Below, one piece after another: positions 1-64,000 of a stretch of DNA of 64,000 nt. How positions within the stretch are numbered: position 1 is the stretch's first letter; the number at the start of each line of letters is the position of its first letter. The DNA comes from Escherichia phage A4: the sequence record ON286972; one strand, given 5' to 3'. Under the pieces are notes generated by a model. It was given only the letters and a program-made list of their open reading frames with translations. It had not been told where the DNA came from and made no database searches. The translations under genes and the position numbers were made by a program.

Positions 1-2
1 AG

Positions 3-239
3 TTGTTGGATGTTGAAATTGCATCATATACTGTCACAAATCAATACGTTATCGAAGATGAACTTCGCAACAAATTTGATATAACACTGTACAGTACTGA
101 AGAAGAGTTGTTTCAGTTAAGTACTATCAGTGATGTGTGCACAACTGTCGAAGAGTTAGCAGACGTTAAGAAAATTATTGACACTGTGTACAACAAGATA
201 TACAATACATTCCATATCGAGAAACAATTGAAAGGGTAA
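3..239 (+). CDS. hypothetical protein, EE-x-Y-F-Q motif family (probably 5'-truncated at window edge)
   Basis: ORF runs from window start; C-terminal TEEELFQLS motif shared with many paralogs. Confidence 0.5.
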   Translation: MLDVEIASYTVTNQYVIEDELRNKFDITLYSTEEELFQLSTISDVCTTVEELADVKKIIDTVYNKIYNTFHIEKQLKG

Positions 240-243
240 CACA

Positions 244-504
244 GTGACTACAGTAGTTCGTAAACGCCACATGATGAACATGGATGAATTCCGTACATTT
301 GACAAATATCGCACTATGTTTCGTATGCTGACACAGGGGCGACCAATTGTCATTGTAACAGAAAATTACATGTCACCGGAAATCATGTTTGGTAATTATG
401 AAAAGGTTTTCATGTTGTATGTGAAGCGTGGATTATTAACTATCAAGACCTTAGCAGAAGCAACTGATGAAGACATGGATGGTGATAACACATTCACTAT
501 GTGA
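244..504 (+). CDS. hypothetical protein
   Basis: ORF (GTG start in track) in same-strand gene train. Confidence 0.4.
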   Translation: MTTVVRKRHMMNMDEFRTFDKYRTMFRMLTQGRPIVIVTENYMSPEIMFGNYEKVFMLYVKRGLLTIKTLAEATDEDMDGDNTFTM

Positions 505-580
505 GGAACTATGAGCGAAAAACCAAAAGAACCATTAGACCGTGATGATGATTACTACGACGAACGTTATGGTGATAAAG

Positions 581-832
581 ATGAGTGAACATAGTGCAGT
601 ACTAAAAAAGATTTTAAATGATATGGGTAGTGAATTTGAAGTTTCAGACGAAGAATATGAATTTTGGAAAAAGGATTTTGAACAACTGTCCGAGAGTGAT
701 AAAGTGTTCAATATGATTGGTGTGGTCAGTCAGTACATATTAGGCGGTGGTCGTGCTAGTGCTTCAATCCTTGCATCGGCAATCATCTGTACTGCCCGAT
801 GGTGTCAAGAAAAAAGTATTGACGATTTCTAA
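581..832 (+). CDS. hypothetical protein
   Basis: ORF 542..832 trimmed to in-frame ATG (MSEHSAVLKK); start uncertain. Confidence 0.4.
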   Translation: MSEHSAVLKKILNDMGSEFEVSDEEYEFWKKDFEQLSESDKVFNMIGVVSQYILGGGRASASILASAIICTARWCQEKSIDDF

Positions 833-890
833 ATTAGGAGATATAATGTTTGTATCAGAGAGAAAGAATGTATAAGGAATTATATTTTGC

Positions 891-919
891 TTGACAATGG
901 AGCAATAATATTATACAAT
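891..919 (+). promoter_or_regulatory. sigma70-type promoter (TTGACA-N17-TACAAT)
   Basis: -35/-10 hexamers with 17-nt spacer about 200 nt upstream of methyltransferase gene. Confidence 0.4.
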
Positions 920-1066
920 TAATCAATCTTATACAACGAGGAAACTCCAATTGAAATATGTAATGATCCTTATCCCAGTGGGGTCATTCCATGAAATTCT
1001 ACCTACTGATGTACTGGATGGTCTTAAAAAGAGAAATCCACATAAGTTTTAAATAGTATTAAAAAG

Positions 1067-1094
1067 GACAATACTGGGCGAATATTCGTCCAGT
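1067..1094. promoter_or_regulatory. 28-bp near-perfect palindrome AATACTGGGCGAATATTCGTCCAGTATT (operator or leader hairpin)
   Basis: dyad symmetry followed by T-rich run, immediately upstream of the methyltransferase SD. Confidence 0.4.
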
Positions 1095-1118
1095 ATTTTA
1101 TTTTATAAAGGATTATAG

Positions 1119-3017
1119 ATGGAACCGATACGTGTACTATCACTATTCAATGGGATGAGTGTTGGGTATATGGCCTTGCAAAGTGCAGGAATACCAGTTG
1201 AAAAGTACTACTCATCTGAAATTGATAAATTTGCTATAGCTGAATCCCAGGCTAACTTTCCTGATATCATCCAATTGGGTGATGTAACTAGATGGAAAGA
1301 ATGGGATATCGAATGGGACAAGATAGATCTTCTGATGGGTGGTTTTCCTTGCTTCCCAGCAGGAACCATGATCATGACAAATGAAGGTCATAAAGATATA
1401 AAAGATATAAAAATTGGTGATATGGTTCTTACACACACTGGACAATACCAAAAAGTATTGAGTATTGGTAGCAAGATTGCACCAACAAGAATCATCACAG
1501 GTCAGGGACATATACCAATTGAATGCACTGATAATCATCCATTTTATGCGAGAAAAATGAGCAAGAAGTGGGATAATGAAAAACGACAATATGTTCGTGA
1601 ATATACAGAACCTACATGGATCGATGCACATGAACTCACAGAAGAACATGCTATATGTAATGTTCGTTGTAATGTGAATTTTCAACATAACAAGAGTGAA
1701 AGCTTTTGGTATTTCATGGGTAGATTTATGGGTGATGGATGGACTTACAAAGTAAAACGACAAAATAGAAAAAATAGTTATCAATATCGTGTTTTTATTT
1801 GCTGTGCTCATGATGAATTTGATGAATTGGTTTCATGTTTTGATGGTATGAATATGAAATATAATTTTGTTAAAGAAAGAACATCTTATAAATTCTATAT
1901 TTGTTCAAAAGAACTAGTTGAATTTTGTGAACAAATGGGTAAGGGTGCTTCAAATAAACAAGTACACCCCACACTTTTCACTGAAAGTATCGCTAATCAG
2001 AAAGCATTCATTGATGGTTATTTTGACGCAGATGGTCACCATGACAAGAAAGATGATTGTTTAAAATTTACATCAACATCAAAGAATGTTATTCTTGGTA
2101 TACAACAACTAATTATGAATGTGTATGGTCGTCATTCTAACATAACATACTTTAAACCGTCTGAAACAAAAGTTATAGAAGAACGTGTTGTTAATCAGAA
2201 GCCGTATTACGTATTAACATACAAAAAAGAAAAGCACCGAAAAGATGAAGCATTCTATGATGATGGGTCATATTCATGGGTAAAAGGTGTTAAATCGAAC
2301 ACCACAACCGGAGAATGGAAAACCGTTTACAATATTGAAGTTGCAGTAGATAACACATATACGGCGAACAATATTGTAGTTCATAACTGCCAAGCGTGGT
2401 CAGTTGCTGGGAAACAAGGCGGTGTGAATGATCCTCGTGGTATGTTATTCCATACAATGGTTGATATTTACCAGCACATAAAAAGTCTCAATCCTAACTT
2501 GAAAGTTCTTTTTGAGAATGTTAAGATGAAGGAAGATTTCAAGGATTATATCAATGGCGTGTTGGAAATGACACCAATTTTGATAAATTCACAAAATTAT
2601 ACAGCACATTATCGCCAACGTTACTACTGGTATAGCTCGGATAAGTTGTTTATTCCAAAACCTCTTATTTTAGCACCAAAATTACAAGATATACTAACTG
2701 GTAATTGGTATACTGATCGTGATAAATCATATTGCATTGACGCAAACTACTTCAAGGGTGGAGATCCGAATCAGTACTTCAATAAGTCAAGAAGACAAAT
2801 CGTTTTCAAAGACCCTGATATCAACAGGAACTTCCTGATTGAGAAGGGTAAACGAAATGTGGACTATCGTCATTTAACAGTACAAGAGTGTTGCATGTTG
2901 CAAGGAATTGATGTAAACTACTTCAAAGTTAGTAGTTCAACACAAGCGTACAAAATGCTTGGTAATGGCTGGACAGCACCTGTTATAGAACATTTACTAC
3001 GTGATATATTCTTTTAA
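1119..3017 (+). CDS. DNA (cytosine-5)-methyltransferase precursor interrupted by an intein
   Basis: N-extein ends ...LLMGGFP, C-extein starts CQAWSVAG (together motif IV GGFPCQ); ENV, RHLTVQECCMLQG and GNGW motifs in C-extein; SD AAGGA upstream. Confidence 0.85.
   Translation: MEPIRVLSLFNGMSVGYMALQSAGIPVEKYYSSEIDKFAIAESQANFPDIIQLGDVTRWKEWDIEWDKIDLLMGGFPCFPAGTMIMTNEGHKDIKDIKIGDMVLTHTGQYQKVLSIGSKIAPTRIITGQGHIPIECTDNHPFYARKMSKKWDNEKRQYVREYTEPTWIDAHELTEEHAICNVRCNVNFQHNKSESFWYFMGRFMGDGWTYKVKRQNRKNSYQYRVFICCAHDEFDELVSCFDGMNMKYNFVKERTSYKFYICSKELVEFCEQMGKGASNKQVHPTLFTESIANQKAFIDGYFDADGHHDKKDDCLKFTSTSKNVILGIQQLIMNVYGRHSNITYFKPSETKVIEERVVNQKPYYVLTYKKEKHRKDEAFYDDGSYSWVKGVKSNTTTGEWKTVYNIEVAVDNTYTANNIVVHNCQAWSVAGKQGGVNDPRGMLFHTMVDIYQHIKSLNPNLKVLFENVKMKEDFKDYINGVLEMTPILINSQNYTAHYRQRYYWYSSDKLFIPKPLILAPKLQDILTGNWYTDRDKSYCIDANYFKGGDPNQYFNKSRRQIVFKDPDINRNFLIEKGKRNVDYRHLTVQECCMLQGIDVNYFKVSSSTQAYKMLGNGWTAPVIEHLLRDIFF
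1350..2387 (+). mobile_element. intein (346 aa) with LAGLIDADG homing-endonuclease domain
   Basis: starts CFPAGTMIM, TDNHPF (block B), two LAGLIDADG-like motifs (FMGRFMGDGW, FIDGYFDADGH), ends NNIVVHN followed by Cys +1. Confidence 0.8.
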
Positions 3018-3032
3018 CCATCAGAGGCACAA

Positions 3033-4417
<1,385 letters not shown>

Positions 4418-4421
<4 letters not shown>

Positions 4422-4861
4422 CAGTACTGCACCAATTAAAGAAAGTTAAACATCCGGTAGTTTATAATGATTGGCTACGCCAGAAGGAGATGGGGGACTT
4501 TTACTACCCAAAGTCTAAAGTACTGGCAACGTCAAAAACTATATACCTGAAATATAACGATGAAGATTGTTTGTGTATTCAAATGGGATTCCATCCTAAA
4601 GTTGGATTGTTTACATCAAATCAAACATTTTATAAATTTAGAATTCAAAAAGATACATTTAGTATTCACATTGAAAAGCATGACGTAGAAGATACAATAT
4701 ATCGTGTGGAAAGTGAGCCTTTGAATCTTGTTGGGATTCCGTACAATAATTTAGAAGAAATGTACTTTCAGCAGTTGACAATACAAGAAGACTTTGGTAT
4801 GATAGGACTTCAAGAGTTAGAGATGATTAAACAAATTCGTGATATCTACTTTAAGGAGTAA
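4418..4861 (+). CDS. hypothetical protein, EE-x-Y-F-Q family (EEMYFQQ)
   Basis: track ORF starts with TTG; ATG at 4418 overlaps upstream stop (ATGA). Confidence 0.55.
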
Positions 4862-4862
4862 T

Positions 4863-5006
4863 TATGCCAGTGCGTAACAGTACATCACGCTTTACACTTC
4901 AACAGAAAGCAGATCTTCTGAATATGGCTAATAAAGATTCTAATTTTTACTATCTAGTACTTGGTGGTTCAGTTGAAAAGATTGATCTACGCGAGTGTAT
5001 GAAATA
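4863..5006 (+). CDS. small hypothetical protein (about 47 aa)
   Basis: short ORF with AAGGAG SD, not in track (<60 aa); coordinates approximate. Confidence 0.4.
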
Positions 5007-5019
5007 ATAAGGGGACAAA

Positions 5020-5190
5020 ATGAGTCTGAGTGAATCCTGGAAACAGTTCAAAGAAGAGATTGGTTATCGTGGTGTATCGAGTGAACCAATCAATCGTACT
5101 GAAAGCATTAAGGCCAGTACTAACGGTACTACCTATGACCGATATGACCCACGTTACGGGTTACATGAAGAAGTCAAAAAAGAAGATTGA
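5020..5190 (+). CDS. small hypothetical protein (about 56 aa)
   Basis: short ORF with AAGGGG SD; preferred over overlapping track ORF 5030..5230; coordinates approximate. Confidence 0.35.
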   Translation: MSLSESWKQFKEEIGYRGVSSEPINRTESIKASTNGTTYDRYDPRYGLHEEVKKED

Positions 5191-5253
5191 CAATATATCG
5201 AGAGTGTGTGATAATACTCTCGTCTTTTAATTAAACAAAAAGGTAAAATAAAA

Positions 5254-5820
5254 ATGGCTGGATGTGAAAAGATTTGTGAATACAGTGATGAATATGTTGG
5301 ACATGAAATGTATCACCATAAACGCAATCATATTCAAGTACTATCTAAGCACAGAAAACATTTCCGTGGTAAAGAGGCAACTCTTTTTGTTTTTGAAAAT
5401 GGTTTGAAAGAAGTTTGGAAATCAGGTGGTCAATCCGACGCATCATTGGAATGTGTGAATCCCAATCCAACAGAAGAGAATTGGGATAATTATGAATACT
5501 TCCGCATGTTTAAACGTACACCGTGGGGTAAATCCGAATGCTATGCTGTGTTTTTTGAAAACCTCGATGAATACAAAGCTGCACTGAAACAGTTCCAGCA
5601 ACGACTGGTAATGGAATATGCATATTACCTGTACGTACCAGATGTACCAGGTAAAGTCGGTGGTATGTATCTTAACTTCTCAACTGATCTGAGTGCAGTT
5701 AAGCGTCGTTTGCGTCGTCTGGTAGGAACACGCAATCTTAAAATCAAATACATGAAAGGTGATTTCTGCGATTTCTATAATGAACAGAAATTGATTAGAA
5801 TCGGTTCAGAGGACATGTAA
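5254..5820 (+). CDS. hypothetical protein
   Basis: ATG ORF with AAAGG SD. Confidence 0.6.
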   Translation: MAGCEKICEYSDEYVGHEMYHHKRNHIQVLSKHRKHFRGKEATLFVFENGLKEVWKSGGQSDASLECVNPNPTEENWDNYEYFRMFKRTPWGKSECYAVFFENLDEYKAALKQFQQRLVMEYAYYLYVPDVPGKVGGMYLNFSTDLSAVKRRLRRLVGTRNLKIKYMKGDFCDFYNEQKLIRIGSEDM

Positions 5821-6074
5821 TGGAACATCTTAAAACTATATGGGAACAAGTGAAAATCATCGTTGAAGGTGTTGTATTCGCTCTTATGACCTTAATCACA
5901 ATTGTAGTTGCTTTGATTCCATCCATCATTTATCAATATAATGGTGGAACTAACACTGATATTGACTTAGCATTGCGTATATTAGGTTTTGTGATTTGGT
6001 TACTATTTGTTGTTTGGGTGATGAACCGCAAAAGTCCATATGAGCAAGATGAGAAATCGGATAATGAGTATTGA
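5820..6074 (+). CDS. small membrane protein
   Basis: ATG overlapping upstream stop (TAATG); two hydrophobic segments. Confidence 0.55.
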   Translation: MEHLKTIWEQVKIIVEGVVFALMTLITIVVALIPSIIYQYNGGTNTDIDLALRILGFVIWLLFVVWVMNRKSPYEQDEKSDNEY

Positions 6075-6858
6075 AAAGATATTAAAAGATAACTTAACAA
6101 AGTACTTGATGAATTGCGACCGTGATGTACGCCGTAAATTTAACGGGTACTTAAAACGTTATCCTTACATCATGTTTTGTCCTATTAAAATTAATAACGA
6201 GGAAGAACACGATTGTCTTCACATTGGATTCACAAATCGTGTACTGAAAAAAAGTGAATTGTCTGAATCGGACGTATGGATTGAAACAGATGCACATGAG
6301 ACTAATGTTTTCTATCTGTATACTCCATATGCAGAGATTGTACATAACATATGTGATGCTGTATTCATTAGTACTGATGAGTTTCCAAAACTTTATATAA
6401 AGCCAGCACCACTTAAAGTTGCTATCAATGCACCATCTGTCGGGGAGGATGTATTTGGTACAATACAGTACTGTGTAGAAGAACATTTGGATCGTGAGAT
6501 TTCAATTGAAATGGCAGACATGCTTGCTGATGCTGTATCTGAATGTACGGCCCTTGAAAGTTACCTTATATATGATAAATCGTATTATAATTTGAATAAC
6601 ATTGTTGAAGGTGAAATCACAGTATGTATCAAATACAACAGTGAAGTTATTGGGTTTGTTCATTGTAAAGGGCATGATTTGTACCGTAAAAACATATCAG
6701 TGGTTGATCTACAGAAATGGAATCAGGTGATGGATTTAATCATTGACAACAGCGGTGTAAATGATATACTCGTTAAACAATATAGAGTAATCAACCCTAA
6801 AGATGACTGTGATTTGTACTTCCCAGTACAAGGTGTAACTGACGAGGATAAGCGATGA
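6064..6858 (+). CDS. hypothetical protein
   Basis: track ORF 6040..6858; start placed at in-frame ATG 6064 (6040 also possible). Confidence 0.5.
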   Translation: MSIEKILKDNLTKYLMNCDRDVRRKFNGYLKRYPYIMFCPIKINNEEEHDCLHIGFTNRVLKKSELSESDVWIETDAHETNVFYLYTPYAEIVHNICDAVFISTDEFPKLYIKPAPLKVAINAPSVGEDVFGTIQYCVEEHLDREISIEMADMLADAVSECTALESYLIYDKSYYNLNNIVEGEITVCIKYNSEVIGFVHCKGHDLYRKNISVVDLQKWNQVMDLIIDNSGVNDILVKQYRVINPKDDCDLYFPVQGVTDEDKR

Positions 6859-7118
6859 AAATTTTAGAATACGTATATGGCAGTGAACATCAAAGCACTC
6901 TTTATGTTGGTAATGAATTCAGTCCAGACCCTCTGGATATGTTACAACGCATTCAAGGGTTGAAGAAAGATATCAGTACTAAGGAACCGTTTGTTAAGCG
7001 TGTTGACGTTCAATCACGCAATCCAGAAGAATATATTACCACAGATGCTGATATTAAAAAACTTCTTGCAAAGAATGGTTATGTTGAGTATAATCCTCAC
7101 ATCGTCAATCTTCAATAA
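6855..7118 (+). CDS. hypothetical protein
   Basis: ATG with GAGGA SD, ATGA overlap with upstream stop. Confidence 0.5.
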   Translation: MKILEYVYGSEHQSTLYVGNEFSPDPLDMLQRIQGLKKDISTKEPFVKRVDVQSRNPEEYITTDADIKKLLAKNGYVEYNPHIVNLQ

Positions 7119-7128
7119 GGGAAAGCGA

Positions 7129-7404
7129 ATGACCGAATCAACAGAAGTACTGAAAGAACGCCTATCTAAACTCCGTGAAGAACGCCGCATTGTTCGTCTG
7201 GATTGGGATATTCTTAACCGCAAGGATGAACAATCCTATGCCAACTGGAGTTCAGATAAAGTTCGTAACGAACGTTCTAAAGAAGATGCTAAACAATTTT
7301 CAGCACTGTCCAAGCGTCTATCATGTCTGAATAGTGAGATTACTGGAATTCAAAAAGAAATCACTGAGCGTTTACTATCTGAACTGAGATCAATGTATGA
7401 ATAA
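7129..7404 (+). CDS. hypothetical charged/coiled-coil protein
   Basis: track ORF 6991..7404 trimmed to ATG after upstream stop, SD AGGGAAAG. Confidence 0.5.
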   Translation: MTESTEVLKERLSKLREERRIVRLDWDILNRKDEQSYANWSSDKVRNERSKEDAKQFSALSKRLSCLNSEITGIQKEITERLLSELRSMYE

Positions 7405-7693
7405 ACATGAAGTTCTAGTTTTTGATAATAAGTTCTATGTACCAACATGTGGAAGTACTGAATCATATTATCTAATTAATAATATCATGTCAGCAACCCA
7501 AACGTGTTGCCGTCAACGTCCAGGTGAGTACGAGTTCAGCCAGACTATCGGGTATTACCGTTATACTGAGTTGGAAAGTTTCACAATTGATTCTAAAAAA
7601 GTTATTGACGTTCTTATCAGTAACGGTTACAATGAACAAGAATCAAATAACACTGATTTACCTGTAGTTGAGATTGTTCTAAAAAATTCTTAA
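7397..7693 (+). CDS. hypothetical protein
   Basis: ATG ORF overlapping upstream stop. Confidence 0.5.
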   Translation: MNKHEVLVFDNKFYVPTCGSTESYYLINNIMSATQTCCRQRPGEYEFSQTIGYYRYTELESFTIDSKKVIDVLISNGYNEQESNNTDLPVVEIVLKNS

Positions 7694-7812
7694 GAAGTTG
7701 TGGAACAATTTCGAATCCAATGATATAATGTTTTCATCGGCAGATGTTAAAATGCAAATCACTTCCTCAATGATTGAGGGTTCTATAAAAAAGAAATAAA
7801 AGGGTATTAACA

Positions 7813-8022
7813 ATGGCACAAGAAATTAAAGCACAAGTACTAGACGTAACTGATTTTGACCGCACTGTAAACTACATTCAGTTCCAAATTCACCAAGCGG
7901 AAGAAGCACTTGCTCAATTCCACGGTACTGGTGCTAAGCCAATCATGTTCGCTCATCTCATCACTTGGAAGAAAAATCTCCAAGAAGAACTACACGAACT
8001 GCGTAAAGCAAATCGTAAGTAA
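7813..8022 (+). CDS. hypothetical protein
   Basis: ATG ORF, SD-like AAAGGG, extended -10 (TGATATAAT) upstream, terminator downstream. Confidence 0.55.
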   Translation: MAQEIKAQVLDVTDFDRTVNYIQFQIHQAEEALAQFHGTGAKPIMFAHLITWKKNLQEELHELRKANRK

Positions 8023-8028
8023 TTAGGG

Positions 8029-8058
8029 TTTATGCCCTGTCCATATGGATGGGGCTTT
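8029..8058 (+). terminator. rho-independent terminator
   Basis: GC-rich hairpin around CCATATGG followed by CTTTTT. Confidence 0.5.
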
Positions 8059-8087
8059 TTAATCAAAAGTATAGAGGAAAAAAGAAA

Positions 8088-8627
8088 ATGGGTGTAGAAT
8101 ATTATTTTTTATTTGGATGCCTTAGTGTTCTGGTGTTGATAACAGTAGGATTAATTATTAATACATGCATAAGTGGTTCTAAATATTTTCGTTCTTTCCA
8201 GTTTCTTATGTCAGCTATGTCATATAATAAAGAAGCTGATACAGCCATTAATCTATTACTAGATAAGACTGAAGCTGGAATACTTATTGCGAAATTATCA
8301 CCATCTGATGACACGATTATGTTTGTCAATCCAAACGATGAAGAAACAACACTTGTAGCAAATCAATATCGCACTAGTCATGCAGATCCACGTTATGTTA
8401 AAGTTCTTAATTCAGAAGGTGAAATCTGGATTGGTTCTAAATACTATGCTTATGGATACATCCATCGTTACTACGGTCAACGAAAGGAAGAATTTTATAA
8501 GAAACGTCCAAGTTTAAATACATTTAAACGTATTCTAAAACTTGAACACGAGTTAAAGAAACCAAGTTCAGAAAACGCAGCACCAAATCATGTGCATAAG
8601 CGTGATAGTGATATCGTGGAGTTATAA
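8088..8627 (+). CDS. membrane-anchored hypothetical protein
   Basis: track ORF 8049..8627 trimmed to ATG after AGAGGA SD; N-terminal hydrophobic helix. Confidence 0.55.
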   Translation: MGVEYYFLFGCLSVLVLITVGLIINTCISGSKYFRSFQFLMSAMSYNKEADTAINLLLDKTEAGILIAKLSPSDDTIMFVNPNDEETTLVANQYRTSHADPRYVKVLNSEGEIWIGSKYYAYGYIHRYYGQRKEEFYKKRPSLNTFKRILKLEHELKKPSSENAAPNHVHKRDSDIVEL

Positions 8628-8923
8628 TGTCACCAGATGAAGCAAGTAAAGTCCTCGTTGAAGTTCAAAATCGACTTCTACACGTAATGGACGCAGTAAA
8701 AGATTTACCACAAGGATATCAGTATAAGGTTCGCGAAATGCTTTCTTGTGCTGAAACCGTAGTCTCGATGTATTGTGATGTTCAACACGGAATTATCCCT
8801 GAAGTTCTGAAGAAAGATGTAACAGAAGAACGAGAAATCCCTGAAGAAGTTCAGGTAACACAAGTTGTTAAACAAAAAACAATCCTTGATATTAGTGATA
8901 TCAATCTAGACTTAGGAGATTAA
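8627..8923 (+). CDS. hypothetical protein
   Basis: ATG ORF, SD GGAG. Confidence 0.5.
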   Translation: MSPDEASKVLVEVQNRLLHVMDAVKDLPQGYQYKVREMLSCAETVVSMYCDVQHGIIPEVLKKDVTEEREIPEEVQVTQVVKQKTILDISDINLDLGD

Positions 8924-8926
8924 AAA

Positions 8927-9069
8927 TGAGTTCACAGAAAGTTGATTTGGTTTTAAAACTCCAAGAGATTCAAGCACTTGCAAAAAATCTCGATGAAAAA
9001 AGTACTAAAATGGTAGACGACCTCTGTGCATCTATTTTAGTAGTGTTTGCTGAAGCAGAAAAGAAATAA
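8927..9069 (+). CDS. small hypothetical protein (about 47 aa)
   Basis: short ORF with AGGAG SD followed by terminator; coordinates approximate. Confidence 0.4.
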
Positions 9070-9080
9070 AATATATTACC

Positions 9081-9107
9081 CAGTACTTAGATACTGGGTA
9101 TTTTTTT
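9081..9107 (+). terminator. rho-independent terminator
   Basis: hairpin CCCAGTACT-TAG-ATACTGGG followed by TATTTTTTT. Confidence 0.6.
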
Positions 9108-9118
9108 AAGGAAAATTC

Positions 9119-9511
9119 ATGACTGATACTGACTTACAAAAACTCATTGATTACATCTATGAAATGGTTCAAGATAAAAACAATATAAATTACATAGCTT
9201 CCGGCTCAAAACCAATTGGAAATGTAATGACATATTCTTTGTCTTTGTGGTTACATCAGTACTATAAGGTTGATTGTGTGTATTATCGCCCAGATATCAA
9301 TGCATTTTATTTTGTGAACCCAGCAGTATTGTTTGACCGAACAAAGAAGCTTCCAGATGATGAATCATTTATACCTAGTCCATTCTATGTATCCGAATCA
9401 GACGAAGACGAGTTCCAAAAAAATACTTCTTTAGAGCGTGATGCGGGATGTATCCCTTATAAACTCAAAGATAAAATTGATTTCATTGTAGAAGTTATGA
9501 AAACATGTTGA
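9119..9511 (+). CDS. hypothetical protein (DEDEFQK variant motif)
   Basis: ATG ORF with AAGGA SD. Confidence 0.55.
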   Translation: MTDTDLQKLIDYIYEMVQDKNNINYIASGSKPIGNVMTYSLSLWLHQYYKVDCVYYRPDINAFYFVNPAVLFDRTKKLPDDESFIPSPFYVSESDEDEFQKNTSLERDAGCIPYKLKDKIDFIVEVMKTC

Positions 9512-9537
9512 TAAGTACAGTGAAACTCTGATATAAT
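9508..9537 (+). promoter_or_regulatory. sigma70-type promoter (TTGATA-N18-TATAAT)
   Basis: hexamers upstream of gene 9562. Confidence 0.4.
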
Positions 9538-9561
9538 ACTATGACTTACTAAGGAGAACAT

Positions 9562-10131
9562 ATGAACTTTATTAAATTCAACACATATGAGTCAGAAGCA
9601 TACTTTAATACAAATAATAAATTTAATATTATTCTTAAAGACGGAACGGTTGTTATCGGAGTATCATTGCTTTCATTTGATGGCGAAAAACTCAAAACTG
9701 TTTATAAATTCACCAATCTTGATGGTGATTACTGGGATACGTCAGATGTATCTAAAATTTGCACACATTATGTATTTGAATCTATTGAAGTTGGTGATGG
9801 CTGGGCATTGACCTGTAATGGTAATAAAGTATTTTCTGGTAACATATTTGGAGTAATTTCCAGTAAAGAAATCGTAGACCATCATCTTCATGTTCTCAAT
9901 AATAACGCCAACACTTATACACCTGATAATATCAAAATTCACGATATTGTAACATACACTGATTATAATGGTTTCAGACATAAAGCAATCGTAACTGAAG
10001 TTAAAAAACCAAAAAATTATTTCGACCACGGTTTAATTGAAGTATATATGGTAGGTGGCGAAAAACAATACTTTGATCATTTCACTTATACTGGTTGGGA
10101 TAGATTCCTAACCGTTATTGAGGAATACTAA
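9562..10131 (+). CDS. hypothetical protein
   Basis: ATG ORF with AAGGAG SD. Confidence 0.6.
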   Translation: MNFIKFNTYESEAYFNTNNKFNIILKDGTVVIGVSLLSFDGEKLKTVYKFTNLDGDYWDTSDVSKICTHYVFESIEVGDGWALTCNGNKVFSGNIFGVISSKEIVDHHLHVLNNNANTYTPDNIKIHDIVTYTDYNGFRHKAIVTEVKKPKNYFDHGLIEVYMVGGEKQYFDHFTYTGWDRFLTVIEEY

Positions 10132-10132
10132 C

Positions 10133-10609
10133 ATGCCGATTCGTGGTGTGCCAGAACCATTAAGTGAAGTTCTTAAGAATGTCAATGTTGGAACACGAGA
10201 AGTTAATCAGCGACGTGGTAATATATATTACTTTAAAACTACAGGAATGAGTTCTATACAGGTTGTTATTGGCACATCTATTACGGTCACGCGTGTTCTT
10301 GATGGTAGTACTGACTTCGTTGGATACAATGTACTTACTAATAAAGTAACACATACATATAAATGGAGTGGTTATAAAACCATCACATATGAGTTTGACT
10401 TAGCTAGAACTGAAGAAGAACGATTTATGTTGAGTACTATTAATCCAGCAAACTATCCTGACCTTGATGCATTTTTGCTAATTTTAAAATTGTATAATGA
10501 AGCAAATGAGAAAGCTAAAGAGTATGATAGAATCATGTATGAACGTAGAAAAGAACGTTCTCAAAAAAGTTATGATCTGTATGAAAGTTACATTCATAGA
10601 TCCAAATGA
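10133..10609 (+). CDS. hypothetical protein
   Basis: track ORF starts TTG; ATG at 10133 after GAGGAA SD. Confidence 0.5.
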   Translation: MPIRGVPEPLSEVLKNVNVGTREVNQRRGNIYYFKTTGMSSIQVVIGTSITVTRVLDGSTDFVGYNVLTNKVTHTYKWSGYKTITYEFDLARTEEERFMLSTINPANYPDLDAFLLILKLYNEANEKAKEYDRIMYERRKERSQKSYDLYESYIHRSK

Positions 10610-10647
10610 AATAAATAGTTACCTATAGATTAATCTAAGGAGTAACT

Positions 10648-10998
10648 ATGTTTAAAAGTAATCTTAAAGTAGAATTAATTAATAACGAAGGTCAACGTTG
10701 GAAAGTTCTAGAAGATCTAGAATACGAGTATAACGGTATTAAAATTGTTGTTCCCGCAGGTTTCAAAACTGATTTTGCAAGCGTCCCACGTATTCGTGGT
10801 ATATTTGAACTAGTCGGTAATATGGGTCACGCCGCAGCAACAATACATGACTACTTGTATAGTACTGGTATGCTATCCCGTAAAGATAGTGATAAGGTGC
10901 TACTACAGGCTCTACGTGCTACTGAAGTTGGTAAGCCACGTAGTATGATTATGTATGCTGGTGTTCGTGTATTCGGTTGGTTGTTTTACAAAAAATAA
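10648..10998 (+). CDS. conserved phage protein with GFKTDFASVP motif (resembles DUF1353-type proteins; from memory)
   Basis: ATG ORF, SD AAGGAG; motif recalled from memory, not searched. Confidence 0.5.
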   Translation: MFKSNLKVELINNEGQRWKVLEDLEYEYNGIKIVVPAGFKTDFASVPRIRGIFELVGNMGHAAATIHDYLYSTGMLSRKDSDKVLLQALRATEVGKPRSMIMYAGVRVFGWLFYKK

Positions 10999-11007
10999 AA
11001 CTATTTA

Positions 11008-11037
11008 TGAGTACTGCTTGCAGTACTCATATTTTTA
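11008..11037 (+). terminator. rho-independent terminator
   Basis: hairpin TGAGTACTG-CTTG-CAGTACTCA followed by TATTTTT. Confidence 0.55.
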
Positions 11038-11050
11038 CTCCGAGGTACAT

Positions 11051-11266
11051 ATGAAAGTTATTATTAATCCAGCATCAAACTTTTTTGGTGAGGTTTTCGG
11101 TGCAGACAGTATTGTGCATAATTTTCCACGAATTGAAATCGACGGAATTGAAGTCCAACGATATGGCAACCTGTACTATGTAATAGATGAAAATGGTTCT
11201 ATTGTACACGACAGTGCATTCTTTACTGAAGAAGAGATGAAACACTTGATAGTACTGGACAAATAA
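11051..11266 (+). CDS. hypothetical protein
   Basis: track ORF 10955..11266 trimmed to ATG after CGAGG SD. Confidence 0.45.
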   Translation: MKVIINPASNFFGEVFGADSIVHNFPRIEIDGIEVQRYGNLYYVIDENGSIVHDSAFFTEEEMKHLIVLDK

Positions 11267-11267
11267 A

Positions 11268-11453
11268 ATGACACTAGATGAATGGCATAAAAGAAACGAT
11301 AAACTGTATGAAAATGATATTTTCTTCTTCGCATTCGGTGGTCTTGGAAGTATTTTACGTGATAGTGATGATTATTACAATTCGATCATTAGCTATTATG
11401 ATTGCTATGGGACTATGTACGCTATAGCACGAACAACGGGATGTTACACATGA
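11268..11453 (+). CDS. small protein, MT-x-x-EW family (MTLDEWHK)
   Basis: ATG ORF; N-terminus related to MTHEEWL paralogs. Confidence 0.45.
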   Translation: MTLDEWHKRNDKLYENDIFFFAFGGLGSILRDSDDYYNSIISYYDCYGTMYAIARTTGCYT

Positions 11454-11632
11454 CACATCAAGAATGGTTAGATGAATTAAAATTCAAACATGATCATTTT
11501 GGCTTTGGTGTACGCCAGGGTCATTATGATATTTTAAAAGATAAGAACAAGTTCAAATCATTTGTCTTGGATGAGGATAGTAATCGCTGGTTCATCTATG
11601 AGCTTGCGGTTAGAGGTAAAAAAATTGACTAG
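11450..11632 (+). CDS. small protein, MTHEEWL family
   Basis: ATG overlapping upstream stop (ATGA); MTHQEWLDELKFKHDHFG...GHYDIL. Confidence 0.5.
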   Translation: MTHQEWLDELKFKHDHFGFGVRQGHYDILKDKNKFKSFVLDEDSNRWFIYELAVRGKKID

Positions 11633-11677
11633 TACTGATATATATGCTATTCTTTTGTTTTAAACAGGAGTTCAATA

Positions 11678-12177
11678 ATGCTCATTACGCATGTACCGGA
11701 AAGTATTACTGAAATTTTAAATAAAATTAATGTTAATGAGTTTGAACGAACAGTTCGAAAACAGGGTACTTATCACTATAAGCACAAAGATGGTGATCAT
11801 CAAATAAGCTTAGATCAGAATTATCAAACTCTAACAATTAAAATGGTTACTCGTTGGAATTTTGTTCGTAAAGACACTATTATCTGTGATTTTGGTAAAA
11901 GTCTACTTAGAAAATGTTTCTCTGAAACAAATGGTATCTATCCAAACCCGAATAGAATTTTTACATATCGATACATCACAGATGAAGATGCACATTTCCA
12001 AGAGAGCTTGGTATGCGATAATAAGTACTTTCCCGCATTTTCTGATAATTTGAAATTAAAAGAACTATATGACTATTTCTTGAATGACAATATCCTGTGG
12101 GATGAAGAATTAAAAAAACGACAGATAGAACGTGAAAAGAAAAAAGTATGGACTGGCTCACATTGGATGCAACGTAA

Positions 12178-12181
<4 letters not shown>
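11678..12181 (+). CDS. hypothetical protein (DEDAHFQES variant motif)
   Basis: ATG ORF with CAGGAG SD. Confidence 0.55.
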
Positions 12182-12671
<490 letters not shown>

Positions 12672-12688
12672 TAATTAAAGGTTAAACC

Positions 12689-13067
<379 letters not shown>

Positions 13068-13068
13068 C

Positions 13069-14083
<1,015 letters not shown>

Positions 14084-14086
14084 TTC

Positions 14087-14242
<156 letters not shown>

Positions 14243-14270
14243 CAAAACGAAATGATAATAGGAAATTAAA

Positions 14271-14456
14271 ATGCAACTTTTAATTCTTTCAATATTGTAT
14301 ATTATTATAATGGTTCCTATATCAATACGTTTAATTATACTTGAACGATTTTTATCGAAACATGGAAATAGATCTATGATATTTGTACCAATCGGGCTTA
14401 TATTGTTTGGTATATTTGCATTTATAATGGGAATTAACGCTACATTCATTTCATAG
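14271..14456 (+). CDS. small membrane protein
   Basis: ATG ORF with AGGAAA SD; two hydrophobic helices. Confidence 0.5.
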   Translation: MQLLILSILYIIIMVPISIRLIILERFLSKHGNRSMIFVPIGLILFGIFAFIMGINATFIS

Positions 14457-14465
14457 GAAACAAAT

Positions 14466-14947
<482 letters not shown>

Positions 14948-14954
14948 AAGAACG

Positions 14955-14987
<33 letters not shown>

Positions 14988-14988
14988 C

Positions 14989-15044
<56 letters not shown>

Positions 15045-15045
15045 T

Positions 15046-15231
<186 letters not shown>

Positions 15232-15295
15232 TCATTGAATGGGGTGTATTATGGTTCAAGAAGAAAACTGGGGTTTTTAACCTAACGAGGTCAAT

Positions 15296-15438
<143 letters not shown>

Positions 15439-15439
15439 A

Positions 15440-15570
<131 letters not shown>

Positions 15571-15571
15571 T

Positions 15572-16006
<435 letters not shown>

Positions 16007-16014
<8 letters not shown>

Positions 16015-16378
16015 TCTAATAGTACGTATAATGCAAGATGTTCGAAAGAACCTTTATACAGGCAATTTTGACGATTCGAACATTAAACTATTATGTTATG
16101 ATGGTTTTACCTTGGTACATCCATCTGAATCAAATAATATATACATATCATATACTTCCAAAAATCAATTATATCAATTATATCAATTTGATATATATAG
16201 CACAATGGCTAAAATAACTTTGGACGTATCCAAGCAGCCTATCCTTATCGCTGTACCAGAATGCAATTACACTGAAGAATCACTGTTTCAGTACTCAATG
16301 ATAAATGACATTGGCGACTTGACATTAGAAGAGATTAACGCTATACTAGATGTATCACGTTTGATTAATGCCTACTAA
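16007..16378 (+). CDS. hypothetical protein, EE-x-Y-F-Q family (TEESLFQYS)
   Basis: ATG ORF overlapping upstream stop; C-terminal tail similar to 15577 gene. Confidence 0.5.
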
Positions 16379-16391
16379 TTTGGAGATTAAT

Positions 16392-16583
16392 ATGTTCTGG
16401 AATTTGTTATGTCTTTTTGGTCGTACCTTTGTTCTTGCAATTATCCATACACCAGGTATTCGTAATTTTGTTTCTTATGAATTTAAGAAAAATTATCACA
16501 ACAATACTGAAGTTCGTGCCACTAAAATGTGCAAAGACTTCAATGTAACAGTACCACCATTTAAGAAGTACGAGGATGAATAA
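16392..16583 (+). CDS. small hypothetical protein
   Basis: track ORF 16368..16583 trimmed to ATG after GGAG SD. Confidence 0.4.
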   Translation: MFWNLLCLFGRTFVLAIIHTPGIRNFVSYEFKKNYHNNTEVRATKMCKDFNVTVPPFKKYEDE

Positions 16584-16861
16584 TGGAATTCATTGTAGCT
16601 CCTGAAGAACTCAAGACCTTTAAGTTCAAAGATAATTATACGTATTCAAATCATTCCTTGAATTCAATTCATGTAATTGCAATGGTTGCATCTGAATATA
16701 AAGATAACCCGTGTATTGATTTTAAAACCACTGATGGTGAATATACATGGGTGATCCCACGAGATAAATATAGTTATCAAGGGGCAGTAGAAATTCGTGA
16801 CTCGATTCTAAAACAAATCGAAGATGGACATACTCATCCTAAACTAAACATTCAGTACTGA
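16583..16861 (+). CDS. hypothetical protein
   Basis: ATG overlapping upstream stop, SD GAGGA. Confidence 0.5.
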   Translation: MEFIVAPEELKTFKFKDNYTYSNHSLNSIHVIAMVASEYKDNPCIDFKTTDGEYTWVIPRDKYSYQGAVEIRDSILKQIEDGHTHPKLNIQY

Positions 16862-17111
16862 AAATGTTATACCGATAGCTTCTGGAGCAGTACTGAATCC
16901 TCCTTTTTCTTTCAGAAGCTATCACATATTTTGTCGTAAAATGGTACTGTGAGTGGTTTGTCTTTCCATTCTCTCCAGGTCCAGTACCTATCATTGTAGT
17001 TCTGGAGAGATATAACATGTATAATGTTTTTTACCTCCTGTTTATCATTATATATGTCACTAAACGAGTAATAACTACCCTCCCTCTAGGTTATTACTTT
17101 TGATTTTGGTA

Positions 17112-17140
17112 TTGACTTTCAATGCCGCAAATGTTATACT
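17112..17140 (+). promoter_or_regulatory. sigma70-type promoter (TTGACT-N17-TATACT)
   Basis: hexamers in 330-bp noncoding region upstream of gene 17191. Confidence 0.45.
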
Positions 17141-17143
17141 TAA

Positions 17144-17172
17144 GGCTGATTCAAATTGAATCGGCCTTTTTT
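17144..17172 (+). terminator. terminator-like hairpin in 5' leader (GGCTGATTCAAATTGAATCGGCC + T-run), possible attenuator
   Basis: hairpin plus TTTTTTCTTTTT between promoter -10 and the SD of gene 17191. Confidence 0.4.
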
Positions 17173-17190
17173 CTTTTTAAGGAGAACACC

Positions 17191-17586
17191 ATGAATTTGG
17201 TTGTAGAAGACGATATCTTTTCCGATGCTATTGAGTATATGTACAATCTTGTTAGACTTAATGAATTTGTACAACGTCATACATTGACACATAAGGATGG
17301 GATTATTACTGTTGGTGCATACATTAATGGATACTTAACCGAGTTTTACAATTGTGATAACATTTTTATAACCATTGATAACATCACTACGACTAATGAC
17401 ATATCCATTGATTTATTCAAAGATCATATTGAAATTGATATAGACAAGATGATTGCCATCGATATCGATCCTGTAATGTATGAGTTACAAGAAGAAATGT
17501 ATGAGCAATTATGCTTTGTGTATGATTTGAGTAAAATTTCATTCTTTGACTTACGCAGAATCTGTTACGTAGTAGGTAAGTTATGA
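17191..17586 (+). CDS. hypothetical protein
   Basis: track ORF 17122..17586 trimmed to ATG after AAGGAG SD. Confidence 0.5.
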   Translation: MNLVVEDDIFSDAIEYMYNLVRLNEFVQRHTLTHKDGIITVGAYINGYLTEFYNCDNIFITIDNITTTNDISIDLFKDHIEIDIDKMIAIDIDPVMYELQEEMYEQLCFVYDLSKISFFDLRRICYVVGKL

Positions 17587-18056
17587 CAAATATACGTGAT
17601 GTATTAATGCAGTACGGTATCAGTGCTGAAATGCTTTCAGATGAAATTATTAAAAACTCTAAGATAGAATTTATGTTTAATAGACACCGTTATCCAGGTG
17701 TTTATATTAATCGATCCTGTTCATTAATTTACTTTGAATACATGGATGAATATGTTATCATTGAAGAAATCAAACTCAATGGATGGCACTGTACAATTGA
17801 GTTAACGAAACCAAGAACCAAGAACAAAATAGTGATTAGTATTAATATCTATTACGATATTAGTACTGAAGATGGAGCCTCACACTTTGTTCGAGTTTTG
17901 TCATCTGATGATAATTTAAAGTTAGATTATAAATCAGAAGAAGAATACTTTCAGGAAAGTTTAATCAATGATTTAGTTTTTGATTATAACTTTTATAAAG
18001 AACTATCAAAAAACTTCGTTGAATGTATCAAACTATATGAGGAAGAGGACGAATGA
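17583..18056 (+). CDS. hypothetical protein, EE-x-Y-F-Q family (SEEEYFQES)
   Basis: ATG overlapping upstream stop (ATGA). Confidence 0.55.
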   Translation: MTNIRDVLMQYGISAEMLSDEIIKNSKIEFMFNRHRYPGVYINRSCSLIYFEYMDEYVIIEEIKLNGWHCTIELTKPRTKNKIVISINIYYDISTEDGASHFVRVLSSDDNLKLDYKSEEEYFQESLINDLVFDYNFYKELSKNFVECIKLYEEEDE

Positions 18057-18472
18057 AAAATTATAAGTTAAGTACAGAATACAATGAAATGATCATCAAT
18101 GCACTTGATAATCATGGTGAGTTTCGTTATCCAGGTGAAGGATTGAACGTTTACTTCGGAGATGAAAACTGGTGCTATCTGAATAATGGTGTTCTGACTA
18201 TCCATATTCAGGATATTAAAAGTGATGTATCATTTGGAATTCACCTAGTTCCCGGTACATTGGTTAATGACGCACGTATCAATGTTATTGTCAATGAGAA
18301 CGAATTCTTTCATGATGATTTTGAAGATGTTAAAATGGCAGCTAGTAAGTTGTATACTACTGAAGAAGAGTACTTTCAGGATAGCACTGTGAAAGATATG
18401 CGAATCCCTTATGAGTTGATGGTTTCAGTACAGAAATTTATTGAGGATTTCAGATGCGATTTGATCAAGTAG
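18053..18472 (+). CDS. hypothetical protein, EE-x-Y-F-Q family (TEEEYFQDS)
   Basis: ATG overlapping upstream stop. Confidence 0.55.
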   Translation: MKNYKLSTEYNEMIINALDNHGEFRYPGEGLNVYFGDENWCYLNNGVLTIHIQDIKSDVSFGIHLVPGTLVNDARINVIVNENEFFHDDFEDVKMAASKLYTTEEEYFQDSTVKDMRIPYELMVSVQKFIEDFRCDLIK

Positions 18473-18921
18473 TTAATCGTGAGTACTTGGGTCGTATGGT
18501 GGGTGCTGCAATTGACATGATGGTAAAAAAGATGTGCCGTTATCATCCATCACAATGGAATGCTTCATATAGCATTGAGATATATGCATATAAACTTCAT
18601 GGGGCTGCAACTTCATTTGAGAAAATTCACTCATTGAGGCTTCACATGTACAGGGGAACCGAACGTACATACACTGTAATTGTGAATTCCGGTGGTGTTA
18701 CATTACATTTAACACCATTTAATGCTGTTAATTTGGATTTAAGTTCAGTTATTGAGAGCACAGAAATCTGTCACATTGAAGTTGGTGCTAATTATCATCC
18801 ATTAACCGAAGAACAGTACTTCCAGATTCAAACTCTACATGATATCCATGACTTGACATATGAAGAAATTCGTGATTTAATAAGATTAAGTGCAATGATT
18901 CCAAATAAGGGTACAGTGTGA
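18454..18921 (+). CDS. hypothetical protein, EE-x-Y-F-Q family (TEEQYFQIQ)
   Basis: ATG with GAGGA SD. Confidence 0.5.
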   Translation: MRFDQVVNREYLGRMVGAAIDMMVKKMCRYHPSQWNASYSIEIYAYKLHGAATSFEKIHSLRLHMYRGTERTYTVIVNSGGVTLHLTPFNAVNLDLSSVIESTEICHIEVGANYHPLTEEQYFQIQTLHDIHDLTYEEIRDLIRLSAMIPNKGTV

Positions 18922-19024
18922 ACGACCACATAACTGTCTGATTTGAATGGGTTGACATTTAACCAATGTAAAAGAATTGTTTCTATATGTAATCGAATTA
19001 CATATGAGTACACGGAGATATAAA

Positions 19025-19471
19025 ATGGCATTTGGTAACATTGAAGAAGTACAACTAGTATTTGAAAACTGTGAAGTTCAAAACTTCAAGTTCACTGACA
19101 TTCTGTACATGTATGTTGGTGATGAATCGCAACGTGCATATCGTTATGCTAATGGTTTGTCAATTGAATCAGTACTGAAGAAGTTTGCTATTGTCTTTAA
19201 GAAAGACACGGAGGCTGATTTTTACAACGGAACTTCATTGGTAGATCGCCTGTCAGAGCGTGATGTTACTCATGTTGTGTTCTTCGGTGCAAATGACAAA
19301 ATGGCATCATATGTCATTGACTGGGGTGAATATGATTCATGTAATATGCAGTACTCAATCAATCAGAGGTTGCAATTTACACCTGATGGACATATCATCT
19401 TCACAAGCAGTACAGAAGATATGATTAAGATTGATGCAGAAGAGATTGATTCTTTTGCGAGGTACATGTAA
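19025..19471 (+). CDS. hypothetical protein
   Basis: track ORF 18977..19471 trimmed to ATG after GGAGAT SD. Confidence 0.5.
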   Translation: MAFGNIEEVQLVFENCEVQNFKFTDILYMYVGDESQRAYRYANGLSIESVLKKFAIVFKKDTEADFYNGTSLVDRLSERDVTHVVFFGANDKMASYVIDWGEYDSCNMQYSINQRLQFTPDGHIIFTSSTEDMIKIDAEEIDSFARYM

Positions 19472-19935
19472 TGCGTCCAGTACTGAAAGATATTAAATCC
19501 AGGAAATATTTTCCTGGGTTTATGGAGTACATCATTGGGTTAGCTGAATCCAAGACTGGACAGAAAGTTGATATCCAACTCGGTGATGTACTGATTTGTG
19601 CAAGATCTTATCGTAATAATTTCATGGACATTTTTGAAAGATCCAATTCGATTCTTGCCTCTCTTGATTTAGAGGGCTATTTAAATGCTAAATTCGTATT
19701 GGATATATACAGTCATGGGTTTTCAATAAGACCTTATAATTCACATTACAATGATGATCCCAAAAACTTCTTTGTGCATGTAGAAAATGTTGACCAATTC
19801 ACTGACCTTAGTGATGAAAGTTACTTTCAGATGCAGGTGGCATATGACCTACAGGACTTGACACGTCAAGAAATCAATGCTATCCTCTATGTATGTTCTA
19901 AATTGAAAGAAAATGAGGTAAGCGGTCGTGTCTAA
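19471..19935 (+). CDS. hypothetical protein, EE-x-Y-F-Q family (SDESYFQMQ)
   Basis: ATG overlapping upstream stop (TAATG). Confidence 0.55.
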   Translation: MRPVLKDIKSRKYFPGFMEYIIGLAESKTGQKVDIQLGDVLICARSYRNNFMDIFERSNSILASLDLEGYLNAKFVLDIYSHGFSIRPYNSHYNDDPKNFFVHVENVDQFTDLSDESYFQMQVAYDLQDLTRQEINAILYVCSKLKENEVSGRV

Positions 19936-20356
19936 TACAGCAAAGATTAAAGTTCATTTTCGTGACACATGGAAAGACGTAGATACTGGTAACGTACTAA
20001 ATGTAGAATACAGTACAGAAACAGTTCATGCCGATGATATGGGAACGGCTAAAGCTCAAGCACAGAAACTGAAAGAAACCGAAGGTGTTGCCATTTTTGA
20101 AGGTGTTGAGCATACTCGTGAATGTATCAATGTAGATGTGATTACTGAAAATGTCACAGTACTATCAAAGGAACAGATGTTTGATTTCATTTTAAATCAC
20201 ACTGTATCTATTACACCAGACAACACACTTTGGACCAAAACTGATGGCACAAAGGTACGTAATAAGTACAAAGTTATAATTGATGGTATTAACTATCAGG
20301 GTTATGACCTGGTAGATGCAATAAATGAACATACTAGTAAGAGTAGAGGTTATTGA
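19928..20356 (+). CDS. hypothetical protein
   Basis: GTG start after GAGGTAAG SD. Confidence 0.5.
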   Translation: MSNTAKIKVHFRDTWKDVDTGNVLNVEYSTETVHADDMGTAKAQAQKLKETEGVAIFEGVEHTRECINVDVITENVTVLSKEQMFDFILNHTVSITPDNTLWTKTDGTKVRNKYKVIIDGINYQGYDLVDAINEHTSKSRGY

Positions 20357-20359
20357 AAA

Positions 20360-20683
20360 ATGTATGCTATAATTATCACTGTAATTTGTTGTGCTACTAT
20401 AATCATCTGCCGTTGTATTGAAAAGAATGCACACATTCGTGGTATGGAAATTGAAAAAGACCTATATACTGAAAACATAGCAGAAAAGAAACCACAATCT
20501 CCATATAAACTTCAGAGAGATATGCATAATGAGTCAAAAACATGGGGTTATTGCATTACTCAAAACGGTAGTCGTCTAACATCAAGTTCTGGACATTATC
20601 AAATCATCCATAACATTGATGAAGCAAAAGAACTTGTTTGGGAACTAGAGGATCTTGGTGGCTATGAAAGAACGAAATTTTGA
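20360..20683 (+). CDS. small membrane-anchored protein
   Basis: ATG ORF; N-terminal hydrophobic segment. Confidence 0.5.
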   Translation: MYAIIITVICCATIIICRCIEKNAHIRGMEIEKDLYTENIAEKKPQSPYKLQRDMHNESKTWGYCITQNGSRLTSSSGHYQIIHNIDEAKELVWELEDLGGYERTKF

Positions 20684-20867
20684 AATTTACAAAACAATTC
20701 AGGAATTAAACGTAAAGCATGATATAATGCTAGATGTAGACAATAAGATTGCTTACATGAAAAAAGAAACTGTTTCAATGCTTCAGAGATTTTCACAAAA
20801 AGCATTTTTAATGAAGTTCTGTGCAGATGAGCATCTCACGGGACGAAAACTCTATAACGAGGCATAA
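20664..20867 (+). CDS. hypothetical protein
   Basis: track ORF starts TTG; trimmed to ATG. Confidence 0.45.
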   Translation: MKERNFEIYKTIQELNVKHDIMLDVDNKIAYMKKETVSMLQRFSQKAFLMKFCADEHLTGRKLYNEA

Positions 20868-20868
20868 T

Positions 20869-21210
20869 ATGGATTTAAGCTCAACAATTAATTTTTTGAG
20901 TGATAATTACGAAAAGGTCATATCAAGGGGTGGTATTATTATCCACCCTGTAACAAATGAAATGTTCATGGTTCGCTTTGATGCAAATTCATATGACCAA
21001 GTACTTGTAATATCACAATTTATCGATTATAATGAAGTTGTTCAATTTTGCTGTACTGAATTCGGAATCTATCTTAAAGATGCGGAAACTAATGAGATTG
21101 GTCATTACTTATATCAAACTCTGATGGTTACTCTAGATTTTGGACTTACTTTCGAAAATCTGGTACAATGTCACTATATGTTTAAAAACTTTCCCGCGTC
21201 TGGGAATTAA
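20869..21210 (+). CDS. hypothetical protein
   Basis: track ORF 20821..21210 trimmed to ATG after CGAGG SD. Confidence 0.5.
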   Translation: MDLSSTINFLSDNYEKVISRGGIIIHPVTNEMFMVRFDANSYDQVLVISQFIDYNEVVQFCCTEFGIYLKDAETNEIGHYLYQTLMVTLDFGLTFENLVQCHYMFKNFPASGN

Positions 21211-21220
21211 TGGAGTTCAA

Positions 21221-22063
21221 ATGTCAAACATTATCGTATTCAAAACTGTATCATTCAATAAAGATCTTTATTCTCATTCTTATGTGTCTTCCAATAATCT
21301 CATCATTGAGTTGACAAATGGGGCAACGTTGGCGGTAGAATTCGATTCTAGTATTGAATCTAACGCTGCACTAAAAGAACTAGCAATGGTATTAAATGGT
21401 GAACCAGTAAACAAATCCAAACCAACTGATGGGTTGGATATGTTGGTCAATAAGATCCTAAATGGCAAATCTTCTGAAATTGTTGAACTTCTTAAAAATT
21501 GTACTGATAAAATCACTGAAACTGTTAGTACTGCAAAATCTAAGGCTGAAGATAAGCTTTATGAAGAAGCATTTAAAGTCGTGGGGGCCGCAGCAGAATC
21601 TAAGTTAAATGGTATGATTAATAATCTTGACCAAGTGCTGTCTCATATGTTCACAAAAGAATATGAAACTGAAGAACCTGAATCCCAAGAACAACCTTCC
21701 AAAAAAGAAGATGTAAAATCTAAAGTGAAATCCGCATTTACTGGTGCTAAAAAGAAATTTGGTCTATCTGAAGATATCTTTGGATATTCTGATACCACAG
21801 CACAAACCGATGATGATTCACAGTCAGATGATATTCTGATTGGTGATATGCTTGATCGCCAGTTGCGTGCTGAAATTTCAGCATTCGTTGACAGTGTTGT
21901 TAGTTCTGAACGTGCACAAGATATGTTCGAAAGTATCAGTAAGAATTTTGGTGAAGAAGAATCGAAAGCTGCTATTGATGGATTTAAAAATCTAATTTAT
22001 TCCGTTGCAGTGCAGCACCAAGATAAAACATTAGAATATGTGATTCGCAATTACTTTATGTAA
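21221..22063 (+). CDS. hypothetical acidic protein
   Basis: track ORF 21140..22063 trimmed to ATG after GGAG SD; followed by bidirectional terminator. Confidence 0.55.
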   Translation: MSNIIVFKTVSFNKDLYSHSYVSSNNLIIELTNGATLAVEFDSSIESNAALKELAMVLNGEPVNKSKPTDGLDMLVNKILNGKSSEIVELLKNCTDKITETVSTAKSKAEDKLYEEAFKVVGAAAESKLNGMINNLDQVLSHMFTKEYETEEPESQEQPSKKEDVKSKVKSAFTGAKKKFGLSEDIFGYSDTTAQTDDDSQSDDILIGDMLDRQLRAEISAFVDSVVSSERAQDMFESISKNFGEEESKAAIDGFKNLIYSVAVQHQDKTLEYVIRNYFM

Positions 22064-22071
22064 TGAGAACG

Positions 22072-22100
22072 AAAAAGCCTCCATATGGAGGCTTTTTTTA
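22072..22100. terminator. bidirectional rho-independent terminator between convergent genes
   Basis: hairpin AAAGCCTCC-ATAT-GGAGGCTTT flanked by A-run and T-run. Confidence 0.65.
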
Positions 22101-23255
22101 TTGTTTGTCATAACCAATCACTACAATCTTAGCATCAAATGCTTCGACAGAAGTAATTGTAACATTCTCATCATCATCAAGCTGAATTTCACATTGAACT
22201 GCATCATTGTTAATATCATATACTTGAACAAAAACAAATTCTTTCAAGTGTCCAGTACTGGATATATTAATTTCATACATTTCACCATTGCGTGTCCATT
22301 CAGAAGAAGAGACATTTTGTACATATGGAGATGTTTGTAATGTACTACCCAATATACTTAGTTTTATAGGTGTATTATCATATATTGTTACTGTAATATC
22401 ACCAGTGGAGCTAACATTAATGCCAGCAGATACCAAATTATTATGATTATCATATACCTGAATAGCTAAGTTATTACCACGCCCATGTACATCACCAGGG
22501 ATTCTTGCACTATACACATCACCAGGCCCAGTACTGAATGTAGTTACTGATACAGTAGTGGTAAAGCCGTCATCATCACCAACATCTAATATATTAAAAT
22601 TAACGCTTTTTGTATTATAAAAATCAGACGTAAGAGTTATAGTTGCAGTTCCGGTTGACATAATTTCCGGTACTGTTATAATGAATTCATCATTGACTAT
22701 TGTACTCGTTGAATACTCGGACCCATCTGAAAATTTTACAGTAATTGTCATTCCTGTTGTGTTGATGGTTTGTCCAGCATTGAACAGTTTACCCGATATT
22801 TCAGTATCCCCAACATGAACCGGATTAACTAAAATATTATCTATATCACGATCAATAATTGAACAAGTTGGTGTGTACATATCAAAAGTAACATCGGAGT
22901 TTCCAAATATCGTTTTGTGTAATTGGAATTTAGTTACAAACCCTGTTGGATCTGTAGGTTTCAATTGATTAGTGTATCCACGAACAAAGAAAGTATTCTT
23001 TGCAATAACATCCAATAATTCATCATCGGATTTTTTATAGTTAAGTAAATTTCCTACCTTATCATAAGAAGTAATTTGTACGCGTCTATATATTTTGTTT
23101 GTTACAGGATCTATAATATCAAATAGTTTATAACTACGCTGTCTGTAAATTCTTATATTTTTTAATTTGGTTCCATCGATTAGTAAAGCACCATCCACGA
23201 TATAACCACATTCACCGAACTTGTATTCTCCGGCATCAGCTATGGTTCTAGACAT
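22098..23255 (-). CDS. beta-rich, Thr/Ser-rich protein (candidate virion/structural protein)
   Basis: 385-aa minus-strand ORF with GAGGGG SD, isolated among + strand genes; composition typical of fibre/Ig-like domains (inference). Confidence 0.6.
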   Translation of the reverse strand: MSRTIADAGEYKFGECGYIVDGALLIDGTKLKNIRIYRQRSYKLFDIIDPVTNKIYRRVQITSYDKVGNLLNYKKSDDELLDVIAKNTFFVRGYTNQLKPTDPTGFVTKFQLHKTIFGNSDVTFDMYTPTCSIIDRDIDNILVNPVHVGDTEISGKLFNAGQTINTTGMTITVKFSDGSEYSTSTIVNDEFIITVPEIMSTGTATITLTSDFYNTKSVNFNILDVGDDDGFTTTVSVTTFSTGPGDVYSARIPGDVHGRGNNLAIQVYDNHNNLVSAGINVSSTGDITVTIYDNTPIKLSILGSTLQTSPYVQNVSSSEWTRNGEMYEINISSTGHLKEFVFVQVYDINNDAVQCEIQLDDDENVTITSVEAFDAKIVVIGYDKQ

Positions 23256-23320
23256 AAAACAAACCCCTCATTGTTGAAATGCTTATAAAATATTTATGAT
23301 AAGGAGGGTGAAAATCGGCC

Positions 23321-23348
23321 TTGACAGACCTGTATTTTTGAGTATAAT
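23321..23348 (+). promoter_or_regulatory. sigma70-type promoter (TTGACA-N16-TATAAT)
   Basis: hexamers upstream of gene 23377. Confidence 0.5.
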
Positions 23349-23376
23349 GTACATTAATAGTGAAAAGGAGTATTTT

Positions 23377-23961
23377 ATGAATGTATTAGAAAATCGTTTA
23401 ATTGTTAAAAATGGCAAGATGACTGTGAAACTATACTCTGATGAAGCAGATTCTTTCATGGCTAAAGCAATCGAAAAGTCTGAGCGATATCAAGTTCTTG
23501 CACCTGAAAACAAATCACCTTATGGGTTTAATCACGCTCATAGTCATTTTGTTGGAATGGTTTGTGAACACGCATCGTTTGTATTGTTCTCTGAAATTGA
23601 AGCCAGTACTGGTATTAAGTTAAACATTGATCCAGCATTCCAATGTGATGGACGTGATGGTGAATGTGACATTAAAGTAAATGGGTTGCGTATAGAAGTA
23701 AAAGGTATTAAGTATAAATCATGGAAAGACTTTGGTCCATGTGTCAGTACTCGACAATTGAAAAACATTCAGAAAAAAGCTGATGTTATTCTGTGGGTCT
23801 TGTATAATGAGAAAAAACAAGAATTTACGTTTGAGGGATTCAATTACGTAAAAGACATTAGTTCGATTCCAGTAGTATTAACAGGTGTACCAGGTCGTCC
23901 ATTAATTGAGAATCACCCAGTTATTAGTATTCTTAAGCCACTACAGGAGCTACCACTATGA
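23377..23961 (+). CDS. hypothetical protein (weak D...EVK nuclease-like motif)
   Basis: track ORF 23296..23961 trimmed to ATG downstream of promoter, AAGGAG SD. Confidence 0.5.
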   Translation: MNVLENRLIVKNGKMTVKLYSDEADSFMAKAIEKSERYQVLAPENKSPYGFNHAHSHFVGMVCEHASFVLFSEIEASTGIKLNIDPAFQCDGRDGECDIKVNGLRIEVKGIKYKSWKDFGPCVSTRQLKNIQKKADVILWVLYNEKKQEFTFEGFNYVKDISSIPVVLTGVPGRPLIENHPVISILKPLQELPL

Positions 23962-24197
23962 TTAAATGTAATATTGAAGTAAATGAATACACTACTAATC
24001 AATATAACGGTGAGAAAGAGTTTTCATTTAGTACAGTACAACATGTATTGAATTTCCCAGTACTTCCATCTATTGGTTCAGTACTGACAATCACAAATAC
24101 GTATGATACCCAGTACGAGATCCTTGATATTGAGTACAGAGCAAATCTTAGTTCCAGTGCAGATGTTGAAATCTATATCATCGTAGAAGAGGTATAA
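23958..24197 (+). CDS. hypothetical protein
   Basis: ATGA overlap with upstream stop. Confidence 0.5.
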   Translation: MIKCNIEVNEYTTNQYNGEKEFSFSTVQHVLNFPVLPSIGSVLTITNTYDTQYEILDIEYRANLSSSADVEIYIIVEEV

Positions 24198-24523
24198 TGA
24201 TGTTCAAGAACTTCATTGCTATAGTAGCAGTACTATTCTTAACTACGTGCTTCATCAATCCAGTTTATGCTGATAAAGTGCGATGGAAGGATGTTAAATC
24301 ACCATCCTATTGTGCTGGTTATGCTAAGGTAAAGGATGAACAACACAATAAGCAGTACTATAAGGATATGTTTTCATTTTACAATTCTATGATTTCAGAA
24401 ACTGACTTGATGGCAAAGAGAGTTGATCGTGAAGATTTCCTTCAAGGCTATGACATGAATGATGATGAAAAAACATTAGAATGCGTAGAAGTTTTTAATT
24501 ACATACGAGGGTTTGATGAATGA
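24197..24523 (+). CDS. secreted small protein (signal peptide)
   Basis: N-terminal MMFKNFIAIVAVLFLTTCFINPVYA. Confidence 0.55.
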   Translation: MMFKNFIAIVAVLFLTTCFINPVYADKVRWKDVKSPSYCAGYAKVKDEQHNKQYYKDMFSFYNSMISETDLMAKRVDREDFLQGYDMNDDEKTLECVEVFNYIRGFDE

Positions 24524-24984
24524 CAGCACTGATATGTATTAGTCTATTTGTTATTGTATATCAATTGATTTTTTCTATCATTGATGATGTTGAACATATT
24601 GCATATAGTAAATCTATATCTAAGTTTGAGGGCAATCTTGCTTTTTTTAAATCATTATTTTGGACATATTTGTTACCAAAAGAATTTTTAGTTGTGTCTT
24701 CATATTATTCATCATATAATCTAAACTATAGTATTAGTGATTTAGCAAACATTGAACTGGTTTGTCGAAATGCTATCAACAATGTTAATGGATACAAAGT
24801 TGTGATGAAAAATCCAGGGGTGATCCATTTTATAGAACCAGGTAACAGCAGTTCTGAACTAAAACTTAGTGATATGTATCTTTCATATAACTCAATGGAA
24901 AGATTCGTTTTACCACCGTACTATATTCGTTTGATCCTAAAAGCACTACAAAATAAAACTACAGATGTTCTTGACAGGCTATAG
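24520..24984 (+). CDS. membrane-anchored protein
   Basis: ATGA overlap; N-terminal TM helix. Confidence 0.5.
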   Translation: MTALICISLFVIVYQLIFSIIDDVEHIAYSKSISKFEGNLAFFKSLFWTYLLPKEFLVVSSYYSSYNLNYSISDLANIELVCRNAINNVNGYKVVMKNPGVIHFIEPGNSSSELKLSDMYLSYNSMERFVLPPYYIRLILKALQNKTTDVLDRL

Positions 24985-25048
24985 GTGAAGTGATAAGATA
25001 GTACCAATGAAACACAACACTAATTTATAATCTAATGAGGAACCAACC

Positions 25049-25507
25049 ATGACAGTATTAGCTACCCAATTTAAACGAAATACAGAGCAACGTGAAGGTT
25101 ACTTGAGTATCAGTGAAGTGGTTGAAGGAAACTTCAAACAGTACATTTTCAATGCTTCTATTAAATTAAAAGCGACAAAATCTGATAAAGATCGTGGCTT
25201 TACTAAGTGGGTGGCTTACTGGGAAGATTCACCTGTTGCAATTGAAATGACAGTAATGACAACAGTACTGGAAACTGGATACATTAAAGCGACCATTGTA
25301 GATAAACAAGTACGAACCATTGATGAGATTGGTCCTTACCCAGCACGAAATTCTAAAGTATTTGGTAACTTGATTGATGGTAAGTTTATGTTGGATAAAG
25401 ATGCACAAGTTTATGTGATGGATAAGGTAGAAAAAGCGGCAGCTAAAAAAGAAGTTGTAAATCAAAGTCAAATTGACTTAATCAAACAAGCATGGGGTTT
25501 AAAATGA
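25049..25507 (+). CDS. hypothetical protein
   Basis: ATG ORF with GAGGAA SD. Confidence 0.55.
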   Translation: MTVLATQFKRNTEQREGYLSISEVVEGNFKQYIFNASIKLKATKSDKDRGFTKWVAYWEDSPVAIEMTVMTTVLETGYIKATIVDKQVRTIDEIGPYPARNSKVFGNLIDGKFMLDKDAQVYVMDKVEKAAAKKEVVNQSQIDLIKQAWGLK

Positions 25508-25947
25508 TTTCTATCAAATCCGTAAAATACATTTATCTTCTTGGTATTTTGTCTTGGTTTGCATTACCAGTACTGGACTTCTTTCAAGTCACAGATGATA
25601 ACAAGTACCAAACAGTAGTTTCAGTGTTTTCACTTTTATTTTTTCTTGGTGTCTTTTTTTCTAGTGCTTTTATGATCTTTAGTGATGAAGACGATGCAAG
25701 ACGTTTCTATGCAGTAGTTTTTGAATTTAAACACTATGGGTGGTATCTAACACTCCCGTTCATTCCATGTATCATTTATGCTTTCAACTATGAATACTAT
25801 TCATATATGGGCATGGCAATGATTTTGTTTATTATCCTTGAACGTATGCGAACGGTTCAAAACAAGTTTGCACAGGAGTACGAAGACATGCAAACTGCGG
25901 AAGAGATACGTAGGAAGTCAATTCCAACAACAAAGGTAGATTTATAA
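25504..25947 (+). CDS. multi-pass membrane protein
   Basis: ATG overlapping upstream stop; several hydrophobic helices. Confidence 0.5.
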   Translation: MISIKSVKYIYLLGILSWFALPVLDFFQVTDDNKYQTVVSVFSLLFFLGVFFSSAFMIFSDEDDARRFYAVVFEFKHYGWYLTLPFIPCIIYAFNYEYYSYMGMAMILFIILERMRTVQNKFAQEYEDMQTAEEIRRKSIPTTKVDL

Positions 25948-26372
25948 TGAGAACATACTATAAACTATTACTCGCTCCCTTTTCATTTGGTATTTTATGT
26001 CTAATCGACGTATTATGCACAAAGTATTCGATTAGTACAGTACTTAATCCAGCTTGGTTTACTATTGCTATTGTTGGATACTGCCTGTGTGCGGGTATGG
26101 CTGCTCTTATTACGTTACTAACAATTGCAATGGATAATGACGAGAAAGATAAAAACAGCTTTGCGAATGACTTTGGGTGGAAAACGATCAGTTCAGTAAC
26201 TATTGTACCATTTGCATTACTGACAGTTTATTTCATTCAAATGGGTGAGATCATTCCTGGTGTTGCATCATCAATACTTTTGTTAATGACAATAGTTGTT
26301 CGTTCACGACAAAATTCAATAATCCAAGAGTTTCTTGAACGAGAGGCAAGGGAAGGAACAAAAACATCTTGA
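25947..26372 (+). CDS. multi-pass membrane protein
   Basis: TAATG overlap; hydrophobic helices. Confidence 0.5.
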   Translation: MRTYYKLLLAPFSFGILCLIDVLCTKYSISTVLNPAWFTIAIVGYCLCAGMAALITLLTIAMDNDEKDKNSFANDFGWKTISSVTIVPFALLTVYFIQMGEIIPGVASSILLLMTIVVRSRQNSIIQEFLEREAREGTKTS

Positions 26373-26426
26373 CATAAAATGTGTTAAGGGATATAATTAT
26401 TTTATCAAAACAAAGGAGGGACACAT

Positions 26427-26678
26427 ATGAATCTCGAGGTGGTGAAATCATTAACTGAAGCTTTACAGAAAAATGAAGTCCAATGTCAAGAACTACGTGA
26501 CACTATTAAGGTTGAATACGCACGACTCCAAGGTATGCTTCAAGAATCAGAATGGGTAGTTACTAAAAGCATCGAAGGTATCTACAAAGATATCGAATCA
26601 ATGTTCAATAAGAAAAGTAAGATTGAATCAGATTCTTTTAACAAACGTAAAGAACTAAATGCAGTTTTAGGTATCTAA
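26427..26678 (+). CDS. hypothetical coiled-coil protein
   Basis: ATG ORF with AAGGAGG SD. Confidence 0.55.
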   Translation: MNLEVVKSLTEALQKNEVQCQELRDTIKVEYARLQGMLQESEWVVTKSIEGIYKDIESMFNKKSKIESDSFNKRKELNAVLGI

Positions 26679-26751
26679 GTACTTGACAGTACTGAAATAT
26701 AGGAGTACAATGTACTCCTACTTTAATTGAAAACCAAAAAGGAAAAACACA

Positions 26752-27027
26752 ATGAACTCTATTCTAGTAGCAGTAAACCTGGTTGCTTCTCCGTCTTTTG
26801 ATTTTAAAAAAGTTATTTCTAATAATCTTAAAAACATTTGCCCTGATACTGAACTTACTTTTTGTGTATTCGATTCTGAAAAAGTTACTAAAGTAGATCT
26901 TAATTATCTCATGAACGATGTTAAGAGTGTTCAAGGTAAAACTAATTTAGATGTAGTACGTTCTGTTGCTGACGACTACGATGATGCTCTGATCATTTCT
27001 GAATCTTTTGAAGAGGGTGTACTGTGA
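26752..27027 (+). CDS. hypothetical protein
   Basis: ATG ORF with AAAGG SD after TTGACA-N17-TACAAT. Confidence 0.55.
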   Translation: MNSILVAVNLVASPSFDFKKVISNNLKNICPDTELTFCVFDSEKVTKVDLNYLMNDVKSVQGKTNLDVVRSVADDYDDALIISESFEEGVL

Positions 27028-27491
27028 ATAAATTAGTTCAATGGGTAGAAAAAACTAAGGTCTATCCACCGTCTGAATTGTTTTTCCAAGCAGACTCTAA
27101 GCAAGCCAAGGCAGAAAAACGCGTTGTAGCCATTTGTGAAGACCTTTATAAACTTGAAGTACATACTCTTAGTGATATGCATACTGCGTTCACAGTGCTT
27201 GCCAACGCAGCTAAACGCGATATTCATAACATGAAGATGAAGTACATTGAAGAACTATGCGGTGTGCTTGCATTCCATGTTGAATATTCGGTTAATGCAT
27301 TAGATGCTATGCATAAGAAAGATCCCATCCTCCAAGCTTATTACAAAGGATGGTCAGTAAAAGCTAAAGAGCTAAAGGATGAAATCAAAGCATTACTTAT
27401 TGAATCATTCCCTGATATTGATAAGGCAATGTTACTTTCGGAGATGCAGTACTATTATGATTCTGAAAAAGATAAGGTACTTTCTAAGTAA
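27024..27491 (+). CDS. hypothetical protein
   Basis: GTG start overlapping upstream stop, SD GAGGG. Confidence 0.5.
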   Translation: MNKLVQWVEKTKVYPPSELFFQADSKQAKAEKRVVAICEDLYKLEVHTLSDMHTAFTVLANAAKRDIHNMKMKYIEELCGVLAFHVEYSVNALDAMHKKDPILQAYYKGWSVKAKELKDEIKALLIESFPDIDKAMLLSEMQYYYDSEKDKVLSK

Positions 27492-27888
27492 ACTAATTCT
27501 AAGTAAGCCCAAAGTACAAATACAAGCTCAAGAGGCTTTTGATATATACGAGGCATTGAATAATTGTAATTATGATTTACTCAATAAGCATTGTAGATCC
27601 AAAGTAGCTGTTGATTTGATATGTGAACAAATGGCAGTTAGTAACTTTTCAAAAAATTACAACATTCACTATTTTGGATTTGATGGTTCACCTACAAAAT
27701 TTGATTATAATTATGCTTATGCAGAATTGGTTAAGAGTAAGGAAAACATCAAAATAACTGAATTCATTGCCTTGTATTTTTTCACAAAACTTGGTATAGT
27801 AACTGGATGTAAAGATCCCTTCCCATTTGATAAGGTATTGAAAGGAAGAGAACTTGATATATATTCCGCATTCTTAGATAAGGTGTAG
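27457..27888 (+). CDS. hypothetical protein
   Basis: track ORF 27379..27888 trimmed to internal ATG; start uncertain. Confidence 0.4.
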   Translation: MILKKIRYFLSKLILSKPKVQIQAQEAFDIYEALNNCNYDLLNKHCRSKVAVDLICEQMAVSNFSKNYNIHYFGFDGSPTKFDYNYAYAELVKSKENIKITEFIALYFFTKLGIVTGCKDPFPFDKVLKGRELDIYSAFLDKV

Positions 27889-27889
27889 A

Positions 27890-28387
27890 ATGACTACAGT
27901 ATATGTTGACAAGCGTGTTGGATTATTGCTCACTGATTCACGAGTAACAACCACTACTGAGAGGTACTTTCTCGGATTATTCCCGTTAAAACCAAAAAAA
28001 CAATATGGTGTAGTTACTCAAAAATCATTATACATTCATGATCGTCTGTTTAGTGCCGCAGGTTCAGTGAATGAAATCAATAAAGTCTTGATGTATTTGA
28101 TATATGGTGATATAGTACTGCCCAGTAGAAAAGAGAACTGCCATTGTGTCTTGTTGTCCAAAGATTATTGTATTCACTTAGGAACAAAGAACGGGAAGTT
28201 TTTTAAGTACCTTGAGTTCATGCATGAGGAATATGTGTTCTTCATGGGGAGTGGTGGAGAGTACATGGTTGATGCTGCTGTGCATGAGAACCAAGACACA
28301 CTACTTCAAAAAATATTCAGTACTTTCAAAGAGGTAAAAAACCACGATGAATATACTGACGACAATATTAATGTATACCAATTTTGA
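27890..28387 (+). CDS. hypothetical protein
   Basis: ATG ORF. Confidence 0.55.
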   Translation: MTTVYVDKRVGLLLTDSRVTTTTERYFLGLFPLKPKKQYGVVTQKSLYIHDRLFSAAGSVNEINKVLMYLIYGDIVLPSRKENCHCVLLSKDYCIHLGTKNGKFFKYLEFMHEEYVFFMGSGGEYMVDAAVHENQDTLLQKIFSTFKEVKNHDEYTDDNINVYQF

Positions 28388-28408
28388 TTTTTTCATTAGG
28401 AGAAGTAA

Positions 28409-29371
28409 GTGAAGAAACTAGACTTAAACGCAATTTCCGAAGAAGTACTGGATGAATGTTTTGCGAATGAAGAAGTCAATCCATTGGAAGCAATTGAACC
28501 ATCAGAAGTTATTGAAGATGATATTCCACATAAAGTTCGTAGTAAAAGTAACATTAGTCTCAAGCGTCCAGTAGGTGTGACTAATGAATCCATCATCGAA
28601 GAGATTCGTGCTGGAATTAATGTAAAAAAGAACACTGACCTATTACTTCGTTATAACTATGGTATGATCGTTGATGTTGCTTCAAAGTGTACATGTTATA
28701 TTCCGTTTGAAGATAAAATTGCATATGGTGTAGAAGGTTTTATGCGAGCACTTAAAACCTTTGATCTTAGTAAGAATGTCAAATTCATTACATATGCAAC
28801 AACGTCCGTTTATATGACTATGTATAATGAAAGTTCAGATGCAAATTACATGGTGTACTTACCACGTTATATGAGCGTTCATAACATCCAAGTACGTCGA
28901 TTTAATGAATCATATCAACGTGAACACGGTAAGCGACCTACACCAGAATTAATCTCTGAGAGTACTGGTATCGAGCTTCAGCACGTTAAGAACTGTTTGT
29001 TATACCAGAATGCATATACGACTCTTGATGCACAACTGGGTTCAGATTCAGACGGAACCCTTGGGGATATTCTGAGTTCATCTGCTCGTGATTATAACCT
29101 TAATGTTGATAGCATTTGTAATCCATTACGTTATGCAATCACAGAAATCATTGACGAATTGAGTACTAAAGAACGAGAAATTATCATGCGTGTTCATGGT
29201 CTTGGGGATTACAAAGCAGAAACCCTTCGTGAAATTTCTGATAATGGATATGTTGATGATAAAGGAAACATTGTTAAGTCCCGTTCATCTGTGCACCGAA
29301 AATATAGTGAAGCTATTCAAAAGCTTAAAAAAATAGTACTTGAAAAAGGGTACGAATACGAAGATTTCTAA
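28409..29371 (+). CDS. sigma-70 family RNA polymerase sigma factor
   Basis: region 2-like LLLRYNYGMIVDVA...GVEGFMRALKTFD...KFITYATTSVYM and region 4-like HTH TKEREIIMRVHGLG...TLREIS; GTG start after AGGAG SD. Confidence 0.75.
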   Translation: MKKLDLNAISEEVLDECFANEEVNPLEAIEPSEVIEDDIPHKVRSKSNISLKRPVGVTNESIIEEIRAGINVKKNTDLLLRYNYGMIVDVASKCTCYIPFEDKIAYGVEGFMRALKTFDLSKNVKFITYATTSVYMTMYNESSDANYMVYLPRYMSVHNIQVRRFNESYQREHGKRPTPELISESTGIELQHVKNCLLYQNAYTTLDAQLGSDSDGTLGDILSSSARDYNLNVDSICNPLRYAITEIIDELSTKEREIIMRVHGLGDYKAETLREISDNGYVDDKGNIVKSRSSVHRKYSEAIQKLKKIVLEKGYEYEDF

Positions 29372-29378
29372 AGAAAAA

Positions 29379-29406
29379 GGGTTGACTTAGGTCAGCCCTT
29401 TTTTTA
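29379..29406 (+). terminator. rho-independent terminator (GGGTTGAC-TTAG-GTCAGCCC + T7), same stem family as downstream cassettes
   Basis: hairpin plus T-run right after sigma-factor stop. Confidence 0.65.
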
Positions 29407-29929
29407 TGGGACAAAATGGATGTTCATGATACAATGATATTGTACAATTCTGTTGGCATGGATGACATGAACCTGATCCACTCGAAAATGTAGAGGGCAG
29501 TTGAGCAGTCCAGCAGTGCGAAGTGCAGAAGAAACCCGTCAGATGTGGGCATATTATGAACCCCTCACGGCAATGCGGCACTATAAAGAACCACGTTAGG
29601 ATGGCTGGTGGTTCCTCGATAGACATATAAGGATAACACCTTACGAATTATCTAAGGGAGAGTTATCAAATTTTGTACAGGAAAGTTGCGTCCAAAATTT
29701 GAGTACTCACATTAAGTATTTGATTGCATAGATACTTAATGAAGATACACTATGTTTAAAAGTGTAGACCGTCATATGAAACTGAAGTAGAGAGAAACAG
29801 GATGACCCGCTTTCGTACTCATTAAGAGTAATCTTCAATGCAATAGCTCTGATACCATCAGCGTCAAATTCCCCTCCCAGCGGGGGGAAGAAAAATCCCT
29901 TCCTCAAATCCCGTCAATATTAAAAGTCC

Positions 29930-29958
29930 TTGACAGTTATTAATCATTCGCGTAGAAT
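29930..29958 (+). promoter_or_regulatory. sigma70-type promoter (TTGACA-N17-TAGAAT)
   Basis: hexamers upstream of gene 30023. Confidence 0.5.
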
Positions 29959-30022
29959 ACGTAGTATTAGAAGCGAACAGACATCTCGAAGAGATGGATG
30001 ACTAACTATTAAGGAACATTCA

Positions 30023-30232
30023 ATGAATACTACAATCTTTTTAATTGTTGCTCTTTCAATGCAATCCGGTGTACAAATTACCCCTATGAATTCATTAAAC
30101 CAATGTTTTTCTGTACGTGATAGTACATACGAACAAGTAAACAAAAATTCTTGGATGACAGTTAGTGAAGAACAAATGTGGTGTTACAAAAGTGATATTA
30201 AAGCGAAATTTATTGTAGGACAAACTCAATGA
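30023..30232 (+). CDS. secreted small protein (signal peptide)
   Basis: ATG ORF with AAGGAA SD; N-terminal hydrophobic signal. Confidence 0.55.
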   Translation: MNTTIFLIVALSMQSGVQITPMNSLNQCFSVRDSTYEQVNKNSWMTVSEEQMWCYKSDIKAKFIVGQTQ

Positions 30233-30423
30233 TTTATCGAGTGAGGTTTGAAGTTTGTAAAATTGTTTTCAATAGCAAAGGTGAAGCCTCACTAGATGAA
30301 ACTATGCACATATATAATCTCCAATTTAGGGCAAAAACAGAAGCTGATGCATTAGTAAACATGTTTAATTTCAACCATAGGTGCGGGTATCATTTAGTAA
30401 GAGTTATAGAGGTTAAAAAGTAA
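30229..30423 (+). CDS. hypothetical protein
   Basis: ATGA overlap with upstream stop. Confidence 0.5.
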   Translation: MIYRVRFEVCKIVFNSKGEASLDETMHIYNLQFRAKTEADALVNMFNFNHRCGYHLVRVIEVKK

Positions 30424-30453
30424 TCACCGAATGCAGTGAAGAGGAAATCTAAA

Positions 30454-30717
30454 ATGAGTACTATCAATGCATTCAAGCACTTAGACAAAGGTATCAAACA
30501 CTTTGATGTTGAATGTTTAAATTCAGGTATGAATCGTTTAGTACAAATTTACATGAAATCGTTTATAGGTATTGACAGTGCACGACTACCAGTATATAAT
30601 TACTTTATTGAAAGCGTAGAAGGTGAATCACTTCGTGATTATGGTGAAAGATTTAATAAGAAAGTTTTCACTGCAATAGCAAATGAGATTCATTACTATA
30701 AACCCTATGTAATTTAA
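30454..30717 (+). CDS. hypothetical protein
   Basis: track ORF 30436..30717 trimmed to ATG after GAGGAA SD. Confidence 0.5.
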   Translation: MSTINAFKHLDKGIKHFDVECLNSGMNRLVQIYMKSFIGIDSARLPVYNYFIESVEGESLRDYGERFNKKVFTAIANEIHYYKPYVI

Positions 30718-30731
30718 TTAGAGGAACTATC

Positions 30732-30899
30732 ATGCAAATCATTATCTTAATCGTTGGTATCGGTTTGGGCATCTATGGACATTCATGGGTAACTGAGAAG
30801 TTTCCTGACACCCGTCCAGATTACTGTACAACTAAAACAGAAAGTACTGAAAGTATTGGAACTAAGATCGATAAAGTAATCGAGGTGATTAAACAATGA
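30732..30899 (+). CDS. small membrane protein (about 55 aa)
   Basis: short ORF with AGAGGAA SD, N-terminal TM helix; not in track; coordinates approximate. Confidence 0.4.
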   Translation: MQIIILIVGIGLGIYGHSWVTEKFPDTRPDYCTTKTESTESIGTKIDKVIEVIKQ

Positions 30900-30987
30900 T
30901 GAAACTTAATATATTTCTGGTTGTATTCACTGTCGTTGTTATCGGTATTGGTGCACTGGCATATATCCAACCTTAAAGGAAAAATAA

Positions 30988-31188
30988 ATGTTTAAATCGA
31001 ATACAAATGTTGGTAAGCAGGTTCAATTACTTGAAGACGTATCCACTATGAGTGGAACCTTCACTAAAGGTCACATCATGACTATTATTGCCGAAACATC
31101 CCGTGGCTGGGACTTGGAAGATGCTGATGGTAATCGCATCCTTGAGGCTGGCTTCTATGGTCATCGTGAATATAAAATTATCGATTAA
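30988..31188 (+). CDS. hypothetical protein
   Basis: ATG ORF with AAAGGAAA SD. Confidence 0.55.
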   Translation: MFKSNTNVGKQVQLLEDVSTMSGTFTKGHIMTIIAETSRGWDLEDADGNRILEAGFYGHREYKIID

Positions 31189-31284
31189 GGATATAACATG
31201 ATGTTAGAGGCTATCGTTGGTATTATTAGTTTAGTCGTCTGTGTAGGTTGGTTTGGGTATCTGATGATTTTTGGCGATTAATAC

Positions 31285-31312
31285 TTGACATAAGATATCA
31301 GTACTGTATAAT
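31285..31312 (+). promoter_or_regulatory. sigma70-type promoter (TTGACA-N16-TATAAT, CAGTACTG before -10)
   Basis: shares CAGTACTGTATAATGTTTAT with promoters at 13025, 13435, 42875. Confidence 0.55.
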
Positions 31313-31356
31313 GTTTATATCAACGACACCCACTTTAACAAATAATAGGAAATATT

Positions 31357-31635
31357 ATGTCTTTTACCAAAGAAGAACGTGACCTTATTAAAAAAGCAAT
31401 CTGGTTTTATGCTAATGAAGGGGAGTGCGATGAAGAAAAAGCACGTGAACTGTGTAATATCCTTGAGCAGAAACAAGAACTGAAAGTTTATCGTATCCGT
31501 GTTTTGGATGACGGGGATCGTATTGTCCTAGCTGAAACAAAAGAAGAAGCAGAACAAATCTTCACTGATAAAAACGAAAATCCACATTGGATGGAAGAAG
31601 TCTGTGAAGTAAAAAAAGGTACTTATATCGATTGA
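31357..31635 (+). CDS. hypothetical acidic protein
   Basis: ATG ORF with AGGAAA SD. Confidence 0.55.
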   Translation: MSFTKEERDLIKKAIWFYANEGECDEEKARELCNILEQKQELKVYRIRVLDDGDRIVLAETKEEAEQIFTDKNENPHWMEEVCEVKKGTYID

Positions 31636-31660
31636 CTGTACTGAATAATAGCAGTATAAT
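31632..31660 (+). promoter_or_regulatory. sigma70-type promoter (TTGACT-N17-TATAAT)
   Basis: -35 overlaps the stop codon of the upstream gene. Confidence 0.5.
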
Positions 31661-31672
31661 GTTTATATCAAA

Positions 31673-31723
31673 GGGAATGCAGTGAAAGGAAAGACAGCAT
31701 AATCGTACTCGTCACTGCGTTCC
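31673..31723 (+). promoter_or_regulatory. long 5'-leader hairpin (13-bp stem GGGAATGCAGTGA / TCACTGCGTTCCC)
   Basis: inverted repeat between promoter -10 and SD of gene 31754. Confidence 0.4.
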
Positions 31724-31753
31724 CGCCCTTTTAAATTAAATGAGGAATTAACT

Positions 31754-32062
31754 ATGTTTCAAACTAACACTCAAGGTTTTGTAATCATCGATTTGAATCA
31801 AAACAGCGGTTATTGGATGAAACCTACTGACGCATGTATGCAGTTTGATTTCTTAGGTTACAGAATTAGTGTAAGTACTGGTGCTTCTGTACTGCGTGGT
31901 GGTTGTATCGTTGAACATCTGGTAACTGATCCAGAAGGTCGTGAGTATGAAATCGCAGGTTCAGTACAAGATGCCATTATGTTTGTATGTCAGCGTGAAA
32001 TGAATGGTTCGAATTCAAATGCACTGACTCATGCTCTTTCTCAAGAAGTGGAGGTTCGTTAA
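31754..32062 (+). CDS. hypothetical protein
   Basis: ATG ORF with GAGGAA SD. Confidence 0.55.
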   Translation: MFQTNTQGFVIIDLNQNSGYWMKPTDACMQFDFLGYRISVSTGASVLRGGCIVEHLVTDPEGREYEIAGSVQDAIMFVCQREMNGSNSNALTHALSQEVEVR

Positions 32063-32307
32063 TGAAATATATTGTAGCAGTACTAATTGCTTTCCTACTC
32101 ACTGCATGTGATGCTTCAACAAAAGAACGAACTGGTGAGTTTGTTTTACCAACTGAACTCAAAGAAGCAGGGTGTAAGATTTATCGTATGCAACAGGAAG
32201 GTGCAGGTGCAACTTTGTACACTGTTTACTGTCCTAATGCAAACACTACTACGTCTTATATGAGTGGTAAAGTTCGCGTGGATACATCTGTGGTTCATGG
32301 AGAATAA
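32062..32307 (+). CDS. putative lipoprotein
   Basis: signal peptide with lipobox-like LTAC (MKYIVAVLIAFLLTAC). Confidence 0.55.
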   Translation: MKYIVAVLIAFLLTACDASTKERTGEFVLPTELKEAGCKIYRMQQEGAGATLYTVYCPNANTTTSYMSGKVRVDTSVVHGE

Positions 32308-32309
32308 CA

Positions 32310-32678
32310 ATGAGTCTTGATACTACTCGTTCGGCAAATATCTTGGAACGTTTGAATGATGAAGAATATCTTGCTAATGCAAAATATCAGCTTGAAAAAC
32401 TCATTCGAAATGTAAAATATGTTGATATCACTACACAGCTTCCACTAGATGAATATCACAAGTTAAACGAAGATATTGTATATCACCCAAATGAAATTTG
32501 GATTGAGTGGGAATCATGGACTCATTCGGTTCTCCGTATCGAAGGATATTGTGTGAAATATGAAAGTTCACCAGGTGATTTTACAAAAAAACTGTCGATA
32601 TTGTGCACTGACACACATGAAATAGTTGAGGTGAATTTGAATCATATGAAGGGTTGCCGTTGGGGAGATGTTAAATGA
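32310..32678 (+). CDS. hypothetical protein
   Basis: ATG ORF with GGAGAA SD. Confidence 0.5.
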   Translation: MSLDTTRSANILERLNDEEYLANAKYQLEKLIRNVKYVDITTQLPLDEYHKLNEDIVYHPNEIWIEWESWTHSVLRIEGYCVKYESSPGDFTKKLSILCTDTHEIVEVNLNHMKGCRWGDVK

Positions 32679-32950
32679 TTAAAAAACTCTTGACGGTGTT
32701 TGTTGTATTCTGTACAATGTTTCTTACAGCATGTAATGATGACGGCAGGTTCAGTGCAAAAGACTTAGTTCGTCAGGATTGTACATTCACAGGTAAGTCT
32801 TTTATTAACGAATATGAAATATGTACACAAGCAGGACGTATTTGTGGGGGTTGGGAAAAACGTCAGGAGCGTCTGTATGTATATGATTGTCCAGGACACC
32901 TCAACAAAGTACTAAGCACACACAAACTTGTTTATGATAAGGTTGAATAA
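32675..32950 (+). CDS. putative lipoprotein
   Basis: signal peptide with LTAC lipobox (MIKKLLTVFVVFCTMFLTAC). Confidence 0.55.
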   Translation: MIKKLLTVFVVFCTMFLTACNDDGRFSAKDLVRQDCTFTGKSFINEYEICTQAGRICGGWEKRQERLYVYDCPGHLNKVLSTHKLVYDKVE

Positions 32951-33159
32951 TGACTACCAATGAAATGATGCAGGTTATTTGGAATAAAGGTTGTGATATT
33001 AAAATCACTAGTACTGATGTTCGTGTATTCAAAACTGAATACATGGAATACTTGGACCTTGATACTTATAATAATATTGTATCAATTGAACACAAAGGTG
33101 CAGTACTGGAAACAATTGACGTTGTTCTCAAGAAAGCAACGGATTTATTGGGAGCATAA
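32950..33159 (+). CDS. hypothetical protein
   Basis: TAATG overlap with upstream stop. Confidence 0.5.
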   Translation: MTTNEMMQVIWNKGCDIKITSTDVRVFKTEYMEYLDLDTYNNIVSIEHKGAVLETIDVVLKKATDLLGA

Positions 33160-33160
33160 G

Positions 33161-33307
33161 GTGAACAATAAAGAATGGGAAGAGTACCGCAAGAAGTGCC
33201 GAGAGTTTGATAAAGAACTCACTGGTACTGTGAACGCAGTAATGTGGGTATCTGCAATAATTGCAGTACTGGGACTGTTTGCAGTTATCATTAATAAGTT
33301 TTTTTGA
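33161..33307 (+). CDS. small membrane protein (about 48 aa)
   Basis: track ORF 32993..33307 trimmed to GTG after GGGAG SD; C-terminal TM helix. Confidence 0.4.
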   Translation: MNNKEWEEYRKKCREFDKELTGTVNAVMWVSAIIAVLGLFAVIINKFF

Positions 33308-33316
33308 GGAATACAC

Positions 33317-33517
33317 ATGTTTACTTTATATCTAGCTGTAGTACTAACAAATGGTGAAATCACACGTACATTCGGTGATGGTGTATATAAAACACCTGAG
33401 CAGTGTTATTCTGCGACACACTGGCCTCGTGATGCTGGTGACGAAACTCGTACCGAATACAAATGTATGAAGGTCAAAGGTGACTTTGTTAACCTTAAGG
33501 TCATTGAGGTGAAGTAG
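33317..33517 (+). CDS. small secreted/membrane protein
   Basis: ATG ORF, N-terminal hydrophobic stretch. Confidence 0.5.
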   Translation: MFTLYLAVVLTNGEITRTFGDGVYKTPEQCYSATHWPRDAGDETRTEYKCMKVKGDFVNLKVIEVK

Positions 33518-34023
33518 TGAATCTTAGTACTGATAAGTTTGTAAAGTTCATAGAGTTTATCAATTTCAATGAGAGCTACAATGGTACGTACAATACTATG
33601 AATATTGTATCTGATAAAGTATTTGATAGTACAATGTTCTATTTGTATGATACAAACGGTGATAAGCTGTGTGATGTTACATTCGGTATTGGTGATCTTT
33701 TTGAATCTGCGGTTTATCTATCTAAACCAACGGTGCGTGATACATATGAAATTCACTTTCATAATAGACCGAATCACAAAAACATTGTAGAATATGATAT
33801 ACCATCATCACACGAACTGTTCATTGTAGATTACAGTACTGAAGAGGGTGTATTTCAAAGTTCATTGCTATACAACTTTGAACTACACGATCCTGATATT
33901 CCTAAAGTACTGGCAATTTCGAATAAGGTATGTGAATTGCCATATAACATATACATGTCAGTTCCTGGTAAAAGAGTAGGTAATTTCTGTAAAGCCTTTG
34001 ACATACAAGCGGATGATAAATGA
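33517..34023 (+). CDS. hypothetical protein, EE-x-Y-F-Q family (TEEGVFQSS)
   Basis: GTG start after GAGGTGAAG SD. Confidence 0.5.
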   Translation: MNLSTDKFVKFIEFINFNESYNGTYNTMNIVSDKVFDSTMFYLYDTNGDKLCDVTFGIGDLFESAVYLSKPTVRDTYEIHFHNRPNHKNIVEYDIPSSHELFIVDYSTEEGVFQSSLLYNFELHDPDIPKVLAISNKVCELPYNIYMSVPGKRVGNFCKAFDIQADDK

Positions 34024-34244
34024 ACAGATACGTGATTGAATACGTGGGTATATCTGAATTTGATAACATTCGTGGCTATGAAAAGGTCATGAGTGAACGC
34101 ACGATATATGTTAGGGGTCGCGATGAAGCCCATGTTCTCTCTTTACTGTTAAATGACCTGACAAAGTTCAATACAACAAAGACACAACGTTATATTGAAA
34201 CAATTAAATCTATTAAACTTTTAGACGAGGATGATGAAGAATGA
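34020..34244 (+). CDS. hypothetical protein
   Basis: ATGA overlap. Confidence 0.5.
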   Translation: MNRYVIEYVGISEFDNIRGYEKVMSERTIYVRGRDEAHVLSLLLNDLTKFNTTKTQRYIETIKSIKLLDEDDEE

Positions 34245-34453
34245 ATTTATATCTAGTAGAAGGTACAGTGCAGGTTTTCCGTTTTGATGGTGATCGTGGT
34301 ATGCGTTTCTCACATGTTGAAGAATTTAAATTTGTCGTACATGCAGAAGGTGAGTACGAAGCTGAGATTAAAGTATCTGAATCCTTTGATAAGAAAGAAA
34401 CCGTAGATGTACAGTATCAGCAACTACAATTTAAAGTGTGGCCTACGCTTTAA
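34241..34453 (+). CDS. hypothetical protein
   Basis: ATGA overlap. Confidence 0.5.
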   Translation: MNLYLVEGTVQVFRFDGDRGMRFSHVEEFKFVVHAEGEYEAEIKVSESFDKKETVDVQYQQLQFKVWPTL

Positions 34454-34457
34454 AAAC

Positions 34458-34486
34458 TTGACACGCATGTAAAAAGCGAGTATTAT
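34458..34486 (+). promoter_or_regulatory. sigma70-type promoter (TTGACA-N17-TATTAT)
   Basis: hexamers upstream of gene 34518. Confidence 0.5.
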
Positions 34487-34517
34487 ATCTGTATTATGAA
34501 TTAACTGAGGAATACGT

Positions 34518-35183
34518 ATGCTCGCCAATTTAAGTTACATTATTAGTGATGATATGGTACAAAGTCGTGGGATGTATCTTGAGAAAGTTCCATACGATAG
34601 CGATGGTATCAAAGGAACTTTATACGAAAGTCGTTTTGACAGAAAGCATCCATTCTGGGAAAAGGCTAATCTAACGGAAGAAGATAGTAATCGTTTATTT
34701 TGTGCTGTGCAGACACCTACACCTGGTATATTAGCGGGTTATGGTATAGATAAAGTCATTAACTTTATGACAGACTATGAAGTTATTGAACGTCTTCAAT
34801 ATATTAATACGAACAATGGTGAGTTCTATAATTCTGATGATTTTCTTGCTATGTGTAGTGCTTCATATGAGAGTGAATTATTGCCAAGTGGTAGACCATT
34901 CCCATTGTCAACACATTGTAATTCCCCTTACGGTGTAGCTGACAACTTACAGCAGATCCTTAAGAAACATAAGAATGTTCTTACATCTGAAATGGAAGTT
35001 GTTATTGGATTTCATCCAGTGTACAAGGAAGATCAACCTGAACATGGTGGGTGGCGTTGGCATAAGCACGGCACATACATTGGTACTCATAAGAAAAAGC
35101 ATGAGTACTTGTATGATGAAGAAGGTATTGATGTTGTTTATTGTTACGAACTAATCCCAGTAAAGAAAAAGGAAACACTATAA
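34518..35183 (+). CDS. hypothetical protein
   Basis: ATG ORF with TGAGGAA SD. Confidence 0.6.
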   Translation: MLANLSYIISDDMVQSRGMYLEKVPYDSDGIKGTLYESRFDRKHPFWEKANLTEEDSNRLFCAVQTPTPGILAGYGIDKVINFMTDYEVIERLQYINTNNGEFYNSDDFLAMCSASYESELLPSGRPFPLSTHCNSPYGVADNLQQILKKHKNVLTSEMEVVIGFHPVYKEDQPEHGGWRWHKHGTYIGTHKKKHEYLYDEEGIDVVYCYELIPVKKKETL

Positions 35184-35425
35184 TGTTAATTTTATACGTT
35201 GTACTGATTTTATTAGTTAACTTTTCTCCAACTATTTTAACTTTAGTATGGGGTAAATTTTATGATGCTGTAAAAGTATTTCTCTTGAATACTGCATGGG
35301 TATTGGTAAGTCTGACTCTTTATTGGTCTACTGATTGGATGATGATTGTGAGTCATATACTACTATATATTTCATTCCTAATGTTGTTCCAAGAAAAAGA
35401 AGTACTTGACAAACTTGAAGGTTAG
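35183..35425 (+). CDS. small membrane protein
   Basis: track ORF 35141..35425 trimmed to ATG after AAGGAAA SD; hydrophobic helices. Confidence 0.5.
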   Translation: MLILYVVLILLVNFSPTILTLVWGKFYDAVKVFLLNTAWVLVSLTLYWSTDWMMIVSHILLYISFLMLFQEKEVLDKLEG

Positions 35426-35434
35426 ACCTATAAT
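35406..35434 (+). promoter_or_regulatory. sigma70-type promoter (TTGACA-N17-TATAAT)
   Basis: overlaps 3' end of upstream gene, precedes gene 35458. Confidence 0.5.
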
Positions 35435-35457
35435 ATCCTTCTACTAAGGGGGATATT

Positions 35458-35718
35458 ATGGCAGTAGGTTTTGGTTCACCTGATAACCACCAAGAAACAA
35501 TACAAGCAACAATTGATAATGCTATTGACTTTGCTCGCTCAAATCTGTATAGTGGTGAGTCTGAAGAGTACTGCATCGACTGTGACTGTGAGATACCAGA
35601 GAAGCGGAGGTTAGTACTGAAGGGTGTAAAACGATGTGTTCAGTGTCAATCAAAGGTTGACAAGGTATATCAAGAGCGTTATAATAGACGTGGAAGTAAA
35701 GACAGCCAACTCCGTTAA
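35458..35718 (+). CDS. DksA/TraR-family C4 zinc-finger protein
   Basis: C-x2-C...C-x2-C-Q pattern CIDCDCEIPEKRR...RCVQCQ typical of TraR/DksA; SD AGGGGG. Confidence 0.6.
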   Translation: MAVGFGSPDNHQETIQATIDNAIDFARSNLYSGESEEYCIDCDCEIPEKRRLVLKGVKRCVQCQSKVDKVYQERYNRRGSKDSQLR

Positions 35719-35738
35719 ATTAATATGAGGAACTACTA

Positions 35739-36071
35739 ATGTTATCATTTATTCTTTCTATCCCTTGTTTTGTTCTTCTTTTTGTATTACTTTTTGAAGC
35801 ATTCCAGAAAGATGAAGAAGTTAAAAATGACCTACGTAAACTATTCAATCTGGATAGTCCAGTAGTTAGGATCTTTTATGTTTTAGTATGTGTGTATGCG
35901 GTTGTGTGGCTATTGGGCTTTTTATTACCACTATCTACTGTACTTGCATGGATTTCCGTTGTTGAAAATTTAGTAGCTATTGTATGGTTTATTCAATGTT
36001 TGTTTAGTGGTTTGGTTTCTGATTGGATTTTCTTACTTAAAATGAAGTTTAAATCAAAATCTGATAAGTAA
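35739..36071 (+). CDS. multi-pass membrane protein
   Basis: ATG ORF with GAGGAA SD; hydrophobic. Confidence 0.5.
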   Translation: MLSFILSIPCFVLLFVLLFEAFQKDEEVKNDLRKLFNLDSPVVRIFYVLVCVYAVVWLLGFLLPLSTVLAWISVVENLVAIVWFIQCLFSGLVSDWIFLLKMKFKSKSDK

Positions 36072-36109
36072 TAACCAAGTACTCATATAAAATACAGAAT
36101 AGTATTAAA

Positions 36110-36145
36110 TACTTGTGTACTAGTTAAGTACGCAAGTATTTTTTT
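36110..36145 (+). terminator. rho-independent terminator
   Basis: hairpin ACTTGTGTAC...GTACGCAAGT followed by TTTTTTT. Confidence 0.5.
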
Positions 36146-36162
36146 ATTATTTTGAGGTTAAT

Positions 36163-36528
36163 ATGGGAAAGCTTACAATTATAATAGCCATGATAATGGC
36201 ACTTAATGTTATGCCAGTTGAAGCTAACGAGGACGTTGCGTGGTTCGATTGCATAGGAAATGATGGACAGTGGCATACGTTTTCCAGTGATCCATATAAT
36301 GGTACTGATATACTAATAGATGGTGAAAATTATCGTTTTGTTAGTGAAAGTAAAATTGGCAACAAAAAGGTATCGACATTTAGAACTGATTCTGGTATAA
36401 TTGCTAATGTCATAATGATAGTTGATCCTGAAAATAATACAGGGGATATATATGTAGTGGTTTACCGTGATCATTCCAATAAAAGAAGTCTGGATCTTGA
36501 TAAACTTCATTTACATTGTCAAATATAA
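36163..36528 (+). CDS. secreted protein (signal peptide)
   Basis: N-terminal MGKLTIIIAMIMALNVMPVEA; SD GAGG. Confidence 0.55.
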   Translation: MGKLTIIIAMIMALNVMPVEANEDVAWFDCIGNDGQWHTFSSDPYNGTDILIDGENYRFVSESKIGNKKVSTFRTDSGIIANVIMIVDPENNTGDIYVVVYRDHSNKRSLDLDKLHLHCQI

Positions 36529-36542
36529 TTTAAGGTAAATCT

Positions 36543-36917
36543 ATGTTCAATAGTATCATTGGGTTCTCATTAGTACTTCCACAAATCATTTTTGGTATTT
36601 GTTTTGTAACTTTTATGATGGGGTCAATCTATGGTATATGGTATTACATTTTAAAACAATCAGATGGAATCATTTTAAAAATAACAATGCATTTTGATGT
36701 GGATTCACCAGCATGGAATTCATCTATTATTACCAATACATTGTATTTTATGATGATCATTTTGGAACAATTGGGATTTGTATCTAATAGTAATGTTTCT
36801 ATGACCGCAGGTATGGCAAGTATTTGTTGTTTGTGGTATATTGTTTATAAGATTGATGTGTTGTATAATATGTATCGTGAAATGGTATTGAACAGAGATA
36901 TGCAGAGGAAAAAATGA
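36543..36917 (+). CDS. multi-pass membrane protein
   Basis: ATG ORF; hydrophobic helices. Confidence 0.5.
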   Translation: MFNSIIGFSLVLPQIIFGICFVTFMMGSIYGIWYYILKQSDGIILKITMHFDVDSPAWNSSIITNTLYFMMIILEQLGFVSNSNVSMTAGMASICCLWYIVYKIDVLYNMYREMVLNRDMQRKK

Positions 36918-37267
36918 TGAAAGTTATATTATTTTTTATGTGTATTATTATGTGTGGTGTCTCTTATGCTGCACCCTTAGCCGGATTGCTTTGTAAAGAG
37001 AATTCTGAACAACACATATTCCAAGGGGATTCAGATGACCTTGATATCATTTACATCGATGGTACTGAATATACATACGTTAAAGACCATACTGTTGGTG
37101 ATATCAGTTTCACTGAATATGCAAAAACAGGTGACACTGATTATAGAGCCTACCTTCAAGTGAATATGATAGAGGGTGAAGACGGAACACAAGAAGTCAA
37201 ACTCGTACTTAAACGTATTGGAGATAAGGAGGCTGATTTTGGAGGTGAGTGTACATATGATGATTGA
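36914..37267 (+). CDS. secreted protein (signal peptide)
   Basis: ATGA overlap; N-terminal MMKVILFFMCIIMCGVSYA. Confidence 0.55.
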   Translation: MMKVILFFMCIIMCGVSYAAPLAGLLCKENSEQHIFQGDSDDLDIIYIDGTEYTYVKDHTVGDISFTEYAKTGDTDYRAYLQVNMIEGEDGTQEVKLVLKRIGDKEADFGGECTYDD

Positions 37268-37275
37268 TTAAAAAA

Positions 37276-37308
37276 GGTTGACTAACGTCAGCCTTTTTTG
37301 TTATACTG
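37276..37308 (+). terminator. terminator-promoter stem-loop cassette (stem contains TTGACT; T-run; then TATACT)
   Basis: GGTTGAC-TAAC-GTCAGCC TTTTTTG TTATACT; TTGACT to TATACT spacing 18. Confidence 0.6.
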
Positions 37309-37316
37309 ATCCCAAT

Positions 37317-37442
37317 ATGCTTGCATTTCTTCAAGTTGATGTATATGAAGAAAGTAATGGCGAACAGTATGTTAAACTTGTGATGATGCGTAAGGCAGCA
37401 AAACAGGCAACATTCGGTGGCTTGTGTAAATATGAGGACTAA
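37317..37442 (+). pseudogene. 41-codon ORF paralogous to the C-terminus of gene 36914..37267 (partial duplicate)
   Basis: LQVDVYEESNGEQYVKLVMMRKAAKQATFGGLCKYED vs LQVNMIEGEDGTQEVKLVLKRIGDKEADFGGECTYDD; directly after cassette. Confidence 0.45.
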
Positions 37443-37446
37443 ACAT

Positions 37447-37638
37447 ATGTTGATTTATCAATGTGATAACATTCGTGTTATACAGCATCCCTACTTACAA
37501 ATCTTTGATGTGCAGCAGTATATGGAAGGTGATGACCCAAGAACCTATGGTCGTAAGTATGATTACTTCACTGTAAAGCAGTGTCGTAACATCAAAGAAG
37601 TACGACAATTAGTTCAAGAACTTCAAAATAAAGGTTGA
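37447..37638 (+). CDS. hypothetical protein
   Basis: track ORF 37417..37638 (GTG) trimmed to ATG after GAGGA SD. Confidence 0.5.
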   Translation: MLIYQCDNIRVIQHPYLQIFDVQQYMEGDDPRTYGRKYDYFTVKQCRNIKEVRQLVQELQNKG

Positions 37639-37664
37639 CTTCGGTCAGCCTTTTTTGTTATAAT
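37633..37664 (+). terminator. terminator-promoter stem-loop cassette
   Basis: GGTTGAC-TTCG-GTCAGCC TTTTTTG TTATAATCATTTCATC. Confidence 0.65.
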
Positions 37665-37693
37665 CATTTCATCTACTACTGGGGATTTTAATT

Positions 37694-38134
37694 ATGTATG
37701 TATATCGTTTTGAACTTAAATTCAGTTATATTGAACCTAACTTAGATCCTGCAAAAACAGTAGGACCGTTCGCACGGTACTCTTCGCGATACAGTACTAA
37801 AAATGGATTTGAACGTTTGTGTATGACTACACCTTCGCAATTCCAACCTGAGCCAACTGAAGATGGGATATATTCAATCAAACGTGGCTGGGTATTTGGT
37901 TGTCAGAGTTTGAATGATTTGTTTAAGTTCTTTACTATGGACTTGGGTAAATTACATCGTGCAGGGTTCGCTGTATCAGTATATGAAGTTCCTGATAACC
38001 ATGTAGACATTGGACATAACCAAGTGCAGTACTATTGTGGTAGTGCAAAACTACTTCGTATTATGTCAGTAAAGGAAGCTAAAGAAGAATTTCGTGCTAC
38101 AAGATTTAATAAGGAAGAGATGGCATATGAATAA
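37694..38134 (+). CDS. hypothetical protein
   Basis: ATG ORF downstream of cassette. Confidence 0.55.
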   Translation: MYVYRFELKFSYIEPNLDPAKTVGPFARYSSRYSTKNGFERLCMTTPSQFQPEPTEDGIYSIKRGWVFGCQSLNDLFKFFTMDLGKLHRAGFAVSVYEVPDNHVDIGHNQVQYYCGSAKLLRIMSVKEAKEEFRATRFNKEEMAYE

Positions 38135-38483
38135 AACATCAACACGATTTGCAAAGTACTTGAGTTATGAAATACCACAAGATCCGTATTTCGACCAACG
38201 TGACGATGAAGATTACATAAAGTTAACTCGTGAACTACGAAATAAGTTCCAACAGATTTTAAGTTCATACACTAATACACATCCACATTTAAAGTACTTC
38301 ATTAAGGCAGATATAGATTCAGATGATTCTGAACTATCATTCCTTGAATACACAGTTGAGTGTGTTGGGTATGTACCTGATAATAGTGTAATTAATCACA
38401 ACAAAATAAAGTTCGACTTGTACGTTATTTGTGTTATAATGAACTTAATTGCACAAATGAACAACTATTCAATAGGGGATTAA
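38127..38483 (+). CDS. hypothetical protein
   Basis: track ORF 38094..38483 trimmed to ATG after AAGGAAGAG SD. Confidence 0.5.
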   Translation: MNKTSTRFAKYLSYEIPQDPYFDQRDDEDYIKLTRELRNKFQQILSSYTNTHPHLKYFIKADIDSDDSELSFLEYTVECVGYVPDNSVINHNKIKFDLYVICVIMNLIAQMNNYSIGD

Positions 38484-38747
38484 ATGAAACTGAAATTGAA
38501 CTATCATGGTTTTCGTCTGCGTGATGATGTGGAGTTCCTTCGTCGCACACCAGGTGCTGAATTGTTTTTAACTGAAATGGGTGTCCCATTTAAAGTCGAG
38601 CACATTGGTGACAATGACTGCCTGGTATATGATAATCAACCAGATATCAACGTTCCGTGGTATTCTGAACATATGTACATTGATATGGCGGCTCGCTACA
38701 ACTGTACGTTTGAAATTACATCTAAAGGTATTGCTATTCAATTCTAA
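38484..38747 (+). CDS. hypothetical protein
   Basis: ATG ORF with AGGGGA SD. Confidence 0.5.
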   Translation: MKLKLNYHGFRLRDDVEFLRRTPGAELFLTEMGVPFKVEHIGDNDCLVYDNQPDINVPWYSEHMYIDMAARYNCTFEITSKGIAIQF

Positions 38748-38768
38748 TAGTCTGATGGACACGAGTAA

Positions 38769-38993
38769 ATGAAATACATGCTGGTGGCATTAATGTTTGT
38801 GAGCACTATAGTACAGGCCAGAATCAAGTACTTTGTGAAGTGTACAAACGTTAGCGGTGGCTACACAGAGACATATCAGGGTAAGTCGGTTAAGATGGCA
38901 ATACACAATGATAGAGGAACAGTGATTTTCCTTGTGAATGATATAATCATTTTGTACAAACCAGATGTACCATGTGAAGTAAAAAGATATTAA
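38769..38993 (+). CDS. secreted small protein (signal peptide)
   Basis: N-terminal MKYMLVALMFVSTIVQA. Confidence 0.55.
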   Translation: MKYMLVALMFVSTIVQARIKYFVKCTNVSGGYTETYQGKSVKMAIHNDRGTVIFLVNDIIILYKPDVPCEVKRY

Positions 38994-38999
38994 ACTACG

Positions 39000-39030
39000 G
39001 GGTTGACATAAGTCAGCCCTTTTGTATAAT
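39000..39030 (+). terminator. terminator-promoter stem-loop cassette
   Basis: GGGTTGAC-ATAA-GTCAGCCC TTTTG TATAAT. Confidence 0.6.
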
Positions 39031-39038
39031 GGTGACTT

Positions 39039-39617
39039 ATGAACCGTAAAGGTAAGTTTAAAGTATCAAAGAAGAATAAAAGTGGAAGGTTCAATGATAT
39101 ATGCTTAGGTTTTATCAAAGCACACAATAAACTTTCTGCCCTGAGTAGAAAGATAGTATCTAACAAGATTGATATTAGATATATAAGTACTAACAATAGT
39201 ACAGGGAAAGATGCACATCCAACTGAAAATATTATTTCAGTATCCTTCGTATACGATGGTCTGGACATTACGATAGATGATTACAGACGATACGGTACTG
39301 GGTTTATACGTATCTATTGCAGAGATGCATCTGATAAGCCGGAACGTATTCGTATTATCGGTACATTGAGTGCTGGTATATTTGAGTGGGAGATTGTTCA
39401 ACTTAAAACTATCGATGAGTACACCACAAGTTCTAATATTATTGAGTTGAATTGCAATGTGAAAGACCTCCCAAACTTGAGCGAAGAAGAATATTTTCAA
39501 GAAAGCTTGCTAACGCCAAATTTGGATGATATAATTAAACAATATAAGACGATGGTGTACTTCTTCAAATGTATCAAACCTAAGACTTGTTTGATGAATA
39601 TTGTCCGTGATCTATAA
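39039..39617 (+). CDS. hypothetical protein, EE-x-Y-F-Q family (SEEEYFQES)
   Basis: ATG ORF just downstream of cassette. Confidence 0.55.
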   Translation: MNRKGKFKVSKKNKSGRFNDICLGFIKAHNKLSALSRKIVSNKIDIRYISTNNSTGKDAHPTENIISVSFVYDGLDITIDDYRRYGTGFIRIYCRDASDKPERIRIIGTLSAGIFEWEIVQLKTIDEYTTSSNIIELNCNVKDLPNLSEEEYFQESLLTPNLDDIIKQYKTMVYFFKCIKPKTCLMNIVRDL

Positions 39618-39628
39618 CAGGAAAAAAT

Positions 39629-40060
39629 ATGTGGGTTAACGTTAATAGTACTGAACTTAATGAAATTGATATCTTTGCATTTGTTAATCTGGAAACTGAT
39701 ACCTTTGTTCGTGGACGTTTGTTCATGAGTTCTGCCTGTGTTCGCAGTATTGCAGTTATGGATGAACTCGGTCAGGTAATTGAGTGCCTACCATTACCTG
39801 CATGGGCATATAGCAGTACTGAAGAAGATGTAATGCAAAAGATCTTTGAAGGGATCAATAAGCTACCAGGTGCAGATGTGAAGAATAAGATATTCAACAT
39901 TGAGAATAAGAACTACAGTGCAGATGTATTGCGTCCTTTAGTGGATTCAGTACTACAAGCTGCATTAGCTAAACCTAAGTGCATTATTTTAAAGTACATT
40001 CCAGAACTTTCCCTAACTAAAGAGGATATGAAAGGATTTATATTCTCATCGGAGTTGTGA
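39629..40060 (+). CDS. hypothetical protein
   Basis: ATG ORF. Confidence 0.55.
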   Translation: MWVNVNSTELNEIDIFAFVNLETDTFVRGRLFMSSACVRSIAVMDELGQVIECLPLPAWAYSSTEEDVMQKIFEGINKLPGADVKNKIFNIENKNYSADVLRPLVDSVLQAALAKPKCIILKYIPELSLTKEDMKGFIFSSEL

Positions 40061-40284
40061 TGAAAAGGTATAAAATTGAATACCTACTTAAAGTAAGAGA
40101 GAAAAGTATTAGTAGTGAGAAATACACCAGTGAGATATTCGTCAGAGATGAGTATTACATTGGTGAAAATGAAGTTGAAGTACTGTTACAATGCATAGAA
40201 AATGAATTTCAAGATATGACACGTTATATGTCATTTGAGATATCGTGTGCAAAAGTTACATTCTTGAACAATACTTCATATTAA
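40057..40284 (+). CDS. hypothetical protein
   Basis: ATGA overlap. Confidence 0.5.
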   Translation: MMKRYKIEYLLKVREKSISSEKYTSEIFVRDEYYIGENEVEVLLQCIENEFQDMTRYMSFEISCAKVTFLNNTSY

Positions 40285-40288
40285 AAAA

Positions 40289-40313
40289 GGGTTGACTTTT
40301 GTTGACCCTTTTT
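40289..40313 (+). terminator. terminator stem-loop of the cassette family (GGGTTGAC-TTTT-GTTGACCC + T-run)
   Basis: hairpin with wobble pairs followed by TTTTT. Confidence 0.55.
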
Positions 40314-40320
40314 GCTATTC

Positions 40321-40328
40321 TATAAATA
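40321..40328 (+). promoter_or_regulatory. TATAAATA box (exact T4-type late-promoter consensus)
   Basis: TATAAATA about 47 nt upstream of the ATG of gene 40375, no -35 element. Confidence 0.4.
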
Positions 40329-40374
40329 TAGACATAGAGAATATATAACATGAAATCTATGGAGAGAAATCAAA

Positions 40375-41913
40375 ATGCCAGGTAAATTCACTGACAAAAA
40401 CGGCGGCAATATGGCTGGACACTCTGATAAATGGAGTGATGAGAATCGTCGCAAAAATAGTTTCCAAGCGGGGCAAGGTTCCCGTGGCTCTCGCAACCAA
40501 GGAACGGGAGAAGCTGGGAAAGCAAACACAGTTGCATCACAGGGTCTTGATACTTCAAACATGTCCCAGCATGAAAAATTGAAGTACTTCAATAGTCTTG
40601 GTCTTTTAAATCCGCAGCAGAAGCAACAACTTGCTGCACTGGATAAAGCACAAGAACAACCTAAAGCAGCACCAGAAGCACCTGCACAGCCTAAAGCGGC
40701 TAATCCGGTAAAAGAACTAAGTGATAAACTTGGGAAGATCTTTGCTAACAAACCACAACTAATTCAAGGTATCGTAAAAGCACTTCAAGCGGTTCCTAAA
40801 GAACAACTCAAGGATAAAGCACAAGCTGTTCTTGATAGTATGAAAGGGAATACCAGTACTGAACCAACTGAAGTATTCAGTACTATCATGCGTGCACTTG
40901 AAGGTAAGCCACAGGCTGATGATGATATTGAGTTTGATGAACCTGCACAAGAAGTAGCAAATCTTGACTCAATCGTTTCTACATTTGGAAAAATTGGTGC
41001 AGAAGATAAGACTAATGCACAACAAGTTAAGAATGTACAAGCTAAGTTACAAAATCGTCTTGAAGGTAAAGATGAAAAGATTAAACTTGCAGCAGATGCG
41101 TTGAAGAAAGCATTAGAATCATATAAACCTGGTGAGAAATCTCGCTTCATTACTGCAATGAATGCAGTATTCGGTGCAATGAAGAAGTATGAAGCTGAAC
41201 ACGGTGAGAAAGTAACTCCTGATGGATATCTCCTTCGCAAAGATGAAGAAGGTGCTGTTGACCAGAAGGACGCTGAACCAGACTATGGTAATTTACCAGA
41301 TACAGTTGATATGGATGGTTACATTCATCGTCCTGATATGCAAGAATTTGGTTCAGACAAAGAAGGTTTTGAACATGCTATGGCTGTGTACAAAGCATTA
41401 GTCGATAATCCACAATATGCAAATAGTTTTGTAGATGAGTTTGATAGTGCATGGAACAACTACCAAGACAAAGGATATGATTTCCCAGCAGAAGCAGCAT
41501 TCTTTGAACTAGGTAAACTTCTTGCTAAAAATGGTATTAATGTTGGTTCTAATGGTGAAGCAAACACTTCAGAAATGGACGCTGAATTGGCTAAAGATCG
41601 TGAAATGACTGATAAGTCAATTCATGAACTACAAAAGCTAATGATGTGGATTGCTGAAATTGGCAAGAAAGCTGGTGCAGATCCTAAGAGCATTAACAGC
41701 AATATTAGTTGGATTAAACATAAGGTTGATAACAATGCCCGTAAATTACAAAAGGCATGGACCGACCTAGTGAATGGTGCAGACGATGTTGATATCGATT
41801 CACCAGAAGCATACGAGTACGCATTGAACACACTTGATAACTCTTTCAAGGATTACGAAAATGGTAACGTAACTGATTGGGAAAAGGATATCATGCATAA
41901 GTACGGTAAATGA
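40375..41913 (+). CDS. large low-complexity Lys/Glu/Ala-rich protein (candidate late/internal virion protein)
   Basis: 512-aa ORF with GGAGA SD; Gly/Gln-rich N-terminus, PKAAPEAPAQPKAA linker; function inferred only. Confidence 0.6.
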   Translation: MPGKFTDKNGGNMAGHSDKWSDENRRKNSFQAGQGSRGSRNQGTGEAGKANTVASQGLDTSNMSQHEKLKYFNSLGLLNPQQKQQLAALDKAQEQPKAAPEAPAQPKAANPVKELSDKLGKIFANKPQLIQGIVKALQAVPKEQLKDKAQAVLDSMKGNTSTEPTEVFSTIMRALEGKPQADDDIEFDEPAQEVANLDSIVSTFGKIGAEDKTNAQQVKNVQAKLQNRLEGKDEKIKLAADALKKALESYKPGEKSRFITAMNAVFGAMKKYEAEHGEKVTPDGYLLRKDEEGAVDQKDAEPDYGNLPDTVDMDGYIHRPDMQEFGSDKEGFEHAMAVYKALVDNPQYANSFVDEFDSAWNNYQDKGYDFPAEAAFFELGKLLAKNGINVGSNGEANTSEMDAELAKDREMTDKSIHELQKLMMWIAEIGKKAGADPKSINSNISWIKHKVDNNARKLQKAWTDLVNGADDVDIDSPEAYEYALNTLDNSFKDYENGNVTDWEKDIMHKYGK

Positions 41914-41923
41914 TAAAAAAAGA

Positions 41924-41955
41924 GGTTGACTTCGGTCAGCCTTTTTTGCTATAAT
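41924..41955 (+). terminator. terminator-promoter stem-loop cassette
   Basis: GGTTGAC-TTCG-GTCAGCC TTTTTTG CTATAAT. Confidence 0.65.
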
Positions 41956-41983
41956 ACTCTCATAACCTAAAAGGAGAAACTCT

Positions 41984-42259
41984 ATGAACACATACGAACG
42001 TTTAGTTGGCTCAATGCGTTATGAAGAAATTTTAAGTGATATTGAAGAACTGAAAGACTCTAAAAGTTACATCCACTTAGATGAACTTATCGTGAAGTAT
42101 GGGGAGGTTGGTGCAAAAGAATTAATTTGCTTTATGGTTCATGTTCGAAATTTAAATTACTTTGATCTTTCATCGAAGAACGGTGAACCGAATCTTTATT
42201 ATCTATATTATTTGAAACATAAAGATGCATGTAATAAATTATTCTTAGAACTTTTATAA
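41984..42259 (+). CDS. hypothetical protein
   Basis: ATG ORF with AAGGAG SD. Confidence 0.55.
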   Translation: MNTYERLVGSMRYEEILSDIEELKDSKSYIHLDELIVKYGEVGAKELICFMVHVRNLNYFDLSSKNGEPNLYYLYYLKHKDACNKLFLELL

Positions 42260-42272
42260 CTGGAGATATCTA

Positions 42273-42533
42273 ATGCAAAACCCTGAATTGAAAATGTTTA
42301 CACAAATCCGTCTTGCTCGTGTTGAACATGACACTAACTATGTACTGAACGATGGTCCTCCACAACGCGTTGAAGTTGGTTATATTGACGTTGATAATTC
42401 ACAATCTCTTCTGATTACCATTGGTTCTAACTCTTACAGTGTTGCTACACTGGAGAGTGTATTGTCCCTGGCACAATCCGCAAGGATTGCCCGTAACGCT
42501 CTTATGAACTGTGATGAACCTGATAATGAATGA
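42273..42533 (+). CDS. hypothetical protein
   Basis: ATG ORF with TGGAGA SD. Confidence 0.55.
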   Translation: MQNPELKMFTQIRLARVEHDTNYVLNDGPPQRVEVGYIDVDNSQSLLITIGSNSYSVATLESVLSLAQSARIARNALMNCDEPDNE

Positions 42534-42537
42534 TTAT

Positions 42538-42864
42538 ATGTATGAATTAAACCTGGTATCGTTTATCGTATCAGGACTAGGATGGATGTACTATATGCTT
42601 GGGTATATTTTATTATTCTTCCGATACAATACATTCTACAAACGCTATTGGGATGATGCACCAATTCACTTCTTCGCATTTGTATTCTTAACTATGGCAG
42701 TGGGTGAAGTACTGCTAACTGGTATCCAAAGTACTGGTGGAATGATGTGCACACTAACAACATTCTTTGTTGTTTTTGGGACTGTAGTTTGGTTTTTCGC
42801 GTGGGGACTCTTCTCTTTGATTATGAAACTTGAGAAACTCCGAGACAAATTACCAGAGCGTTGA
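42538..42864 (+). CDS. multi-pass membrane protein
   Basis: track ORF 42511..42864; several in-frame starts (GTG 42511, ATG 42514/42526/42538); start uncertain. Confidence 0.4.
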   Translation: MYELNLVSFIVSGLGWMYYMLGYILLFFRYNTFYKRYWDDAPIHFFAFVFLTMAVGEVLLTGIQSTGGMMCTLTTFFVVFGTVVWFFAWGLFSLIMKLEKLRDKLPER

Positions 42865-42874
42865 TGAAAAGTAT

Positions 42875-42902
42875 TTGACAAACTCAACTAGTACTGTATA
42901 AT
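42875..42902 (+). promoter_or_regulatory. sigma70-type promoter (TTGACA-N16-TATAAT with CTAGTACTG before -10)
   Basis: same family as 13025 and 31285. Confidence 0.55.
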
Positions 42903-42949
42903 GTTTATCAAGGGGATGAACTTCTCATCCCTACAATCGAGGAACTACC

Positions 42950-43501
42950 ATGATTACTTTTAAGAAAACTGCCAACCACATCCATGAAATTTACATTAAC
43001 GGTCACAAAGCTGGCCTTCTTCGTTTACTCGCCCATCATCCTGATGTTACCGTATCTGATAATGAACCTAAAGATTGGCGTGTATTTTTCTTTGGAAAGT
43101 ACAGTGATTTTCAAGTATCAAACCTGAAGAACATTCGTTCAGTATGCACGTTAACTGAAATTAAAGAAAAGTTAACCAAAGCATTGAAAACTAATCCAGA
43201 TGGTGTTCTTCCACCTGATAACTTTGTAGAGAAAGGATATGCCTTAGCTCATTTCAAAGATGGTACTATTCAATCTATCAGTACTGAATATGAATACCAA
43301 TGGACTGAGTACTTCACTTATGGCTCCCGTAATACTTTGATGGCTTCACGTAGTAAATTGGAAGAAGTACTGACTCGTATGAATGAACGCGAGCGTCAGT
43401 ACTATGAACCAGAAATGTGGAGTTCAACTTACATTGACCGTATTGACTATGTTATGATGACTCCAATCTTTGACACTGCTTACTATGATTCTTTGAAATA
43501 A
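42950..43501 (+). CDS. hypothetical protein
   Basis: ATG ORF with GAGGAA SD. Confidence 0.6.
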   Translation: MITFKKTANHIHEIYINGHKAGLLRLLAHHPDVTVSDNEPKDWRVFFFGKYSDFQVSNLKNIRSVCTLTEIKEKLTKALKTNPDGVLPPDNFVEKGYALAHFKDGTIQSISTEYEYQWTEYFTYGSRNTLMASRSKLEEVLTRMNERERQYYEPEMWSSTYIDRIDYVMMTPIFDTAYYDSLK

Positions 43502-43512
43502 GGATAACTTAT

Positions 43513-43689
43513 ATGAAACTACGTACTCGCAATCGACTGATGGATGCCCTATATCATGAACAGTGTTCATTAAATGAAGTAAAGCGTCAGTTAATGTACA
43601 CATATCAGTTACCCGCTCGTGTTGCAAAACAACGTGCTAACGAATTGCTGAAAGAAGCAATCGAGTACTGGGAATCTGATTCGTACTAA
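43513..43689 (+). CDS. small basic protein (about 58 aa)
   Basis: short ORF with AAGGA SD; not in track; coordinates approximate. Confidence 0.4.
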   Translation: MKLRTRNRLMDALYHEQCSLNEVKRQLMYTYQLPARVAKQRANELLKEAIEYWESDSY

Positions 43690-43728
43690 TATTACGTGAT
43701 ATGTCACGTTAATTAAGTGAGGCGATAA

Positions 43729-43980
43729 ATGAAAATATTATTAGTTCTAATACTACTAATTGTTTTACCATTTACTTTAGTATCCCCTGAACTTGCATGG
43801 AATGTGTTTGTGTACTTAGTATGTACTATTGTAGTAAATGGTATCTTGTTCTTAGTTCTATTCATAAATGGAATAGGACACGGTGGAGGATGGACCAGTA
43901 CTGCTGATATTGTACATAAAACCACTATGTCTTTATTTGTAGTGTGGAATTTATTCTGGACTTGGTTTGTGTTCTTCTAA
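43729..43980 (+). CDS. small membrane protein
   Basis: ATG ORF with GAGG SD; hydrophobic helices. Confidence 0.5.
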   Translation: MKILLVLILLIVLPFTLVSPELAWNVFVYLVCTIVVNGILFLVLFINGIGHGGGWTSTADIVHKTTMSLFVVWNLFWTWFVFF

Positions 43981-43989
43981 TTAAAAAAT

Positions 43990-44361
43990 ATGAATATAGA
44001 TTTGAAAGGTGCAACACGAACTGTCATACTCATTGGGGAATATGCTATCAAGATTCCAACCTTCAAAAGCTGGAAGTTATTCCTAACTGGAATGATAGCT
44101 AACCTCAATGAACGCTCATGGATGCAGTACTCCAAGCGTAGTGACAGTGGGATATGTCCTACTCTGTGGTCATCGCGAACTGGCTTAATAACAGTACAGA
44201 AACGTTGTAAGCCAGTACAACATAGGGGTTTGTTTTGGGTGGAGTTGAGTGCATTAGCATTGAATTCAGAGTTGAGTACTGACTTCTTCTATTCAGATGC
44301 GAAGCCAGAAAACTTTGGATATTTGAATGGTAAGTTAGTTAAGCTTGATTATGGAGATTAA
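43990..44361 (+). CDS. protein-kinase-like mini protein (catalytic-loop DAKPEN and DYG motifs)
   Basis: AIKIP (beta3 Lys-like), YSDAKPENFG (HRDLKPEN-like), KLVKLDYGD (DFG-like) with kinase-like spacing; ORF ends right after the DYG motif. Confidence 0.45.
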   Translation: MNIDLKGATRTVILIGEYAIKIPTFKSWKLFLTGMIANLNERSWMQYSKRSDSGICPTLWSSRTGLITVQKRCKPVQHRGLFWVELSALALNSELSTDFFYSDAKPENFGYLNGKLVKLDYGD

Positions 44362-44388
44362 TATGTACGCATTGTATAATAAAGAAAA

Positions 44389-44422
44389 GGATTGACTTCA
44401 GTCAGCCCTTTTTTCTATAATC
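44389..44422 (+). terminator. terminator-promoter stem-loop cassette
   Basis: GGATTGAC-TTCA-GTCAGCCC TTTTTT CTATAATCATTTCATC. Confidence 0.6.
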
Positions 44423-44449
44423 ATTTCATCGAAACGAGAGGATGAATAC

Positions 44450-44887
44450 ATGACACGCATTAACTTAGTACATGTTAAAGAACTTGCTGACCAACATCTG
44501 ATGGCTGAATATCGTGAACTTCCACGTGTGTTTGGTGCTGTACAAAAACATGTTCAAGCACGTAAGCGTGTACGTGATTTCAAAATTAACAGTACTTATC
44601 TGTTAGGTTCAGGTCATGTAACATTCTTCTACGACAAGTTACTATACTTACAGAAGCGTCATATTGATATTGTTAACGAATGTTTGCGTCGTGGTATGAA
44701 GATTCAAAACACTGAAGTAAACGACATTAGCGGCTTCCCTGCTGAGTTTTGTAATGACTACGTACCATCGGAGTCCGAGATTAAAACATCACGCGAGCGT
44801 TTGATTGAGAAGCTTCAGATGAAGCCTAAGTGGTATAAGTTTACTGATGTTGAGCTACCTATATATTATGTTGATATGATACAATGA
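44450..44887 (+). CDS. denV: pyrimidine-dimer DNA glycosylase (T4 endonuclease V homologue)
   Basis: N-terminus [31 protein letters not shown] closely matches T4 endonuclease V as I recall it; SD GAGAGG. Confidence 0.9.
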
Positions 44888-45111
44888 ATGATGAAGAATT
44901 CAAAAAATATGCGATTGCGAAGCTTGATTCATACAAGTCACGCGAAACGTATAAATTTAATCCTGATAAAACAAAAGCATCTATAAGATGGATGATTAAT
45001 TCACCCAAATATACATTTGACGAAAAATATTCATGGATAGTGCAATGTAGTGATTATGAGGATTTGGTATATAATATTAAACTGTGTTGGTATGAATACA
45101 ACAATAAATGA
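44884..45111 (+). CDS. hypothetical protein
   Basis: ATGA overlap with denV stop. Confidence 0.5.
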
Positions 45112-45116
45112 TATAA

Positions 45117-45150
45117 GGGGTTGACTTCGGTCAGCCCTTTTTGCTATAAT
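45117..45150 (+). terminator. terminator-promoter stem-loop cassette
   Basis: GGGGTTGAC-TTCG-GTCAGCCC TTTTTG CTATAATCATTTCATC. Confidence 0.65.
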
Positions 45151-45176
45151 CATTTCATCAAATTAAGAGGTGATAC

Positions 45177-45416
45177 ATGAAACTATCTTTTATACGTTTA
45201 GCAGAATTCTTCGGTACTGATATAATTACTTTACAACAAATTGCAGACAATACTTCATTAAGTACACAAGAAGTACTTGACTTAGATGTGATAGAGTGTG
45301 ATAATACTTCTATCGATTATAAAGAAGGTCTTGTCGAAAAAGATAAGATTCAGGCTAAGATTAATGGTGCTGGACGGGTTCAGTACTGGAAAGGAGTTTT
45401 AAGTCATGCCAGCTAA
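45177..45416 (+). CDS. hypothetical protein
   Basis: ATG ORF with AGAGG SD. Confidence 0.55.
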   Translation: MKLSFIRLAEFFGTDIITLQQIADNTSLSTQEVLDLDVIECDNTSIDYKEGLVEKDKIQAKINGAGRVQYWKGVLSHAS

Positions 45417-47103
45417 ATTAACCCCTAAACAAGCAAAAGAAAAATTCAACAAAAAAGTATTAGAACATAACGTTCCAATTGAAGCTGATTATAGTAAGTA
45501 TGAAAATGCCAAATTAAAAAACATCCAAGTAGTTTGCAATGATGTATTAAAACACAAATCAGGCATATCACAAATATATCTTATGGATCACGCAAACCTC
45601 ACACACCCATCCAAAAAATTTGGTTGTCCTGAATGTGAAGACTGGTATAATGGTCATGCTAAAAGTTTAGATATTTTAATTGTTAGGGAAAGAATTAATT
45701 CTTGGATTAGTACTTATGGCGGGATTATTGATACGGTTAGTGGTGAAGTTGAAGTTTATAAAAATAATTCATCCAAAATACCATATATTTGTAAAAATGG
45801 AACTAAAAAAACGCTTACTATTTCTTCACTTGGCGATGAAATCGGTTGTAATTGTTCTAAATGTAAAGCTGAATTAATATCAGAAATCGAAGATAACAAT
45901 GAATATACATCCATGACTACTGTTGATGATTGTGTTACAATTTCCCATTTTAAATTTGGGGATGATGTTGCATTCTCGTGGATTTCACCATTGGAAATGA
46001 AAAAACATGGTTACTGTCTTGCCGAAAAAATGAAAGAAAAAGCATTGTCGGTTGGTAAAAATATTATTGGATATGCAATATCATCTCTTAGTGAATGGAA
46101 AAATGAAAAAACTCCTGTAATAACCGAACACGAAGGAGTATTATATCGTATTTCCAAAGCATCATATTTGATCAATAATAATATAGTACATAGACCACAT
46201 TATACAAAAAATAATTTTTTATATTATTTTTACAAATGTTCACCTAACAATCAACTTATTACACCAATCCTAATACCTGATGATATTGGTACAAAAAAGA
46301 AAATTAAAGTATGTTATAAATCATGTGGGTGTGAATATGATATATCTGTGGACGTTATAATGAACAGAAATTTAAAAACTTGTGGAAACTGTAAAAATAT
46401 AGATACTAATAAATTTATAGAACAGTGCTTGGAGTTCACTTCAAGTGGAGATTATATCTATGATAGAGTAAACTATATAAATCAAAGTACACCTGTAACT
46501 ATAGTTCATAAAATTTACGGCGAATTCAAAAGTACACCACAAAATCACTTAATACATTTAAAAAACGGTTTGAAATATGATACAGCTAACTTTAAAATAA
46601 AAAATTTAACTCAATTTAAAATTAAAGCAAATGAAGTTCATAATAACTTATATAATTATGATAAAGTTGATTATGTAAATTCTTCAACGAAAGTATTAAT
46701 AACTCATCCAGTATATGGAGACTTTTGGCAAACTCCAGCAAGTCACCTTGGTGGGTGTGGTCATCCACTTGCGGCTGGTCATTCTCAGCAATATGCATAT
46801 ATTCATAATATTTTGGATGGTGTTTTATCTGTAGCATTGAAATATGGGATTGAAAAGCAGAAAGGTAAGAGGGTGATGCAGCAAAATAAAAAATCCATGT
46901 TTCAAGTTCAATCTCTGTATACTTATTTTTTTCCATCTGTATACGAATGTAAGCAAGCTGAAAAAGAATGTAAGAAACTATTTGGTAAAGGTGTTTTAAC
47001 TAAACAAGAAATGCCAGACGGGTATACTGAAACAACTACACCAAACAACATAGATAAAATTATTGCCATCTATGAAAAATGGGGTGGGGTGAAACAAAAC
47101 TAA
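45406..47103 (+). CDS. Cys-rich protein with tandem internal repeats (candidate zinc-binding/DNA-binding protein)
   Basis: 565-aa ORF; multiple C-x2-C pairs (CPECEDW, CNCSKCKAE, CGCEYD, CGNCKN); repeated Y-D-x-V-x-Y-x-N-x-S-T-x-V-x-I-x-H-x-x-Y-G-x-F module. Confidence 0.6.
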   Translation: MPAKLTPKQAKEKFNKKVLEHNVPIEADYSKYENAKLKNIQVVCNDVLKHKSGISQIYLMDHANLTHPSKKFGCPECEDWYNGHAKSLDILIVRERINSWISTYGGIIDTVSGEVEVYKNNSSKIPYICKNGTKKTLTISSLGDEIGCNCSKCKAELISEIEDNNEYTSMTTVDDCVTISHFKFGDDVAFSWISPLEMKKHGYCLAEKMKEKALSVGKNIIGYAISSLSEWKNEKTPVITEHEGVLYRISKASYLINNNIVHRPHYTKNNFLYYFYKCSPNNQLITPILIPDDIGTKKKIKVCYKSCGCEYDISVDVIMNRNLKTCGNCKNIDTNKFIEQCLEFTSSGDYIYDRVNYINQSTPVTIVHKIYGEFKSTPQNHLIHLKNGLKYDTANFKIKNLTQFKIKANEVHNNLYNYDKVDYVNSSTKVLITHPVYGDFWQTPASHLGGCGHPLAAGHSQQYAYIHNILDGVLSVALKYGIEKQKGKRVMQQNKKSMFQVQSLYTYFFPSVYECKQAEKECKKLFGKGVLTKQEMPDGYTETTTPNNIDKIIAIYEKWGGVKQN

Positions 47104-47109
47104 ACAAAA

Positions 47110-47143
47110 GGGTTGACTTCGGTCAGCCCTTTTTGCTATAATT
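47110..47143 (+). terminator. terminator-promoter stem-loop cassette
   Basis: GGGTTGAC-TTCG-GTCAGCCC TTTTTG CTATAATTATTTCATC. Confidence 0.65.
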
Positions 47144-47170
47144 ATTTCATCAACTGATGAGGACAACGAA

Positions 47171-47941
47171 ATGACCAGAGAAGCACGCAGCATTCAAATT
47201 CAGAAAAACTTCAACTCCATGATGGTTGCTCTTGAGTGTTTGCTCGATGATAGCAGTACTGTAAAAAGTATGGTTGTCAGCGGTGCTCCTGGTGTTGGTA
47301 AGACTTACACCCTCTCTAAACGCCTCCAGAAAGCACATGACGCGGCAGAATGGAACGTAGCTACCATCAGTGGTAAAATGACCACTCTGGCTCTGTACGA
47401 AGTTCTGTACAAGAATCGTCATAGCACCAACGTGTTAGTACTGGATGATATGGACAGCATCTTTGATTCAGAAGACGGTATGAACCTGCTCAAAGCAGTA
47501 CTGGATAGTGGCAAGCGTACTGTTTCTTATATGACTAGCTCGAAGTATCTGAGCAGCAACGGTATCCCTAACAGCTTTGATTTTAATGGTCGCATCGTAT
47601 TCATTACTAACAAAGATTTAGCACTGAATGCTAAAGCTAAAACTAAAATGTCTGCTCACTATGCTGCTCTTATGTCTCGCTCTGTATACGTTGACTTACA
47701 GATCCAGACCAAAAGCGATATCATGATTCACATTGAGAACGTGATGAACCAGACCAACATTCTGGAATCTAAGGGTATTAACAGTAATGGTAGTAAAGCA
47801 ATCCTGAACTGGATGTTGAAGCACGAAGATTCACTTCGTTCACCTTCACTGCGTATGCCACTGTTGATTTCGGCAGTATATAACAACAACCCATACGATT
47901 GGGAAGAGCAATGTGAAAACTTGTTCCTGGAGAAAAATTAA
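47171..47941 (+). CDS. P-loop NTPase (AAA-like ATPase)
   Basis: Walker A GAPGVGKT, Walker B-like VLVLDDMD; ATG with GAGGA SD. Confidence 0.7.
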   Translation: MTREARSIQIQKNFNSMMVALECLLDDSSTVKSMVVSGAPGVGKTYTLSKRLQKAHDAAEWNVATISGKMTTLALYEVLYKNRHSTNVLVLDDMDSIFDSEDGMNLLKAVLDSGKRTVSYMTSSKYLSSNGIPNSFDFNGRIVFITNKDLALNAKAKTKMSAHYAALMSRSVYVDLQIQTKSDIMIHIENVMNQTNILESKGINSNGSKAILNWMLKHEDSLRSPSLRMPLLISAVYNNNPYDWEEQCENLFLEKN

Positions 47942-47968
47942 TTGATAACACATAACATCGATAAGGTC

Positions 47969-48160
47969 ATGTTATTATATGCATGTATTAACATGATTGT
48001 CGTTTTAGTTAAAGTTTATGGATGGTTTCATACACTTGATATTGATACTGAAAAGGAGTATAATCCTCAAGAAGCATCTCTTGGATTAAAAATTATTGTT
48101 TTAATTAGCGTAGTATCCGTATACATGGTATTACTATCAACTATGATTAAGTTCACTTAA
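47969..48160 (+). CDS. small membrane protein
   Basis: track ORF 47942..48160 (TTG) trimmed to ATG after AAGG; two TM helices. Confidence 0.45.
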   Translation: MLLYACINMIVVLVKVYGWFHTLDIDTEKEYNPQEASLGLKIIVLISVVSVYMVLLSTMIKFT

Positions 48161-48170
48161 CGAGGAACAT

Positions 48171-48503
48171 ATGATTAATTTATTTTCAACTGAGGTTATG
48201 ATTAAAATTACATTAGTATACATATGTCTATTCGTATACTACCACGCTCTCATCGGAATCTTGTGGTTCTTTAAGAAAGGTCGTATTCTTGAGAAATTGT
48301 ACCCAGACTATATGATATTGTATACAATTGTCCAGGGTGTAGGAATAGTACTGGGAATTCTAGTGCACTTGATATATTTGTTTGAACCACACCTTCCGTG
48401 TATTACACAATACATTGTATTCGGAACTACTATTATGTGGCTTGTAATGATGGGTGTGTATGGTCTGTATTTGTACAGGAAACGTATAGTGGGAGATTTC
48501 TAA
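48171..48503 (+). CDS. small multi-pass membrane protein, tandem array member 1
   Basis: ATG with GAGGAA SD; 3-4 hydrophobic helices. Confidence 0.55.
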   Translation: MINLFSTEVMIKITLVYICLFVYYHALIGILWFFKKGRILEKLYPDYMILYTIVQGVGIVLGILVHLIYLFEPHLPCITQYIVFGTTIMWLVMMGVYGLYLYRKRIVGDF

Positions 48504-48856
48504 TGCAAGAGGTTATTAAATGGTTGACAACCAGTGATATTGCTAGTACACTGAACTATGTACTCATTATCTTATATCCGTTTTTGATGGTTCTAAACTT
48601 CATTGGATGGTATTTCAAACGTCCAATTTACTACAAGATTAATAATTCAGAGTACTATGAAAGTGTTGTAATTGCAACCTCAATCACGTATACTATGGGT
48701 GCGGTTCTTACAGTCATAGGATTAGGTCAAGGTGATAATCTTAACTTTATGCTATGTACCTTTGTTATGATATGTATTCCAACACTAATTGTAATTCTAT
48801 CGAATATTGTGTGGAAAAAAATGTTATTTGCACGCAACAAAATACCGGAGGCATAA
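48503..48856 (+). CDS. small multi-pass membrane protein, tandem array member 2
   Basis: track ORF 48398..48856 trimmed to ATG overlapping upstream stop (TAATG). Confidence 0.5.
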   Translation: MQEVIKWLTTSDIASTLNYVLIILYPFLMVLNFIGWYFKRPIYYKINNSEYYESVVIATSITYTMGAVLTVIGLGQGDNLNFMLCTFVMICIPTLIVILSNIVWKKMLFARNKIPEA

Positions 48857-49191
48857 TGGAGTACTTTATCAGTTTACTACCGTGGTACTTGAAAGTAAGT
48901 ACAATTTACTACATCATTTCCGCTGGGTTTTATTTCTTGATGTGGTTCTTTAAACGTCCAATCAGTGAATTCATCGATAATCATATGATGAGTTTTAAAC
49001 TTCACTGCTGGTTTTGGTCATCGTCAGTGATGCCATTCATCCATTACGGAATTATCAGTACTGGTAAACGTTCTAATGGTGAAATCATTTCCTTGGGTTT
49101 TTACTGGATATCGACTATTGTTTACATTGGTGTGCTTTTGTATCCATTTGTAGTTAAACTACGAAACTCTATCCCAGATCACAGGAAATAA
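48856..49191 (+). CDS. small multi-pass membrane protein, tandem array member 3
   Basis: track ORF 48754..49191 trimmed to ATG overlapping upstream stop; FKRPI motif shared with member 2. Confidence 0.5.
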   Translation: MEYFISLLPWYLKVSTIYYIISAGFYFLMWFFKRPISEFIDNHMMSFKLHCWFWSSSVMPFIHYGIISTGKRSNGEIISLGFYWISTIVYIGVLLYPFVVKLRNSIPDHRK

Positions 49192-49192
49192 T

Positions 49193-49513
49193 ATGAAGAT
49201 TCAATTTATTCTTTTCACAGTAAGTGCATTCTACTTTTGGGTTTGCTGGATTGGTTTTCTCTTTGCACTAAAACCATTTGACTTCTATGCAAAGCAGTGT
49301 AAAAATGCTGCTGTTGGTAATGTAGCTTTTACATTGCTTAGTACATTATGGGTAGTACTGATTATATTCAATCCACCTGATAATGATTTGGAAATGTCAT
49401 TGTGTACATTATTTGCAGGACTGTGTGTATTCGCAGCATTCTGTAGTTATATTGGAAAGTTATGTTCTTTGGTATCAAATTTCCATCGTAAACAAAAAGA
49501 TAAGAGGGTATAA
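49193..49513 (+). CDS. small multi-pass membrane protein, tandem array member 4
   Basis: ATG ORF, hydrophobic. Confidence 0.5.
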   Translation: MKIQFILFTVSAFYFWVCWIGFLFALKPFDFYAKQCKNAAVGNVAFTLLSTLWVVLIIFNPPDNDLEMSLCTLFAGLCVFAAFCSYIGKLCSLVSNFHRKQKDKRV

Positions 49514-49896
49514 TGTACACAACAATATATGTTATTCTTAATATCCTAAGTGCATGTCTAACAATAGGTGCATTAATATACATTGGAAAGTTCTTTTGTG
49601 TAAAGTTCGTCGAAGATGTGTATGAGGATATTGAATCCGACTACGAATCTAAGTGCTTCTTCCATGTTGGATATATCATTTGCTTAGTAACCACTATCTT
49701 CACATGGATTGTATACGTATTCGGGATTGGAATCACTTCAATTGGTGAACCAGTACTGTGCATTATTGGATTAGTGTTTTCTTCAATATTCGGGTTATTG
49801 TTCATGATTATTCTTATGTATAATTTAATCTGTACTGCTATTGTTCCTTTCTTTTATGAAATTCACAATAACATTAAACGTAAGAAACGAGGTTAA
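49513..49896 (+). CDS. small multi-pass membrane protein, tandem array member 5
   Basis: TAATG overlap, hydrophobic. Confidence 0.5.
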   Translation: MYTTIYVILNILSACLTIGALIYIGKFFCVKFVEDVYEDIESDYESKCFFHVGYIICLVTTIFTWIVYVFGIGITSIGEPVLCIIGLVFSSIFGLLFMIILMYNLICTAIVPFFYEIHNNIKRKKRG

Positions 49897-49898
49897 TT

Positions 49899-50252
49899 AT
49901 GTTTTCTCCTGCTGGACAAGTTATATTCATGGTATGTACACTGGTATTCTTTATGTTGTCTGTACTATTTGTGATGAAATTCTTTCACATGAAACCATTC
50001 AGTACTTGGTATGATAATATTGTGTACTATATTGGTAATGCTATAACACTCTTTTCAGTTGCATACTATTTCGGTTATTTTGCAATGCTATTTGGGTTAT
50101 TACTTGAAGCTCGTGCATTGCTTGTAGCTGGTATGGTGGCAGATTTAATGTGTCTAACACTAGCTTGTATTGGATTTACTGTATGTATGTCGTTAACCAT
50201 TTTTGACAAATTATGTAAACTACACAAACGTTTAGGTGAGAGGATGAAATAA
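49899..50252 (+). CDS. small multi-pass membrane protein, tandem array member 6
   Basis: ATG ORF, hydrophobic. Confidence 0.5.
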   Translation: MFSPAGQVIFMVCTLVFFMLSVLFVMKFFHMKPFSTWYDNIVYYIGNAITLFSVAYYFGYFAMLFGLLLEARALLVAGMVADLMCLTLACIGFTVCMSLTIFDKLCKLHKRLGERMK

Positions 50253-50635
50253 TGACTTACCGTGATTACTTTTGTATTTTTGAAATTGCAGTATTCGCTT
50301 TAGGTTCAGTCTGGTTACTTCTATACTACTTCTGTATTAATCCAGTATTCAATTGGGTTCGTCGTGCTGAACAAAGTAGTGCTGGACAAATAGCAGTTGT
50401 TATGGGTATGACATATTATATGTTCGCCGTGGCTTCTGTTGTTATTGAAGTAATATTTGGTGGCATGAATGGTGATGATGGGGCAACGTTCTATGGATTC
50501 GTAACATTCTTTAGTGTGCTGATTCCGTGTGGTGCTCTTATTATTACTGCGTTCTATTGGCTATATCGTGGTGTTAAGAAGCTGGAATCAATTCACGTAG
50601 ATATGCGTTCAAAACGAATGGGGATTGACAAATAA
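50252..50635 (+). CDS. small multi-pass membrane protein, tandem array member 7
   Basis: TAATG overlap, hydrophobic. Confidence 0.5.
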   Translation: MTYRDYFCIFEIAVFALGSVWLLLYYFCINPVFNWVRRAEQSSAGQIAVVMGMTYYMFAVASVVIEVIFGGMNGDDGATFYGFVTFFSVLIPCGALIITAFYWLYRGVKKLESIHVDMRSKRMGIDK

Positions 50636-51186
50636 TGAAACGAAGTTCTAATGTCATTCGCGAACGATTTCGTAAAGTAAAAACTATTAAGTACGGGACT
50701 ATTGCTCTTGTACTTAGTAGTACTTTTATTATGACAGGATGTGAACGCTCTGAAGATATTTCTGTATATCAGAATGTGGACCAATGTAAAAGAAGTGGTA
50801 GCAATCCGGTACAGTGTGAAGATGATTATAAAAAAGCACTAACTGAATCGGAAAAGGTAGCACCAAAATATAGTTCACAAAGTGATTGCTCTAGTGATTT
50901 TGGTAATCAGTGTCAACAGCATAGCTCTGGATTCTTTTGGATGCCAATTATGAGTGGATTCCATAGTAGTGGTAATGGGTTTGCTAGTCAACCACTATAC
51001 AACTCTAAAGGGAACTACTATGATGCTGGTGGTAACTCCTACGGTAGCAGTACTGCAAAAGGTACAACACGTACTGTATCAAGTTCCGCATTAGCTCCAA
51101 AACCTCCTACAACGACCACAATCACCCGCAATGGGTTTGGGTCTTCAGTAGCCAGAAGTGCCGCTCACACGAGTTCTGGTGGATAA
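50635..51186 (+). CDS. putative lipoprotein with Gly/Ser/Thr-rich C-terminus
   Basis: signal peptide ...ALVLSSTFIMTGC with lipobox-like MTGC; ATGA overlap. Confidence 0.55.
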   Translation: MKRSSNVIRERFRKVKTIKYGTIALVLSSTFIMTGCERSEDISVYQNVDQCKRSGSNPVQCEDDYKKALTESEKVAPKYSSQSDCSSDFGNQCQQHSSGFFWMPIMSGFHSSGNGFASQPLYNSKGNYYDAGGNSYGSSTAKGTTRTVSSSALAPKPPTTTTITRNGFGSSVARSAAHTSSGG

Positions 51187-51189
51187 TAA

Positions 51190-51216
51190 AAAAGCCCACA
51201 TTAAGTGGGCTTTTTG
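51190..51216. terminator. bidirectional rho-independent terminator between convergent gene blocks
   Basis: hairpin AGCCCAC-ATTA-GTGGGCT flanked by AAAAA and TTTTT. Confidence 0.65.
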
Positions 51217-53241
51217 TTATTTGTGTTTTATGTGTAAAGTGTCTAATATTGTATTGAACAATGATTTAGCAGAAATCATGATTACTTGATCAAAATCTTT
51301 AGTATAAGAAATATTAGCAGTACTGGAAGAATCTTTCACCTCATCCGGTAATGCATCAAACTCTTCTTTTTCCATAATCTTTTCAAGTTCTTCACGAGAA
51401 ATGGCTTTTACGTTTTCAATAGTCCTTAGTTGTATATTATAATCTTTATAATACGAAACTAAGTTCGTTGCGTATGAACCATCTTTAGATGCTGTTCCAG
51501 TAAAATCATAACATCCTGTATCAGTACTAACCCAATCGATTTTCCCTGAACTACCACTATATACACCTTTGTTGAACTTAATGTTAACAACATCACCAAT
51601 AGTTTTCAATATACCACCTTTACATTCATTAAATGCGTTTAATTGATAACTTGTAGTCATATAGAATTTCGGTTCTAATGTAACAGTATCACCTACAGTT
51701 GCTTTCATATCAGAAACACTTAAGAACAATTCATTAAATCCTTTTGAATAAGTCTTGGTAATTGTTGTTCCATCCCTGTTAGTTACTGTGTATTCTAAGT
51801 CCAATTCACAAATACTATTCAATGATAAGTAAGGGATATCAAATTTATCAGTACTAGCATCATAAGGACATCTTGAGGATGGTAGTATACCAGTAGGGTT
51901 TGGTACGTATTGAACTTTTGTTAACTCATACCCGCTTGCATTCGCTGGTGTAACTGTAATAGACGGTGTAGATATTCCTTTCATTCCACAGAAGTATATG
52001 TTATCTGGAAAATCATTTATTACGAAGTCAGTGACAGGAATATCATAAGTATCTTTATCAGTCCAATTAAGAACAACATTAGAACTGGTTGGATCAACAA
52101 TATGTTCACTAGAACCACAGAAATATACTGATTTGGTATTAGTAATCATTAGTAATGTTTTGGATGATGAGTTCAATTCAAGAACATCTTTCACTTCAAG
52201 ACCAGATGGTAATGTCAATGGTAACTTCGTAAATGATGTTAAATCTTGTTCATCTTTAACACCACTAGTCCCCGCCGGAAACTTACCTGAACCATAGAAA
52301 ACACCTTTATTCGTCATGAAATACATGAACGGGGTTGATGTTCCTTTGTCAAATAGTTGAATGTCATCACATGTTAAACCATCAGGTAAATCCACTTTAG
52401 ATGGAGTTCTATAAACACCAGGCTTAATACCACCTTCACCATTACTTACATCACCTAGTACATATAAATCTTTACCTAGTTTCAAGAACATTGATTTATT
52501 TTTAGCACACAAGAATGTATCATATGATTTATCATCAATTGGTAGCTTGGTATATTCGGTGTATGTAGGCATTGAATCATCAATCCACGAACTATCACCA
52601 CTAATGTAAATGTGATTGTTTCTGTCAATATAATATGAATACACATCAGTACTGTTCATATATAAAGCATTTAGTGCATTTGTTTTCACTAAGTGATTGA
52701 ACTTAAGAACTTGTTTTCCATCGTACTTATGGGAGTTGACACCAATATCACCATTTAGGCTACTACCAATTGAATATATATGACCACGTGGTAATAGAAC
52801 TTGAACACCACTTTTGGTTAAATTATATTTGGAGTGCAAGAGATCGTTATATACAACTCTAACTTTCTTAAAGATATCAGTACATTCAATCCACGATTTA
52901 GATGGTGTACCATCCATTCCTATTATTGCCGGATCACCATAATAATAAGCTTTATTTTCATATGATATTTTAAAAGATGATTTACCATCTTTTGTATTAG
53001 CACTGAAGTACACATCTTTACTATCTTTAATTGGATAAGTACTATTCTCTACAAAAGTATTATATGAGATATCGTTGTTAGCACTATTAAGAACAAAAGA
53101 AGTAGATGTACTATTGGACTTATAGACTGCTACGGAAGATGTATCACTGAAATCAATTTTAGTGAACGTATCTTTGTATGTTTCGTTTAATAATCCTACA
53201 TAAAAAACATCAGTGCCATCCATCAGTAACGAATATAGCAT
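51217..53241 (-). CDS. large beta-propeller-like protein with RCC1-type motifs (array member 10, no MLPFVRM leader)
   Basis: 674-aa ORF; motifs such as KDLYVLGDVSNGEGG; start may be the in-frame ATG at 53223. Confidence 0.6.
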   Translation of the reverse strand: MLYSLLMDGTDVFYVGLLNETYKDTFTKIDFSDTSSVAVYKSNSTSTSFVLNSANNDISYNTFVENSTYPIKDSKDVYFSANTKDGKSSFKISYENKAYYYGDPAIIGMDGTPSKSWIECTDIFKKVRVVYNDLLHSKYNLTKSGVQVLLPRGHIYSIGSSLNGDIGVNSHKYDGKQVLKFNHLVKTNALNALYMNSTDVYSYYIDRNNHIYISGDSSWIDDSMPTYTEYTKLPIDDKSYDTFLCAKNKSMFLKLGKDLYVLGDVSNGEGGIKPGVYRTPSKVDLPDGLTCDDIQLFDKGTSTPFMYFMTNKGVFYGSGKFPAGTSGVKDEQDLTSFTKLPLTLPSGLEVKDVLELNSSSKTLLMITNTKSVYFCGSSEHIVDPTSSNVVLNWTDKDTYDIPVTDFVINDFPDNIYFCGMKGISTPSITVTPANASGYELTKVQYVPNPTGILPSSRCPYDASTDKFDIPYLSLNSICELDLEYTVTNRDGTTITKTYSKGFNELFLSVSDMKATVGDTVTLEPKFYMTTSYQLNAFNECKGGILKTIGDVVNIKFNKGVYSGSSGKIDWVSTDTGCYDFTGTASKDGSYATNLVSYYKDYNIQLRTIENVKAISREELEKIMEKEEFDALPDEVKDSSSTANISYTKDFDQVIMISAKSLFNTILDTLHIKHK

Positions 53242-54154
53242 TTCTATTATTACATAAAGAAGTAATATTTTTTACTACTTTATTTGAATTATAGTTTGGT
53301 AACTTCTTTAATCCACGAACAAAATTATCACAAATAATACCAGTACCATAGAAGTTATAATCTTTATCACAGTATATAAATGCTGTATCATATGGTGAAG
53401 TACTTAAATTCTTATAGAATGGGAATGGAGTGAATGTGAATTGTAGAACCTTACGCAATTCCCCTACTGTCTCTGTTGGGAATTGTCTGTTTTTATTATT
53501 ACCAATAAAAACAACTCTATCTGTTAGGAATGTGTACATAATTCCATATGGTTTTACGTACAAATCATTATATCCCAATGATAATTTAGTTGGTGATGTT
53601 AGTGGTCCTGAGTTTATTTTGGTTTGATTAATTGAAAACTCATTAGAATTATAACCAGCCCCATATGTATTACCATTAGTACTTAAATAATATACAGTAG
53701 CTTCCCCTGCTCCAAGAAAAGTCTTTACATCAGTTGCTAACGTTTTTTGGAAAGTTGGATAAAATTTATTATATGTTCCCGTTCCCATCATCAGTTCACC
53801 ATTGCGGTTATGACCACGAGCATATAGAATACCTTTGTCTGTATCTAAGAAGAACATACCATTATATGTTTTGTAAATCTTACCTTTTGTAATATCGAAA
53901 TTGGAAAAATCATCACTAATATCAATGAATATTGTCTCAAGATTATCTTCAAGGGAGTTTAGAGATTTACCACAATACCATACTGAGTTATCTTTTTTAA
54001 CAGCAACACAACCACACGGACTGGCATCAAAATATGTTACATCGGAAAGAACCAGAGATAAGTTCTTTGTACTGCAATAGTTATCCATTGCATATAAATC
54101 GGAATCTTTAAGTATATATACGGAATTCCCAACCGCTTTAATCGAATTTATCAT
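53210..54154 (-). CDS. RCC1-like beta-propeller protein (array member 9, no MLPFVRM leader)
   Basis: track ORF starts TTG at 54244; trimmed to ATG (MINSIK) after GAGGA SD; motif GILYARGHNRNGELMMG. Confidence 0.55.
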   Translation of the reverse strand: MINSIKAVGNSVYILKDSDLYAMDNYCSTKNLSLVLSDVTYFDASPCGCVAVKKDNSVWYCGKSLNSLEDNLETIFIDISDDFSNFDITKGKIYKTYNGMFFLDTDKGILYARGHNRNGELMMGTGTYNKFYPTFQKTLATDVKTFLGAGEATVYYLSTNGNTYGAGYNSNEFSINQTKINSGPLTSPTKLSLGYNDLYVKPYGIMYTFLTDRVVFIGNNKNRQFPTETVGELRKVLQFTFTPFPFYKNLSTSPYDTAFIYCDKDYNFYGTGIICDNFVRGLKKLPNYNSNKVVKNITSLCNNRNAIFVTDGWH

Positions 54155-54373
54155 GTTTATATCCTCATAAATTGATACCAATTCTAATGTATTTACCCAC
54201 TTAAAGTACAAAAAATGATCAATTAAATGGGGAATCTTTAACAAATGAATTCATGATGTACTTGATGAATTGCCCATACCAACGGATTCCTCAGTCCCAG
54301 CATACCACATGGTATTATCGAACTTTTTATCATTGTAGTATCATAACCACACCAAACATCATCAACATTAGTA

Positions 54374-55726
54374 TTACAACAATTGTATTTCTGTGAGTGT
54401 TTGATATGTTGTACCGTTGTACACACCTCTCCAATATACCCTACCTTCAGTACTAACCACTAATAATCCATATGTTGTAAACCCAAGAGTACCACCAACA
54501 TACATAGCATCTTTAATTCGAATACCAATGTCTTCATATGTAAATGAAGCGACTGCTCCCGCTTGCCACGAAGGACTAGCGTAGTAATCACTATAAACAC
54601 CATGTGCTTTATATATTGATGTTGTTCCTGGTTCAAAAATTACAGTTCCACAGTAGTTCATTCGTATTTTAGTACTGGATGAAGTCGGTACATTTATACC
54701 TATGCCATCTTTTATCCCTGTAGTTAGGACGTTAAAACCACCCGCCACACGGTTGACGTCATTCTCACCGATTAAAAACATACCAACGTTGTAGCCCATA
54801 TAATATACACTGCTACTGCCATTCCAGAAAGAAAAACCACCACCATTACCACAGCGATATAGTTGTGAATTTGAGCAGTACATCATACCTTCGTTTGTCG
54901 CATCAAATTCATCTGCTGTTCCTATTGTAGCTACAGTAGTCCACGTTTTAATCACTTGGTTTGTACTAGCTGGTGTTTGTATACCATATCGTATATTATA
55001 TCCCTTACCAACGATTGTACCATCTTCTAATTTAGCATAAAGTACAGGTCTATTACCAACAAAATACATATTATTGTGTGACATGTCTATTGTGCATCTT
55101 AATGAAACTACTTTTTGTGTCAATTGATTATCTTTAGTAAAAGAAGTAAAGTAGTAATCCGATGTTGAGTTGTTTATTAAACCTTGTATTGACAATCCCA
55201 TATACCAGATTTCACCATTGCTGTTTAATGCTGCCAAAATACAACTATATTTTGAAGTGTATGCTGGTGATGTTGTTGAAGTTGCTGGTCCTTTATCATA
55301 TCCACCACAGAATACCATCTCCACAACTTCACCTACGTTCGAAAAATAAGAAGATACATTGATAAAACCATTTGTTATAAAAGGTGCTGTATTCATACTT
55401 GAATGTGTGAATATCCCATTTGCATATACACCACAAAAATGATATGAACCATCATTATCTTGGACTATTATTCCATTTGATAGTAACCAAAAATTGTTTA
55501 CATTTTTTCTTACTAATTCAACTCCTGCACCATTGGTTGGTGTTATACCAAAAGAAACATATTTTGTTTGACCAATACCATATAAATTTCCATTAGTTGC
55601 TAGTATTGCACCAAACCAGTTCCCACCACCATTCCTATCATGACCCATACCAATGGAGTCAAATTTCTTCACAGTAGGGACTTCAACTTTATTCCCATAC
55701 TCTAGCATTCTAACAAAAGGTAACAT
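54374..55726 (-). CDS. RCC1-like beta-propeller protein with MLPFVRMLEYGN leader (array member 8)
   Basis: SD AGGAGG then ATG MLPFVRMLEYGNKVEVP; motif GNLYGIGQTKYVSFG. Confidence 0.7.
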   Translation of the reverse strand: MLPFVRMLEYGNKVEVPTVKKFDSIGMGHDRNGGGNWFGAILATNGNLYGIGQTKYVSFGITPTNGAGVELVRKNVNNFWLLSNGIIVQDNDGSYHFCGVYANGIFTHSSMNTAPFITNGFINVSSYFSNVGEVVEMVFCGGYDKGPATSTTSPAYTSKYSCILAALNSNGEIWYMGLSIQGLINNSTSDYYFTSFTKDNQLTQKVVSLRCTIDMSHNNMYFVGNRPVLYAKLEDGTIVGKGYNIRYGIQTPASTNQVIKTWTTVATIGTADEFDATNEGMMYCSNSQLYRCGNGGGFSFWNGSSSVYYMGYNVGMFLIGENDVNRVAGGFNVLTTGIKDGIGINVPTSSSTKIRMNYCGTVIFEPGTTSIYKAHGVYSDYYASPSWQAGAVASFTYEDIGIRIKDAMYVGGTLGFTTYGLLVVSTEGRVYWRGVYNGTTYQTLTEIQLL

Positions 55727-55801
55727 ATATCCTCCTTTATTCATTATATTATATTTAATCAAAAAAGAAAAGCCAGTACAGAGTACTGGCATTTAAAATA
55801 A
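55727..55801 (-). repeat. conserved intergenic cassette (terminator hairpin GCCAGTAC...GTACTGGC + T-run, AT-rich TATAAT-containing promoter-like segment, AGGAGG SD)
   Basis: minus-strand reading TTTAAATGCCAGTACTCTGTACTGGCTTTTCTTTTTTGATTAAATATAATATAATGAATAAAGGAGGATAT-ATG; recurs 6 times. Confidence 0.65.
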
Positions 55802-56977
55802 TCAAAATGTAGGAAGTTTGAATTCTCTCATAACAGATGAACTGCTTGCAGATACATTATCTGGTGATTTCCCTGCGTAGTATAATTTATTATCAATGAA
55901 CATATACAATGTTGCATCATTTCCTGCTACAAGTGATTCACTTTTCTTAAATTTAACACCACTAGGTAAAATTGCTTCAACAAATGAACCTGATTCTCTT
56001 GTAGTATTATTTGCCAATTGACCATTGTTATTATAACCAGTACTATAAATTTTACCTGAACTATAATATACGAGTCCACGAGTACTAGTGTTTTCTATTC
56101 GAATGAATTCACTATCATCTGGGACTGTAGTTGATAGAACTGGGTTTAACTTATAAGCAGATGATACATTATTATTACCCAATTGACCATAACCTTGAAA
56201 GCCTAGTGTATACATAGGACATGATTCTGGTGTGCCTTTTGTTATAATACCAATATAATTCACACTACAAAAAATGTCTATTGCTTCTGTAATAGGTGTA
56301 CCCTTATATTGAACCCAAGGGAATACATACGATTGTTGCTTACCATTTCCCAAAGTACCGGAAGTTGTTGTCCCAGTACGCCACATTGTATCATCAAGTT
56401 TAATAATCCAGTTAGCTGTCGTTATCGATGAACAGAATTTTTTAACATTATCCACTAAAAATGTAAATTGATTATAATATGATGCAGTGTTTATACCAAA
56501 CTTAGCACCAGTATTATCACCTAACAAATATAAACTATTATCTGTACCTAAAATCAAAGCATAATCATAACCCACGTATATATCTTTAATTCTTGAAATT
56601 CCAAATTGTGTAAAATAGCTTGTACATTCTGTGAATGTTGTTATATTATTGGTTGTATTATTACCTAGCCATTTATCTAAACCACTATAAAAGAATCTAT
56701 CATCATTTGTGCGTATTAGACAAAAAGCGTTCATTGTACTGCACCAAAAATCTTTAACATTGCTATATATTTTTGTCCATTCAGTTACTGCATTAGTATG
56801 ACCTAAACCAAAAATTCCACCATTCTGAAGACCAATAGCCCATATTGAACCATTTTTATCAAGCATCATTGTACATGTATGTGAATAACCACCCGATGGT
56901 GTAACTAATTTAACAAAATTGGGAATATATGGTAAAACTTTATTTCCATAATCCAACATTCTAACAAAAGGTAACAT
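55802..56977 (-). CDS. RCC1-like beta-propeller protein with MLPFVRMLDYGN leader (array member 7)
   Basis: SD AGGAGG + ATG; motifs GSIWAIGLQNGGIFGLG, GKIYSTGYNNNGQLANNT. Confidence 0.7.
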   Translation of the reverse strand: MLPFVRMLDYGNKVLPYIPNFVKLVTPSGGYSHTCTMMLDKNGSIWAIGLQNGGIFGLGHTNAVTEWTKIYSNVKDFWCSTMNAFCLIRTNDDRFFYSGLDKWLGNNTTNNITTFTECTSYFTQFGISRIKDIYVGYDYALILGTDNSLYLLGDNTGAKFGINTASYYNQFTFLVDNVKKFCSSITTANWIIKLDDTMWRTGTTTSGTLGNGKQQSYVFPWVQYKGTPITEAIDIFCSVNYIGIITKGTPESCPMYTLGFQGYGQLGNNNVSSAYKLNPVLSTTVPDDSEFIRIENTSTRGLVYYSSGKIYSTGYNNNGQLANNTTRESGSFVEAILPSGVKFKKSESLVAGNDATLYMFIDNKLYYAGKSPDNVSASSSSVMREFKLPTF

Positions 56978-57048
56978 AATTCCTCCTTTATTCATTATAC
57001 TATATTTAATCAAAAAAGAAATGCCAGCATCAAGTACTGGCATTATTG
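56978..57048 (-). repeat. conserved intergenic terminator/promoter/SD cassette
   Basis: hairpin ATGCCAG...CTGGCAT + T-run + ATATAGTATAATGAATAAAGGAGG. Confidence 0.6.
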
Positions 57049-58239
57049 TTATAGTTGTCTTGGTGTATCAAGTACATATCTATTTGTACTAGGACCACCA
57101 TCATCATACGTTCCGGTTGAATATATATTTTTCATATCAGCAGTTAGAAAAGTACGATACGAACCGCGATATATTTTTATTTTATCATACATAGAATATG
57201 ATATTTCTGCTGGCATTGGACATATAGTAAATCTACCAATAGTAACATTAGAACCAACACCCAACGAACCAGCATAACTACTCGCATTTAAACCAGTTGC
57301 ATATACACCAGTACTCGTAACTAGTATACTAGATTGTGTTGGGTATCCTGTATGAATTGAATACAAAGTTCCAGTTGGTAATGTCGTACTATTGCTCCCT
57401 AATACAGCAAGTGCCGAACTGGTTGTGGTATTGTTACCCCATGCACCATTACTCGCTAAACCACCAACTAGAAACTGACGTGCACCAGTACTTGGATTCT
57501 CAACCAAAGCACTGACTGCACCACTTGAGCATCCAGTGTATTGTAACGTTTTTGTGTATGTTGTACTTGGTTTATATAAAGTATATTCATTAAATGGTGT
57601 CCATGTGGTACTGGTACTTATACCTGACGTACCACCACCAATATATAAATTATTTTGTGTATCAAAAAACATTACACAGTTATTTGTTGACTGTATTTGT
57701 GCAATATCAACATTAGGCGTGACAGCTTTTACAAATGATCCATCTGTTATTTGTTGAGTACTACCAGTACCATCAGCGAATTGTCTAGCCCCACTCCAAC
57801 CAGTACTCCATATTGTATTATTATCCATTAATACCGTAAACCACGTAGTACCTCCATACATCTGTTTAATTGAAGTACTTGAACTTTGCGTGTACAAATT
57901 TTCAATATATTGGTTATAACTTAAAAACGTAGTAGTACTAGTTGGTAAACCAATATGATCACCATATCCACAATAAAAATAATTTGAGTCATTATCTTGT
58001 ACTAACAAAGTTCCTTGTGACACCCAGAAATCTTTAACATTTTCTCTAATTAAGGTCCATGACTTTACTGCATTACTATTTCCTATACCAAACTTCCCAA
58101 AACTATTATTTCCACGTGCGTATAGTTGACCATCCGTATAAAGAACGACAACATCTAAATCAGTTGGTGTTATTTTCTTAATTTGAATAGGGACTGGTGT
58201 TATATTCCCATAATCAAACATTCTAACAAAAGGTAACAT
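57049..58239 (-). CDS. RCC1-like beta-propeller protein with MLPFVRMFDYGN leader (array member 6)
   Basis: SD GGAGGG + ATG; motif GQLYARGNNSFGKFGIG. Confidence 0.7.
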   Translation of the reverse strand: MLPFVRMFDYGNITPVPIQIKKITPTDLDVVVLYTDGQLYARGNNSFGKFGIGNSNAVKSWTLIRENVKDFWVSQGTLLVQDNDSNYFYCGYGDHIGLPTSTTTFLSYNQYIENLYTQSSSTSIKQMYGGTTWFTVLMDNNTIWSTGWSGARQFADGTGSTQQITDGSFVKAVTPNVDIAQIQSTNNCVMFFDTQNNLYIGGGTSGISTSTTWTPFNEYTLYKPSTTYTKTLQYTGCSSGAVSALVENPSTGARQFLVGGLASNGAWGNNTTTSSALAVLGSNSTTLPTGTLYSIHTGYPTQSSILVTSTGVYATGLNASSYAGSLGVGSNVTIGRFTICPMPAEISYSMYDKIKIYRGSYRTFLTADMKNIYSTGTYDDGGPSTNRYVLDTPRQL

Positions 58240-58310
58240 ATTTCCCTCCTTTATTCATTATACTATATTTAATCAAAAAAGAAAAGCCAGTATCAAGTAC
58301 TGGCCTATAT
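58240..58310 (-). repeat. conserved intergenic terminator/promoter/SD cassette
   Basis: same cassette family (GCCAGTACTTGATACTGGC hairpin). Confidence 0.6.
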
Positions 58311-59480
58311 TTAAACTGGTGAATCTAATACAAATTCTAAACTACTAATGCCACCATATGTGACATTTGTCCCTGTGCTATATACAAAATTACCATCAGT
58401 TATATAAGTTCGGTTATACCCACCTGCCATCTGCGACTTACTATAATCAAACCCATCAGGAACGATTGCTTTGGTATATACTAATGCATTATTAGATGTA
58501 CCAATACCTAACATACCAGCTCCTGAAGATTTATTGTAGCCGCAACAATATATACCATCTGTTGTAGCAATAACTTGGTTATAATATGAAGTAATGTTAG
58601 CAATGCTTACTACATCACCGGGTGGCATTAGTGAAGCAGTTTGAACCTCAAATGCTCTATAATCACTGAGAGAACCATTTATCCCATCTGCTTGTGCACC
58701 AAATATTCTCGAACCGCCATTTGCGATGATGGTTTTACCAGTGGGATCAGTACCAATTGCCATTGCCATTGAAGTACTATTCTCCATATAGTACTTGATA
58801 TTAATTGTATTTCTTAAGCTGGTAGGAGCACCATAATATATAGTATATAACTTACCTCCTGAACTTGTAACTGCATTTACTCTTCCTGTATAAAATAGCC
58901 ATCCTTGGTTTGTAACATAACCGTGCATTAAATTACTTGCAAACAATTTAACAGGTAATTGATCTGCTGCGGTCGGAACAGTACTTTTGACGAATTTTCT
59001 AGCAACATTGTTAGTTGTTGTCCCATCACCCAACTGACCATCACCCCCTGCTCCAGTACTCCATATTGTTTGGTCTGTTAGTAATACACTTGTAGTCTGA
59101 TAACTAACTGCTATATCTAATATTGGTAATGTTAACGTATCGAATGTTGGCATAGCAGAAGTCCATATTGATACTGCTGCCCCTGGCATACCAACAGTTG
59201 TTGAACTTCCACTGTACCATATTTCATCATTGCTTTTCTTAATAACTATCGACGTGGCTCCCATCCAAAAATCTTGAACATCAGAAGTGCTAAAAGTCCA
59301 TGTAGTAACAATATTTTTGTGACCTAAACCCAAAAGACCATTTGTATTCTCACCACGCACATATAAATCACCACTGTTTGTTAAAACAGCAACATTATAG
59401 TTGTTAGCTAGTATTTTTTTAATATTTGGTTTAGCAGGTGCAATATTCCCATACTCTAACATTCTTACAAAAGGTAACAT
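58311..59480 (-). CDS. RCC1-like beta-propeller protein with MLPFVRMLEYGN leader (array member 5)
   Basis: track ORF extends upstream into cassette; trimmed to SD-proximal ATG; motif GDLYVRGENTNGLLGLG. Confidence 0.7.
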   Translation of the reverse strand: MLPFVRMLEYGNIAPAKPNIKKILANNYNVAVLTNSGDLYVRGENTNGLLGLGHKNIVTTWTFSTSDVQDFWMGATSIVIKKSNDEIWYSGSSTTVGMPGAAVSIWTSAMPTFDTLTLPILDIAVSYQTTSVLLTDQTIWSTGAGGDGQLGDGTTTNNVARKFVKSTVPTAADQLPVKLFASNLMHGYVTNQGWLFYTGRVNAVTSSGGKLYTIYYGAPTSLRNTINIKYYMENSTSMAMAIGTDPTGKTIIANGGSRIFGAQADGINGSLSDYRAFEVQTASLMPPGDVVSIANITSYYNQVIATTDGIYCCGYNKSSGAGMLGIGTSNNALVYTKAIVPDGFDYSKSQMAGGYNRTYITDGNFVYSTGTNVTYGGISSLEFVLDSPV

Positions 59481-59550
59481 AATTCCTCCTTTATTCATTA
59501 TATTATATTTAATCCAAATAAGAAAGCCAGTATCAAGTACTGGCATTGTG
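59481..59550 (-). repeat. conserved intergenic terminator/promoter/SD cassette
   Basis: same cassette family. Confidence 0.6.
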
Positions 59551-60660
59551 TTATTTCGGTAAATCAATTTTAGTAAAGACTGCAACATCCTCGCTTGCAC
59601 CGGGAATGGCGTAATACGTTCCAGTACTATATACATCTCCATTTTTGGTTAATATTGAAGTCAAACCATCACTAAAAAGAACATCCCTAATCTCACTAAC
59701 TTCAACGGGTAATTGTAAATTTGTAGCACTATATATAGCACCAGTTTGAGAATTGTTTAATCCCAAACCACGGTTCGCCCCAACACCCTTCTGATATGTA
59801 CTGGTAATTACCATTTGTGTAGCAGTATTTAATGCAGGTGAATTCGTCATAAACAACGGAGAACTATTAGGCAAAGTACTTACAGGAACTGCACGGAATG
59901 TAGTCGTACCTGAACTAAGAAAGTTTGGAGTTTGACCACATACGAAATATGATGTACCATTATAGTAATTAAATGCATTACCACCAATCGCTGCATCGAT
60001 TACACCAGAACTACGTAATCCCCAAGTGTTAATTTGTGTTTGGTCCCCTGTACCATGCTGCCCACTGCTATTCCATCCAGAACTATATAGCTTATTATCT
60101 AATGTAATATACATACTATCATTTGCATTAGTCATTACTTTACGCACGTTAGTAGCACATTGAGTTAATGTGTAAATCGATGATGAGCCAATACCTAAAG
60201 AACCACGATATCCATTATCTCCTGCACCATAGAGTACTGAACTAGTGCTAAGTACAAATATTAAACCATTTGTACATACAATATTAGCAATTTCACTCAC
60301 TGGTATAGCATTGGTAAACCAATTAGTCCTTTCAACTAATATAGTACTGTAAGAAGTAGTTGTAGAAGATGAGAACCAGTACGTTTCACCCGATGTCCAT
60401 ATCGTATTATCATTTTTAATAATAACAAGTGTACGACCACCCACGAAAAAATTAGAAACATCTGAACTTACTAATATCCATGAAGATACCGTGTTGTTAT
60501 TACCATTTCCAGATTCACCACCTTGATTTCTACCTATGTAATATAAATCATGTGAATCAGTCAATAAGAATTGACCCTGTGTAGAAGCACCAACTTTAAT
60601 TATATTTTTAGGACCGGGTACAATATTCCCGTACACTAACATTCTTCCAAAAGGTAACAT
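59551..60660 (-). CDS. RCC1-like beta-propeller protein with MLPFGRMLVYGN leader (array member 4)
   Basis: SD AGGAGG + ATG; motifs HDLYYIGRNQGGESGNG, NKLYSSGWNSSGQHGTG. Confidence 0.7.
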   Translation of the reverse strand: MLPFGRMLVYGNIVPGPKNIIKVGASTQGQFLLTDSHDLYYIGRNQGGESGNGNNNTVSSWILVSSDVSNFFVGGRTLVIIKNDNTIWTSGETYWFSSSTTTSYSTILVERTNWFTNAIPVSEIANIVCTNGLIFVLSTSSVLYGAGDNGYRGSLGIGSSSIYTLTQCATNVRKVMTNANDSMYITLDNKLYSSGWNSSGQHGTGDQTQINTWGLRSSGVIDAAIGGNAFNYYNGTSYFVCGQTPNFLSSGTTTFRAVPVSTLPNSSPLFMTNSPALNTATQMVITSTYQKGVGANRGLGLNNSQTGAIYSATNLQLPVEVSEIRDVLFSDGLTSILTKNGDVYSTGTYYAIPGASEDVAVFTKIDLPK

Positions 60661-60733
60661 AATTCCTCCTTTATTCATTATACTATATTTAATACAAAAA
60701 AGAAAAGCCAGTACTCTGTACTGGCATATTACA
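60661..60733 (-). repeat. conserved intergenic terminator/promoter/SD cassette
   Basis: same cassette family (GCCAGTACAGAGTACTGGC hairpin). Confidence 0.6.
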
Positions 60734-61876
60734 TTATTTCCACGGTAGAAGTGAATCAGGAACTCTGGTTGGTACTCTAACGGCTGGAACATTTCCAAGT
60801 TCAGGTAAACCACTCATATACAAATTGTTATTTTCATCAATTATCATTGAATAGAAATTATCAATTACGAAGCCTGAAATTCGTCTTCCTTCTAATGCAT
60901 CAAGAACCATTTCGGTGAAAGTTAGTATATTTTCGGATGTTTGATTAACACCACATGCACCATAGGTATTTCGACCACAAGTATATAACTTATTATTATT
61001 TTTAACAACACATCCATTCCCTTCGTTGTTGGATAAACCACCCACCAACTCTATTTCACCTTGGAATGATAAATTGGGAATTAATGTACTCATTGGTACT
61101 GCTGATACTGTACCTACACCAGCTTGACCATATGCATTTGGTGAAGCAACCTTCACTGAACCATCATTAAGAAATATATATGAAGTACGGTATGTATTTA
61201 CAGCTTGTATAGCATTGGTGATAGTATTGTCTTTTGTAAAACTTAATATATTTGATGTTTTTGTACTACCAGGAGCAACAGTATTTCCTGCATACCAATA
61301 GGAGCCATCATCAAGTACTAACCCAGTACTGAGCAAAGAACAGCCATAACTTTTAACATTTTCTATAGTGCTGTATCTGAACGATGTGACATTAGCTGTT
61401 GACGCGTTACCAAATACACCACCTTCGCCAGAACCACAGTAGAACCATTTTCCATTTTTTAAAAATACACGCAAATTCTGCCCAACAGCAATACCATCAA
61501 TATCATCAGCACTGACACCAAAATCAGTGAAGTACTGGGTTACATCAATCCAAACCCCATTTGTATTTGTTCCGATTTGTGGCATTACTATACTAGCACC
61601 TGTGAACCAAATAGTTCCATCATTCTTAATGGCAATGGAACCAAGAACACCACCCCAGTAACGTTCAATATTATTATTCACACGGGTCCATACGGTGGAT
61701 GATTGTAATGAACCATTACCACCTTGTCCAAATGAAGATGAACCATACCAGTACAAGTCACCATTAACATGCAAATAAAAACGAGTATTATAATTTGCTT
61801 GTAATCTATTTTTAAATAGAGGTTTTGGTTCCGGTGCAATATTCCCGTACTCTAACATTCTAACAAAAGGTAACAT
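60734..61876 (-). CDS. RCC1-like beta-propeller protein with MLPFVRMLEYGN leader (array member 3; near-duplicate of member 2)
   Basis: 380 aa; N-terminus MLPFVRMLEYGNIAPEPKP and C-terminus ...VPTRVPDSLLPWK shared with 61949..63091. Confidence 0.75.
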   Translation of the reverse strand: MLPFVRMLEYGNIAPEPKPLFKNRLQANYNTRFYLHVNGDLYWYGSSSFGQGGNGSLQSSTVWTRVNNNIERYWGGVLGSIAIKNDGTIWFTGASIVMPQIGTNTNGVWIDVTQYFTDFGVSADDIDGIAVGQNLRVFLKNGKWFYCGSGEGGVFGNASTANVTSFRYSTIENVKSYGCSLLSTGLVLDDGSYWYAGNTVAPGSTKTSNILSFTKDNTITNAIQAVNTYRTSYIFLNDGSVKVASPNAYGQAGVGTVSAVPMSTLIPNLSFQGEIELVGGLSNNEGNGCVVKNNNKLYTCGRNTYGACGVNQTSENILTFTEMVLDALEGRRISGFVIDNFYSMIIDENNNLYMSGLPELGNVPAVRVPTRVPDSLLPWK

Positions 61877-61948
61877 AATTTCCTCCTTTATTCATTATAC
61901 TATATTTAATACAAATAAGAAATGCCAGTACTCTGTACTGGCATTATA
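61877..61948 (-). repeat. conserved intergenic terminator/promoter/SD cassette
   Basis: same cassette family. Confidence 0.6.
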
Positions 61949-63091
61949 TTATTTCCACGGTAGAAGTGAATCAGGAACCCTTGTCGGTACATTTGTAGTA
62001 GACACCCCATCAAGATTTGGTACACCGCATGTATATAAATTATCAGCATCGTCAACTAACATCGTATAGTTATATCCCCTACAAAAACTACTAACATTAC
62101 GACCTTCTAATGCAGTAAGAATCATTTCAGTGAATGTTGTTATATTTGTCGAGGTTGAACCAACACCACATTGTCCATTTGAATTAAGACCACATAAAAA
62201 TAACTTATTATCATTTTTAATTATACAGGATGGTCCAGTAAGGTTTGTACCAAGCTCACCCACTAACTCTATTTCACCTTGGAATGCTAAATTTGGAATT
62301 AATGTACTCATAGGGGCTGGTGTTGTATTCCCAGTACCTGCTTGACCACGTTCGTTGGAAGATGCAACTTTAACTGTTCCATCACTAAGAAATATATAGG
62401 AAGTTTCAATTGTATTGACTGCTTTAATTGCAGTGCTGATAGAAGTTTCTTGTGTAAATCTTAGCACGTTTTGTGCTGACGTTCCCGATATAAACGTATT
62501 ACCTGCATACCAATATGTACCATCATTGAGTACTAATGCAGTACTTCGAATTGCACAACCAGCACTTCGAACATTTTCTATAGTACTGTACGTGAATTGT
62601 GAAACGCTTGCCGATGAACCATTTCCGAATACACCACCACTCCCAGCACCACAGAAGAACCACTTTCCATTTTTCAAAAATACACGCATACACGCAGATA
62701 TAACAATACTATCAATATCATCAGCACTGACACCGAAATCAGCAAAGTGCGATGTCACATCAACCCAAACACCGTTAGTGTTTGATGCAATTACTGGAAT
62801 AACAGAACTTGTACCAGTGTACCAAATAGTACCATCTTTCTTTATCGCTATTGTTCCTTGAACACCACCCCAATATCGTACAACATTTGTATTGACGAGA
62901 GTCCATGCGGTTGAAGAGTTCAATGAACCATTACCACCTTGACCATATGATGAAGAACCAAACCAATATAGATTACCATTGGTGTGTAAATAAAATTTGG
63001 CATCTGCCGAGCATTGTAACCTATTTTTTAATCGTGGTGCGGGTTCCGGTGCAATATTCCCGTACTCTAACATTCTAACAAAAGGTAACAT
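61949..63091 (-). CDS. RCC1-like beta-propeller protein with MLPFVRMLEYGN leader (array member 2)
   Basis: 380 aa; motifs GNLYWFGSSSYGQGGNG, NKLFLCGLNSNGQCGVG; only 12 bp (GGAGG SD) after upstream gene. Confidence 0.75.
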   Translation of the reverse strand: MLPFVRMLEYGNIAPEPAPRLKNRLQCSADAKFYLHTNGNLYWFGSSSYGQGGNGSLNSSTAWTLVNTNVVRYWGGVQGTIAIKKDGTIWYTGTSSVIPVIASNTNGVWVDVTSHFADFGVSADDIDSIVISACMRVFLKNGKWFFCGAGSGGVFGNGSSASVSQFTYSTIENVRSAGCAIRSTALVLNDGTYWYAGNTFISGTSAQNVLRFTQETSISTAIKAVNTIETSYIFLSDGTVKVASSNERGQAGTGNTTPAPMSTLIPNLAFQGEIELVGELGTNLTGPSCIIKNDNKLFLCGLNSNGQCGVGSTSTNITTFTEMILTALEGRNVSSFCRGYNYTMLVDDADNLYTCGVPNLDGVSTTNVPTRVPDSLLPWK

Positions 63092-63103
63092 AATTCCTCC
63101 ATA

Positions 63104-64000
63104 TTATTTAAAAACATACTGCGTATTAACACGAGTGCCATTGTCAAAACCAAGTACATAAAATATCTCAGCACTATTCTTAGAACCAAATAACGCACCA
63201 GTACTACTACTCAAAGTAGTATTAACCGCTAAGGGAATCCATATGTCTTCTTCTGCATCGTATCTCAATAAATTTAATGCACCATACGACACTGCATATA
63301 TATTTTTATCATATGTACTGTAACATATTTTACTAGGGTTATTACCACCAACTGGTGCTATGTTAGACCACACCGCACTTTGTATATGATATTTTTGTGC
63401 AGTACTAGTACCTTGACCAGTAATATATATGTAAGTACCATCCGTACACATATCACCACCTCCATTGTTATTTGTTCCATCACTTGTACCTAATGATGAC
63501 CATGTATTAGTACTTGGAGTATAACTGTATAACGAATTATTAGTAGGCGAACCCCACAAATATATCTTATCCCCAGCAGTAATCATCTTACTATACGCCA
63601 GTTGACTAGGCTTCCCAATACTGTTAGTGTTCAGAATCCATGTATTTGTACTTATATTATATACATAAAAATTATTACTACTATTACCTGAACCACCAAA
63701 CAAATATATTTTTCCCTGATAAGCACATAACGCACTACCAAATGTAGATACAGGTGCATTGGCTAATTGTGACCACGTTCTTGTAGTTAAATTAAAACTC
63801 CATAACTGATTATCCGTCTGCACCGCATTCTGTATACCACCAAATATATAAGCAATATTACTTTCCGCATCATACGTATAACCAAAGTTATTTCGTGCTG
63901 AAGGTACTGGTGATGTAGTAAATTGTGTTCGTACTCCACCATTTGGGCCAGGTAATGGACCTACATTCCCGAACTCAAACATTCTTACAAAAGGTAACAT
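63104..64000 (-). CDS. Kelch-like beta-propeller protein with MLPFVRMFEFGN leader (array member 1)
   Basis: start codon is the last 3 nt of the window; repeated ...TNTW/TRTW... blade motifs (STNTWILNT, STNTWSSLG, TRTWSQLA). Confidence 0.7.
   Translation of the reverse strand: MLPFVRMFEFGNVGPLPGPNGGVRTQFTTSPVPSARNNFGYTYDAESNIAYIFGGIQNAVQTDNQLWSFNLTTRTWSQLANAPVSTFGSALCAYQGKIYLFGGSGNSSNNFYVYNISTNTWILNTNSIGKPSQLAYSKMITAGDKIYLWGSPTNNSLYSYTPSTNTWSSLGTSDGTNNNGGGDMCTDGTYIYITGQGTSTAQKYHIQSAVWSNIAPVGGNNPSKICYSTYDKNIYAVSYGALNLLRYDAEEDIWIPLAVNTTLSSSTGALFGSKNSAEIFYVLGFDNGTRVNTQYVFK

Follow-up and report, generated by a model that had tools for sequence, protein, structure and literature searches.

The palindrome AGTACT is hyper-abundant and conserved in 121Q/RaK2-type jumbo coliphages: a candidate protein recognition site

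Chi, the regulatory sequence of RecBCD, is asymmetric and strand-biased and occurs about once per 4.5 kb, and the self-identity words of Neisseria (DUS) and Haemophilus (USS) are found about once per kb, within genes and as inverted pairs in terminators. HIP1 (GCGATCGC), a palindrome hyper-abundant in cyanobacterial genomes, is recognised by orphan methyltransferases (PMC4390886, PMC5861425). Like HIP1, the hexamer AGTACT in the phage DNA analysed here is a short palindrome that is dispersed over coding and non-coding sequence in all frames and is conserved above background (PMC5861425, PMC4390886). The window, a stretch of 64,000 bases from Escherichia phage A4 (ON286972), is part of a 121Q/RaK2-type jumbo coliphage. 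We found no published description of AGTACT hyper-abundance in the literature.

Abundance and form of AGTACT

AGTACT occurs 176 times in the whole window (exact count; 2.75 per kb), with 7-17 copies per 4-kb bin. Dinucleotide-preserving shuffles gave 18.3 +/- 4.2 copies (maximum 27), and Markov expectations were 21.8 (order 0), 18.5 (order 1), 35.6 (order 2) and 70.5 (order 3). Order 4 gives 145.7, but this is no independent null, as the motif raises the counts of its own pentamers AGTAC and GTACT. Among all 4096 hexamers AGTACT ranks first (z = 36.7 at order 1, z = 12.6 at order 3), and as with HIP1 a short palindrome thus stands many-fold above both Markov and shuffle expectation. The earlier note had extrapolated from two local counts by eye to over 100 copies against about 20 expected, and had proposed exact hexamer counting with Markov z-scores as a check. 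Both local counts were right: the first 3 kb holds five sites (93, 120, 598, 1204, 2773), and another five lie between 13.9 and 15.3 kb (13973, 14546, 14975, 15096, 15209). The exact count places AGTACT on top with an observed/expected ratio of about 10 rather than near 1, a larger excess (176 vs ~18) than had been estimated.

The window sites have the preferred form (t t C)AGTACT(G a a), with C at -1 in 83/176, G at +1 in 82/176 and 38 copies of CAGTACTG. This C(-1)/G(+1) preference is two-fold symmetric and is the same for coding and non-coding sites. Past these two positions the information content is near zero and all site contexts are distinct; an interspersed repeat element of the MITE or REP-like kind was rejected, as no similarity extends beyond the core word except C(-1)/G(+1).

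Placement in genes and regulatory elements

As the earlier note had claimed, AGTACT lies inside coding sequence (148 of the 176 sites, 84%; 25-28 are intergenic), and all three reading frames are used (66/36/46). Dispersal over coding and non-coding DNA thus depends neither on frame nor on a longer repeat, another feature of HIP1-type words. Synonymous-codon shuffles predict 34.4 +/- 5.2 coding copies, against 149 observed, and peptide contexts able to encode AGTACT do so in 39-54% of cases vs 8-13% expected; among dipeptides, VL and ST show the strongest over-representation. Because the sites fill all frames as well as intergenic DNA and override codon choice and even dipeptide content, the signal acts at the DNA level. 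The numbers of sites per gene follow a Poisson distribution or are slightly under-dispersed (chi2/df 0.88), the sites are spread flat along genes, and nearly all genes are covered. We infer that the phage tRNA-Ser(GCU) and tRNA-Thr(UGU) (Table 1) may help to offset the extra AGU and ACN codons that come with the motif.

The earlier note had also placed the word in promoter spacers and terminator stems, and this was borne out: promoters of the form TTGAC(A/T)-N9-AGTACT-G-TATAAT were found at four places, with a fifth as a variant, and two terminator-like hairpins contain AGTACT (Table 1). The promoter positions given in the earlier note mark the starts of the -35 boxes. The promoter at 35401 belongs to a class, AAAAGTACTTGCAA-N17-TATAAT, that recurs in the early cassettes of 121Q, and the 14-mer ATTCAGTACTGAAT recurs after stop codons in 121Q. 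The density in 121Q is 5.5 per kb in non-coding and 2.9 per kb in coding DNA, and it peaks two-fold just past stop codons (0-40 nt) and ahead of start codons (40-80 nt). AGTACT could accordingly be taken for a mere promoter and terminator building block of early cassettes, multiplied by cassette duplication, since it adjoins the -10 box or overlaps the -35 box of many early promoters and occurs in terminator stems. Such regulatory placements, however, account for only ~12-15 of the window's 176 sites and, in 121Q, for dozens within early cassettes, whereas 77% of the 121Q sites (487/630) are intragenic, as are most window sites; the genic sites have unrelated flanks, and in RaK2, GAP32 and CBB the regions for structure and replication are just as enriched. 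The coding-sequence counts refute cassette multiplication as the sole explanation, which we consider highly improbable. A secondary use is possible: the same reader that we propose below could also modulate transcription at sites adjoining early -35/-10 boxes or in terminator stems.

Table 1. Positions of AGTACT-bearing regulatory elements, mobile inserts, tRNA genes and the methyltransferase gene in the window
Feature	Position	Strand	Remarks
C5 cytosine DNA methyltransferase	1119..3017	+	exteins 1119-1349 and 2388-3017
Intein (Hint plus LAGLIDADG) in C5 methyltransferase gene	1350..2387	+	mobile insert
Terminator-like hairpin TACCCAGTACTTAGATACTGGGTA then T run	9077..9100	+	AGTACT in 5' arm
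Terminator-like hairpin TATGAGTACTGCTTGCAGTACTCATA	11006..11031	+	one AGTACT per arm (11010, 11022)
Sigma-70-type early promoter TTGACT-N9-AGTACT-G-TATAAT	13025..13052	+	AGTACT 13040-13045 fills spacer adjoining -10 box
Second copy of the 13025 promoter cassette, upstream of tRNA-Gly	13434..13461	+	AGTACT 13449-13454
Variant promoter TTGACT...AGTACT-GATAAAAT, upstream of tRNA-Ser	13958..13986	+	AGTACT 13973-13978
Phage tRNA-Ser(GCU)	13993..14082	+	decodes AGU/AGC
14-bp perfect palindrome ATTCAGTACTGAAT, intergenic	14971..14984	.	second copy 15092-15105
tRNA-Thr(UGU)	15487-15560		
Promoter TTGACA-N9-AGTACT-G-TATAAT	31285..31312	+	AGTACT 31300-31305
Promoter AGTAC-TTGACA-N17-TATAAT	35401..35434	+	AGTACT over -35 box
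Promoter TTGACA-N9-AGTACT-G-TATAAT	42875..42902	+	AGTACT 42890-42895
Zinc-ribbon/HNH-type homing endonuclease ORF	45406..47103	+	mobile gene
Hairpin GCCAGTAC-TCT-GTACTGGC downstream of RCC1-like paralogue	60707..60725	-	approximate coordinates
Near-identical copies of the 60707 hairpin	~61924-61942 and ~58286-58304		approximate coordinates

Conservation and distribution among phages and prophages

Individual sites are conserved. Identity to 121Q is 0.92 within AGTACT sites vs 0.84 in their flanks, 73% of the sites are kept relative to 121Q vs 39% of other hexamers, and the sites diverge about half as fast as the flanks. In a second, prophage lineage the corresponding values are 79% vs 55%, and 44-47% vs 16%, so that single sites exceed background between relatives in both lineages, as HIP1 sites do. 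The preferred flanking bases are conserved no more than background, and the flank preference could therefore partly be a neighbour effect. This pattern points to purifying selection on exactly the six core bases, excluding the preferred flanks, although directional repair or a gene-conversion drive would produce similar conservation statistics.

The enrichment holds across the 121Q/RaK2-type clade; TH47 (350 kb), for example, carries 909 AGTACT vs 103 expected, and CAGTACTG is its top 8-mer. Within the clade it is always paired with total absence of GCGC and absence of about 23 hexamer palindromes (23/64 in TH47; ~23-28 are purged in AGTACT-rich genomes). Vibrio and Pseudomonas relatives have neither AGTACT enrichment nor the absence of palindromes and GCGC, and a trait-free Vibrio relative has a capsid sequence closer to that of GAP32 than RaK2's is, which implies either a loss in this relative or repeated gains of the trait. 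The other E. coli phages in the sample, muut and that of the DCP80 record, show no AGTACT enrichment. Leclercia, Yersinia, Rouxiella and Phytobacter harbour an unrelated, prophage-like element of ~33 kb that has the same motif with the same flanks; where it is integrated, the host flanks and an IS1 insert lack the motif. Other mobile inserts are likewise motif-poor, namely the intein of the window (zero AGTACT in 1,038 bases) and two homing-endonuclease genes, of which the ORF listed in Table 1 has one AGTACT in 1.7 kb vs 4.7 expected.

The purging of other palindromes and of all GCGC in the same genomes means that composition is clearly being shaped, and GTAC is the double-deamination product of GCGC. 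AGTACT might thus be a neutral mutational or compositional by-product of codon-pair bias, of a polymerase bias or of a sink created by the purging. Against this, among the sixteen xGTACy words only A-GTAC-T is enriched, with other GTAC words near expectation and GGTACC and CGTACG absent; the sites are better conserved than their flanks, codon usage and amino-acid sequence both give way to the word, and a prophage copied by host enzymes carries it while the host flanks do not. We therefore regard a neutral origin as very unlikely.

The contrast with the host is large, with 3.28 AGTACT per kb in 121Q vs 0.06 per kb in a 100-kb E. coli sample (~50-fold), and one phage genome probably holds at least as many sites as the host chromosome. 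This contrast fits a Chi-like or 'self' signal, by which AGTACT would attenuate or redirect a translocating host nuclease or defence complex and phages would load the word to be spared; being a palindrome, it would be usable in both orientations. Density rather than position appears to be selected, all resident genes are evenly covered, two unrelated lineages in the same host order have the same word and flanks with no common candidate gene, and canonical Chi is also in excess in AGTACT-rich genomes (23 vs 3-10 expected). To our knowledge, however, AGTACT is the target of no nuclease, known Chi sequences lack symmetry and favour one strand, and muut and the DCP80 record, though from E. coli phages, lack the enrichment. 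This reading is entirely inferential, and we consider it unlikely.

Candidate readers and comparison with known systems

The general idea of the earlier note, that an enriched palindrome is a protein-binding or modification site, agrees with the DNA-level signal, the symmetric flanks and the conservation of six bases, but neither of its specific candidates, a phage methyltransferase and a phage DNA-binding protein, gained support. Among 97 small ORFs of the window scanned, only 4 Pfam families were matched, and no DNA-binding or methylase domain was found. The C5 methyltransferase of the window is a short enzyme with the DNMT3A/B catalytic domains as its closest solved relatives. RaK2 DNA is reported to be heavily methylated, with bisulfite data that indicate mCpG and not AGTACT (PMC3622015), in agreement with a DNMT3-like enzyme, and the window enzyme probably methylates CpG. 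Moreover, muut encodes a 50%-identical homologue, yet has 2 AGTACT vs 5.6 expected. This enzyme is thus unlikely to read or write AGTACT. 121Q also encodes gp417, a Dam-family N6-adenine methyltransferase (PF05869), as a further candidate.

With these two enzymes, the reported methylation of RaK2 and the orphan methyltransferases of HIP1 as precedent, AGTACT could be a HIP1-type target of a phage methyltransferase, accumulating through very-short-patch-type, methylation-linked biased repair or because the methylated sites are functional. Besides the properties of the C5 enzyme and the case of muut, lost AGTACT sites show scattered replacements and no C-to-T excess, the stretches covered of the ~33-kb prophage family (about 22 kb per locus) showed no methyltransferase, and the integrated prophage is copied with its host, yet host flanks and IS1 are motif-free. 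A methylation-driven origin therefore appears doubtful.

A host protein has also to be weighed. The SlmA-binding sequence GTGAGTACTCAC has AGTACT as its central hexamer, DNA-bound SlmA antagonises FtsZ, and binding requires G1, T2 and a purine at position 3 (PMC3020112). SlmA is a nucleoid-occlusion protein of the same host order, and the phage sites could be decoys for it, whose binding could block host division during infection. The required flanking bases, however, are missing: 0/909 TH47 sites and 0/176 window sites match GTRAGTACTYAC, none has G1, T2, purine 3, A4, G5 (GTRAGYRCTYAC) in each half-site, half-sites number 17 and 10 vs 23.7 expected from base composition, and at -1 G is the rarest base, so that the SlmA flanks are, if anything, avoided. 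At the sequence level the decoy reading is refuted, and we give it almost no weight.

Our preferred reading, to which we assign a probability of roughly 0.55, is that AGTACT (ttC-AGTACT-Gaa) is a dyad-symmetric protein recognition site under weak, pervasive selection and serves as a density-based mark of phage DNA. Selection that is weak at each site but genome-wide would keep about one AGTACT per 300-360 bp, and the overall density, not any single site, would be the selected trait, marking phage DNA so that the reader concentrates there. The reader is predicted to be a sequence-specific, two-fold symmetric protein, either a dimeric binder or a DNA-modifying enzyme, that would bind ttCAGTACTGaa duplex. 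The only genes detectably common to the jumbo phages and the prophage family are those for lysozyme and a mobile endonuclease, neither a candidate reader. With the same motif in both, a reader peculiar to this phage has less in its favour than one conserved among enterobacteria or a small phage protein that is exchanged. The trait also occurs in phage XaC1, whose record names Xanthomonas as host, which makes a reader confined to Enterobacterales less probable. More tentatively, AGTACT may be a viral 'identity word', read by a conserved enterobacterial DNA-binding, processing or defence protein or by a small protein exchanged among phages, with which unrelated phages filled their genomes independently. 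If so, 350-kb virulent jumbo myoviruses and ~33-kb prophage-like elements would have re-coded their proteins to reach a density near one site per 300 bp and would have purged nearly all other palindromes of the restriction type. AGTACT would then be the first viral example of a highly iterated palindrome, and phage DNA would be told from host DNA in a new manner that needs no base modification.

Each known system resembles AGTACT in part. Phage restriction-site avoidance is extreme in AGTACT-rich genomes, yet most of the other hexamer palindromes are purged and AGTACT, the ScaI site, is present in about ten-fold excess, unlike an avoided target of a ScaI-type type II restriction-modification system. 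DUS and USS are non-palindromic and read by the competence machinery of the carrier cell, whereas AGTACT elements are phages, and their hosts are not known for natural competence. SlmA shares the identical central hexamer, but its flanks differ from those of the phage sites. Chi (GCTGGTGG), like AGTACT, is an over-represented word spread through genes, and it works by density in altering how a host enzyme treats the carrier DNA, as we propose for AGTACT. The reader of Chi is known, and AGTACT is about ten times denser and a perfect palindrome, so that no orientation is possible and it falls outside the class of asymmetric hotspots read by RecBCD/AddAB. HIP1 is best regarded as the closest analogue, with AGTACT an analogue rather than a member: HIP1 is an octamer of cellular, cyanobacterial chromosomes with cognate methyltransferases, whereas AGTACT, for which no cognate methyltransferase was found, has six bases and weak flanks, belongs to viruses and prophages of Enterobacterales hosts, and is accompanied by extreme purging of other palindromes, and both the word and the type of genome thus differ.

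Abundance and coding context of AGTACT

Exact counting found 176 copies of AGTACT, a commercial restriction site (ScaI; motif duplex, ttCAGTACTGaa), in the 64,000-base window (34.7% G+C), compared to 18.3 ± 4.2 copies, and at most 27, in 100 dinucleotide-preserving shuffles of the same sequence. Markov models of orders 0, 1, 2, and 3 predict 21.8, 18.5, 35.6, and 70.5 copies, respectively; at order 4 the prediction rises to 145.7, but this model cannot serve as an independent null, since the pentamers AGTAC and GTACT are abundant on account of the motif itself. Among all 4096 hexamers, AGTACT shows the strongest over-representation (z = 36.7 at order 1, z = 12.6 at order 3), followed by its own extensions CAGTAC and GTACTG. 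Its 18 one-mismatch neighbours occur 6–58 times each (511 in total), and it alone stands out among the 16 xGTACy words, GGTACC and CGTACG being absent. The excess that the earlier note had extrapolated from counts by eye is confirmed and, at approximately 9.5-fold, surpasses that estimate; the local counts and all promoter and terminator positions given there were correct.

Outside the hexamer, information is found only at C(-1) (83 of 176 sites) and G(+1) (82 of 176), with T weakly favoured at -3/-2 and A at +2/+3. The flank pattern has two-fold symmetry and does not differ between sites in genes and non-coding sites, in the window as well as in 192 kb of the jumbo coliphage 121Q, and the flank logo rules out a repeat element, leaving AGTACT as a dispersed word. 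Sites are spread evenly (7–17 per 4 kb), their spacing being close to random (CV 0.89), and 84% of them lie within genes: 66 encode Ser-Thr (AGT ACT), 36 are read as xAG TAC Txx, and 46 as xxA GTA CTx, with 25–28 intergenic. Shuffling synonymous codons with proteins and codon usage fixed yields 34.4 ± 5.2 coding copies vs. 149 observed. Of the contexts able to encode the word, 47% (Ser-Thr), 54%, and 39% in the respective frames do so, vs. 8%–13% expected, and no dipeptides of the proteome are more over-represented than Val-Leu and Ser-Thr. The shuffle excess and the context occupancy therefore indicate that AGTACT is selected at the DNA level, bending codon choice and amino-acid sequence; the synonymous-codon and codon-order shuffles, together with the occupancy analysis, rule out a codon or dipeptide artefact. 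AGT is the commonest serine codon (427 uses), and the AGU and ACN codons inflated by AGTACT are read by two tRNAs of the window, tRNA-Ser(GCU) and tRNA-Thr(UGU).

A purely regulatory element is an alternative for which some placements could be cited. A minority of sites have fixed positions in promoters and terminator stems (see table) that, judged by sequence, look like operator positions, and the small-early-gene arrays of 121Q contain AGTACTGTATAAT, AGTACTTGCAA, and AGTACTGGCATAAT 16, 13, and 5 times, respectively. AGTACT is also denser in non-coding than in coding 121Q sequence (5.5 vs. 2.9 per kb), with two-fold peaks directly after stop codons and 40–80 nt upstream of start codons. Promoter-cassette duplication accounts for part of the regulatory-placement count, and the counts in coding sequence rule out a purely regulatory role. 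At larger scale, density is uneven in parts of 121Q and its relative TH47, the early small-ORF region having 6–8 copies per kb and neighbouring arrays of ~70-aa paralogous ORFs none over 4–8 kb. The window further encodes a sigma-70-family sigma factor (phrog_351, E = 2e-50) homologous to 121Q gp167, and at least nine RCC1-like repeat paralogues of 344–674 aa, each followed by a near-identical hairpin; the ~15 RCC1-like proteins of 121Q are annotated as "DNA condensation".

Selection on single sites bears on a further alternative, that the excess is a neutral by-product. Over 22.6 kb of the window aligning to 121Q at 82% identity, 44 of 60 sites (73%) are kept, vs. 39% of all other hexamers. 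Per-base identity ranges from 0.90 to 0.93 across the six core positions, compared to 0.84 in the flanks, without special conservation at -1 and +1. From conservation and neighbour counts, the loss rate was estimated by hand at about one-third of background, and, assuming equal mutation rates, we roughly infer a scaled selection coefficient near 2 per site, balancing gains from the 511 one-mismatch neighbours. This estimate is consistent with the total density being selected, not a handful of essential sites. Across 519 genes, copies per gene are Poisson-distributed or slightly under-dispersed (chi2/df 0.88) and flat along genes.

Three mobile inserts (the window intein, a homing-endonuclease ORF, and 121Q gp221) together contain a single AGTACT where ~12 are expected (Poisson P ~1e-4, by hand). 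Zinc-ribbon repeat proteins with a C-terminal (G/P)DGYTET motif, assigned to phrog_681 "endonuclease", are likewise encoded by AGTACT-poor genes. The family is present in both phage lineages described below and absent from some of their members, and it behaves as a mobile homing endonuclease.

Features and loci discussed in the text (L numbers denote comparison loci)
Feature	Source	Position	Remark
TTGAC(A/T)-N9-AGTACT-G-TATAAT	window	starts 13025, 13434, 31285, 42875	variant at 13958
AGTAC-TTGACA-N17-TATAAT	window	35401	
AGTACT terminator stems	window	9077–9100, 11006–11031	three others on minus strand
14-bp palindrome ATTCAGTACTGAAT	window	14971 and 15092	
C5 methyltransferase ORF	window	1119–3017	
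Intein	window	1350–2387	0 AGTACT
Six tRNA genes	window	12491–15560	among repeated promoter cassettes
Sigma factor gene	window	28409–29371	
Endonuclease V (DenV) homologue	window	44450–44887	
Homing-endonuclease ORF, (G/P)DGYTET family	window	45406–47103	1 AGTACT
RCC1-like paralogues	window	51217–64000	minus strand
gp221, mobile insert	121Q		1,464 bases, 0 AGTACT
(G/P)DGYTET family	L138, ~33-kb element	4421–5284	
(G/P)DGYTET family	TH47	42880–43812	
Uneven AGTACT density	121Q (L012)	134–154 kb	
Uneven AGTACT density	121Q (L012/L013)	155.5–159.6, 161.8–169.4 kb	
Uneven AGTACT density	TH47	71.8–80.2 kb	
7-deazaguanine synthesis genes	Vibrio phage 2.275.O (L009)	333–337 kb	
Prophage-like element, ~33 kb, low G+C	Leclercia sp. 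G3L, CP088265.1 (L137)	4198663–4220471	further loci L138–L142
Structured region ...CCAGTACTGAACCG...GGTTC...CCAGTACTGAGTACTACC	L137	1664–1803	
Structured region	L138	939–992	
Structured region	L139	882–946 and 1749–1778	
DCP80 record	PQ671644.1	1–50000	

Enrichment and palindrome purging among jumbo phages

Megablast and tblastn searches with parts of the window gave no hits, and the link to the 121Q lineage came via a conserved ATPase-like ORF. The window belongs to a divergent relative of 121Q (348-kb jumbo coliphage, genus Asteriusvirus), collinear with it from ~62 kb on and 83%–92% identical in alignable parts. A close homologue of the T4 pyrimidine-dimer glycosylase DenV is a clue to T4-related ancestry. 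AGTACT is the top hexamer in all 121Q-group relatives sampled, with 630 copies in 192 kb of 121Q (3.28 per kb), 909 in the whole 350-kb genome of TH47 (103 expected), and observed/expected (O/E) ratios of 10.6 and 20.3 in two regions of Klebsiella phage RaK2, 8.0 in Cronobacter phage GAP32, 7.8 in Pectobacterium phage CBB, and 7.4 in XaC1 (Xanthomonas as host per record). TH47 contains 23 copies of the canonical Chi octamer GCTGGTGG (6 plus, 17 minus; 2.7–10 expected depending on Markov order), and the window three.

GCGC is absent from every enriched jumbo phage listed, with none in the window (~26 expected) and none in the 350 kb of TH47, vs. 715 in a 100-kb E. coli sample. Between 23 and 28 of the 64 hexamer palindromes are also missing (23 in TH47), including the PstI, SacI, SphI, SalI, KpnI, and MscI sites; these observations cover the window and loci L001–L004, L008, L011–L013, L137–L142, and L144–L150, which include 121Q, TH47, and the prophage-like element. 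GCGC may have been purged to escape either host restriction or a GCGC nuclease encoded by the phage. Purging and AGTACT enrichment always occur together, in each of the two phage lineages. Neither feature is found in more remote members of the wider group: O/E is 0.7 in Vibrio phage 2.275.O (43 GCGC), 0.2 in Pseudomonas phage PA5oct (47 GCGC), and 2.5 in Salicola phage SCTP-2 (24 GCGC). By capsid identity to CBB, the Vibrio phage (81%) is closer than the enriched RaK2 (79%). The non-enriched Vibrio phage encodes 7-deazaguanine synthesis (QueF-like reductase, QueC, GTP cyclohydrolase I), which is another route to DNA protection.

A second, unrelated lineage in Enterobacterales

Scanning IMG/VR for three AGTACT within ~80 bases and then counting densities yielded pieces of jumbo phages as well as contigs of a different phage type. 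The latter encode an HK97-type capsid-protease fusion, a lambda GpA-type terminase, a tape-measure protein, and a J-like tail fibre, morphogenesis genes unrelated to the T4-type genes of the jumbo phages. Here too, AGTACT is the top hexamer (O/E 8–17; 1,096 copies in 304 kb over 29 IMG/VR contigs), GCGC is absent, sites are conserved above background, and the flanks match those of the jumbo phages, with C(-1) and G(+1) in ~60% of sites and G(-1) rare. The capsid is identical to a Leclercia adecarboxylata protein and shares 96% identity with one encoded by the chromosome of Leclercia sp. G3L, and the element was found within chromosomal contigs of Leclercia, Phytobacter, Yersinia pekkanenii, and Rouxiella. 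Integrated copies have 2–5 AGTACT per kb, no GCGC, and 33%–44% G+C, vs. 47%–56% G+C in the host chromosomes. An IS1 within the Leclercia G3L element serves as a neat internal control of this signature, its 2-kb bin containing no AGTACT and 17 GCGC; GCGC is also present in the host flank.

The examined parts of the ~33-kb element encode packaging, head, tail, and lysis functions and a few ORFs without assigned function, and no integrase or replication gene was seen in them; the IMG/VR contigs stop ~0.8 kb past the lysozyme gene, so that no further genes were reached. The element may be a complete phage, a defective prophage, or a GTA-like element. Near its left end, a conserved structured region carries three to four AGTACT within ~140 bases. 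DCP80, the isolate closest to the small phage, is not enriched in AGTACT. Its record has siphovirus-type terminase and capsid genes in the first ~25 kb and T4-type genes (motA, ndd, and two copies of rIIA) in the remainder, a gene content suggesting a chimeric assembly. A metagenome scan for AGTACT clusters found one additional jumbo-type locus and no clear third lineage, the matches being mostly tandem repeats or local clusters. On contig Ga0105044_10001082 (62% G+C), 43 copies in 13.4 kb (0.7 expected) amid abundant GCGC probably represent a local repeat family, not the phage signature.

Candidate readers and comparison with known systems

AGTACT is most likely a symmetric recognition site under selection for density, a reading that accounts for all results. 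As a 100-kb E. coli sample contains six copies, a single phage genome probably equals or exceeds the 4.6-Mb host chromosome in number of sites, and any protein with AGTACT specificity would be drawn to phage DNA. When the small phage was compared with the whole TH47 genome and parts of RaK2, GAP32, and CBB by tblastx and blastp, the only shared genes found were a T4-type lysozyme and, in one locus, the mobile zinc-ribbon endonuclease. Since two unrelated lineages of one host order have the word and its flanks in common and no candidate gene, any reader is rated more likely to be a conserved host protein or a small phage protein that evolves fast than the phage methyltransferase. Pfam scans of 97 small window ORFs and 10 prophage ORFs revealed no DNA-binding or methylase domains. 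The host protein SlmA binds GTGAGTACTCAC and requires G1, T2, and a purine at position 3 (PMC3020112); a role of AGTACT as SlmA decoy is ruled out by the flanks, with none of the 909 TH47 sites fitting and half-sites below expectation.

Modification by a phage methyltransferase, as proposed in the earlier note, would accord with a drive by HIP1-like methylation and repair, HIP1 being the highly iterated palindrome of cyanobacteria. The window does encode a C5 methyltransferase, and 121Q gp417 is a Dam-family N6-adenine methyltransferase. The C5 enzyme is an unlikely AGTACT writer: its closest solved relatives are the catalytic domains of DNMT3A/B, CpG methylation is reported for RaK2 DNA (PMC3622015), and phage muut encodes a 50%-identical homologue, yet has two AGTACT (5.6 expected) and 67 GCGC. 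Its gene is split at the motif IV catalytic Cys by the intein (346 residues, Hint and LAGLIDADG, junctions GFP|C...HN|CQAWS), which the 121Q homologue gp91 lacks.

If a protein reads AGTACT, this would constitute an unrecognised layer of discrimination between phage and host DNA in well-studied hosts such as E. coli, Klebsiella, and Yersinia, strong enough to reshape codon choice and dipeptide content over 350-kb genomes. AGTACT density combined with GCGC absence offers a simple signature for detecting these phages and prophages in metagenomes, and recoded or synthetic therapeutic jumbo phages may lose fitness without the word. Full-text searches of the accessible literature found no paper linking AGTACT with these phages, and the phage genome papers checked are silent on it; a highly iterated palindrome in virus genomes has apparently not been described so far. 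A Chi-like signal is a further alternative, and Chi and DNA uptake sequences work similarly, but differ from AGTACT in symmetry, density, and reader. The nearest known counterpart is HIP1 (PMC4390886, PMC5861425), three statistical hallmarks of which are found for AGTACT; as sequence and genome type differ, AGTACT is an analogue of HIP1 and not a member. With phages that grow on E. coli K-12, and a host and prophage element open to engineering, it provides a tractable system in which to address the old HIP1 puzzle, namely why a genome would fill itself with one palindrome.

What the first reader, a model, noticed from the sequence alone, without database searches (positions are those of the whole stretch)
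1067..1094. 28-bp near-perfect palindrome just upstream of the intein-containing methyltransferase gene
AATACTGGGCGAATATTCGTCCAGTATT is almost self-complementary (core CGAATATTCG) and lies about 25 nt before the methyltransferase SD, downstream of a promoter-like element at 891..919. It could be an operator for controlled methyltransferase expression, such as a C-protein-like site, or a leader hairpin.
Basis: seen in the sequence. Interest (0 to 1): 0.4.

Follow-up and report, generated by a model that had tools for sequence, protein, structure and literature searches.

The report
Ordinary terminator hairpin before phage methyltransferase
The 28-base palindrome is real, but it is most likely an ordinary transcription-stop hairpin that closes a small lineage-specific insert in a jumbo E. 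coli phage, not a protein-binding switch for the methyltransferase gene.

Summary
The palindrome exists, but at 1070..1097, 3 nt from the stated coordinates. Its one imperfect pair (G1078/T1089) is a G-U wobble on the + strand, the strand of every gene here, and an A-C mismatch on the other. It is followed directly by TTATTTTAT. As + strand RNA it folds into a 12-bp stem with a 4-nt loop (-16.8 kcal/mol, z = -6.4). On my terminator score it ranks 7th of 17 + strand hairpins; shuffles give 0.28.

The window is a roughly 85%-identical relative of the Asteriusvirus jumbo coliphages (121Q, UE-S1, TH47). In those phages the gap before the methyltransferase gene is about 52 nt and has no hairpin. 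Here about 256 nt (848..1103) replace about 24 nt. This segment carries a promoter (891..919), a 33-codon ORF (951..1052) and the hairpin as its 3' end, the layout of a phage "moron".

No promoter lies between the hairpin and the methyltransferase ATG (1119), so the gene must be read by transcripts that pass the hairpin. That would make it a constitutive attenuator, an arrangement seen at five or six other genes in the window.

I found no C-protein gene, C-box, N-terminal DNA-binding domain, antiterminator or Rfam family. It is an ordinary element of low interest.

The parts
819..847 (+). Promoter-like site P1 (TTGACG-17-TATAAT). Its -10 hexamer is shared with relatives, and homology with them ends just after it.
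848..1103 (+). Lineage-specific segment of about 256 nt that replaces about 24 nt of the short spacer found in 121Q, UE-S1 and TH47. It holds P2, a small ORF and the hairpin.
   Evidence: Alignment. Megablast matches stop at 847/849 and resume at 1104. No homologue found elsewhere. Same segment in two near-identical contigs.
891..919 (+). Promoter-like site P2 (TTGACA-17-TACAAT, 11 of 12) with an AT-rich upstream stretch. The predicted start is near 926.
   Evidence: Every site scoring 11 or 12 of 12 (window 1..46000) is on the + strand.
951..1052 (+). 33-codon ORF with a TTG start, GAGGA (938..942) 8 nt upstream and a TAA stop 17 nt before the hairpin. Coding status is unproven. An alternative 21-codon ORF lies at 991..1056.
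   Evidence: No family or homologue. Not called as a gene on the two public contigs.
1070..1097 (+). The palindrome. As + strand RNA it forms a 12-bp stem (5 G-C, 1 G-U, 6 A-U) with a 4-nt loop.
1098..1106 (+). T-rich tail TTATTTTAT. Counted from the last two stem T's, 9 of 11 bases are T.
1108..1112 (+). Shine-Dalgarno AAGGA of the methyltransferase gene, left unpaired by the hairpin.
1119..3017 (+). C-5 cytosine DNA methyltransferase interrupted by a Hint plus LAGLIDADG intein. This is the gene downstream of the hairpin.

Best explanation
The palindrome is the DNA image of a Rho-independent (intrinsic) transcription terminator read on the + strand. Host sigma-70 RNA polymerase starts at P1 (819..847) or P2 (891..919) and transcribes a short unit of about 180 to 250 nt that contains a 33-codon ORF, or possibly a small RNA. 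It then makes the 12-bp/4-nt-loop hairpin followed by UUAUUUUAU, where a fraction of polymerases release. The hairpin is the 3' module of a roughly 256-nt promoter/ORF/terminator cassette with a moron-like layout. This phage lineage acquired the cassette between the old methyltransferase promoter and the methyltransferase ribosome-binding site. No promoter lies between the hairpin and the ATG at 1119, so the intein-bearing methyltransferase can only be expressed from transcripts that read through. The hairpin therefore also acts as a constitutive, unregulated attenuator of methyltransferase transcription. Shown: the sequence anatomy, the strand asymmetry, the position, the statistics, and the insertion relative to relatives. 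Inferred: actual termination, its efficiency, and the effect on methyltransferase level.
For: 1. Anatomy. The stem has 12 bp with 5 G-C pairs, the loop is 4 nt, and a T-rich tail follows directly. The consensus scan flags it as the top terminator-like site in 1..6000.
2. Stability. The hairpin is -16.8 kcal/mol (MFE of the 51-nt segment -17.2, z = -6.4, 0 of 200 shuffles as good). Each stem pair has probability 0.78 to 1.0 in the 186-nt transcript.
3. Strand asymmetry. The only imperfect pair is G-U on the + strand and A-C on the - strand (-16.8 against -12.8 kcal/mol). The - strand copy is not scored as a terminator.
4. Score. On a d'Aubenton-Carafa-type score it gets d = 21, 7th of 17 + strand hits. 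Shuffles give 0.28 hits with d >= 0 and none with d >= 20.
5. Orientation. High-scoring hairpins follow gene orientation: + strand hits lie in the + strand gene block, and the - strand hairpin family lies at 55 to 62 kb.
6. Position. It is intergenic, 17 nt after the stop of the small ORF. Other terminators in the window mostly sit 5 to 14 nt after a stop.
7. Recurring layout. The order hairpin, T-run, SD, ATG with no promoter in between recurs at 3541, 9077, 11006, 17144 and 36110, and probably at 8034.
8. Insertion. Relatives 121Q, UE-S1 and TH47 have a roughly 52-nt spacer without the hairpin, and homology resumes at about 1104, just after the T-tail. The hairpin therefore belongs to the inserted cassette.
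9. Host polymerase. Rak2-like phages are reported to carry RpoD-like promoters clustered in regions of short ORFs, and 74 predicted Rho-independent terminators were reported in phage CBB (PMC5259590).
Against: There is no experimental or transcript data. No diverged homologue of the insert was found, so covariation could not be tested; the two other contigs carry an identical hairpin. The T-tail is interrupted by two A's and half of the stem pairs are A-U, so efficiency may be only partial. A G-U rather than A-C mismatch is worth at most about one bit of evidence. A strong stop 21 nt before a gene with no promoter of its own looks wasteful, although the same layout recurs in this phage.
Confidence: 0.8

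Rival explanations
1. It is a DNA operator. A dimeric phage or host protein (C-protein-like, or the methyltransferase itself) binds the dyad and controls methyltransferase expression, for example as a roadblock.
For: A 28-bp near-perfect dyad lies immediately upstream of a DNA methyltransferase gene, and methyltransferases of restriction-modification systems are often autoregulated through palindromes (established knowledge). The dyad is statistically non-random.
Against: No HTH or C-protein family appears among the six flanking ORFs, and no endonuclease partner was found. There is no C-box. The methyltransferase has no N-terminal extension; the Pfam domain starts at residue 4. The site does not overlap a promoter and is unique in 64 kb. 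It is absent from relatives that carry the same methyltransferase gene. The T-tail and the G-U asymmetry are not explained by a DNA site. The only other comparable palindrome in the window is also a terminator-like hairpin.
Confidence: 0.05
2. It is a regulated leader or attenuator. The hairpin would be the terminator arm of a switch, either coupled to translation of the 33-codon ORF or a riboswitch, that tunes methyltransferase expression.
For: A short ORF ends 17 nt before the hairpin, and the methyltransferase lacks a promoter of its own. CCCAGT (974..979) and TACTGGATG (1012..1020) could in principle pair with the hairpin arms (read from the sequence).
Against: No competing structure exists. 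Forbidding either arm of the terminator costs 12 to 14 kcal/mol, the stem has pair probability near 1, and the nascent RNA up to 1085 holds the 5' arm only weakly. No Rfam family approaches its threshold (best 17 bits against a gathering score of 90). A ribosome at the stop codon would not reach the stem. There is no run of regulatory codons.
Confidence: 0.06
3. The P2-to-hairpin unit encodes a small regulatory RNA of about 180 nt. The hairpin plus U-tail would be its terminator and Hfq or 3'-stability module, and the 33-codon ORF would be fortuitous.
For: The unit has its own near-consensus promoter and terminator. The region folds better than shuffles (z = -3.0). The ORF uses a TTG start, has no homologues and is not called as a gene on public contigs. 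The only substitution seen, A991G, is non-synonymous in that frame.
Against: There is no Rfam match. The z-score is largely due to the terminator itself. A GAGGA lies 8 nt before the TTG. No target can be named. This rival changes what the unit makes, not what the hairpin does.
Confidence: 0.15
4. It is a functionless by-product. Two diverged copies of the phage's abundant AGTACT-type word, or a recombination scar at the edge of the insertion, happen to form a dyad.
For: AGTACT is about 10-fold over-represented, and several hairpin stems in the window are built from two copies. The outer arms here, AATACT and AGTATT, are each one transition from AGTACT. The hairpin lies at the right edge of the insert.
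Against: The dyad extends 12 bp, well beyond the hexamer, and includes a G+C-rich inner stem. It has a correctly placed T-tail on the transcribed strand and lies after a stop codon. Such a score was never reached in 25 shuffles.
Confidence: 0.04

Closest known systems
Rho-independent (intrinsic) terminators of E. coli and its phages
   Same: A G+C-containing stem-loop of 12 bp with a 4-nt loop, followed directly by a U-rich tract. It lies on the transcribed strand, in an intergenic position just after a stop codon, and has an A-rich stretch upstream.
   Different: The U-tract is interrupted (UUAUUUUAU) and the outer half of the stem is A-U. It sits only 21 nt before the next start codon with no promoter in between, so it must be leaky for the downstream gene to be expressed.
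Morons: autonomous promoter-gene-terminator units inserted between adjacent phage genes (as summarised in PMC2839356)
   Same: A promoter, a short ORF and a terminator are present here as one segment between two genes that are adjacent in relatives.
   Different: It is very small (about 256 nt, with a 33-codon ORF of unproven coding status). It points the same way as its neighbours. It is inserted inside a leader, so it separates the downstream gene from its former promoter.
PeSL (promoter-early stem-loop) cassettes of T4-type phages (PMC2839356, PMC4122927)
   Same: A stem-loop acts as terminator or attenuator in an early region rich in sigma-70-like promoters and orphan ORFs. The PeSL papers propose that such stem-loops damp read-through from upstream promoters.
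   Different: This hairpin has no promoter fused to it and its sequence is unique. True PeSL-like composites, with the -35 hexamer inside the hairpin, do occur elsewhere in the window: 29379, 37276, 37633, 39000, 40289, 41924, 45118 and 47110, and by the sequence listing also near 44390.
C-protein operators (C-boxes) and SsoII-type methyltransferase autoregulation in restriction-modification systems
   Same: Only that a palindrome lies upstream of a C-5 DNA methyltransferase gene.
   Different: There is no C gene, no endonuclease gene, no GACT-N3-AGTC boxes, no N-terminal HTH on the methyltransferase and no overlap with a promoter.

Membership tests
Intrinsic (Rho-independent) terminator | Stable stem-loop with G-C pairs, a stem of about 5-14 bp and a loop of 3-8 nt | tested here: met
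   12 bp, 5 G-C plus 1 G-U, loop of 4 nt, -16.8 kcal/mol, z = -6.4
Intrinsic (Rho-independent) terminator | U-rich tract immediately 3' of the stem | tested here: met
   TTATTTTAT at 1098..1106; T-score 4.45 and d = 21 against none at d >= 20 in 25 shuffles
Intrinsic (Rho-independent) terminator | On the transcribed strand, downstream of a promoter and of a stop codon, in intergenic DNA | tested here: met
   All ORFs and strong promoters here are on the + strand; the stop at 1050..1052 lies 17 nt upstream; the - strand version is weaker and does not score
Intrinsic (Rho-independent) terminator | Releases RNA polymerase in vivo or in vitro | not testable with these tools
   Needs Term-seq, 3' RACE, a reporter assay or in vitro transcription
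Intrinsic (Rho-independent) terminator | Pairing conserved through compensatory changes in homologues | tested here: inconclusive
   Only identical copies were found; there is no diverged homologue in any collection searched
Moron-like inserted transcription unit | Present between two genes that are adjacent in close relatives | tested here: met
   848..1103 is absent from 121Q, UE-S1 and TH47, which have a spacer of about 52 nt
Moron-like inserted transcription unit | Own promoter and own terminator flanking a gene | tested here: inconclusive
   The promoter-like site 891..919 and the terminator-like hairpin are present, but the 33-codon ORF has no support beyond an SD-like GAGGA
PeSL composite promoter/terminator | Stem-loop fused to a sigma-70-like promoter, repeated as a conserved motif across the region | tested here: not met
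   No promoter follows or overlaps the hairpin; the sequence is unique in the window
C-protein operator (C-box) of restriction-modification systems | Adjacent gene for a small HTH controller protein | tested here: not met
   No Pfam HTH or controller family in the six flanking ORFs at E <= 0.1
C-protein operator (C-box) of restriction-modification systems | Paired inverted repeats of the GACT-N3-AGTC type upstream of the regulated gene (consensus recalled from memory) | tested here: not met
   The nearest match with at most 1 mismatch is at 4146; 12 matches in the window against 18 expected
C-protein operator (C-box) of restriction-modification systems | Linked restriction endonuclease gene | tested here: not met
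   Flanking ORFs have no endonuclease family; in 121Q and UE-S1 the neighbours are annotated as hypothetical proteins
SsoII/EcoRII-type autoregulated C-5 methyltransferase | N-terminal DNA-binding extension ahead of catalytic motif I | tested here: not met
   Pfam DNA_methylase aligns from residue 4 (profile position 1); motif I, LFNGMSVG, starts at residue 9
Regulated attenuator or riboswitch | Alternative antiterminator structure competing with the terminator, or a match to a known leader family | tested here: not met
   Excluding the terminator costs 12-14 kcal/mol and stem probability is near 1; no Rfam match near its threshold

The most novel reading that the evidence does not exclude
The roughly 256-nt cassette was retained because it rewires methyltransferase expression. 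It would make a micro-protein or a small RNA of about 180 nt from P2, and its terminator would throttle the intein-bearing methyltransferase. Alternatively, an unknown phage factor would act on the dyad, as antiterminator or DNA-binding protein, to time methylation during infection. None of this is excluded, and nothing here points to it specifically.
Probability: 0.1. Interest if true: 0.4.

Novelty: new member of a known kind. Interest (0 to 1): 0.12.

Why it matters
The value here is mainly correct annotation. The dyad should be marked as a terminator or attenuator at the end of a small inserted transcription unit, not as an operator. It also shows how a jumbo-phage lineage can slip a promoter/ORF/terminator cassette into a gene's leader, separating that gene from its old promoter and leaving it dependent on read-through. 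If the cassette's product proved to be functional it would gain some interest, but the hairpin itself is a textbook element.

Tried and rejected
**Homologues of the insert, sought for a covariation test**
- blastn (distant mode) of 840..1125 against GenBank phages gave only chance hits of 32 to 39 nt in unrelated phages.
- The E. coli genome collection gave nothing.
- tblastn of the 33-aa peptide against phages gave nothing.
- The exact 22-mer in IMG/VR gave nothing.
- A back-translated peptide pattern in IMG/VR gave nothing.
- The degenerate hairpin pattern in metagenome contigs gave 100 loci, all unrelated. Their G+C ranges from 0.29 to 0.70, and none resembles the insert beyond the pattern itself and short chance words.
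- The upstream protein found only 121Q in IMG/VR.
- The exact methyltransferase protein led to two near-identical contigs with an identical hairpin, so they carry no information on covariation.

**Other tests**
- Rfam at E <= 10 gave only noise.
- There are no other copies of the dyad or its half-sites in the window.
- No paralogue of the insert exists elsewhere in the window.
- No antiterminator alternative was found.
- The C-box search was negative.
- No tRNA or tmRNA lies near the site.

**Rejected by reading the sequence**
- A promoter overlapping the hairpin, or a T4-late-type TATAAATA box at 1104..1111, was considered and rejected. Either would overlap the SD and leave no usable leader.

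**Not done**
- I ran no further search on the 33-aa ORF. Gene callers did not call it on the public contigs, so it is unlikely to be in that collection.

Full report
**1. The observation**

The 28-mer AATACTGGGCGAATATTCGTCCAGTATT is in the window at 1070..1097, three bases to the right of the stated 1067..1094. It is its own reverse complement except for one pair, G1078/T1089. The core CGAATATTCG is a perfect palindrome.

In 64 kb there are only two 28-nt palindromes with at most one mismatched pair: this one and 22071..22098. Dinucleotide shuffles give 0.03 per shuffle.

The promoter-like site at 891..919 (TTGACA-17-TACAAT) is confirmed. The stated distance to the ribosome-binding site is not. 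The dyad ends 10 nt before AAGGA (1108..1112) and 21 nt before the ATG at 1119.

**2. What the sequence looks like as RNA**

On the + strand the single imperfect pair is a G-U wobble. On the - strand it is an A-C mismatch.

- The + strand RNA folds into a 12-bp stem with a 4-nt loop at -16.8 kcal/mol. The MFE of the 51-nt segment is -17.2, with z = -6.4, and none of 200 shuffles folds as well.
- The - strand version reaches only -12.8 kcal/mol and carries an internal mismatch.
- The consensus scan lists 1070..1097 plus its tail as the best terminator-like site in the first 6 kb.
- On a d'Aubenton-Carafa-type score (hairpin energy per nucleotide plus a weighted T-tail) it scores d = 21, 7th of 17 + strand hits with d >= 0. 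The - strand copy does not score.
- In 25 dinucleotide shuffles of the whole window the same procedure gave 0.28 hits with d >= 0 and none with d >= 20.
- The scoring hairpins follow gene orientation. The + strand hits all lie in the + strand gene block, and a family of - strand hairpins lies at 55 to 62 kb. This is what real terminators would do.

**3. Genomic context**

The window belongs to a relative of the Asteriusvirus jumbo coliphages. Megablast identities to 121Q, UE-S1, TH47 and about 40 others are mostly 84 to 85%, and 78% for TH47.

All ORFs and all strong sigma-70-type promoter matches in this part of the window are on the + strand. Rak2-like phages are reported to carry RpoD-like promoters clustered in regions of short ORFs, and 74 predicted Rho-independent terminators were reported in phage CBB (PMC5259590).

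The gene downstream (1119..3017) is a C-5 cytosine methyltransferase split by a Hint plus LAGLIDADG intein.

**4. The hairpin is part of a lineage-specific insertion**

In 121Q, UE-S1 and TH47 the upstream gene and the methyltransferase gene are about 52 nt apart. That spacer holds a TATAAT and the SD but no hairpin.

The alignment shows homology up to the TATAAT at 842..847 and again from about 1104. Between these points the window has about 256 nt where the relatives have about 24. For all listed relatives, megablast matches stop at 847/849 and, where the methyltransferase gene is similar enough, restart at 1104.

The extra segment carries three things:
- a second promoter-like site, P2, at 891..919;
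- a 33-codon ORF (TTG at 951, GAGGA 8 nt upstream, TAA at 1050..1052);
- the hairpin with its T-tail at the very 3' end.

A promoter, a short ORF and a terminator dropped between two adjacent genes is the layout known as a moron, as summarised in PMC2839356.

The segment has no detectable homologue in GenBank phages, E. coli genomes or IMG/VR. The metagenome contigs that match the hairpin pattern do not resemble it either. It is present on two public contigs that encode the identical methyltransferase, a Logan assembly and NCBI AATHYQ020000001.1. They differ from the window only at A991G, so covariation could not be tested.

**5. Consequence for the methyltransferase**

No promoter-like site lies between the hairpin and the ATG; the + strand scan shows none between 919 and 2067. 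Only 21 nt remain there, and they are occupied by the T-tail and the SD. I infer that methyltransferase mRNA must come from transcripts started at P1 or P2 that read through the hairpin. The hairpin would then act as a constitutive attenuator.

It does not sequester the SD. I found no alternative structure that could switch it off. Forbidding either arm of the terminator costs 12 to 14 kcal/mol, stem pairs have probability 0.78 to 1.0, and the nascent RNA holds the 5' arm only weakly. Rfam gives only noise.

The layout is not peculiar to this gene. The order stop codon, hairpin, T-run, SD, ATG with no promoter in between recurs at 3541, 9077, 11006, 17144 and 36110, and probably at 8034. The PeSL papers on T4-type phages argue that such stem-loops damp read-through in promoter-dense early regions.

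**6. The operator reading**

I tested the features that define C-protein control and methyltransferase autoregulation.
- None of the six flanking ORFs matches an HTH, controller or endonuclease family in Pfam.
- There is no GACT-N3-AGTC box anywhere near; the window has 12 one-mismatch matches against 18 expected.
- The Pfam methyltransferase domain aligns from residue 4, so there is no SsoII-type N-terminal DNA-binding domain.
- The dyad does not overlap a promoter.
- It is unique in the window.
- It is absent from relatives that carry the same gene.
- A DNA site explains neither the T-tail nor the G-U/A-C asymmetry.

I therefore give this reading about 5%.

**7. Residual uncertainty**

Termination itself is inferred, not shown. 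The tail is interrupted by two A's and half of the stem is A-U, so efficiency is probably partial, which the downstream gene requires.

Whether the unit produces a 33-aa peptide, the alternative 21-aa peptide (991..1056) or a small RNA of about 180 nt is open. This changes what the cassette makes, not what the hairpin does.

**8. Verdict**

This is a real, non-random dyad that is best explained as an ordinary intrinsic terminator or attenuator closing a small inserted transcription unit. It is a new instance of a well-known kind and of low interest.

More unusual things were seen in passing and are listed separately: a roughly 10-fold genome-wide excess of AGTACT, the complete absence of GCGC, and PeSL-like promoter/terminator composites.

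Noticed in passing
whole window; also L001-L004 (UE-S1, TH47, 121Q): The palindromic word AGTACT occurs 176 times in 64 kb against 18.5 expected from dinucleotide content (z about 37). CAGTACTG occurs 38 times against 0.9 expected. Copies are spread evenly (7-17 per 4 kb), fall in all three codon phases of + strand ORFs (41/38/34) and are not enriched in intergenic DNA, which points to a DNA-level cause. The same excess of about 10-fold is seen in the relatives' loci. No paper was found with the terms searched.
   Followed up: partly
whole window; L001-L003: GCGC is completely absent (0 against 26.5 expected from a maximal-order Markov model) and GATC is at 0.47 of expectation. GCGC is also absent from the three relatives' loci, although only about 1 copy is expected in each. 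This suggests strong restriction-type avoidance or another constraint.
   Followed up: partly
window + strand: 29379-29398, 37276-37293, 37633-37650, 39000-39019, 40289-40308, 41924-41941, about 44390 (sequence listing only), 45118-45137, 47110-47129: These are composite terminator/promoter elements resembling the PeSLs of T4-type phages. The hairpin GG(G)TTGACTTCGGTCAGCC(C) carries the -35 hexamer in its 5' arm, its T-run forms the promoter spacer, and a TATAAT-like -10 follows in most copies. They sit 5-11 nt after stop codons (37633 overlaps the upstream stop) and ahead of the next gene.
   Followed up: partly
window - strand: 55790-55772, 57042-57022, 58304-58286, 60725-60707, 61943-61923: A family of five near-identical - strand terminator-like hairpins, (T)GCCAGTAC-NNN-GTACTGGC(A) followed by TTTCTTTTTTG. 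Each stem is built from two CAGTAC/GTACTG half-words.
   Followed up: no
window 819, 13025, 13434, 31285, 31632, 42875 (+ strand): A promoter subclass shares sequence beyond the hexamers, usually (C)AGTACTG directly before TATAAT and GTTT(G/A)TATC directly after it. The two copies at 13025 and 13434 are identical over the whole promoter.
   Followed up: no
window 1119-3017; L001, L002, L003: The C-5 methyltransferase is split right after the catalytic GGFPC motif by a Hint plus LAGLIDADG intein. TH47, UE-S1 and ph0011 share an intein-bearing gene of about 1.9 kb, whereas 121Q has an intein-less gene of 861 nt at the same locus.
   Followed up: partly
L105, L106: The identical methyltransferase protein is on record on 6 public contigs. 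These include a 357,761-bp contig in NCBI assembly GCA_012813795.2 (AATHYQ020000001.1) and a Logan assembly of SRR18825480. Both carry the same insert, with a single difference, A991G.
   Followed up: partly
window 12491-15560: A cluster of six tRNA genes (Ser-tga, Gly-tcc, Ser-gct, Met-cat, Asn-gtt, Thr-tgt) on the + strand, interspersed with strong promoter-like sites.
   Followed up: no
metagenome loci such as L006, L009, L010, L015, L016: The degenerate hairpin pattern also hit a recurring, unrelated repeat in high-G+C contigs: ccgcgctttggaACTGGGCGACATGTCGCCCAGTtccaaagcggcgac, an extended inverted repeat. It was seen in dozens of contigs.
   Followed up: no

Follow-up and report, generated by a model that had tools for sequence, protein, structure and literature searches.

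In Escherichia phage A4, the gene for a C5 DNA methyltransferase is very probably interrupted by a bona fide class 1 intein, which separates Pro77 from the catalytic Cys of motif IV and contains an active-looking LAGLIDADG endonuclease with two motifs. The window in which it is found is the whole stretch of 64 000 nucleotides that was analyzed from sequence record ON286972, and the carrier is a PBECO4/121Q-like (Asteriusvirus-type) jumbo coliphage. The coordinates of the gene, the intein, and their motifs are collected in Table 1. From the evidence described below, we infer protein splicing, DNA cleavage, and the target sequence of the endonuclease.

The interrupted methyltransferase and its predicted splice junctions

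The ORF has no internal stops, and its frame runs unbroken through both exteins. The N-extein matches Pfam DNA_methylase (residues 4–79, profile positions 1–72), and the C-extein has Pfam and PHROG matches to DNA methyltransferase. When the ORF is spliced in silico, the DNA_methylase match becomes single and continuous, and its E-value goes from 4.9e-29 to 1.6e-35. The spliced protein aligns over its full length, and continuously across the junction, with the catalytic domain of DNMT3B (E = 2.4e-22), placing GGFPCQAWS against GGSPCNDLS with PC opposite PC, and it also matches M.HhaI (E = 2.2e-18). The TIGR00675 (dcm) model gives 96.4 bits with the unspliced precursor, slightly below its cutoff of 100.65. 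The AdoMet-binding motif I, the PC and catalytic Cys of motif IV, ENV, and motif X of the C5 methyltransferases are all present. The host enzyme is a small DNMT3/HhaI-like C5 DNA methyltransferase, predicted to methylate cytosine at C5 in a defined DNA sequence. The exact protein is already public, under the names 'DNA cytosine methyltransferase' and 'hypothetical protein', but its entries do not annotate an intein.

The intein comprises residues 78–423 of the ORF, beginning with CFPAGTMIM and ending with NNIVVHN, and is followed by Cys424 (CQAWSVAG). Motif IV is interrupted as GGFP/C…VVHN/CQAWS, where the slash marks a junction, and the junction codons are …TTT CCT/TGC TTC… upstream and …CAT AAC/TGC CAA… downstream. 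In the alignment with the intein-less allele of phage 121Q, the gap falls exactly at Pro77/Cys424. The intein-less alleles of 121Q, PBECO4, and Turkey5 are 286 aa long, which equals 77 + 209, and read GGFPCQAWS; with EJP2, Hallingskeid, and GAP32 included, the intein-less alleles with this motif are 285–288 aa. The first-pass annotation, made from the sequence alone, had described a C5 methyltransferase ORF with motif IV split by 346 aa, and this is borne out by Pfam DNA_methylase and by the gap against 121Q, which is exact to the base. The motifs that it had named (CFPAGTMIM, TDNHPF, two LAGLIDADG-like motifs, and NNIVVHN) are all present at their positions in the intein. The comparison with intein-less alleles of related phages that it had proposed gave 286 aa with GGFPCQAWS, as expected of the spliced length.

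Table 1. Features of the interrupted methyltransferase gene (positions in the window; fractions are residue conservation in the set of 29 or among the 149 closest relatives).
Feature	Position	Strand	Details
Precursor ORF, C5 DNA methyltransferase interrupted by probable intein	1119..3017	+	632 aa + stop
N-extein, 77 aa	1119..1349	+	Motif I (LFNGMSVG) to first half of motif IV (GGFP)
5′ tract, N-extein end and intein residues 1–42	1236..1475	+	90–97% nucleotide identity to UE-S1, unlike endonuclease core
Probable class 1 intein, 346 aa, with embedded LAGLIDADG homing endonuclease	1350..2387	+	Pfam, AF2/Foldseek, gap against intein-less alleles
Cys1 (ORF Cys78), block A, predicted nucleophile of the N–S acyl shift	1350..1352	+	29/29 invariant; 146/149 relatives
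Block B TDNHPF, intein 60–65	1527..1544	+	Thr60 and His63 of TxxH; T60 28/29, H63 29/29
Homing endonuclease domain, about intein residues 112–295	1683..2234	+	Edges taken from secondary structure of the model
LAGLIDADG motif 1, FMGRFMGDG	1713..1739	+	Putative catalytic Asp129; GRFMGDGW at intein 124–131
LAGLIDADG motif 2, IDGYFDADG	2010..2036	+	Putative catalytic Asp228; DGYFDADGH at intein 222–230
3′ tract, blocks F/G and C-extein start	2316..2495	+	88–100% nucleotide identity to UE-S1
Blocks F and G (VYNIEVAVDNTYTANNIVVHN)	2325..2387	+	Asn at F:4, penultimate His345, terminal Asn346
C-extein, 209 aa	2388..3014	+	Rest of motif IV, ENV (motif VI), QRY/RxR region, target-recognition region, GNGW (motif X)
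Cys+1 (Cys424), first C-extein residue	2388..2390	+	Invariant in smaller set; 146/149 in wider family

The conservation of the splice-site residues was determined in the 149 cluster representatives closest to the window intein, taken from a library of 1.84 billion proteins, and in a smaller set (n = 29). In the wider family, Thr60 and His63 of block B are found in 147 and 148 of the 149, respectively. The intein ends with VVHN at positions 343–346, giving His422-Asn423/Cys424 in ORF numbering. The terminal Asn346 is present in all 29 and in 146/149, and the penultimate His345 is somewhat more variable (22/29 and 143/149). Block F has Asn328 (ORF N405) at F:4, in 27/29 and 132/149, where canonical inteins have Asp. 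Asp is the usual residue at this position, but it is common rather than defining for inteins. Thus, Asn at F:4 is a variant feature, and no ground for excluding the element from class 1. The residue at −1, Pro77, is also Pro in 140 of the 149 closest relatives. Cys+1 would double as the splice nucleophile and the catalytic cysteine of motif IV.

The Hint fold and the embedded endonuclease

The intein contains Pfam Hint_2 (36.7 bits, cutoff 28.4, E = 6.9e-9) and LAGLIDADG_3 (33.8 bits, cutoff 22.5, E = 4e-8), the latter spanning ORF residues 294–360. Both exceed their gathering scores, and matches of this strength are not due to chance. The Intein_splicing profile (24.6 bits, curated cutoff 35.8) and TIGR01443 (13.8 against 15.6) fall below their cutoffs. 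Sequence matches to solved structures include the gp41-1 intein, PI-PkoII, the V-ATPase intein, and I-DmoI (E = 4e-3). The AlphaFold (AF2) model of the intein has a pLDDT of 93.1 and a pTM of 0.90. A Foldseek search with this model gave the TliVMA intein as the best match (E = 3.8e-18, TM 0.71), followed by PI-SceI, PI-PfuI, PI-TkoII, and I-DmoI.

The structures of TliVMA (7qsu/7qss), PI-SceI (1vde, 1lws), PI-PfuI (1dq3), and PI-TkoII (2cw7) share the two-domain Hint and LAGLIDADG architecture with the window intein, at Foldseek E-values of 4e-18 to 8e-10 and TM up to 0.71, but with only 10–17% identity. Unlike that of the window, their exteins are VMA ATPase, ribonucleotide reductase, or DNA polymerase. 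At 346 aa, the window intein is smaller and, judged by alignment lengths, is without the extra DNA-recognition region of PI-SceI. The endonuclease core is matched by I-DmoI, a monomeric double-LAGLIDADG enzyme, with 22–24% identity and a target-normalized TM of 0.63–0.70, although I-DmoI is intron-encoded and free-standing, outside any Hint domain. This match and LAGLIDADG_3 support a pseudo-dimeric α-β-β-α-β-β-α endonuclease fold. In motif 1, D129 is conserved in 26/29 and G130 in 29/29 (143/149 and 149/149 in the wider family), and in motif 2, D228 and G229 are each conserved in 28/29 (146/149 and 147/149). Both acidic residues are kept together in 141 of the 149 relatives. The earlier reading of an intein with a LAGLIDADG endonuclease, set immediately before a catalytic Cys that is the +1 nucleophile, is thus upheld by sequence, structural, and comparative evidence. 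When all six-frame ORFs of the window were searched with an HMM derived from the aligned inteins, the known copy was found and no second one.

Distribution, probable mobility, and alternative readings

The intein has a patchy distribution: about 45 related phage records are available, and its DNA occurs in just 4 of them. Two variants occupy the same site of the same gene in the same genus-level phage group. Type A, in JNE01 and TH47, is 77% identical to the window intein, and type B, in UE-S1 and ph0011, is 53% identical. The window intein is a chimera, with splicing ends and flanks that resemble type B and an endonuclease core that resembles type A, as seen from the sliding-window nucleotide identity to UE-S1 of the two tracts in Table 1. 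Judged by these identities, the window intein is a recombinant of the two variants. No identical record of the window element is present in the phage collection, where the best are 78–88% identical.

The exteins of JNE01 and the intein-less Turkey5 show 36 nucleotide differences, of which 29 are in codons 76–77 and 426–457; outside this tract, the exteins are 98–99% identical. The divergent tract adjoins the insertion point and reaches about 100 bp into the C-extein. Such a sharp co-conversion tract flanking the intein is what is expected from double-strand-break repair. Since no close intein-less relative of the window's own extein was found, we infer homing into the window lineage from the JNE01/Turkey5 comparison and the mosaicism. 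The predicted motif IV target site occurs as two synonymous variants, ...TGGTCAGTTGCAGG... and ...TGGAGCGTAGCAGG.... Between the window and JNE01, dN/dS is 0.09–0.10 over the endonuclease and Hint-N regions, with a value of about 0.09 for the endonuclease domain, where dS is near saturation, and among intein-carrying alleles the extein dN/dS is 0.02–0.11. Both the extein and the endonuclease are under purifying selection. Together, the comparative data suggest that the intein is functional and mobile.

The same data bear on whether the endonuclease still cuts. The intein might splice but have lost cleavage, so that it is resident, vertically inherited, and evolving toward a mini-intein, with its apparent mobility due to ordinary phage–phage recombination. 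Inteins with a degraded endonuclease and mini-inteins do occur at the same site (P0003, 264 aa, with an Asteriusvirus-like extein; P0038, 267 aa; P0039 and P0040, about 150 aa), homologous recombination alone could explain the mosaicism of the window intein without cleavage, and the lower GC3 of the intein (0.23, against 0.34–0.35 for the extein) could reflect relaxed codon selection. However, the intact acidic residues of both LAGLIDADG motifs, the low dN/dS of the domain despite a dS close to saturation, a sign that function has been retained, and the fit of the JNE01/Turkey5 tract to double-strand-break repair make a non-cutting endonuclease unlikely.

A domain that does not splice at all, leaving either a methyltransferase pseudogene or a permanent methyltransferase–nuclease fusion, is much less probable still. 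Pro at −1 is reported to be prohibitive for many inteins, both natural and engineered (PMC6486613), Asn at F:4 is likewise unfavorable or atypical for splicing, and the Intein_splicing and TIGR01443 models are below cutoff. Against this, the splice-site residues are all conserved over hundreds of clusters, the methyltransferase motifs are all kept, and the exteins of intein-carrying alleles are under the strong purifying selection noted above. Furthermore, the insert separates Pro from Cys in the catalytic PC dipeptide, an arrangement incompatible with catalysis for as long as the insert stays in place. Introns too encode LAGLIDADG endonucleases, and group I introns are frequent in phage genes, but we rejected a group I or II intron with an in-frame LAGLIDADG ORF, removed from the RNA, as having almost no chance of being correct, since Rfam finds no such intron at gathering score anywhere in the window (six tRNAs are its sole matches), the endonuclease sits inside a Hint domain with Cys1, TxxH, and HN/C+1, and the frame is continuous with both exteins.

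The wider family and the proposed mechanism

The first-pass annotation had not been aware of methyltransferases as intein hosts and had suggested a new insertion site, and neither claim can be maintained. DNA methylases (N6_N4) are among the mycobacteriophage intein hosts of Kelley et al. 2016 (PMC5050341), and a 2025 actinophage survey lists DNA methylase N-6/N-4 and C-5 (IPR001525) among previously reported hosts (10.1101/2025.01.02.630785). The same site in C5 methyltransferases, P/C...N/C-x-x-[FWLIVMY]-S, is used in 131 (88%) of the 149 closest cluster representatives and in annotated phages, and other junction contexts also occur among the 149. In all, hundreds of other methyltransferases have a related intein at this position. 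At E ≤ 1e-30, the family has 755 clusters (50% identity). It is a very large and essentially uncharacterized family, and the great majority of its closest members lie at motif IV of C5 methyltransferases. In the searchable literature, methylases appeared as intein hosts in generic lists only, and we found neither the motif IV site, nor Asteriusvirus inteins, nor a P1 Dmt intein explicitly described. Other candidate papers mentioned inteins, but in unrelated contexts. Since most close relatives nevertheless use the motif IV site, it is common but under-described. The window element is known in kind, a good example of an existing type rather than a new host or site.

Inteins at the same motif IV P/C site are found in RCS47 Dmt (P1-like), Lactobacillus phage Nyseid gp072, Propionibacterium phage B22 gp50, Mannheimia phage 587AP2, Erwinia phage Y3 gp050, EBPR siphovirus 2 gp44, and Paenibacillus cisolokensis P0032. 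These are full-length homologues with 24–33% identity and an identical insertion point (xxP/CF...HN/CQxFSxAG); they have the same class 1 residues as the window intein, and most have a LAGLIDADG endonuclease. They differ in their exteins, which come from other methyltransferase lineages, and in their hosts. Their records all lack an intein annotation, and that of 587AP2 is split over several CDSs. The mycobacteriophage DNMT-1 and DNMT-2 inteins (PMC5050341) also have phage DNA methyltransferases as hosts. One example, in Pacc40 gp60, is a class 1 LAGLIDADG homologue of the window intein over its full length (26% identity), but it has an N6_N4 methylase extein and the junction HV/C...KN/CPLQFD, so its insertion site differs. 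Mycobacteriophage methylases are labeled anaerobic ribonucleotide reductase in RefSeq, a misnaming that apparently comes from intein homology.

In the mechanism that we propose for the window intein, translation would give a 632-aa precursor whose split catalytic loop would leave it unable to methylate. An N–S acyl shift at Cys78 (intein Cys1) would form a thioester, and attack on it by Cys424 (+1) would give a branched intermediate. Cyclization of Asn423 would then release the 346-aa intein, and an S–N shift would restore the peptide bond between Pro77 and Cys424. The product would be a 286-aa methyltransferase with GGFPCQAWS, laid out as in the intein-less alleles. During co-infection, the free intein would act as a site-specific endonuclease and cut intein-less alleles where they encode motif IV. 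Homing would then be completed by repair off the intein-carrying allele, which would copy the intein together with short flanks.

The window findings leave the current understanding of intein function unchanged. They do concern annotation, as the window protein and its relatives were deposited with no intein feature, and they identify the catalytic Cys of C5 methyltransferases as an insertion site that is heavily populated yet hardly described. The co-conversion tract of about 100 bp in JNE01 against Turkey5 preserves an unusually clean natural trace of probable homing, and the locus also documents exchange of endonuclease cores between two intein variants that compete for the same site. The native Pro(−1) context of the family could be useful in protein engineering. 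We suggest, tentatively and with considerable doubt, that splicing with Pro(−1) is a native adaptation of the family, which also has Asn in place of Asp at F:4; if splicing is efficient, the family would be a natural source of Pro(−1)-tolerant chemistry. With Cys1 next to the catalytic Cys+1, splicing might also control phage DNA methylation as a switch that depends on redox state or timing.

The split methyltransferase gene and its insert

In the precursor ORF the Pfam DNA_methylase match is fragmented (E 4.9e-29), and Hint_2 (E 6.9e-9) and LAGLIDADG_3 (E 4e-8) each score over the curated cutoff; matches to Intein_splicing, Hom_end_hint, and Hom_end are under threshold. NCBIfam gives dcm at 96.4 bits and a borderline intein C-terminal match. 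When the insert is removed in silico, the remaining 286 aa give one unbroken DNA_methylase match (E 1.6e-35). The junction codons are TTT CCT^TGC TTC at the 5' side and CAT AAC^TGC CAA at the 3' side (^ marks the junction here and below).

Features of the window, with their coordinates
Feature	Nucleotides	ORF residues	Strand	Details
Precursor ORF	1119..3017		+	632 aa, stop-free
N-extein	1119..1349	1-77	+	C-terminal end ...DLLMGGFP
Insert (intein)	1350..2387	78-423	+	start CFPAGTMIM, end NNIVVHN
C-extein	2388..3014	424 onward	+	begins CQAWSVAGKQGG
tRNA genes	12491-15560		+	six, clustered: Ser-TGA, Gly-TCC, Ser-GCT, Met-CAT, Asn-GTT, Thr-TGT
Nuclease ORF	45406-47103		+	565 aa
Tandem array	51217-64000		-	at least 8 ORFs of 344-674 aa, plus one truncated by the window end

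The closest solved structures to the spliced methyltransferase are the eukaryotic DNMT3B/DNMT3A catalytic domains, with which it aligns end to end (E 2.4e-22). M.HhaI/M.HaeIII match less well (about 2e-18), mostly over the N-terminal half. The PC of the spliced extein lines up with the catalytic PC of all four enzymes, and thus Cys424 would have two roles, as the +1 splice nucleophile and as the catalytic cysteine of the methyltransferase.

By sequence, the insert matches the solved structures of the gp41-1 intein (N-terminal Hint), PI-PkoII, a V-ATPase intein, and I-DmoI. An AlphaFold2 model of the intein, built with an input alignment of 29 sequences, is confident (pLDDT 93.1, pTM 0.90), and its top PDB matches are endonuclease-containing inteins, namely TliVMA (7qsu; E 3.8e-18, TM 0.71), PI-SceI, PI-PfuI, and PI-TkoII. 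I-DmoI follows after these, matching the central domain with a target-normalised TM of 0.63-0.70. In intein numbering, Cys1, Thr60 and His63 of block B, His345-Asn346 of block G, and Cys+1 are all present, and the acidic residue and Gly of both LAGLIDADG motifs are intact (D129-G130 and D228-G229). These splice residues and D-G pairs are invariant or nearly so among the relatives. An intron was rejected, since Rfam finds none of any family in the window. From the sequence and structure matches, the catalytic residues, and the lack of an intron, we conclude that the insert is a class-1 intein with a monomeric, double-motif LAGLIDADG endonuclease. The Hint plus LAGLIDADG architecture is virtually certain; the intein very likely splices, and the endonuclease is probably active or was so recently.

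The first-pass annotation, made from the sequence alone, had described a methyltransferase ORF interrupted by an intein with a LAGLIDADG endonuclease, directly before a catalytic Cys that would act as the +1 nucleophile. This description is confirmed, and the motifs it quoted all lie where it placed them.

Intein-carrying and intein-less alleles in related phages

No record in the phage collection is identical; across the first 6 kb the nearest reaches 78-88% identity. The phage is an Asteriusvirus-type jumbo coliphage, PBECO4/121Q-like. The identical 632-aa protein is already public, labelled 'DNA cytosine methyltransferase' or 'hypothetical protein'. By tblastn, most relatives (121Q, PBECO4, Turkey5, EJP2, Hallingskeid, GAP32) have an 858-bp insert-free allele, and four phages (TH47, JNE01, UE-S1, and ph0011) have the full-length one; intein DNA is confined to 4 of about 45 related phage records. 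Intein-less alleles read GGFPCQAWSVAG at the junction, and the protein alignment gap falls exactly between Pro77 and Cys424, in agreement to the residue with the boundaries first proposed. A metagenomic protein (P0003, 551 aa) pairs an Asteriusvirus-like methyltransferase extein with a third variant of the intein, MKPIKVLSLFDGMSG...GGFP^CFPGGT...MVVHN^CQAWSVAGKQGG; this intein is just 264 aa, and its endonuclease region appears degraded.

The JNE01 extein is 98-99% identical to that of intein-less Turkey5, apart from the stretch adjoining the insertion. Codons 76-77 and 426-457 hold 29 of the 36 extein nucleotide differences, in a tract that reaches about 6 bp upstream of the insertion point and about 100 bp downstream; within it JNE01 resembles the alleles of other carriers (91% identity to UE-S1 and to TH47). 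Such a sharp co-conversion tract is the expected signature of double-strand-break repair copying the intein and its flanks into a Turkey5-like allele. In the window ORF, codons 40-119 (1236-1475) and 400-459 (2316-2495), which comprise the adjoining extein ends with 42 residues at the start of the intein and 24 at its end, are 88-100% nucleotide-identical to UE-S1. The endonuclease core (codons 200-279, 1716-1955), however, shares only 43-64% identity with UE-S1 and 85-90% with JNE01/TH47. The window intein is a recombinant (chimera), and the pattern suggests exchange of the endonuclease core between two intein variants at one site.

Nei-Gojobori dN/dS between the window and JNE01 is 0.09 for the endonuclease region and 0.10 for the N-terminal Hint region, at high dS, and is 0.02-0.11 over the exteins of intein-carrying alleles. 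These low ratios indicate that purifying selection acts on methyltransferase and endonuclease alike; for the methyltransferase, this makes sense only if the intein is removed. GC3 is 0.23 in the intein, 0.21 in the endonuclease core, and 0.34-0.35 in both exteins (window overall GC, 0.347); the lower intein value is consistent with weaker codon selection or with an evolutionary history of its own.

Elsewhere in the window, the 565-aa ORF has hits to PHROG 681 'endonuclease' (E 7e-48) as well as to a family of HNH endonucleases, and may be a further mobile or selfish nuclease. The tandem array is a large set of paralogous genes; all seven ORFs scanned match PHROG 4219 'regulator of chromosome condensation' (RCC1-like repeats).

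Motif IV inteins in other methyltransferases

Are the host and the site new? The first-pass annotation knew of no methyltransferase host and thought the site might be new. Neither idea survives. Kelley et al. 2016 (PMC5050341) count the N6_N4 methylases DNMT-1/2 among the intein hosts of mycobacteriophages, and a 2025 actinophage survey (10.1101/2025.01.02.630785) includes DNA methylases N-6/N-4 and C-5 (IPR001525) among previously reported hosts. Furthermore, when the intein by itself is the tblastn query, many unrelated phages prove to have full-length relatives of it (24-31% identity) in their methyltransferase genes. The junction xxP^CF...HN^C(Q/K)xFSxAG, at the same motif IV point as in the window, occurs in Mannheimia 587AP2, Lactobacillus Nyseid, the P1-like RCS47 Dmt, Erwinia Y3, Propionibacterium B22, and EBPR siphovirus 2. 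A word-indexed protein search gave P^C at 37 of 39 N-junctions and N^C at 40 of 40 C-junctions. An exhaustive search of 1.84 billion representatives gave 755 clusters at E<=1e-30, and in 131 of the best 149 (88%) the motif IV context is complete. The site also holds mini-inteins and endonuclease-degraded forms, so every stage of the intein life cycle is represented. Even PHROGs includes a methyltransferase-plus-intein family, phrog_36001, labelled 'unknown function'. We found no explicit account of the motif IV site, or of inteins in Asteriusvirus or P1 Dmt, in the searchable literature; the site is therefore plentiful in the data and under-described. The window intein, of textbook quality, is a new, unannotated case of a very populous known type.

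Several related records have annotation problems. A 341-aa intein lies at the motif IV Cys of the Dmt C5 domain in the P1-like phage-plasmid RCS47 (dmt, locus 2270-5557; GGTP^CFTAGH...VVHN^CQAFSIAG), one P1 record (OP279344), and phage Ro157c2YLVW, in records without intein annotation. In 587AP2 (locus 1264-3100) the C5 methyltransferase with the intein is divided in the annotation into separate CDSs that overlap, all named 'DNA methyltransferase'; the post-intein frame meets a stop shortly past CQS, and the allele is possibly frameshifted, decaying, or a sequencing error. Several mycobacteriophage DNA methylases (e.g. Pacc40 gp60), 'DNA methylase' in GenBank, are 'anaerobic ribonucleoside reductase large subunit' in RefSeq. 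Since the match of PHROG 26446 (NrdD) to the window protein falls on its intein portion (residues 78-435), the RefSeq name looks like an artefact propagated by intein homology.

Block F:4 is Asn in 132 of the 149 closest relatives, the residue of canonical inteins being Asp. The -1 residue is the Pro of motif IV in 140 of them. According to PMC6486613, Pro at -1 had until then led to failure in natural as well as engineered inteins. Purifying selection on the extein implies that the family splices, and hence it is presumably adapted to Pro(-1). The interest of the window intein lies in its clean record of co-conversion and mosaicism, in the annotation correction, and in this Pro(-1) aspect.

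Follow-up and report, generated by a model that had tools for sequence, protein, structure and literature searches.

The window analysed here, i.e. the whole 64,000-nt stretch, has a G+C content of 34.7% and belongs to a jumbo coliphage of the 121Q/PBECO4-like type (genus Asteriusvirus). Directly 3' of a cluster of six tRNAs (12491-15560, identified with ARAGORN), a small gene reaches its stop codon at 16861, and the ATG of the following gene lies at 17191, leaving a gap of ~330 nt. The downstream gene opens a tandem array of ~135-155-aa paralogues, which extends over ~5 kb. For the proteins of the flanking genes and the array no Pfam family was found, and all of their PHROG matches are of unknown function. 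The locus contains the following features:

16583-16861, + strand: upstream gene, 92 aa, ending in TGA
16850-16863, + strand: palindrome ATTCAGTACTGAAa, 13/14 matches to ATTCAGTACTGAAT
16874-16884/16913-16923, + strand: hairpin H1, arms GATAGCTTCTG/CAGAAGCTATC, -18.5 kcal/mol, z -4.8, 0/200 shuffles as good
16930-17017, + strand: ~85-nt insertion holding H2, relative to 121Q, WPEC3 and UE-S1
16970-16978/17002-17010, + strand: hairpin H2, arms TCTCTCCAG/CTGGAGAGA, -16.0 kcal/mol, z -3.3, 0/200 shuffles as good
17015-17057, + strand: hairpin H3, arms ACATGTATAATG/CATTATATATGT, -10.2 kcal/mol, z -3.9
17066-17108, + strand: hairpin H4, arms AGTAATAAC/GTTATTACT, loop with CCCUCCCUC, then the T-run TTTTGATTTT; weak terminator-like
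17103-17132, + strand: hairpin H4b, core GGTATTGA/TCAATGCC, -9.9 kcal/mol, z -2.75
17112-17140, + strand: predicted sigma-70-type promoter, -35 box TTGACT (17112-17117), 17-nt spacer, TGn (17132-17134), -10 box TATACT (17135-17140)
17142-17168, + strand: hairpin H5, AAGGCTGATTCA-AAT-TGAATCGGCCTT with T6CT5 (T-tract 17167-17178), -16.2 kcal/mol, z -5.2, 0/200 shuffles as good
17179-17184, + strand: Shine-Dalgarno sequence AAGGAG, preceding the ATG at 17191-17193
17191-17586, + strand: downstream gene, 131 aa, first in the tandem array

Both inverted repeats that a preliminary description of this DNA had placed at 16874..16922 and 16969..17010 exist, and the hairpins of the region are far more stable than their shuffles, but the former runs on to 16923, 1 nt further, and the latter starts at 16970, 1 nt later. 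They had been introduced jointly as two long hairpins, yet they are not equivalent, since H1 is conserved and H2 is part of a lineage-specific insertion. The TTGACT-N17-TATACT promoter at 17112..17140 was found as described, as was the hairpin with T-run that follows it immediately and precedes the Shine-Dalgarno sequence of the gene at 17191. That earlier reading left out H3, H4 with its T-run, H4b, a second CAGTACTG palindrome and the lineage-only nature of the H2 insertion.

Exact-protein look-ups recovered the same intergenic region in nine contigs at 99.4-100% identity, which are too alike for a covariation test. Among them are contigs of 352-359 kb in the bacterial assemblies GCA_036253495.1, GCA_011911785.2 and GCA_025677605.1, which suggests that these isolates carried the jumbo phage or were sequenced together with it. 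The segment 15500-16943 of the window matched 35 Asteriusvirus-type genomes at 81-88% identity. Our comparative alignment consists of eight Asteriusvirus lineages (named relatives: 121Q, G17, WPEC3, UE-S1, CMSTMSU, JNE01 and ph0011), and H5 was also located in the Klebsiella phages RaK2 and Muenster (Alcyoneusvirus). Pattern scans of IMG/VR for further relatives returned 121Q and RaK2 only, besides chance terminators. In the literature on Asteriusvirus and this phage group we found no transcriptome or transcript 5'/3' end data.

The predicted promoter matches the consensus at 10/12 positions plus TGn, and its 121Q counterpart (TTGACA-18-TATACT) at 11/12. Consensus promoter-like sites as a class are not in excess (48 versus 50.2 in shuffles, 10 kb); what lends credibility to the site at 17112 is the pattern of its conservation rather than its score. 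Across the Asteriusvirus sequences, TGTTATACT is invariant (8/8) and TTGAC is kept in 6/8, while the spacer of 17-18 nt drifts in sequence between the conserved hexamers. The T/A-rich TTTTGATTTT lies upstream of the -35 box. Sites with at least 10/12 matches number 67 on the + strand of the window and 15 on the - strand, and no further strong promoter lies ahead of the 5-kb array. From these patterns, we regard the promoter predicted at 17112 as probably real.

H5 comprises 12 pairs, five of them G-C, a 3-nt loop and a U6CU5 tract directly 3', so that it combines the GC-containing stem, short loop and adjoining U-tract by which intrinsic terminators are recognized in sequence. It is conserved in 10 lineages of two genera (the eight of Asteriusvirus, RaK2 and Muenster), with 95.8% of the alignment cells paired. 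JNE01 has one stem pair with both partners exchanged (U-A to A-U), and a U.G wobble is retained in 9/10 sequences, the exception being ph0011 with U-A. The loop is free, with ~7 variants in length and sequence; the U-tract is conserved, and the distance from H5 to the ATG stays within 25-31 nt. The best conserved block of the whole region, TGTTATACTTAAGGCTGATTC...GAATCGGCCTTTTT, corresponds to the -10 box and H5. Judged by these features, H5 is probably a real intrinsic terminator. A terminator scan of the + strand found none between 15217 and H4/H5, and the next at 22093, the end of the array; H5 would thus close the upstream unit and the 17112 promoter would open that of the array. A covariance model of the promoter/hairpin module, run over the window in search of further copies, scored the module itself at 74.6 bits and the next candidate at 17.1 bits (E 0.3). 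The module is single-copy: the window contains it once, and each relative genome has it at one place.

The spacing of the two elements bears directly on how they may work together. Transcription from a sigma-70 promoter starts ~7 nt (range 6-9) downstream of the -10 hexamer. Here, the last nucleotide of the -10 box is 17140 and the first of the H5 stem 17142; this gap measures 1-3 nt in 8/8 Asteriusvirus sequences. By these spacing rules, we infer a start at 17146-17149, 6-9 nt past the -10 box, where purines stand at 17148 and 17149; it would fall inside the 5' arm of H5, the GC-rich stem base (GGCU) of which occupies 17144-17147. Of the stem, an RNA beginning at 17147 keeps no more than 7 A/U-rich bp (-4.7 kcal/mol, z -1.5), and GGCC intervenes between these and the U-run. 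Since the residual stem is weak and apart from the U-run, RNA of the 17112 promoter should read through. RNA arriving from upstream carries the whole 12-bp hairpin and the U-tract, so that termination is expected at H5, the most likely role of which is to end the upstream unit. With moderate confidence, we interpret the locus as a conserved terminator with a promoter on top of it, where one gene block ends and the next begins afresh, and not as an attenuator.

In this interpretation, the region would be the junction of two early transcription units in an Asteriusvirus-like jumbo phage. Upstream transcripts, e.g. from promoters at 15224 and 16319, would traverse four small genes, pass a structured 3' UTR of ~300 nt (H1, H3, H4) and end at H5, which, perhaps aided by H4, would close the unit fed by these promoters. 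The sigma-70 promoter would lie over the terminator, with its -35 box in a small hairpin and RNA polymerase initiating within the 5' arm of H5. The new transcript would lack the GC-rich stem base, form no terminator and read into the array from 17191. Such a module would insulate the array from upstream read-through and supply it with its own fixed promoter. Several observations count against the junction: the near-invariance of the H5 stem across genera is more than a generic terminator requires, the hairpin has no abutting promoter in RaK2 and Muenster, the module is not repeated within a genome, and H4 with its T-run is already weak-terminator-like upstream of the promoter, so that H5 may be partly redundant. 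If the interpretation is correct, Rak2/121Q-type jumbo phages run early hypervariable arrays with T4-type overlapped terminator/promoter logic. It would also provide transcription-unit boundaries for genomes in which >80% of the genes are unannotated, with practical use in annotation and in phage engineering, where the module could serve as a compact insulated expression cassette.

A further non-coding stretch of ~270 nt lies at 14948-15220. It harbours two perfect 14-bp palindromes and ends in a terminator (~15185-15217) running into the predicted promoter at 15224, which would drive a 37-aa ORF (15297-15410) ahead of tRNA-Thr. Within the tRNA cluster, strong promoters at 12453-12491, 13434-13471 and 13958-13993 end 7-11 nt before tRNA-Ser, tRNA-Gly and tRNA-Ser, respectively, so that these tRNAs would be made with almost no 5' leader.

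The hairpin also occurs without the promoter. In RaK2 and Muenster, H5 follows directly on tRNA-Thr, before the first gene of the homologous array, with TTTACT or TTTATA in place of TATACT and no adjoining consensus promoter; a promoter-like site lies ~60 nt upstream of the hairpin. Promoter and hairpin are thus not an obligatory pair, and because the hairpin is found in both genera and the abutting promoter only in Asteriusvirus, the hairpin is the older element. This arrangement would suit a reading in which H5 is simply an intrinsic, partly leaky terminator at the end of the tRNA/early unit, the promoter match, if used at all, is a weak one, and expression of the array relies on read-through. 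In its favour, promoter-like matches occur at chance frequency in this AT-rich DNA, and GenBank records annotate just a terminator here (those of G17, UE-S1 and Muenster at the H5 equivalent). Nevertheless, we consider this unlikely, given that TGnTATACT and TTGAC are conserved in eight lineages while the spacer drifts, that the 121Q site scores 11/12, that high-scoring sites show a strong + strand bias and that the 5-kb array has no other strong promoter ahead of it.

Turning back to the terminator overlapped by a promoter, we compared the sequences on its two sides. The upstream protein is 82% identical to gp144 of 121Q, and the downstream protein shares 44% identity with its 121Q counterpart along a part of the sequence and ~35% along the whole; the gene that comes after it is unrelated. 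For the module of 45-55 nt, identity amounts to 87-95%. Judged from these values, the module is located on a sharp mosaic boundary. Identity falls from 82% to ~35-44% and then to no similarity across the module, and the flanking genes belong to no known family.

The strong conservation of H5 could also mean that it is mainly a sequence-specific RNA or DNA element, for instance one that binds a phage protein or one that, as a 5'-terminal stem, stabilizes or tunes translation of the first array gene, with termination being secondary. The near-invariance of its stem, including the U.G wobble, across two genera with unalignable flanks speaks for such a role, as do the hairpin-ATG distance held at 25-31 nt and the fact that a transcript from ~17148 would open with a 5'-terminal stem. 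We nonetheless judge this quite improbable. No partner protein is recognizable, as the neighbouring genes belong to no known families, the swapped stem pair and the variable loop are what a plain structural hairpin would show, and the conserved U-tract is terminator-like.

Upstream of the promoter, the fold of the 361-nt stretch as a whole reaches a z of -6.0 on the + strand versus -3.1 on the - strand. Variable positions give G.U pairs on the + strand only and the + strand fold is the stronger one, which places the structures at the RNA level, in + sense. The H1 stem is perfect over 11 bp, 14 bp counting G.U pairs, and its loop of 22-28 nt holds CAGTACTGAAT and CCUCC; the short T-run 3' of it is stronger in relatives. 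H1 is kept in the Asteriusvirus relatives with 100% of cells paired, is missing from ph0011, and displays one compensatory A-U to G-C swap as well as two U.G changes that pair only on the + strand. The ~85-nt insertion holding H2 is confined to the lineage of the window (nine near-identical contigs), among which H2 varies by one A->G change at 16977 that yields a G.U pair. The arms of H3 make TATAATG readable on both strands, its loop contains CCUCC, and counterparts exist in 121Q, G17, WPEC3 and CMSTMSU. H4 and its T-run lie just 5' of the -35 box; in relatives its structure is retained with a different sequence, several pairs being altered on both sides. H4b, the 5' arm of which contains the -35 box, has no U-run and also forms in 121Q, JNE01 and ph0011. 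For H3, H4 and H4b, the structures persist across Asteriusvirus while the sequences shift.

The palindrome ATTCAGTACTGAAa overlaps the final codons and the TGA of the gene at 16583-16861 and could pair with a copy at 16885-16898; this second CAGTACTG palindrome sits in the H1 loop and is complementary to the stop-codon region. One compensatory change supports CAGTACTG-CAGTACTG pairing, which is ambiguous because the palindrome is a genome-wide repeat. Stop-codon read-through via the possible pseudoknot was rejected, as the frame is open for 25 codons in the window and closed after six in 121Q. We also discarded several candidates for genes and promoters in the gap. The minus-strand 59-aa ORF at 16839-17018 has no family match, and its frame and start are not conserved between lineages; the same holds for the gp145 ORFs annotated as genes in 121Q and G17, which have no family match and differ in frames and starts between lineages. 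A hydrophobic 28-aa + strand ORF (MYNVFYLLFIIIYVTKRVITTLPLGYYF, 17017-17103), with GGAG 9 nt upstream, is probably no gene: its frame is not kept in 121Q and WPEC3, and it has no family match. The TATAAT at 17020 has no acceptable -35 box in the window or in 121Q and was dismissed as a sigma-70 promoter.

In base composition, the + strand of the region is pyrimidine-rich, with 37-45% purine versus 52% in the window, and three of the 23 copies of CCTCC in the window fall within these 330 nt, all in hairpin loops, where 0.12 would be expected. The minus strand of H3 reads TATAATGATAAACAGGAGG and is close to the TATAATGAATAAAGGAGG leaders of a minus-strand gene family at 54-64 kb; from this resemblance, the stretch with the CCTCC loops and H3 may be a decayed relic of a minus-strand gene-start module. 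The family itself is a tandem of eight paralogous genes of ~380-470 aa on the minus strand (54374-64000), all with the N-terminal motif MLPF(V/G)RM(L/F) and most preceded by the leader TATAATGAATAAAGGAGG and by GCCAGTAC...GTACTGGC terminators. Scanning 14-20 kb with Rfam 15 (E<=10) returned the neighbouring tRNAs and sub-threshold noise only; within the region the best scores were 17-21 bits (E >5), the gathering score not being reached, and ARAGORN found no tRNA or tmRNA there.

These structures raise the question of whether the pyrimidine-rich multi-hairpin stretch of ~300 nt at 16862-17170 is a functional non-coding RNA, either a product of the 3' UTR or a separate transcript starting from the TATAAT at 17020, with H5 as its terminator. 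The + strand fold z of -6.0, the maintenance of H1, H4 and H4b with compensatory or G.U changes and the accumulation of CCTCC in loops would fit such an RNA, and the related phage PA5oct has highly expressed non-coding RNAs (PMC7318152). The chances of this appear slim, however, as conservation is low in the middle of the region, where large indels occur, H2 being lineage-specific and H1 missing in ph0011. Moreover, there is no convincing upstream promoter and no Rfam match, the CCUCC loops are missing from RaK2, and H3, read on the minus strand, is similar to a gene-start module (TATAATGA..GGAGG) of which it is perhaps the decayed relic. We give similarly little weight to the related proposal of a stable structured phage RNA at 16850-17178, with a possible pseudoknot (two CAGTACTG copies and H1), anti-Shine-Dalgarno-like CCUCC/CCCUC loops in H3 and H4, and H5 as a sequence-specific recognition element for a protein or RNA. 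If true, this RNA could act on translation initiation or on mRNA fate during infection.

Attenuation at H5, or a short non-coding RNA from the 17112 promoter, had been suggested in the preliminary description; lambda pR'-tR' (Q antitermination) and leader attenuators would be parallels. In its favour, a promoter and a terminator are found within 60 nt ahead of a Shine-Dalgarno sequence, and in RaK2 the promoter-like site ~60 nt upstream could yield an ~85-nt RNA ending at the hairpin, but the idea is hardly tenable: with 1-3 nt between -10 box and stem, the full hairpin including its GGCU base would not be transcribed from the 17112 promoter, the residual stem of -4.7 kcal/mol is weak and detached from the U-run, neither an alternative anti-terminator pairing nor a leader ORF is conserved, the reading frames varying from lineage to lineage, and there is no Rfam cis-regulatory match. 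On spacing, Q-type antitermination or attenuation was ruled out.

The repeat seen in H1 and at the upstream stop codon belongs to a larger pattern. AGTACT occurs 176 times in the 64,000-nt window versus ~18 expected under an order-1 Markov model (z ~52), and CAGTACTG has 38 copies versus 0.9 expected. The AGTACT copies are evenly distributed (7-17 per 4 kb), fall in all three frames of + strand genes (35/30/35) and occur in non-coding DNA as often as its share predicts. The even spread over all frames points to selection at the DNA level, independent of frame. An excess of AGTACT was also seen in the 121Q and RaK2 loci and not in unrelated viral contigs; in the RaK2 locus, a promoter-like site lies between two AGTACT palindromes (~601-660). 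We found no paper mentioning this excess, and genome-wide it may be a more interesting lead than the junction. The 14-bp palindrome ATTCAGTACTGAAT has 12 matches (<=2 mismatches) versus 0.66 expected, concentrated in the tRNA-cluster region (13036, 13445, 13969, 14971, 15092, 16286 and 16850, with weaker copies elsewhere). It is found inside the spacers of strong promoters (TTGACT-N8-CAGTACTG-TATAAT at 13025, 13434, 13958 and 31299) and twice in perfect form within the non-coding 14948-15220, an arrangement that looks operator-like. Further oligonucleotide biases of the window include the complete absence of GCGC (0 versus 29 expected), a depletion of GGCC (16 versus 48 expected) and GATC (101 versus 200 expected), and an enrichment of GTAC (491 versus 220 expected).

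Comparison with known systems shows the proposed overlapped terminator/promoter junction to be ordinary though neatly built, a known kind of phage regulatory cassette and not a new mechanism. With canonical Rho-independent terminators, H5 shares a short loop, a stem that contains G-C pairs and falls within 9-12 bp, and a U-tract adjoining the stem on its 3' side; it is likewise unidirectional, with G.U pairing on the + strand only. What sets it apart is that the initiation region of the predicted promoter extends over its 5' arm. In lambda pR'-tR' (6S RNA; Q antitermination) and in leader attenuators, a complete terminator is transcribed, tens to hundreds of nt after the start. The module shares with these systems a promoter closely ahead of a terminator and before the controlled genes; it differs in a predicted start within the stem and in having no Q-binding, pause or anti-terminator element.

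A closer match is found in the promoter-early stem-loop (PeSL) elements, composite sigma-70 promoter/terminator cassettes in the hyperplastic regions of T4-type phages, namely RB49/phi1, PST/T4 and nt-1/KVP40 (Arbiol et al. 2010, PMC2839356; Comeau et al. 2014, PMC4122927). Their stem-loops fall into five positional subclasses, one of which lies just downstream of the -10 box, and both terminator and promoter activity of these cassettes were shown experimentally (PMC2839356). The window contains nine GGGTTGACTTCGGTCAGCCC-T-run-TATAAT modules (29.4-47.1 kb) with the -35 box in the terminator stem. In these composite modules, AAAAGGGTTGACTTCGGTCAGCCCTTTTTTGCTATAAT (29382, 37278, 37635, 39003, 40292, 41926, 44392, 45121 and 47113), the 5' arm is the -35 box and the U-run the promoter spacer; as read from this layout, they are a PeSL-like family in a Rak2-type jumbo phage. 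The module at 17112 resembles them in its terminator/promoter overlap, in the H4b hairpin over the -35 box and in a -10 box of the TGTTATACT type (cf. 37278). In the GGGTTGACTTCGGTCAGCCC modules the terminator comes ahead of the -10 box; the module at 17112 has instead lost the U-run of its hairpin over the -35 box and carries a separate terminator 3' of the -10 box. From its sequence, a third geometry of terminator/promoter overlap is present at 5187-5232, where the loop of a terminator hairpin (CGAGAGT...ACTCTCG and T-run; hairpin module 5187-5225) includes the -10 box of the promoter TTGACA-17-GATAAT.

Like a PeSL, the module at 17112 would fuse a strong sigma-70-like promoter to a terminator stem-loop in the interval from a stop codon to the following Shine-Dalgarno sequence. 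As in one of the positional subclasses, H5 begins 2 nt past the -10 box; the -35 box lies within H4b. A further shared feature is the T/A-rich stretch 5' of the -35 box. The setting may be another: PeSLs lie among the small ORFans of hyperplastic regions, at end-points of insertions or replacements between related phages, and the module stands where the genomes of relatives cease being alike. Unlike PeSLs, the motif of which is repeated many times per genome within gaps of ~100 nt, our module is single-copy per genome and lies in a gap of 330 nt with extra hairpins. In addition, its host is a Rak2-like jumbo phage, not a member of the Tevenvirinae, and its hairpin also occurs without the promoter in Alcyoneusvirus. 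By analogy, the module most likely works like a PeSL and is best regarded as a counterpart in a different phage group rather than as a proven PeSL.
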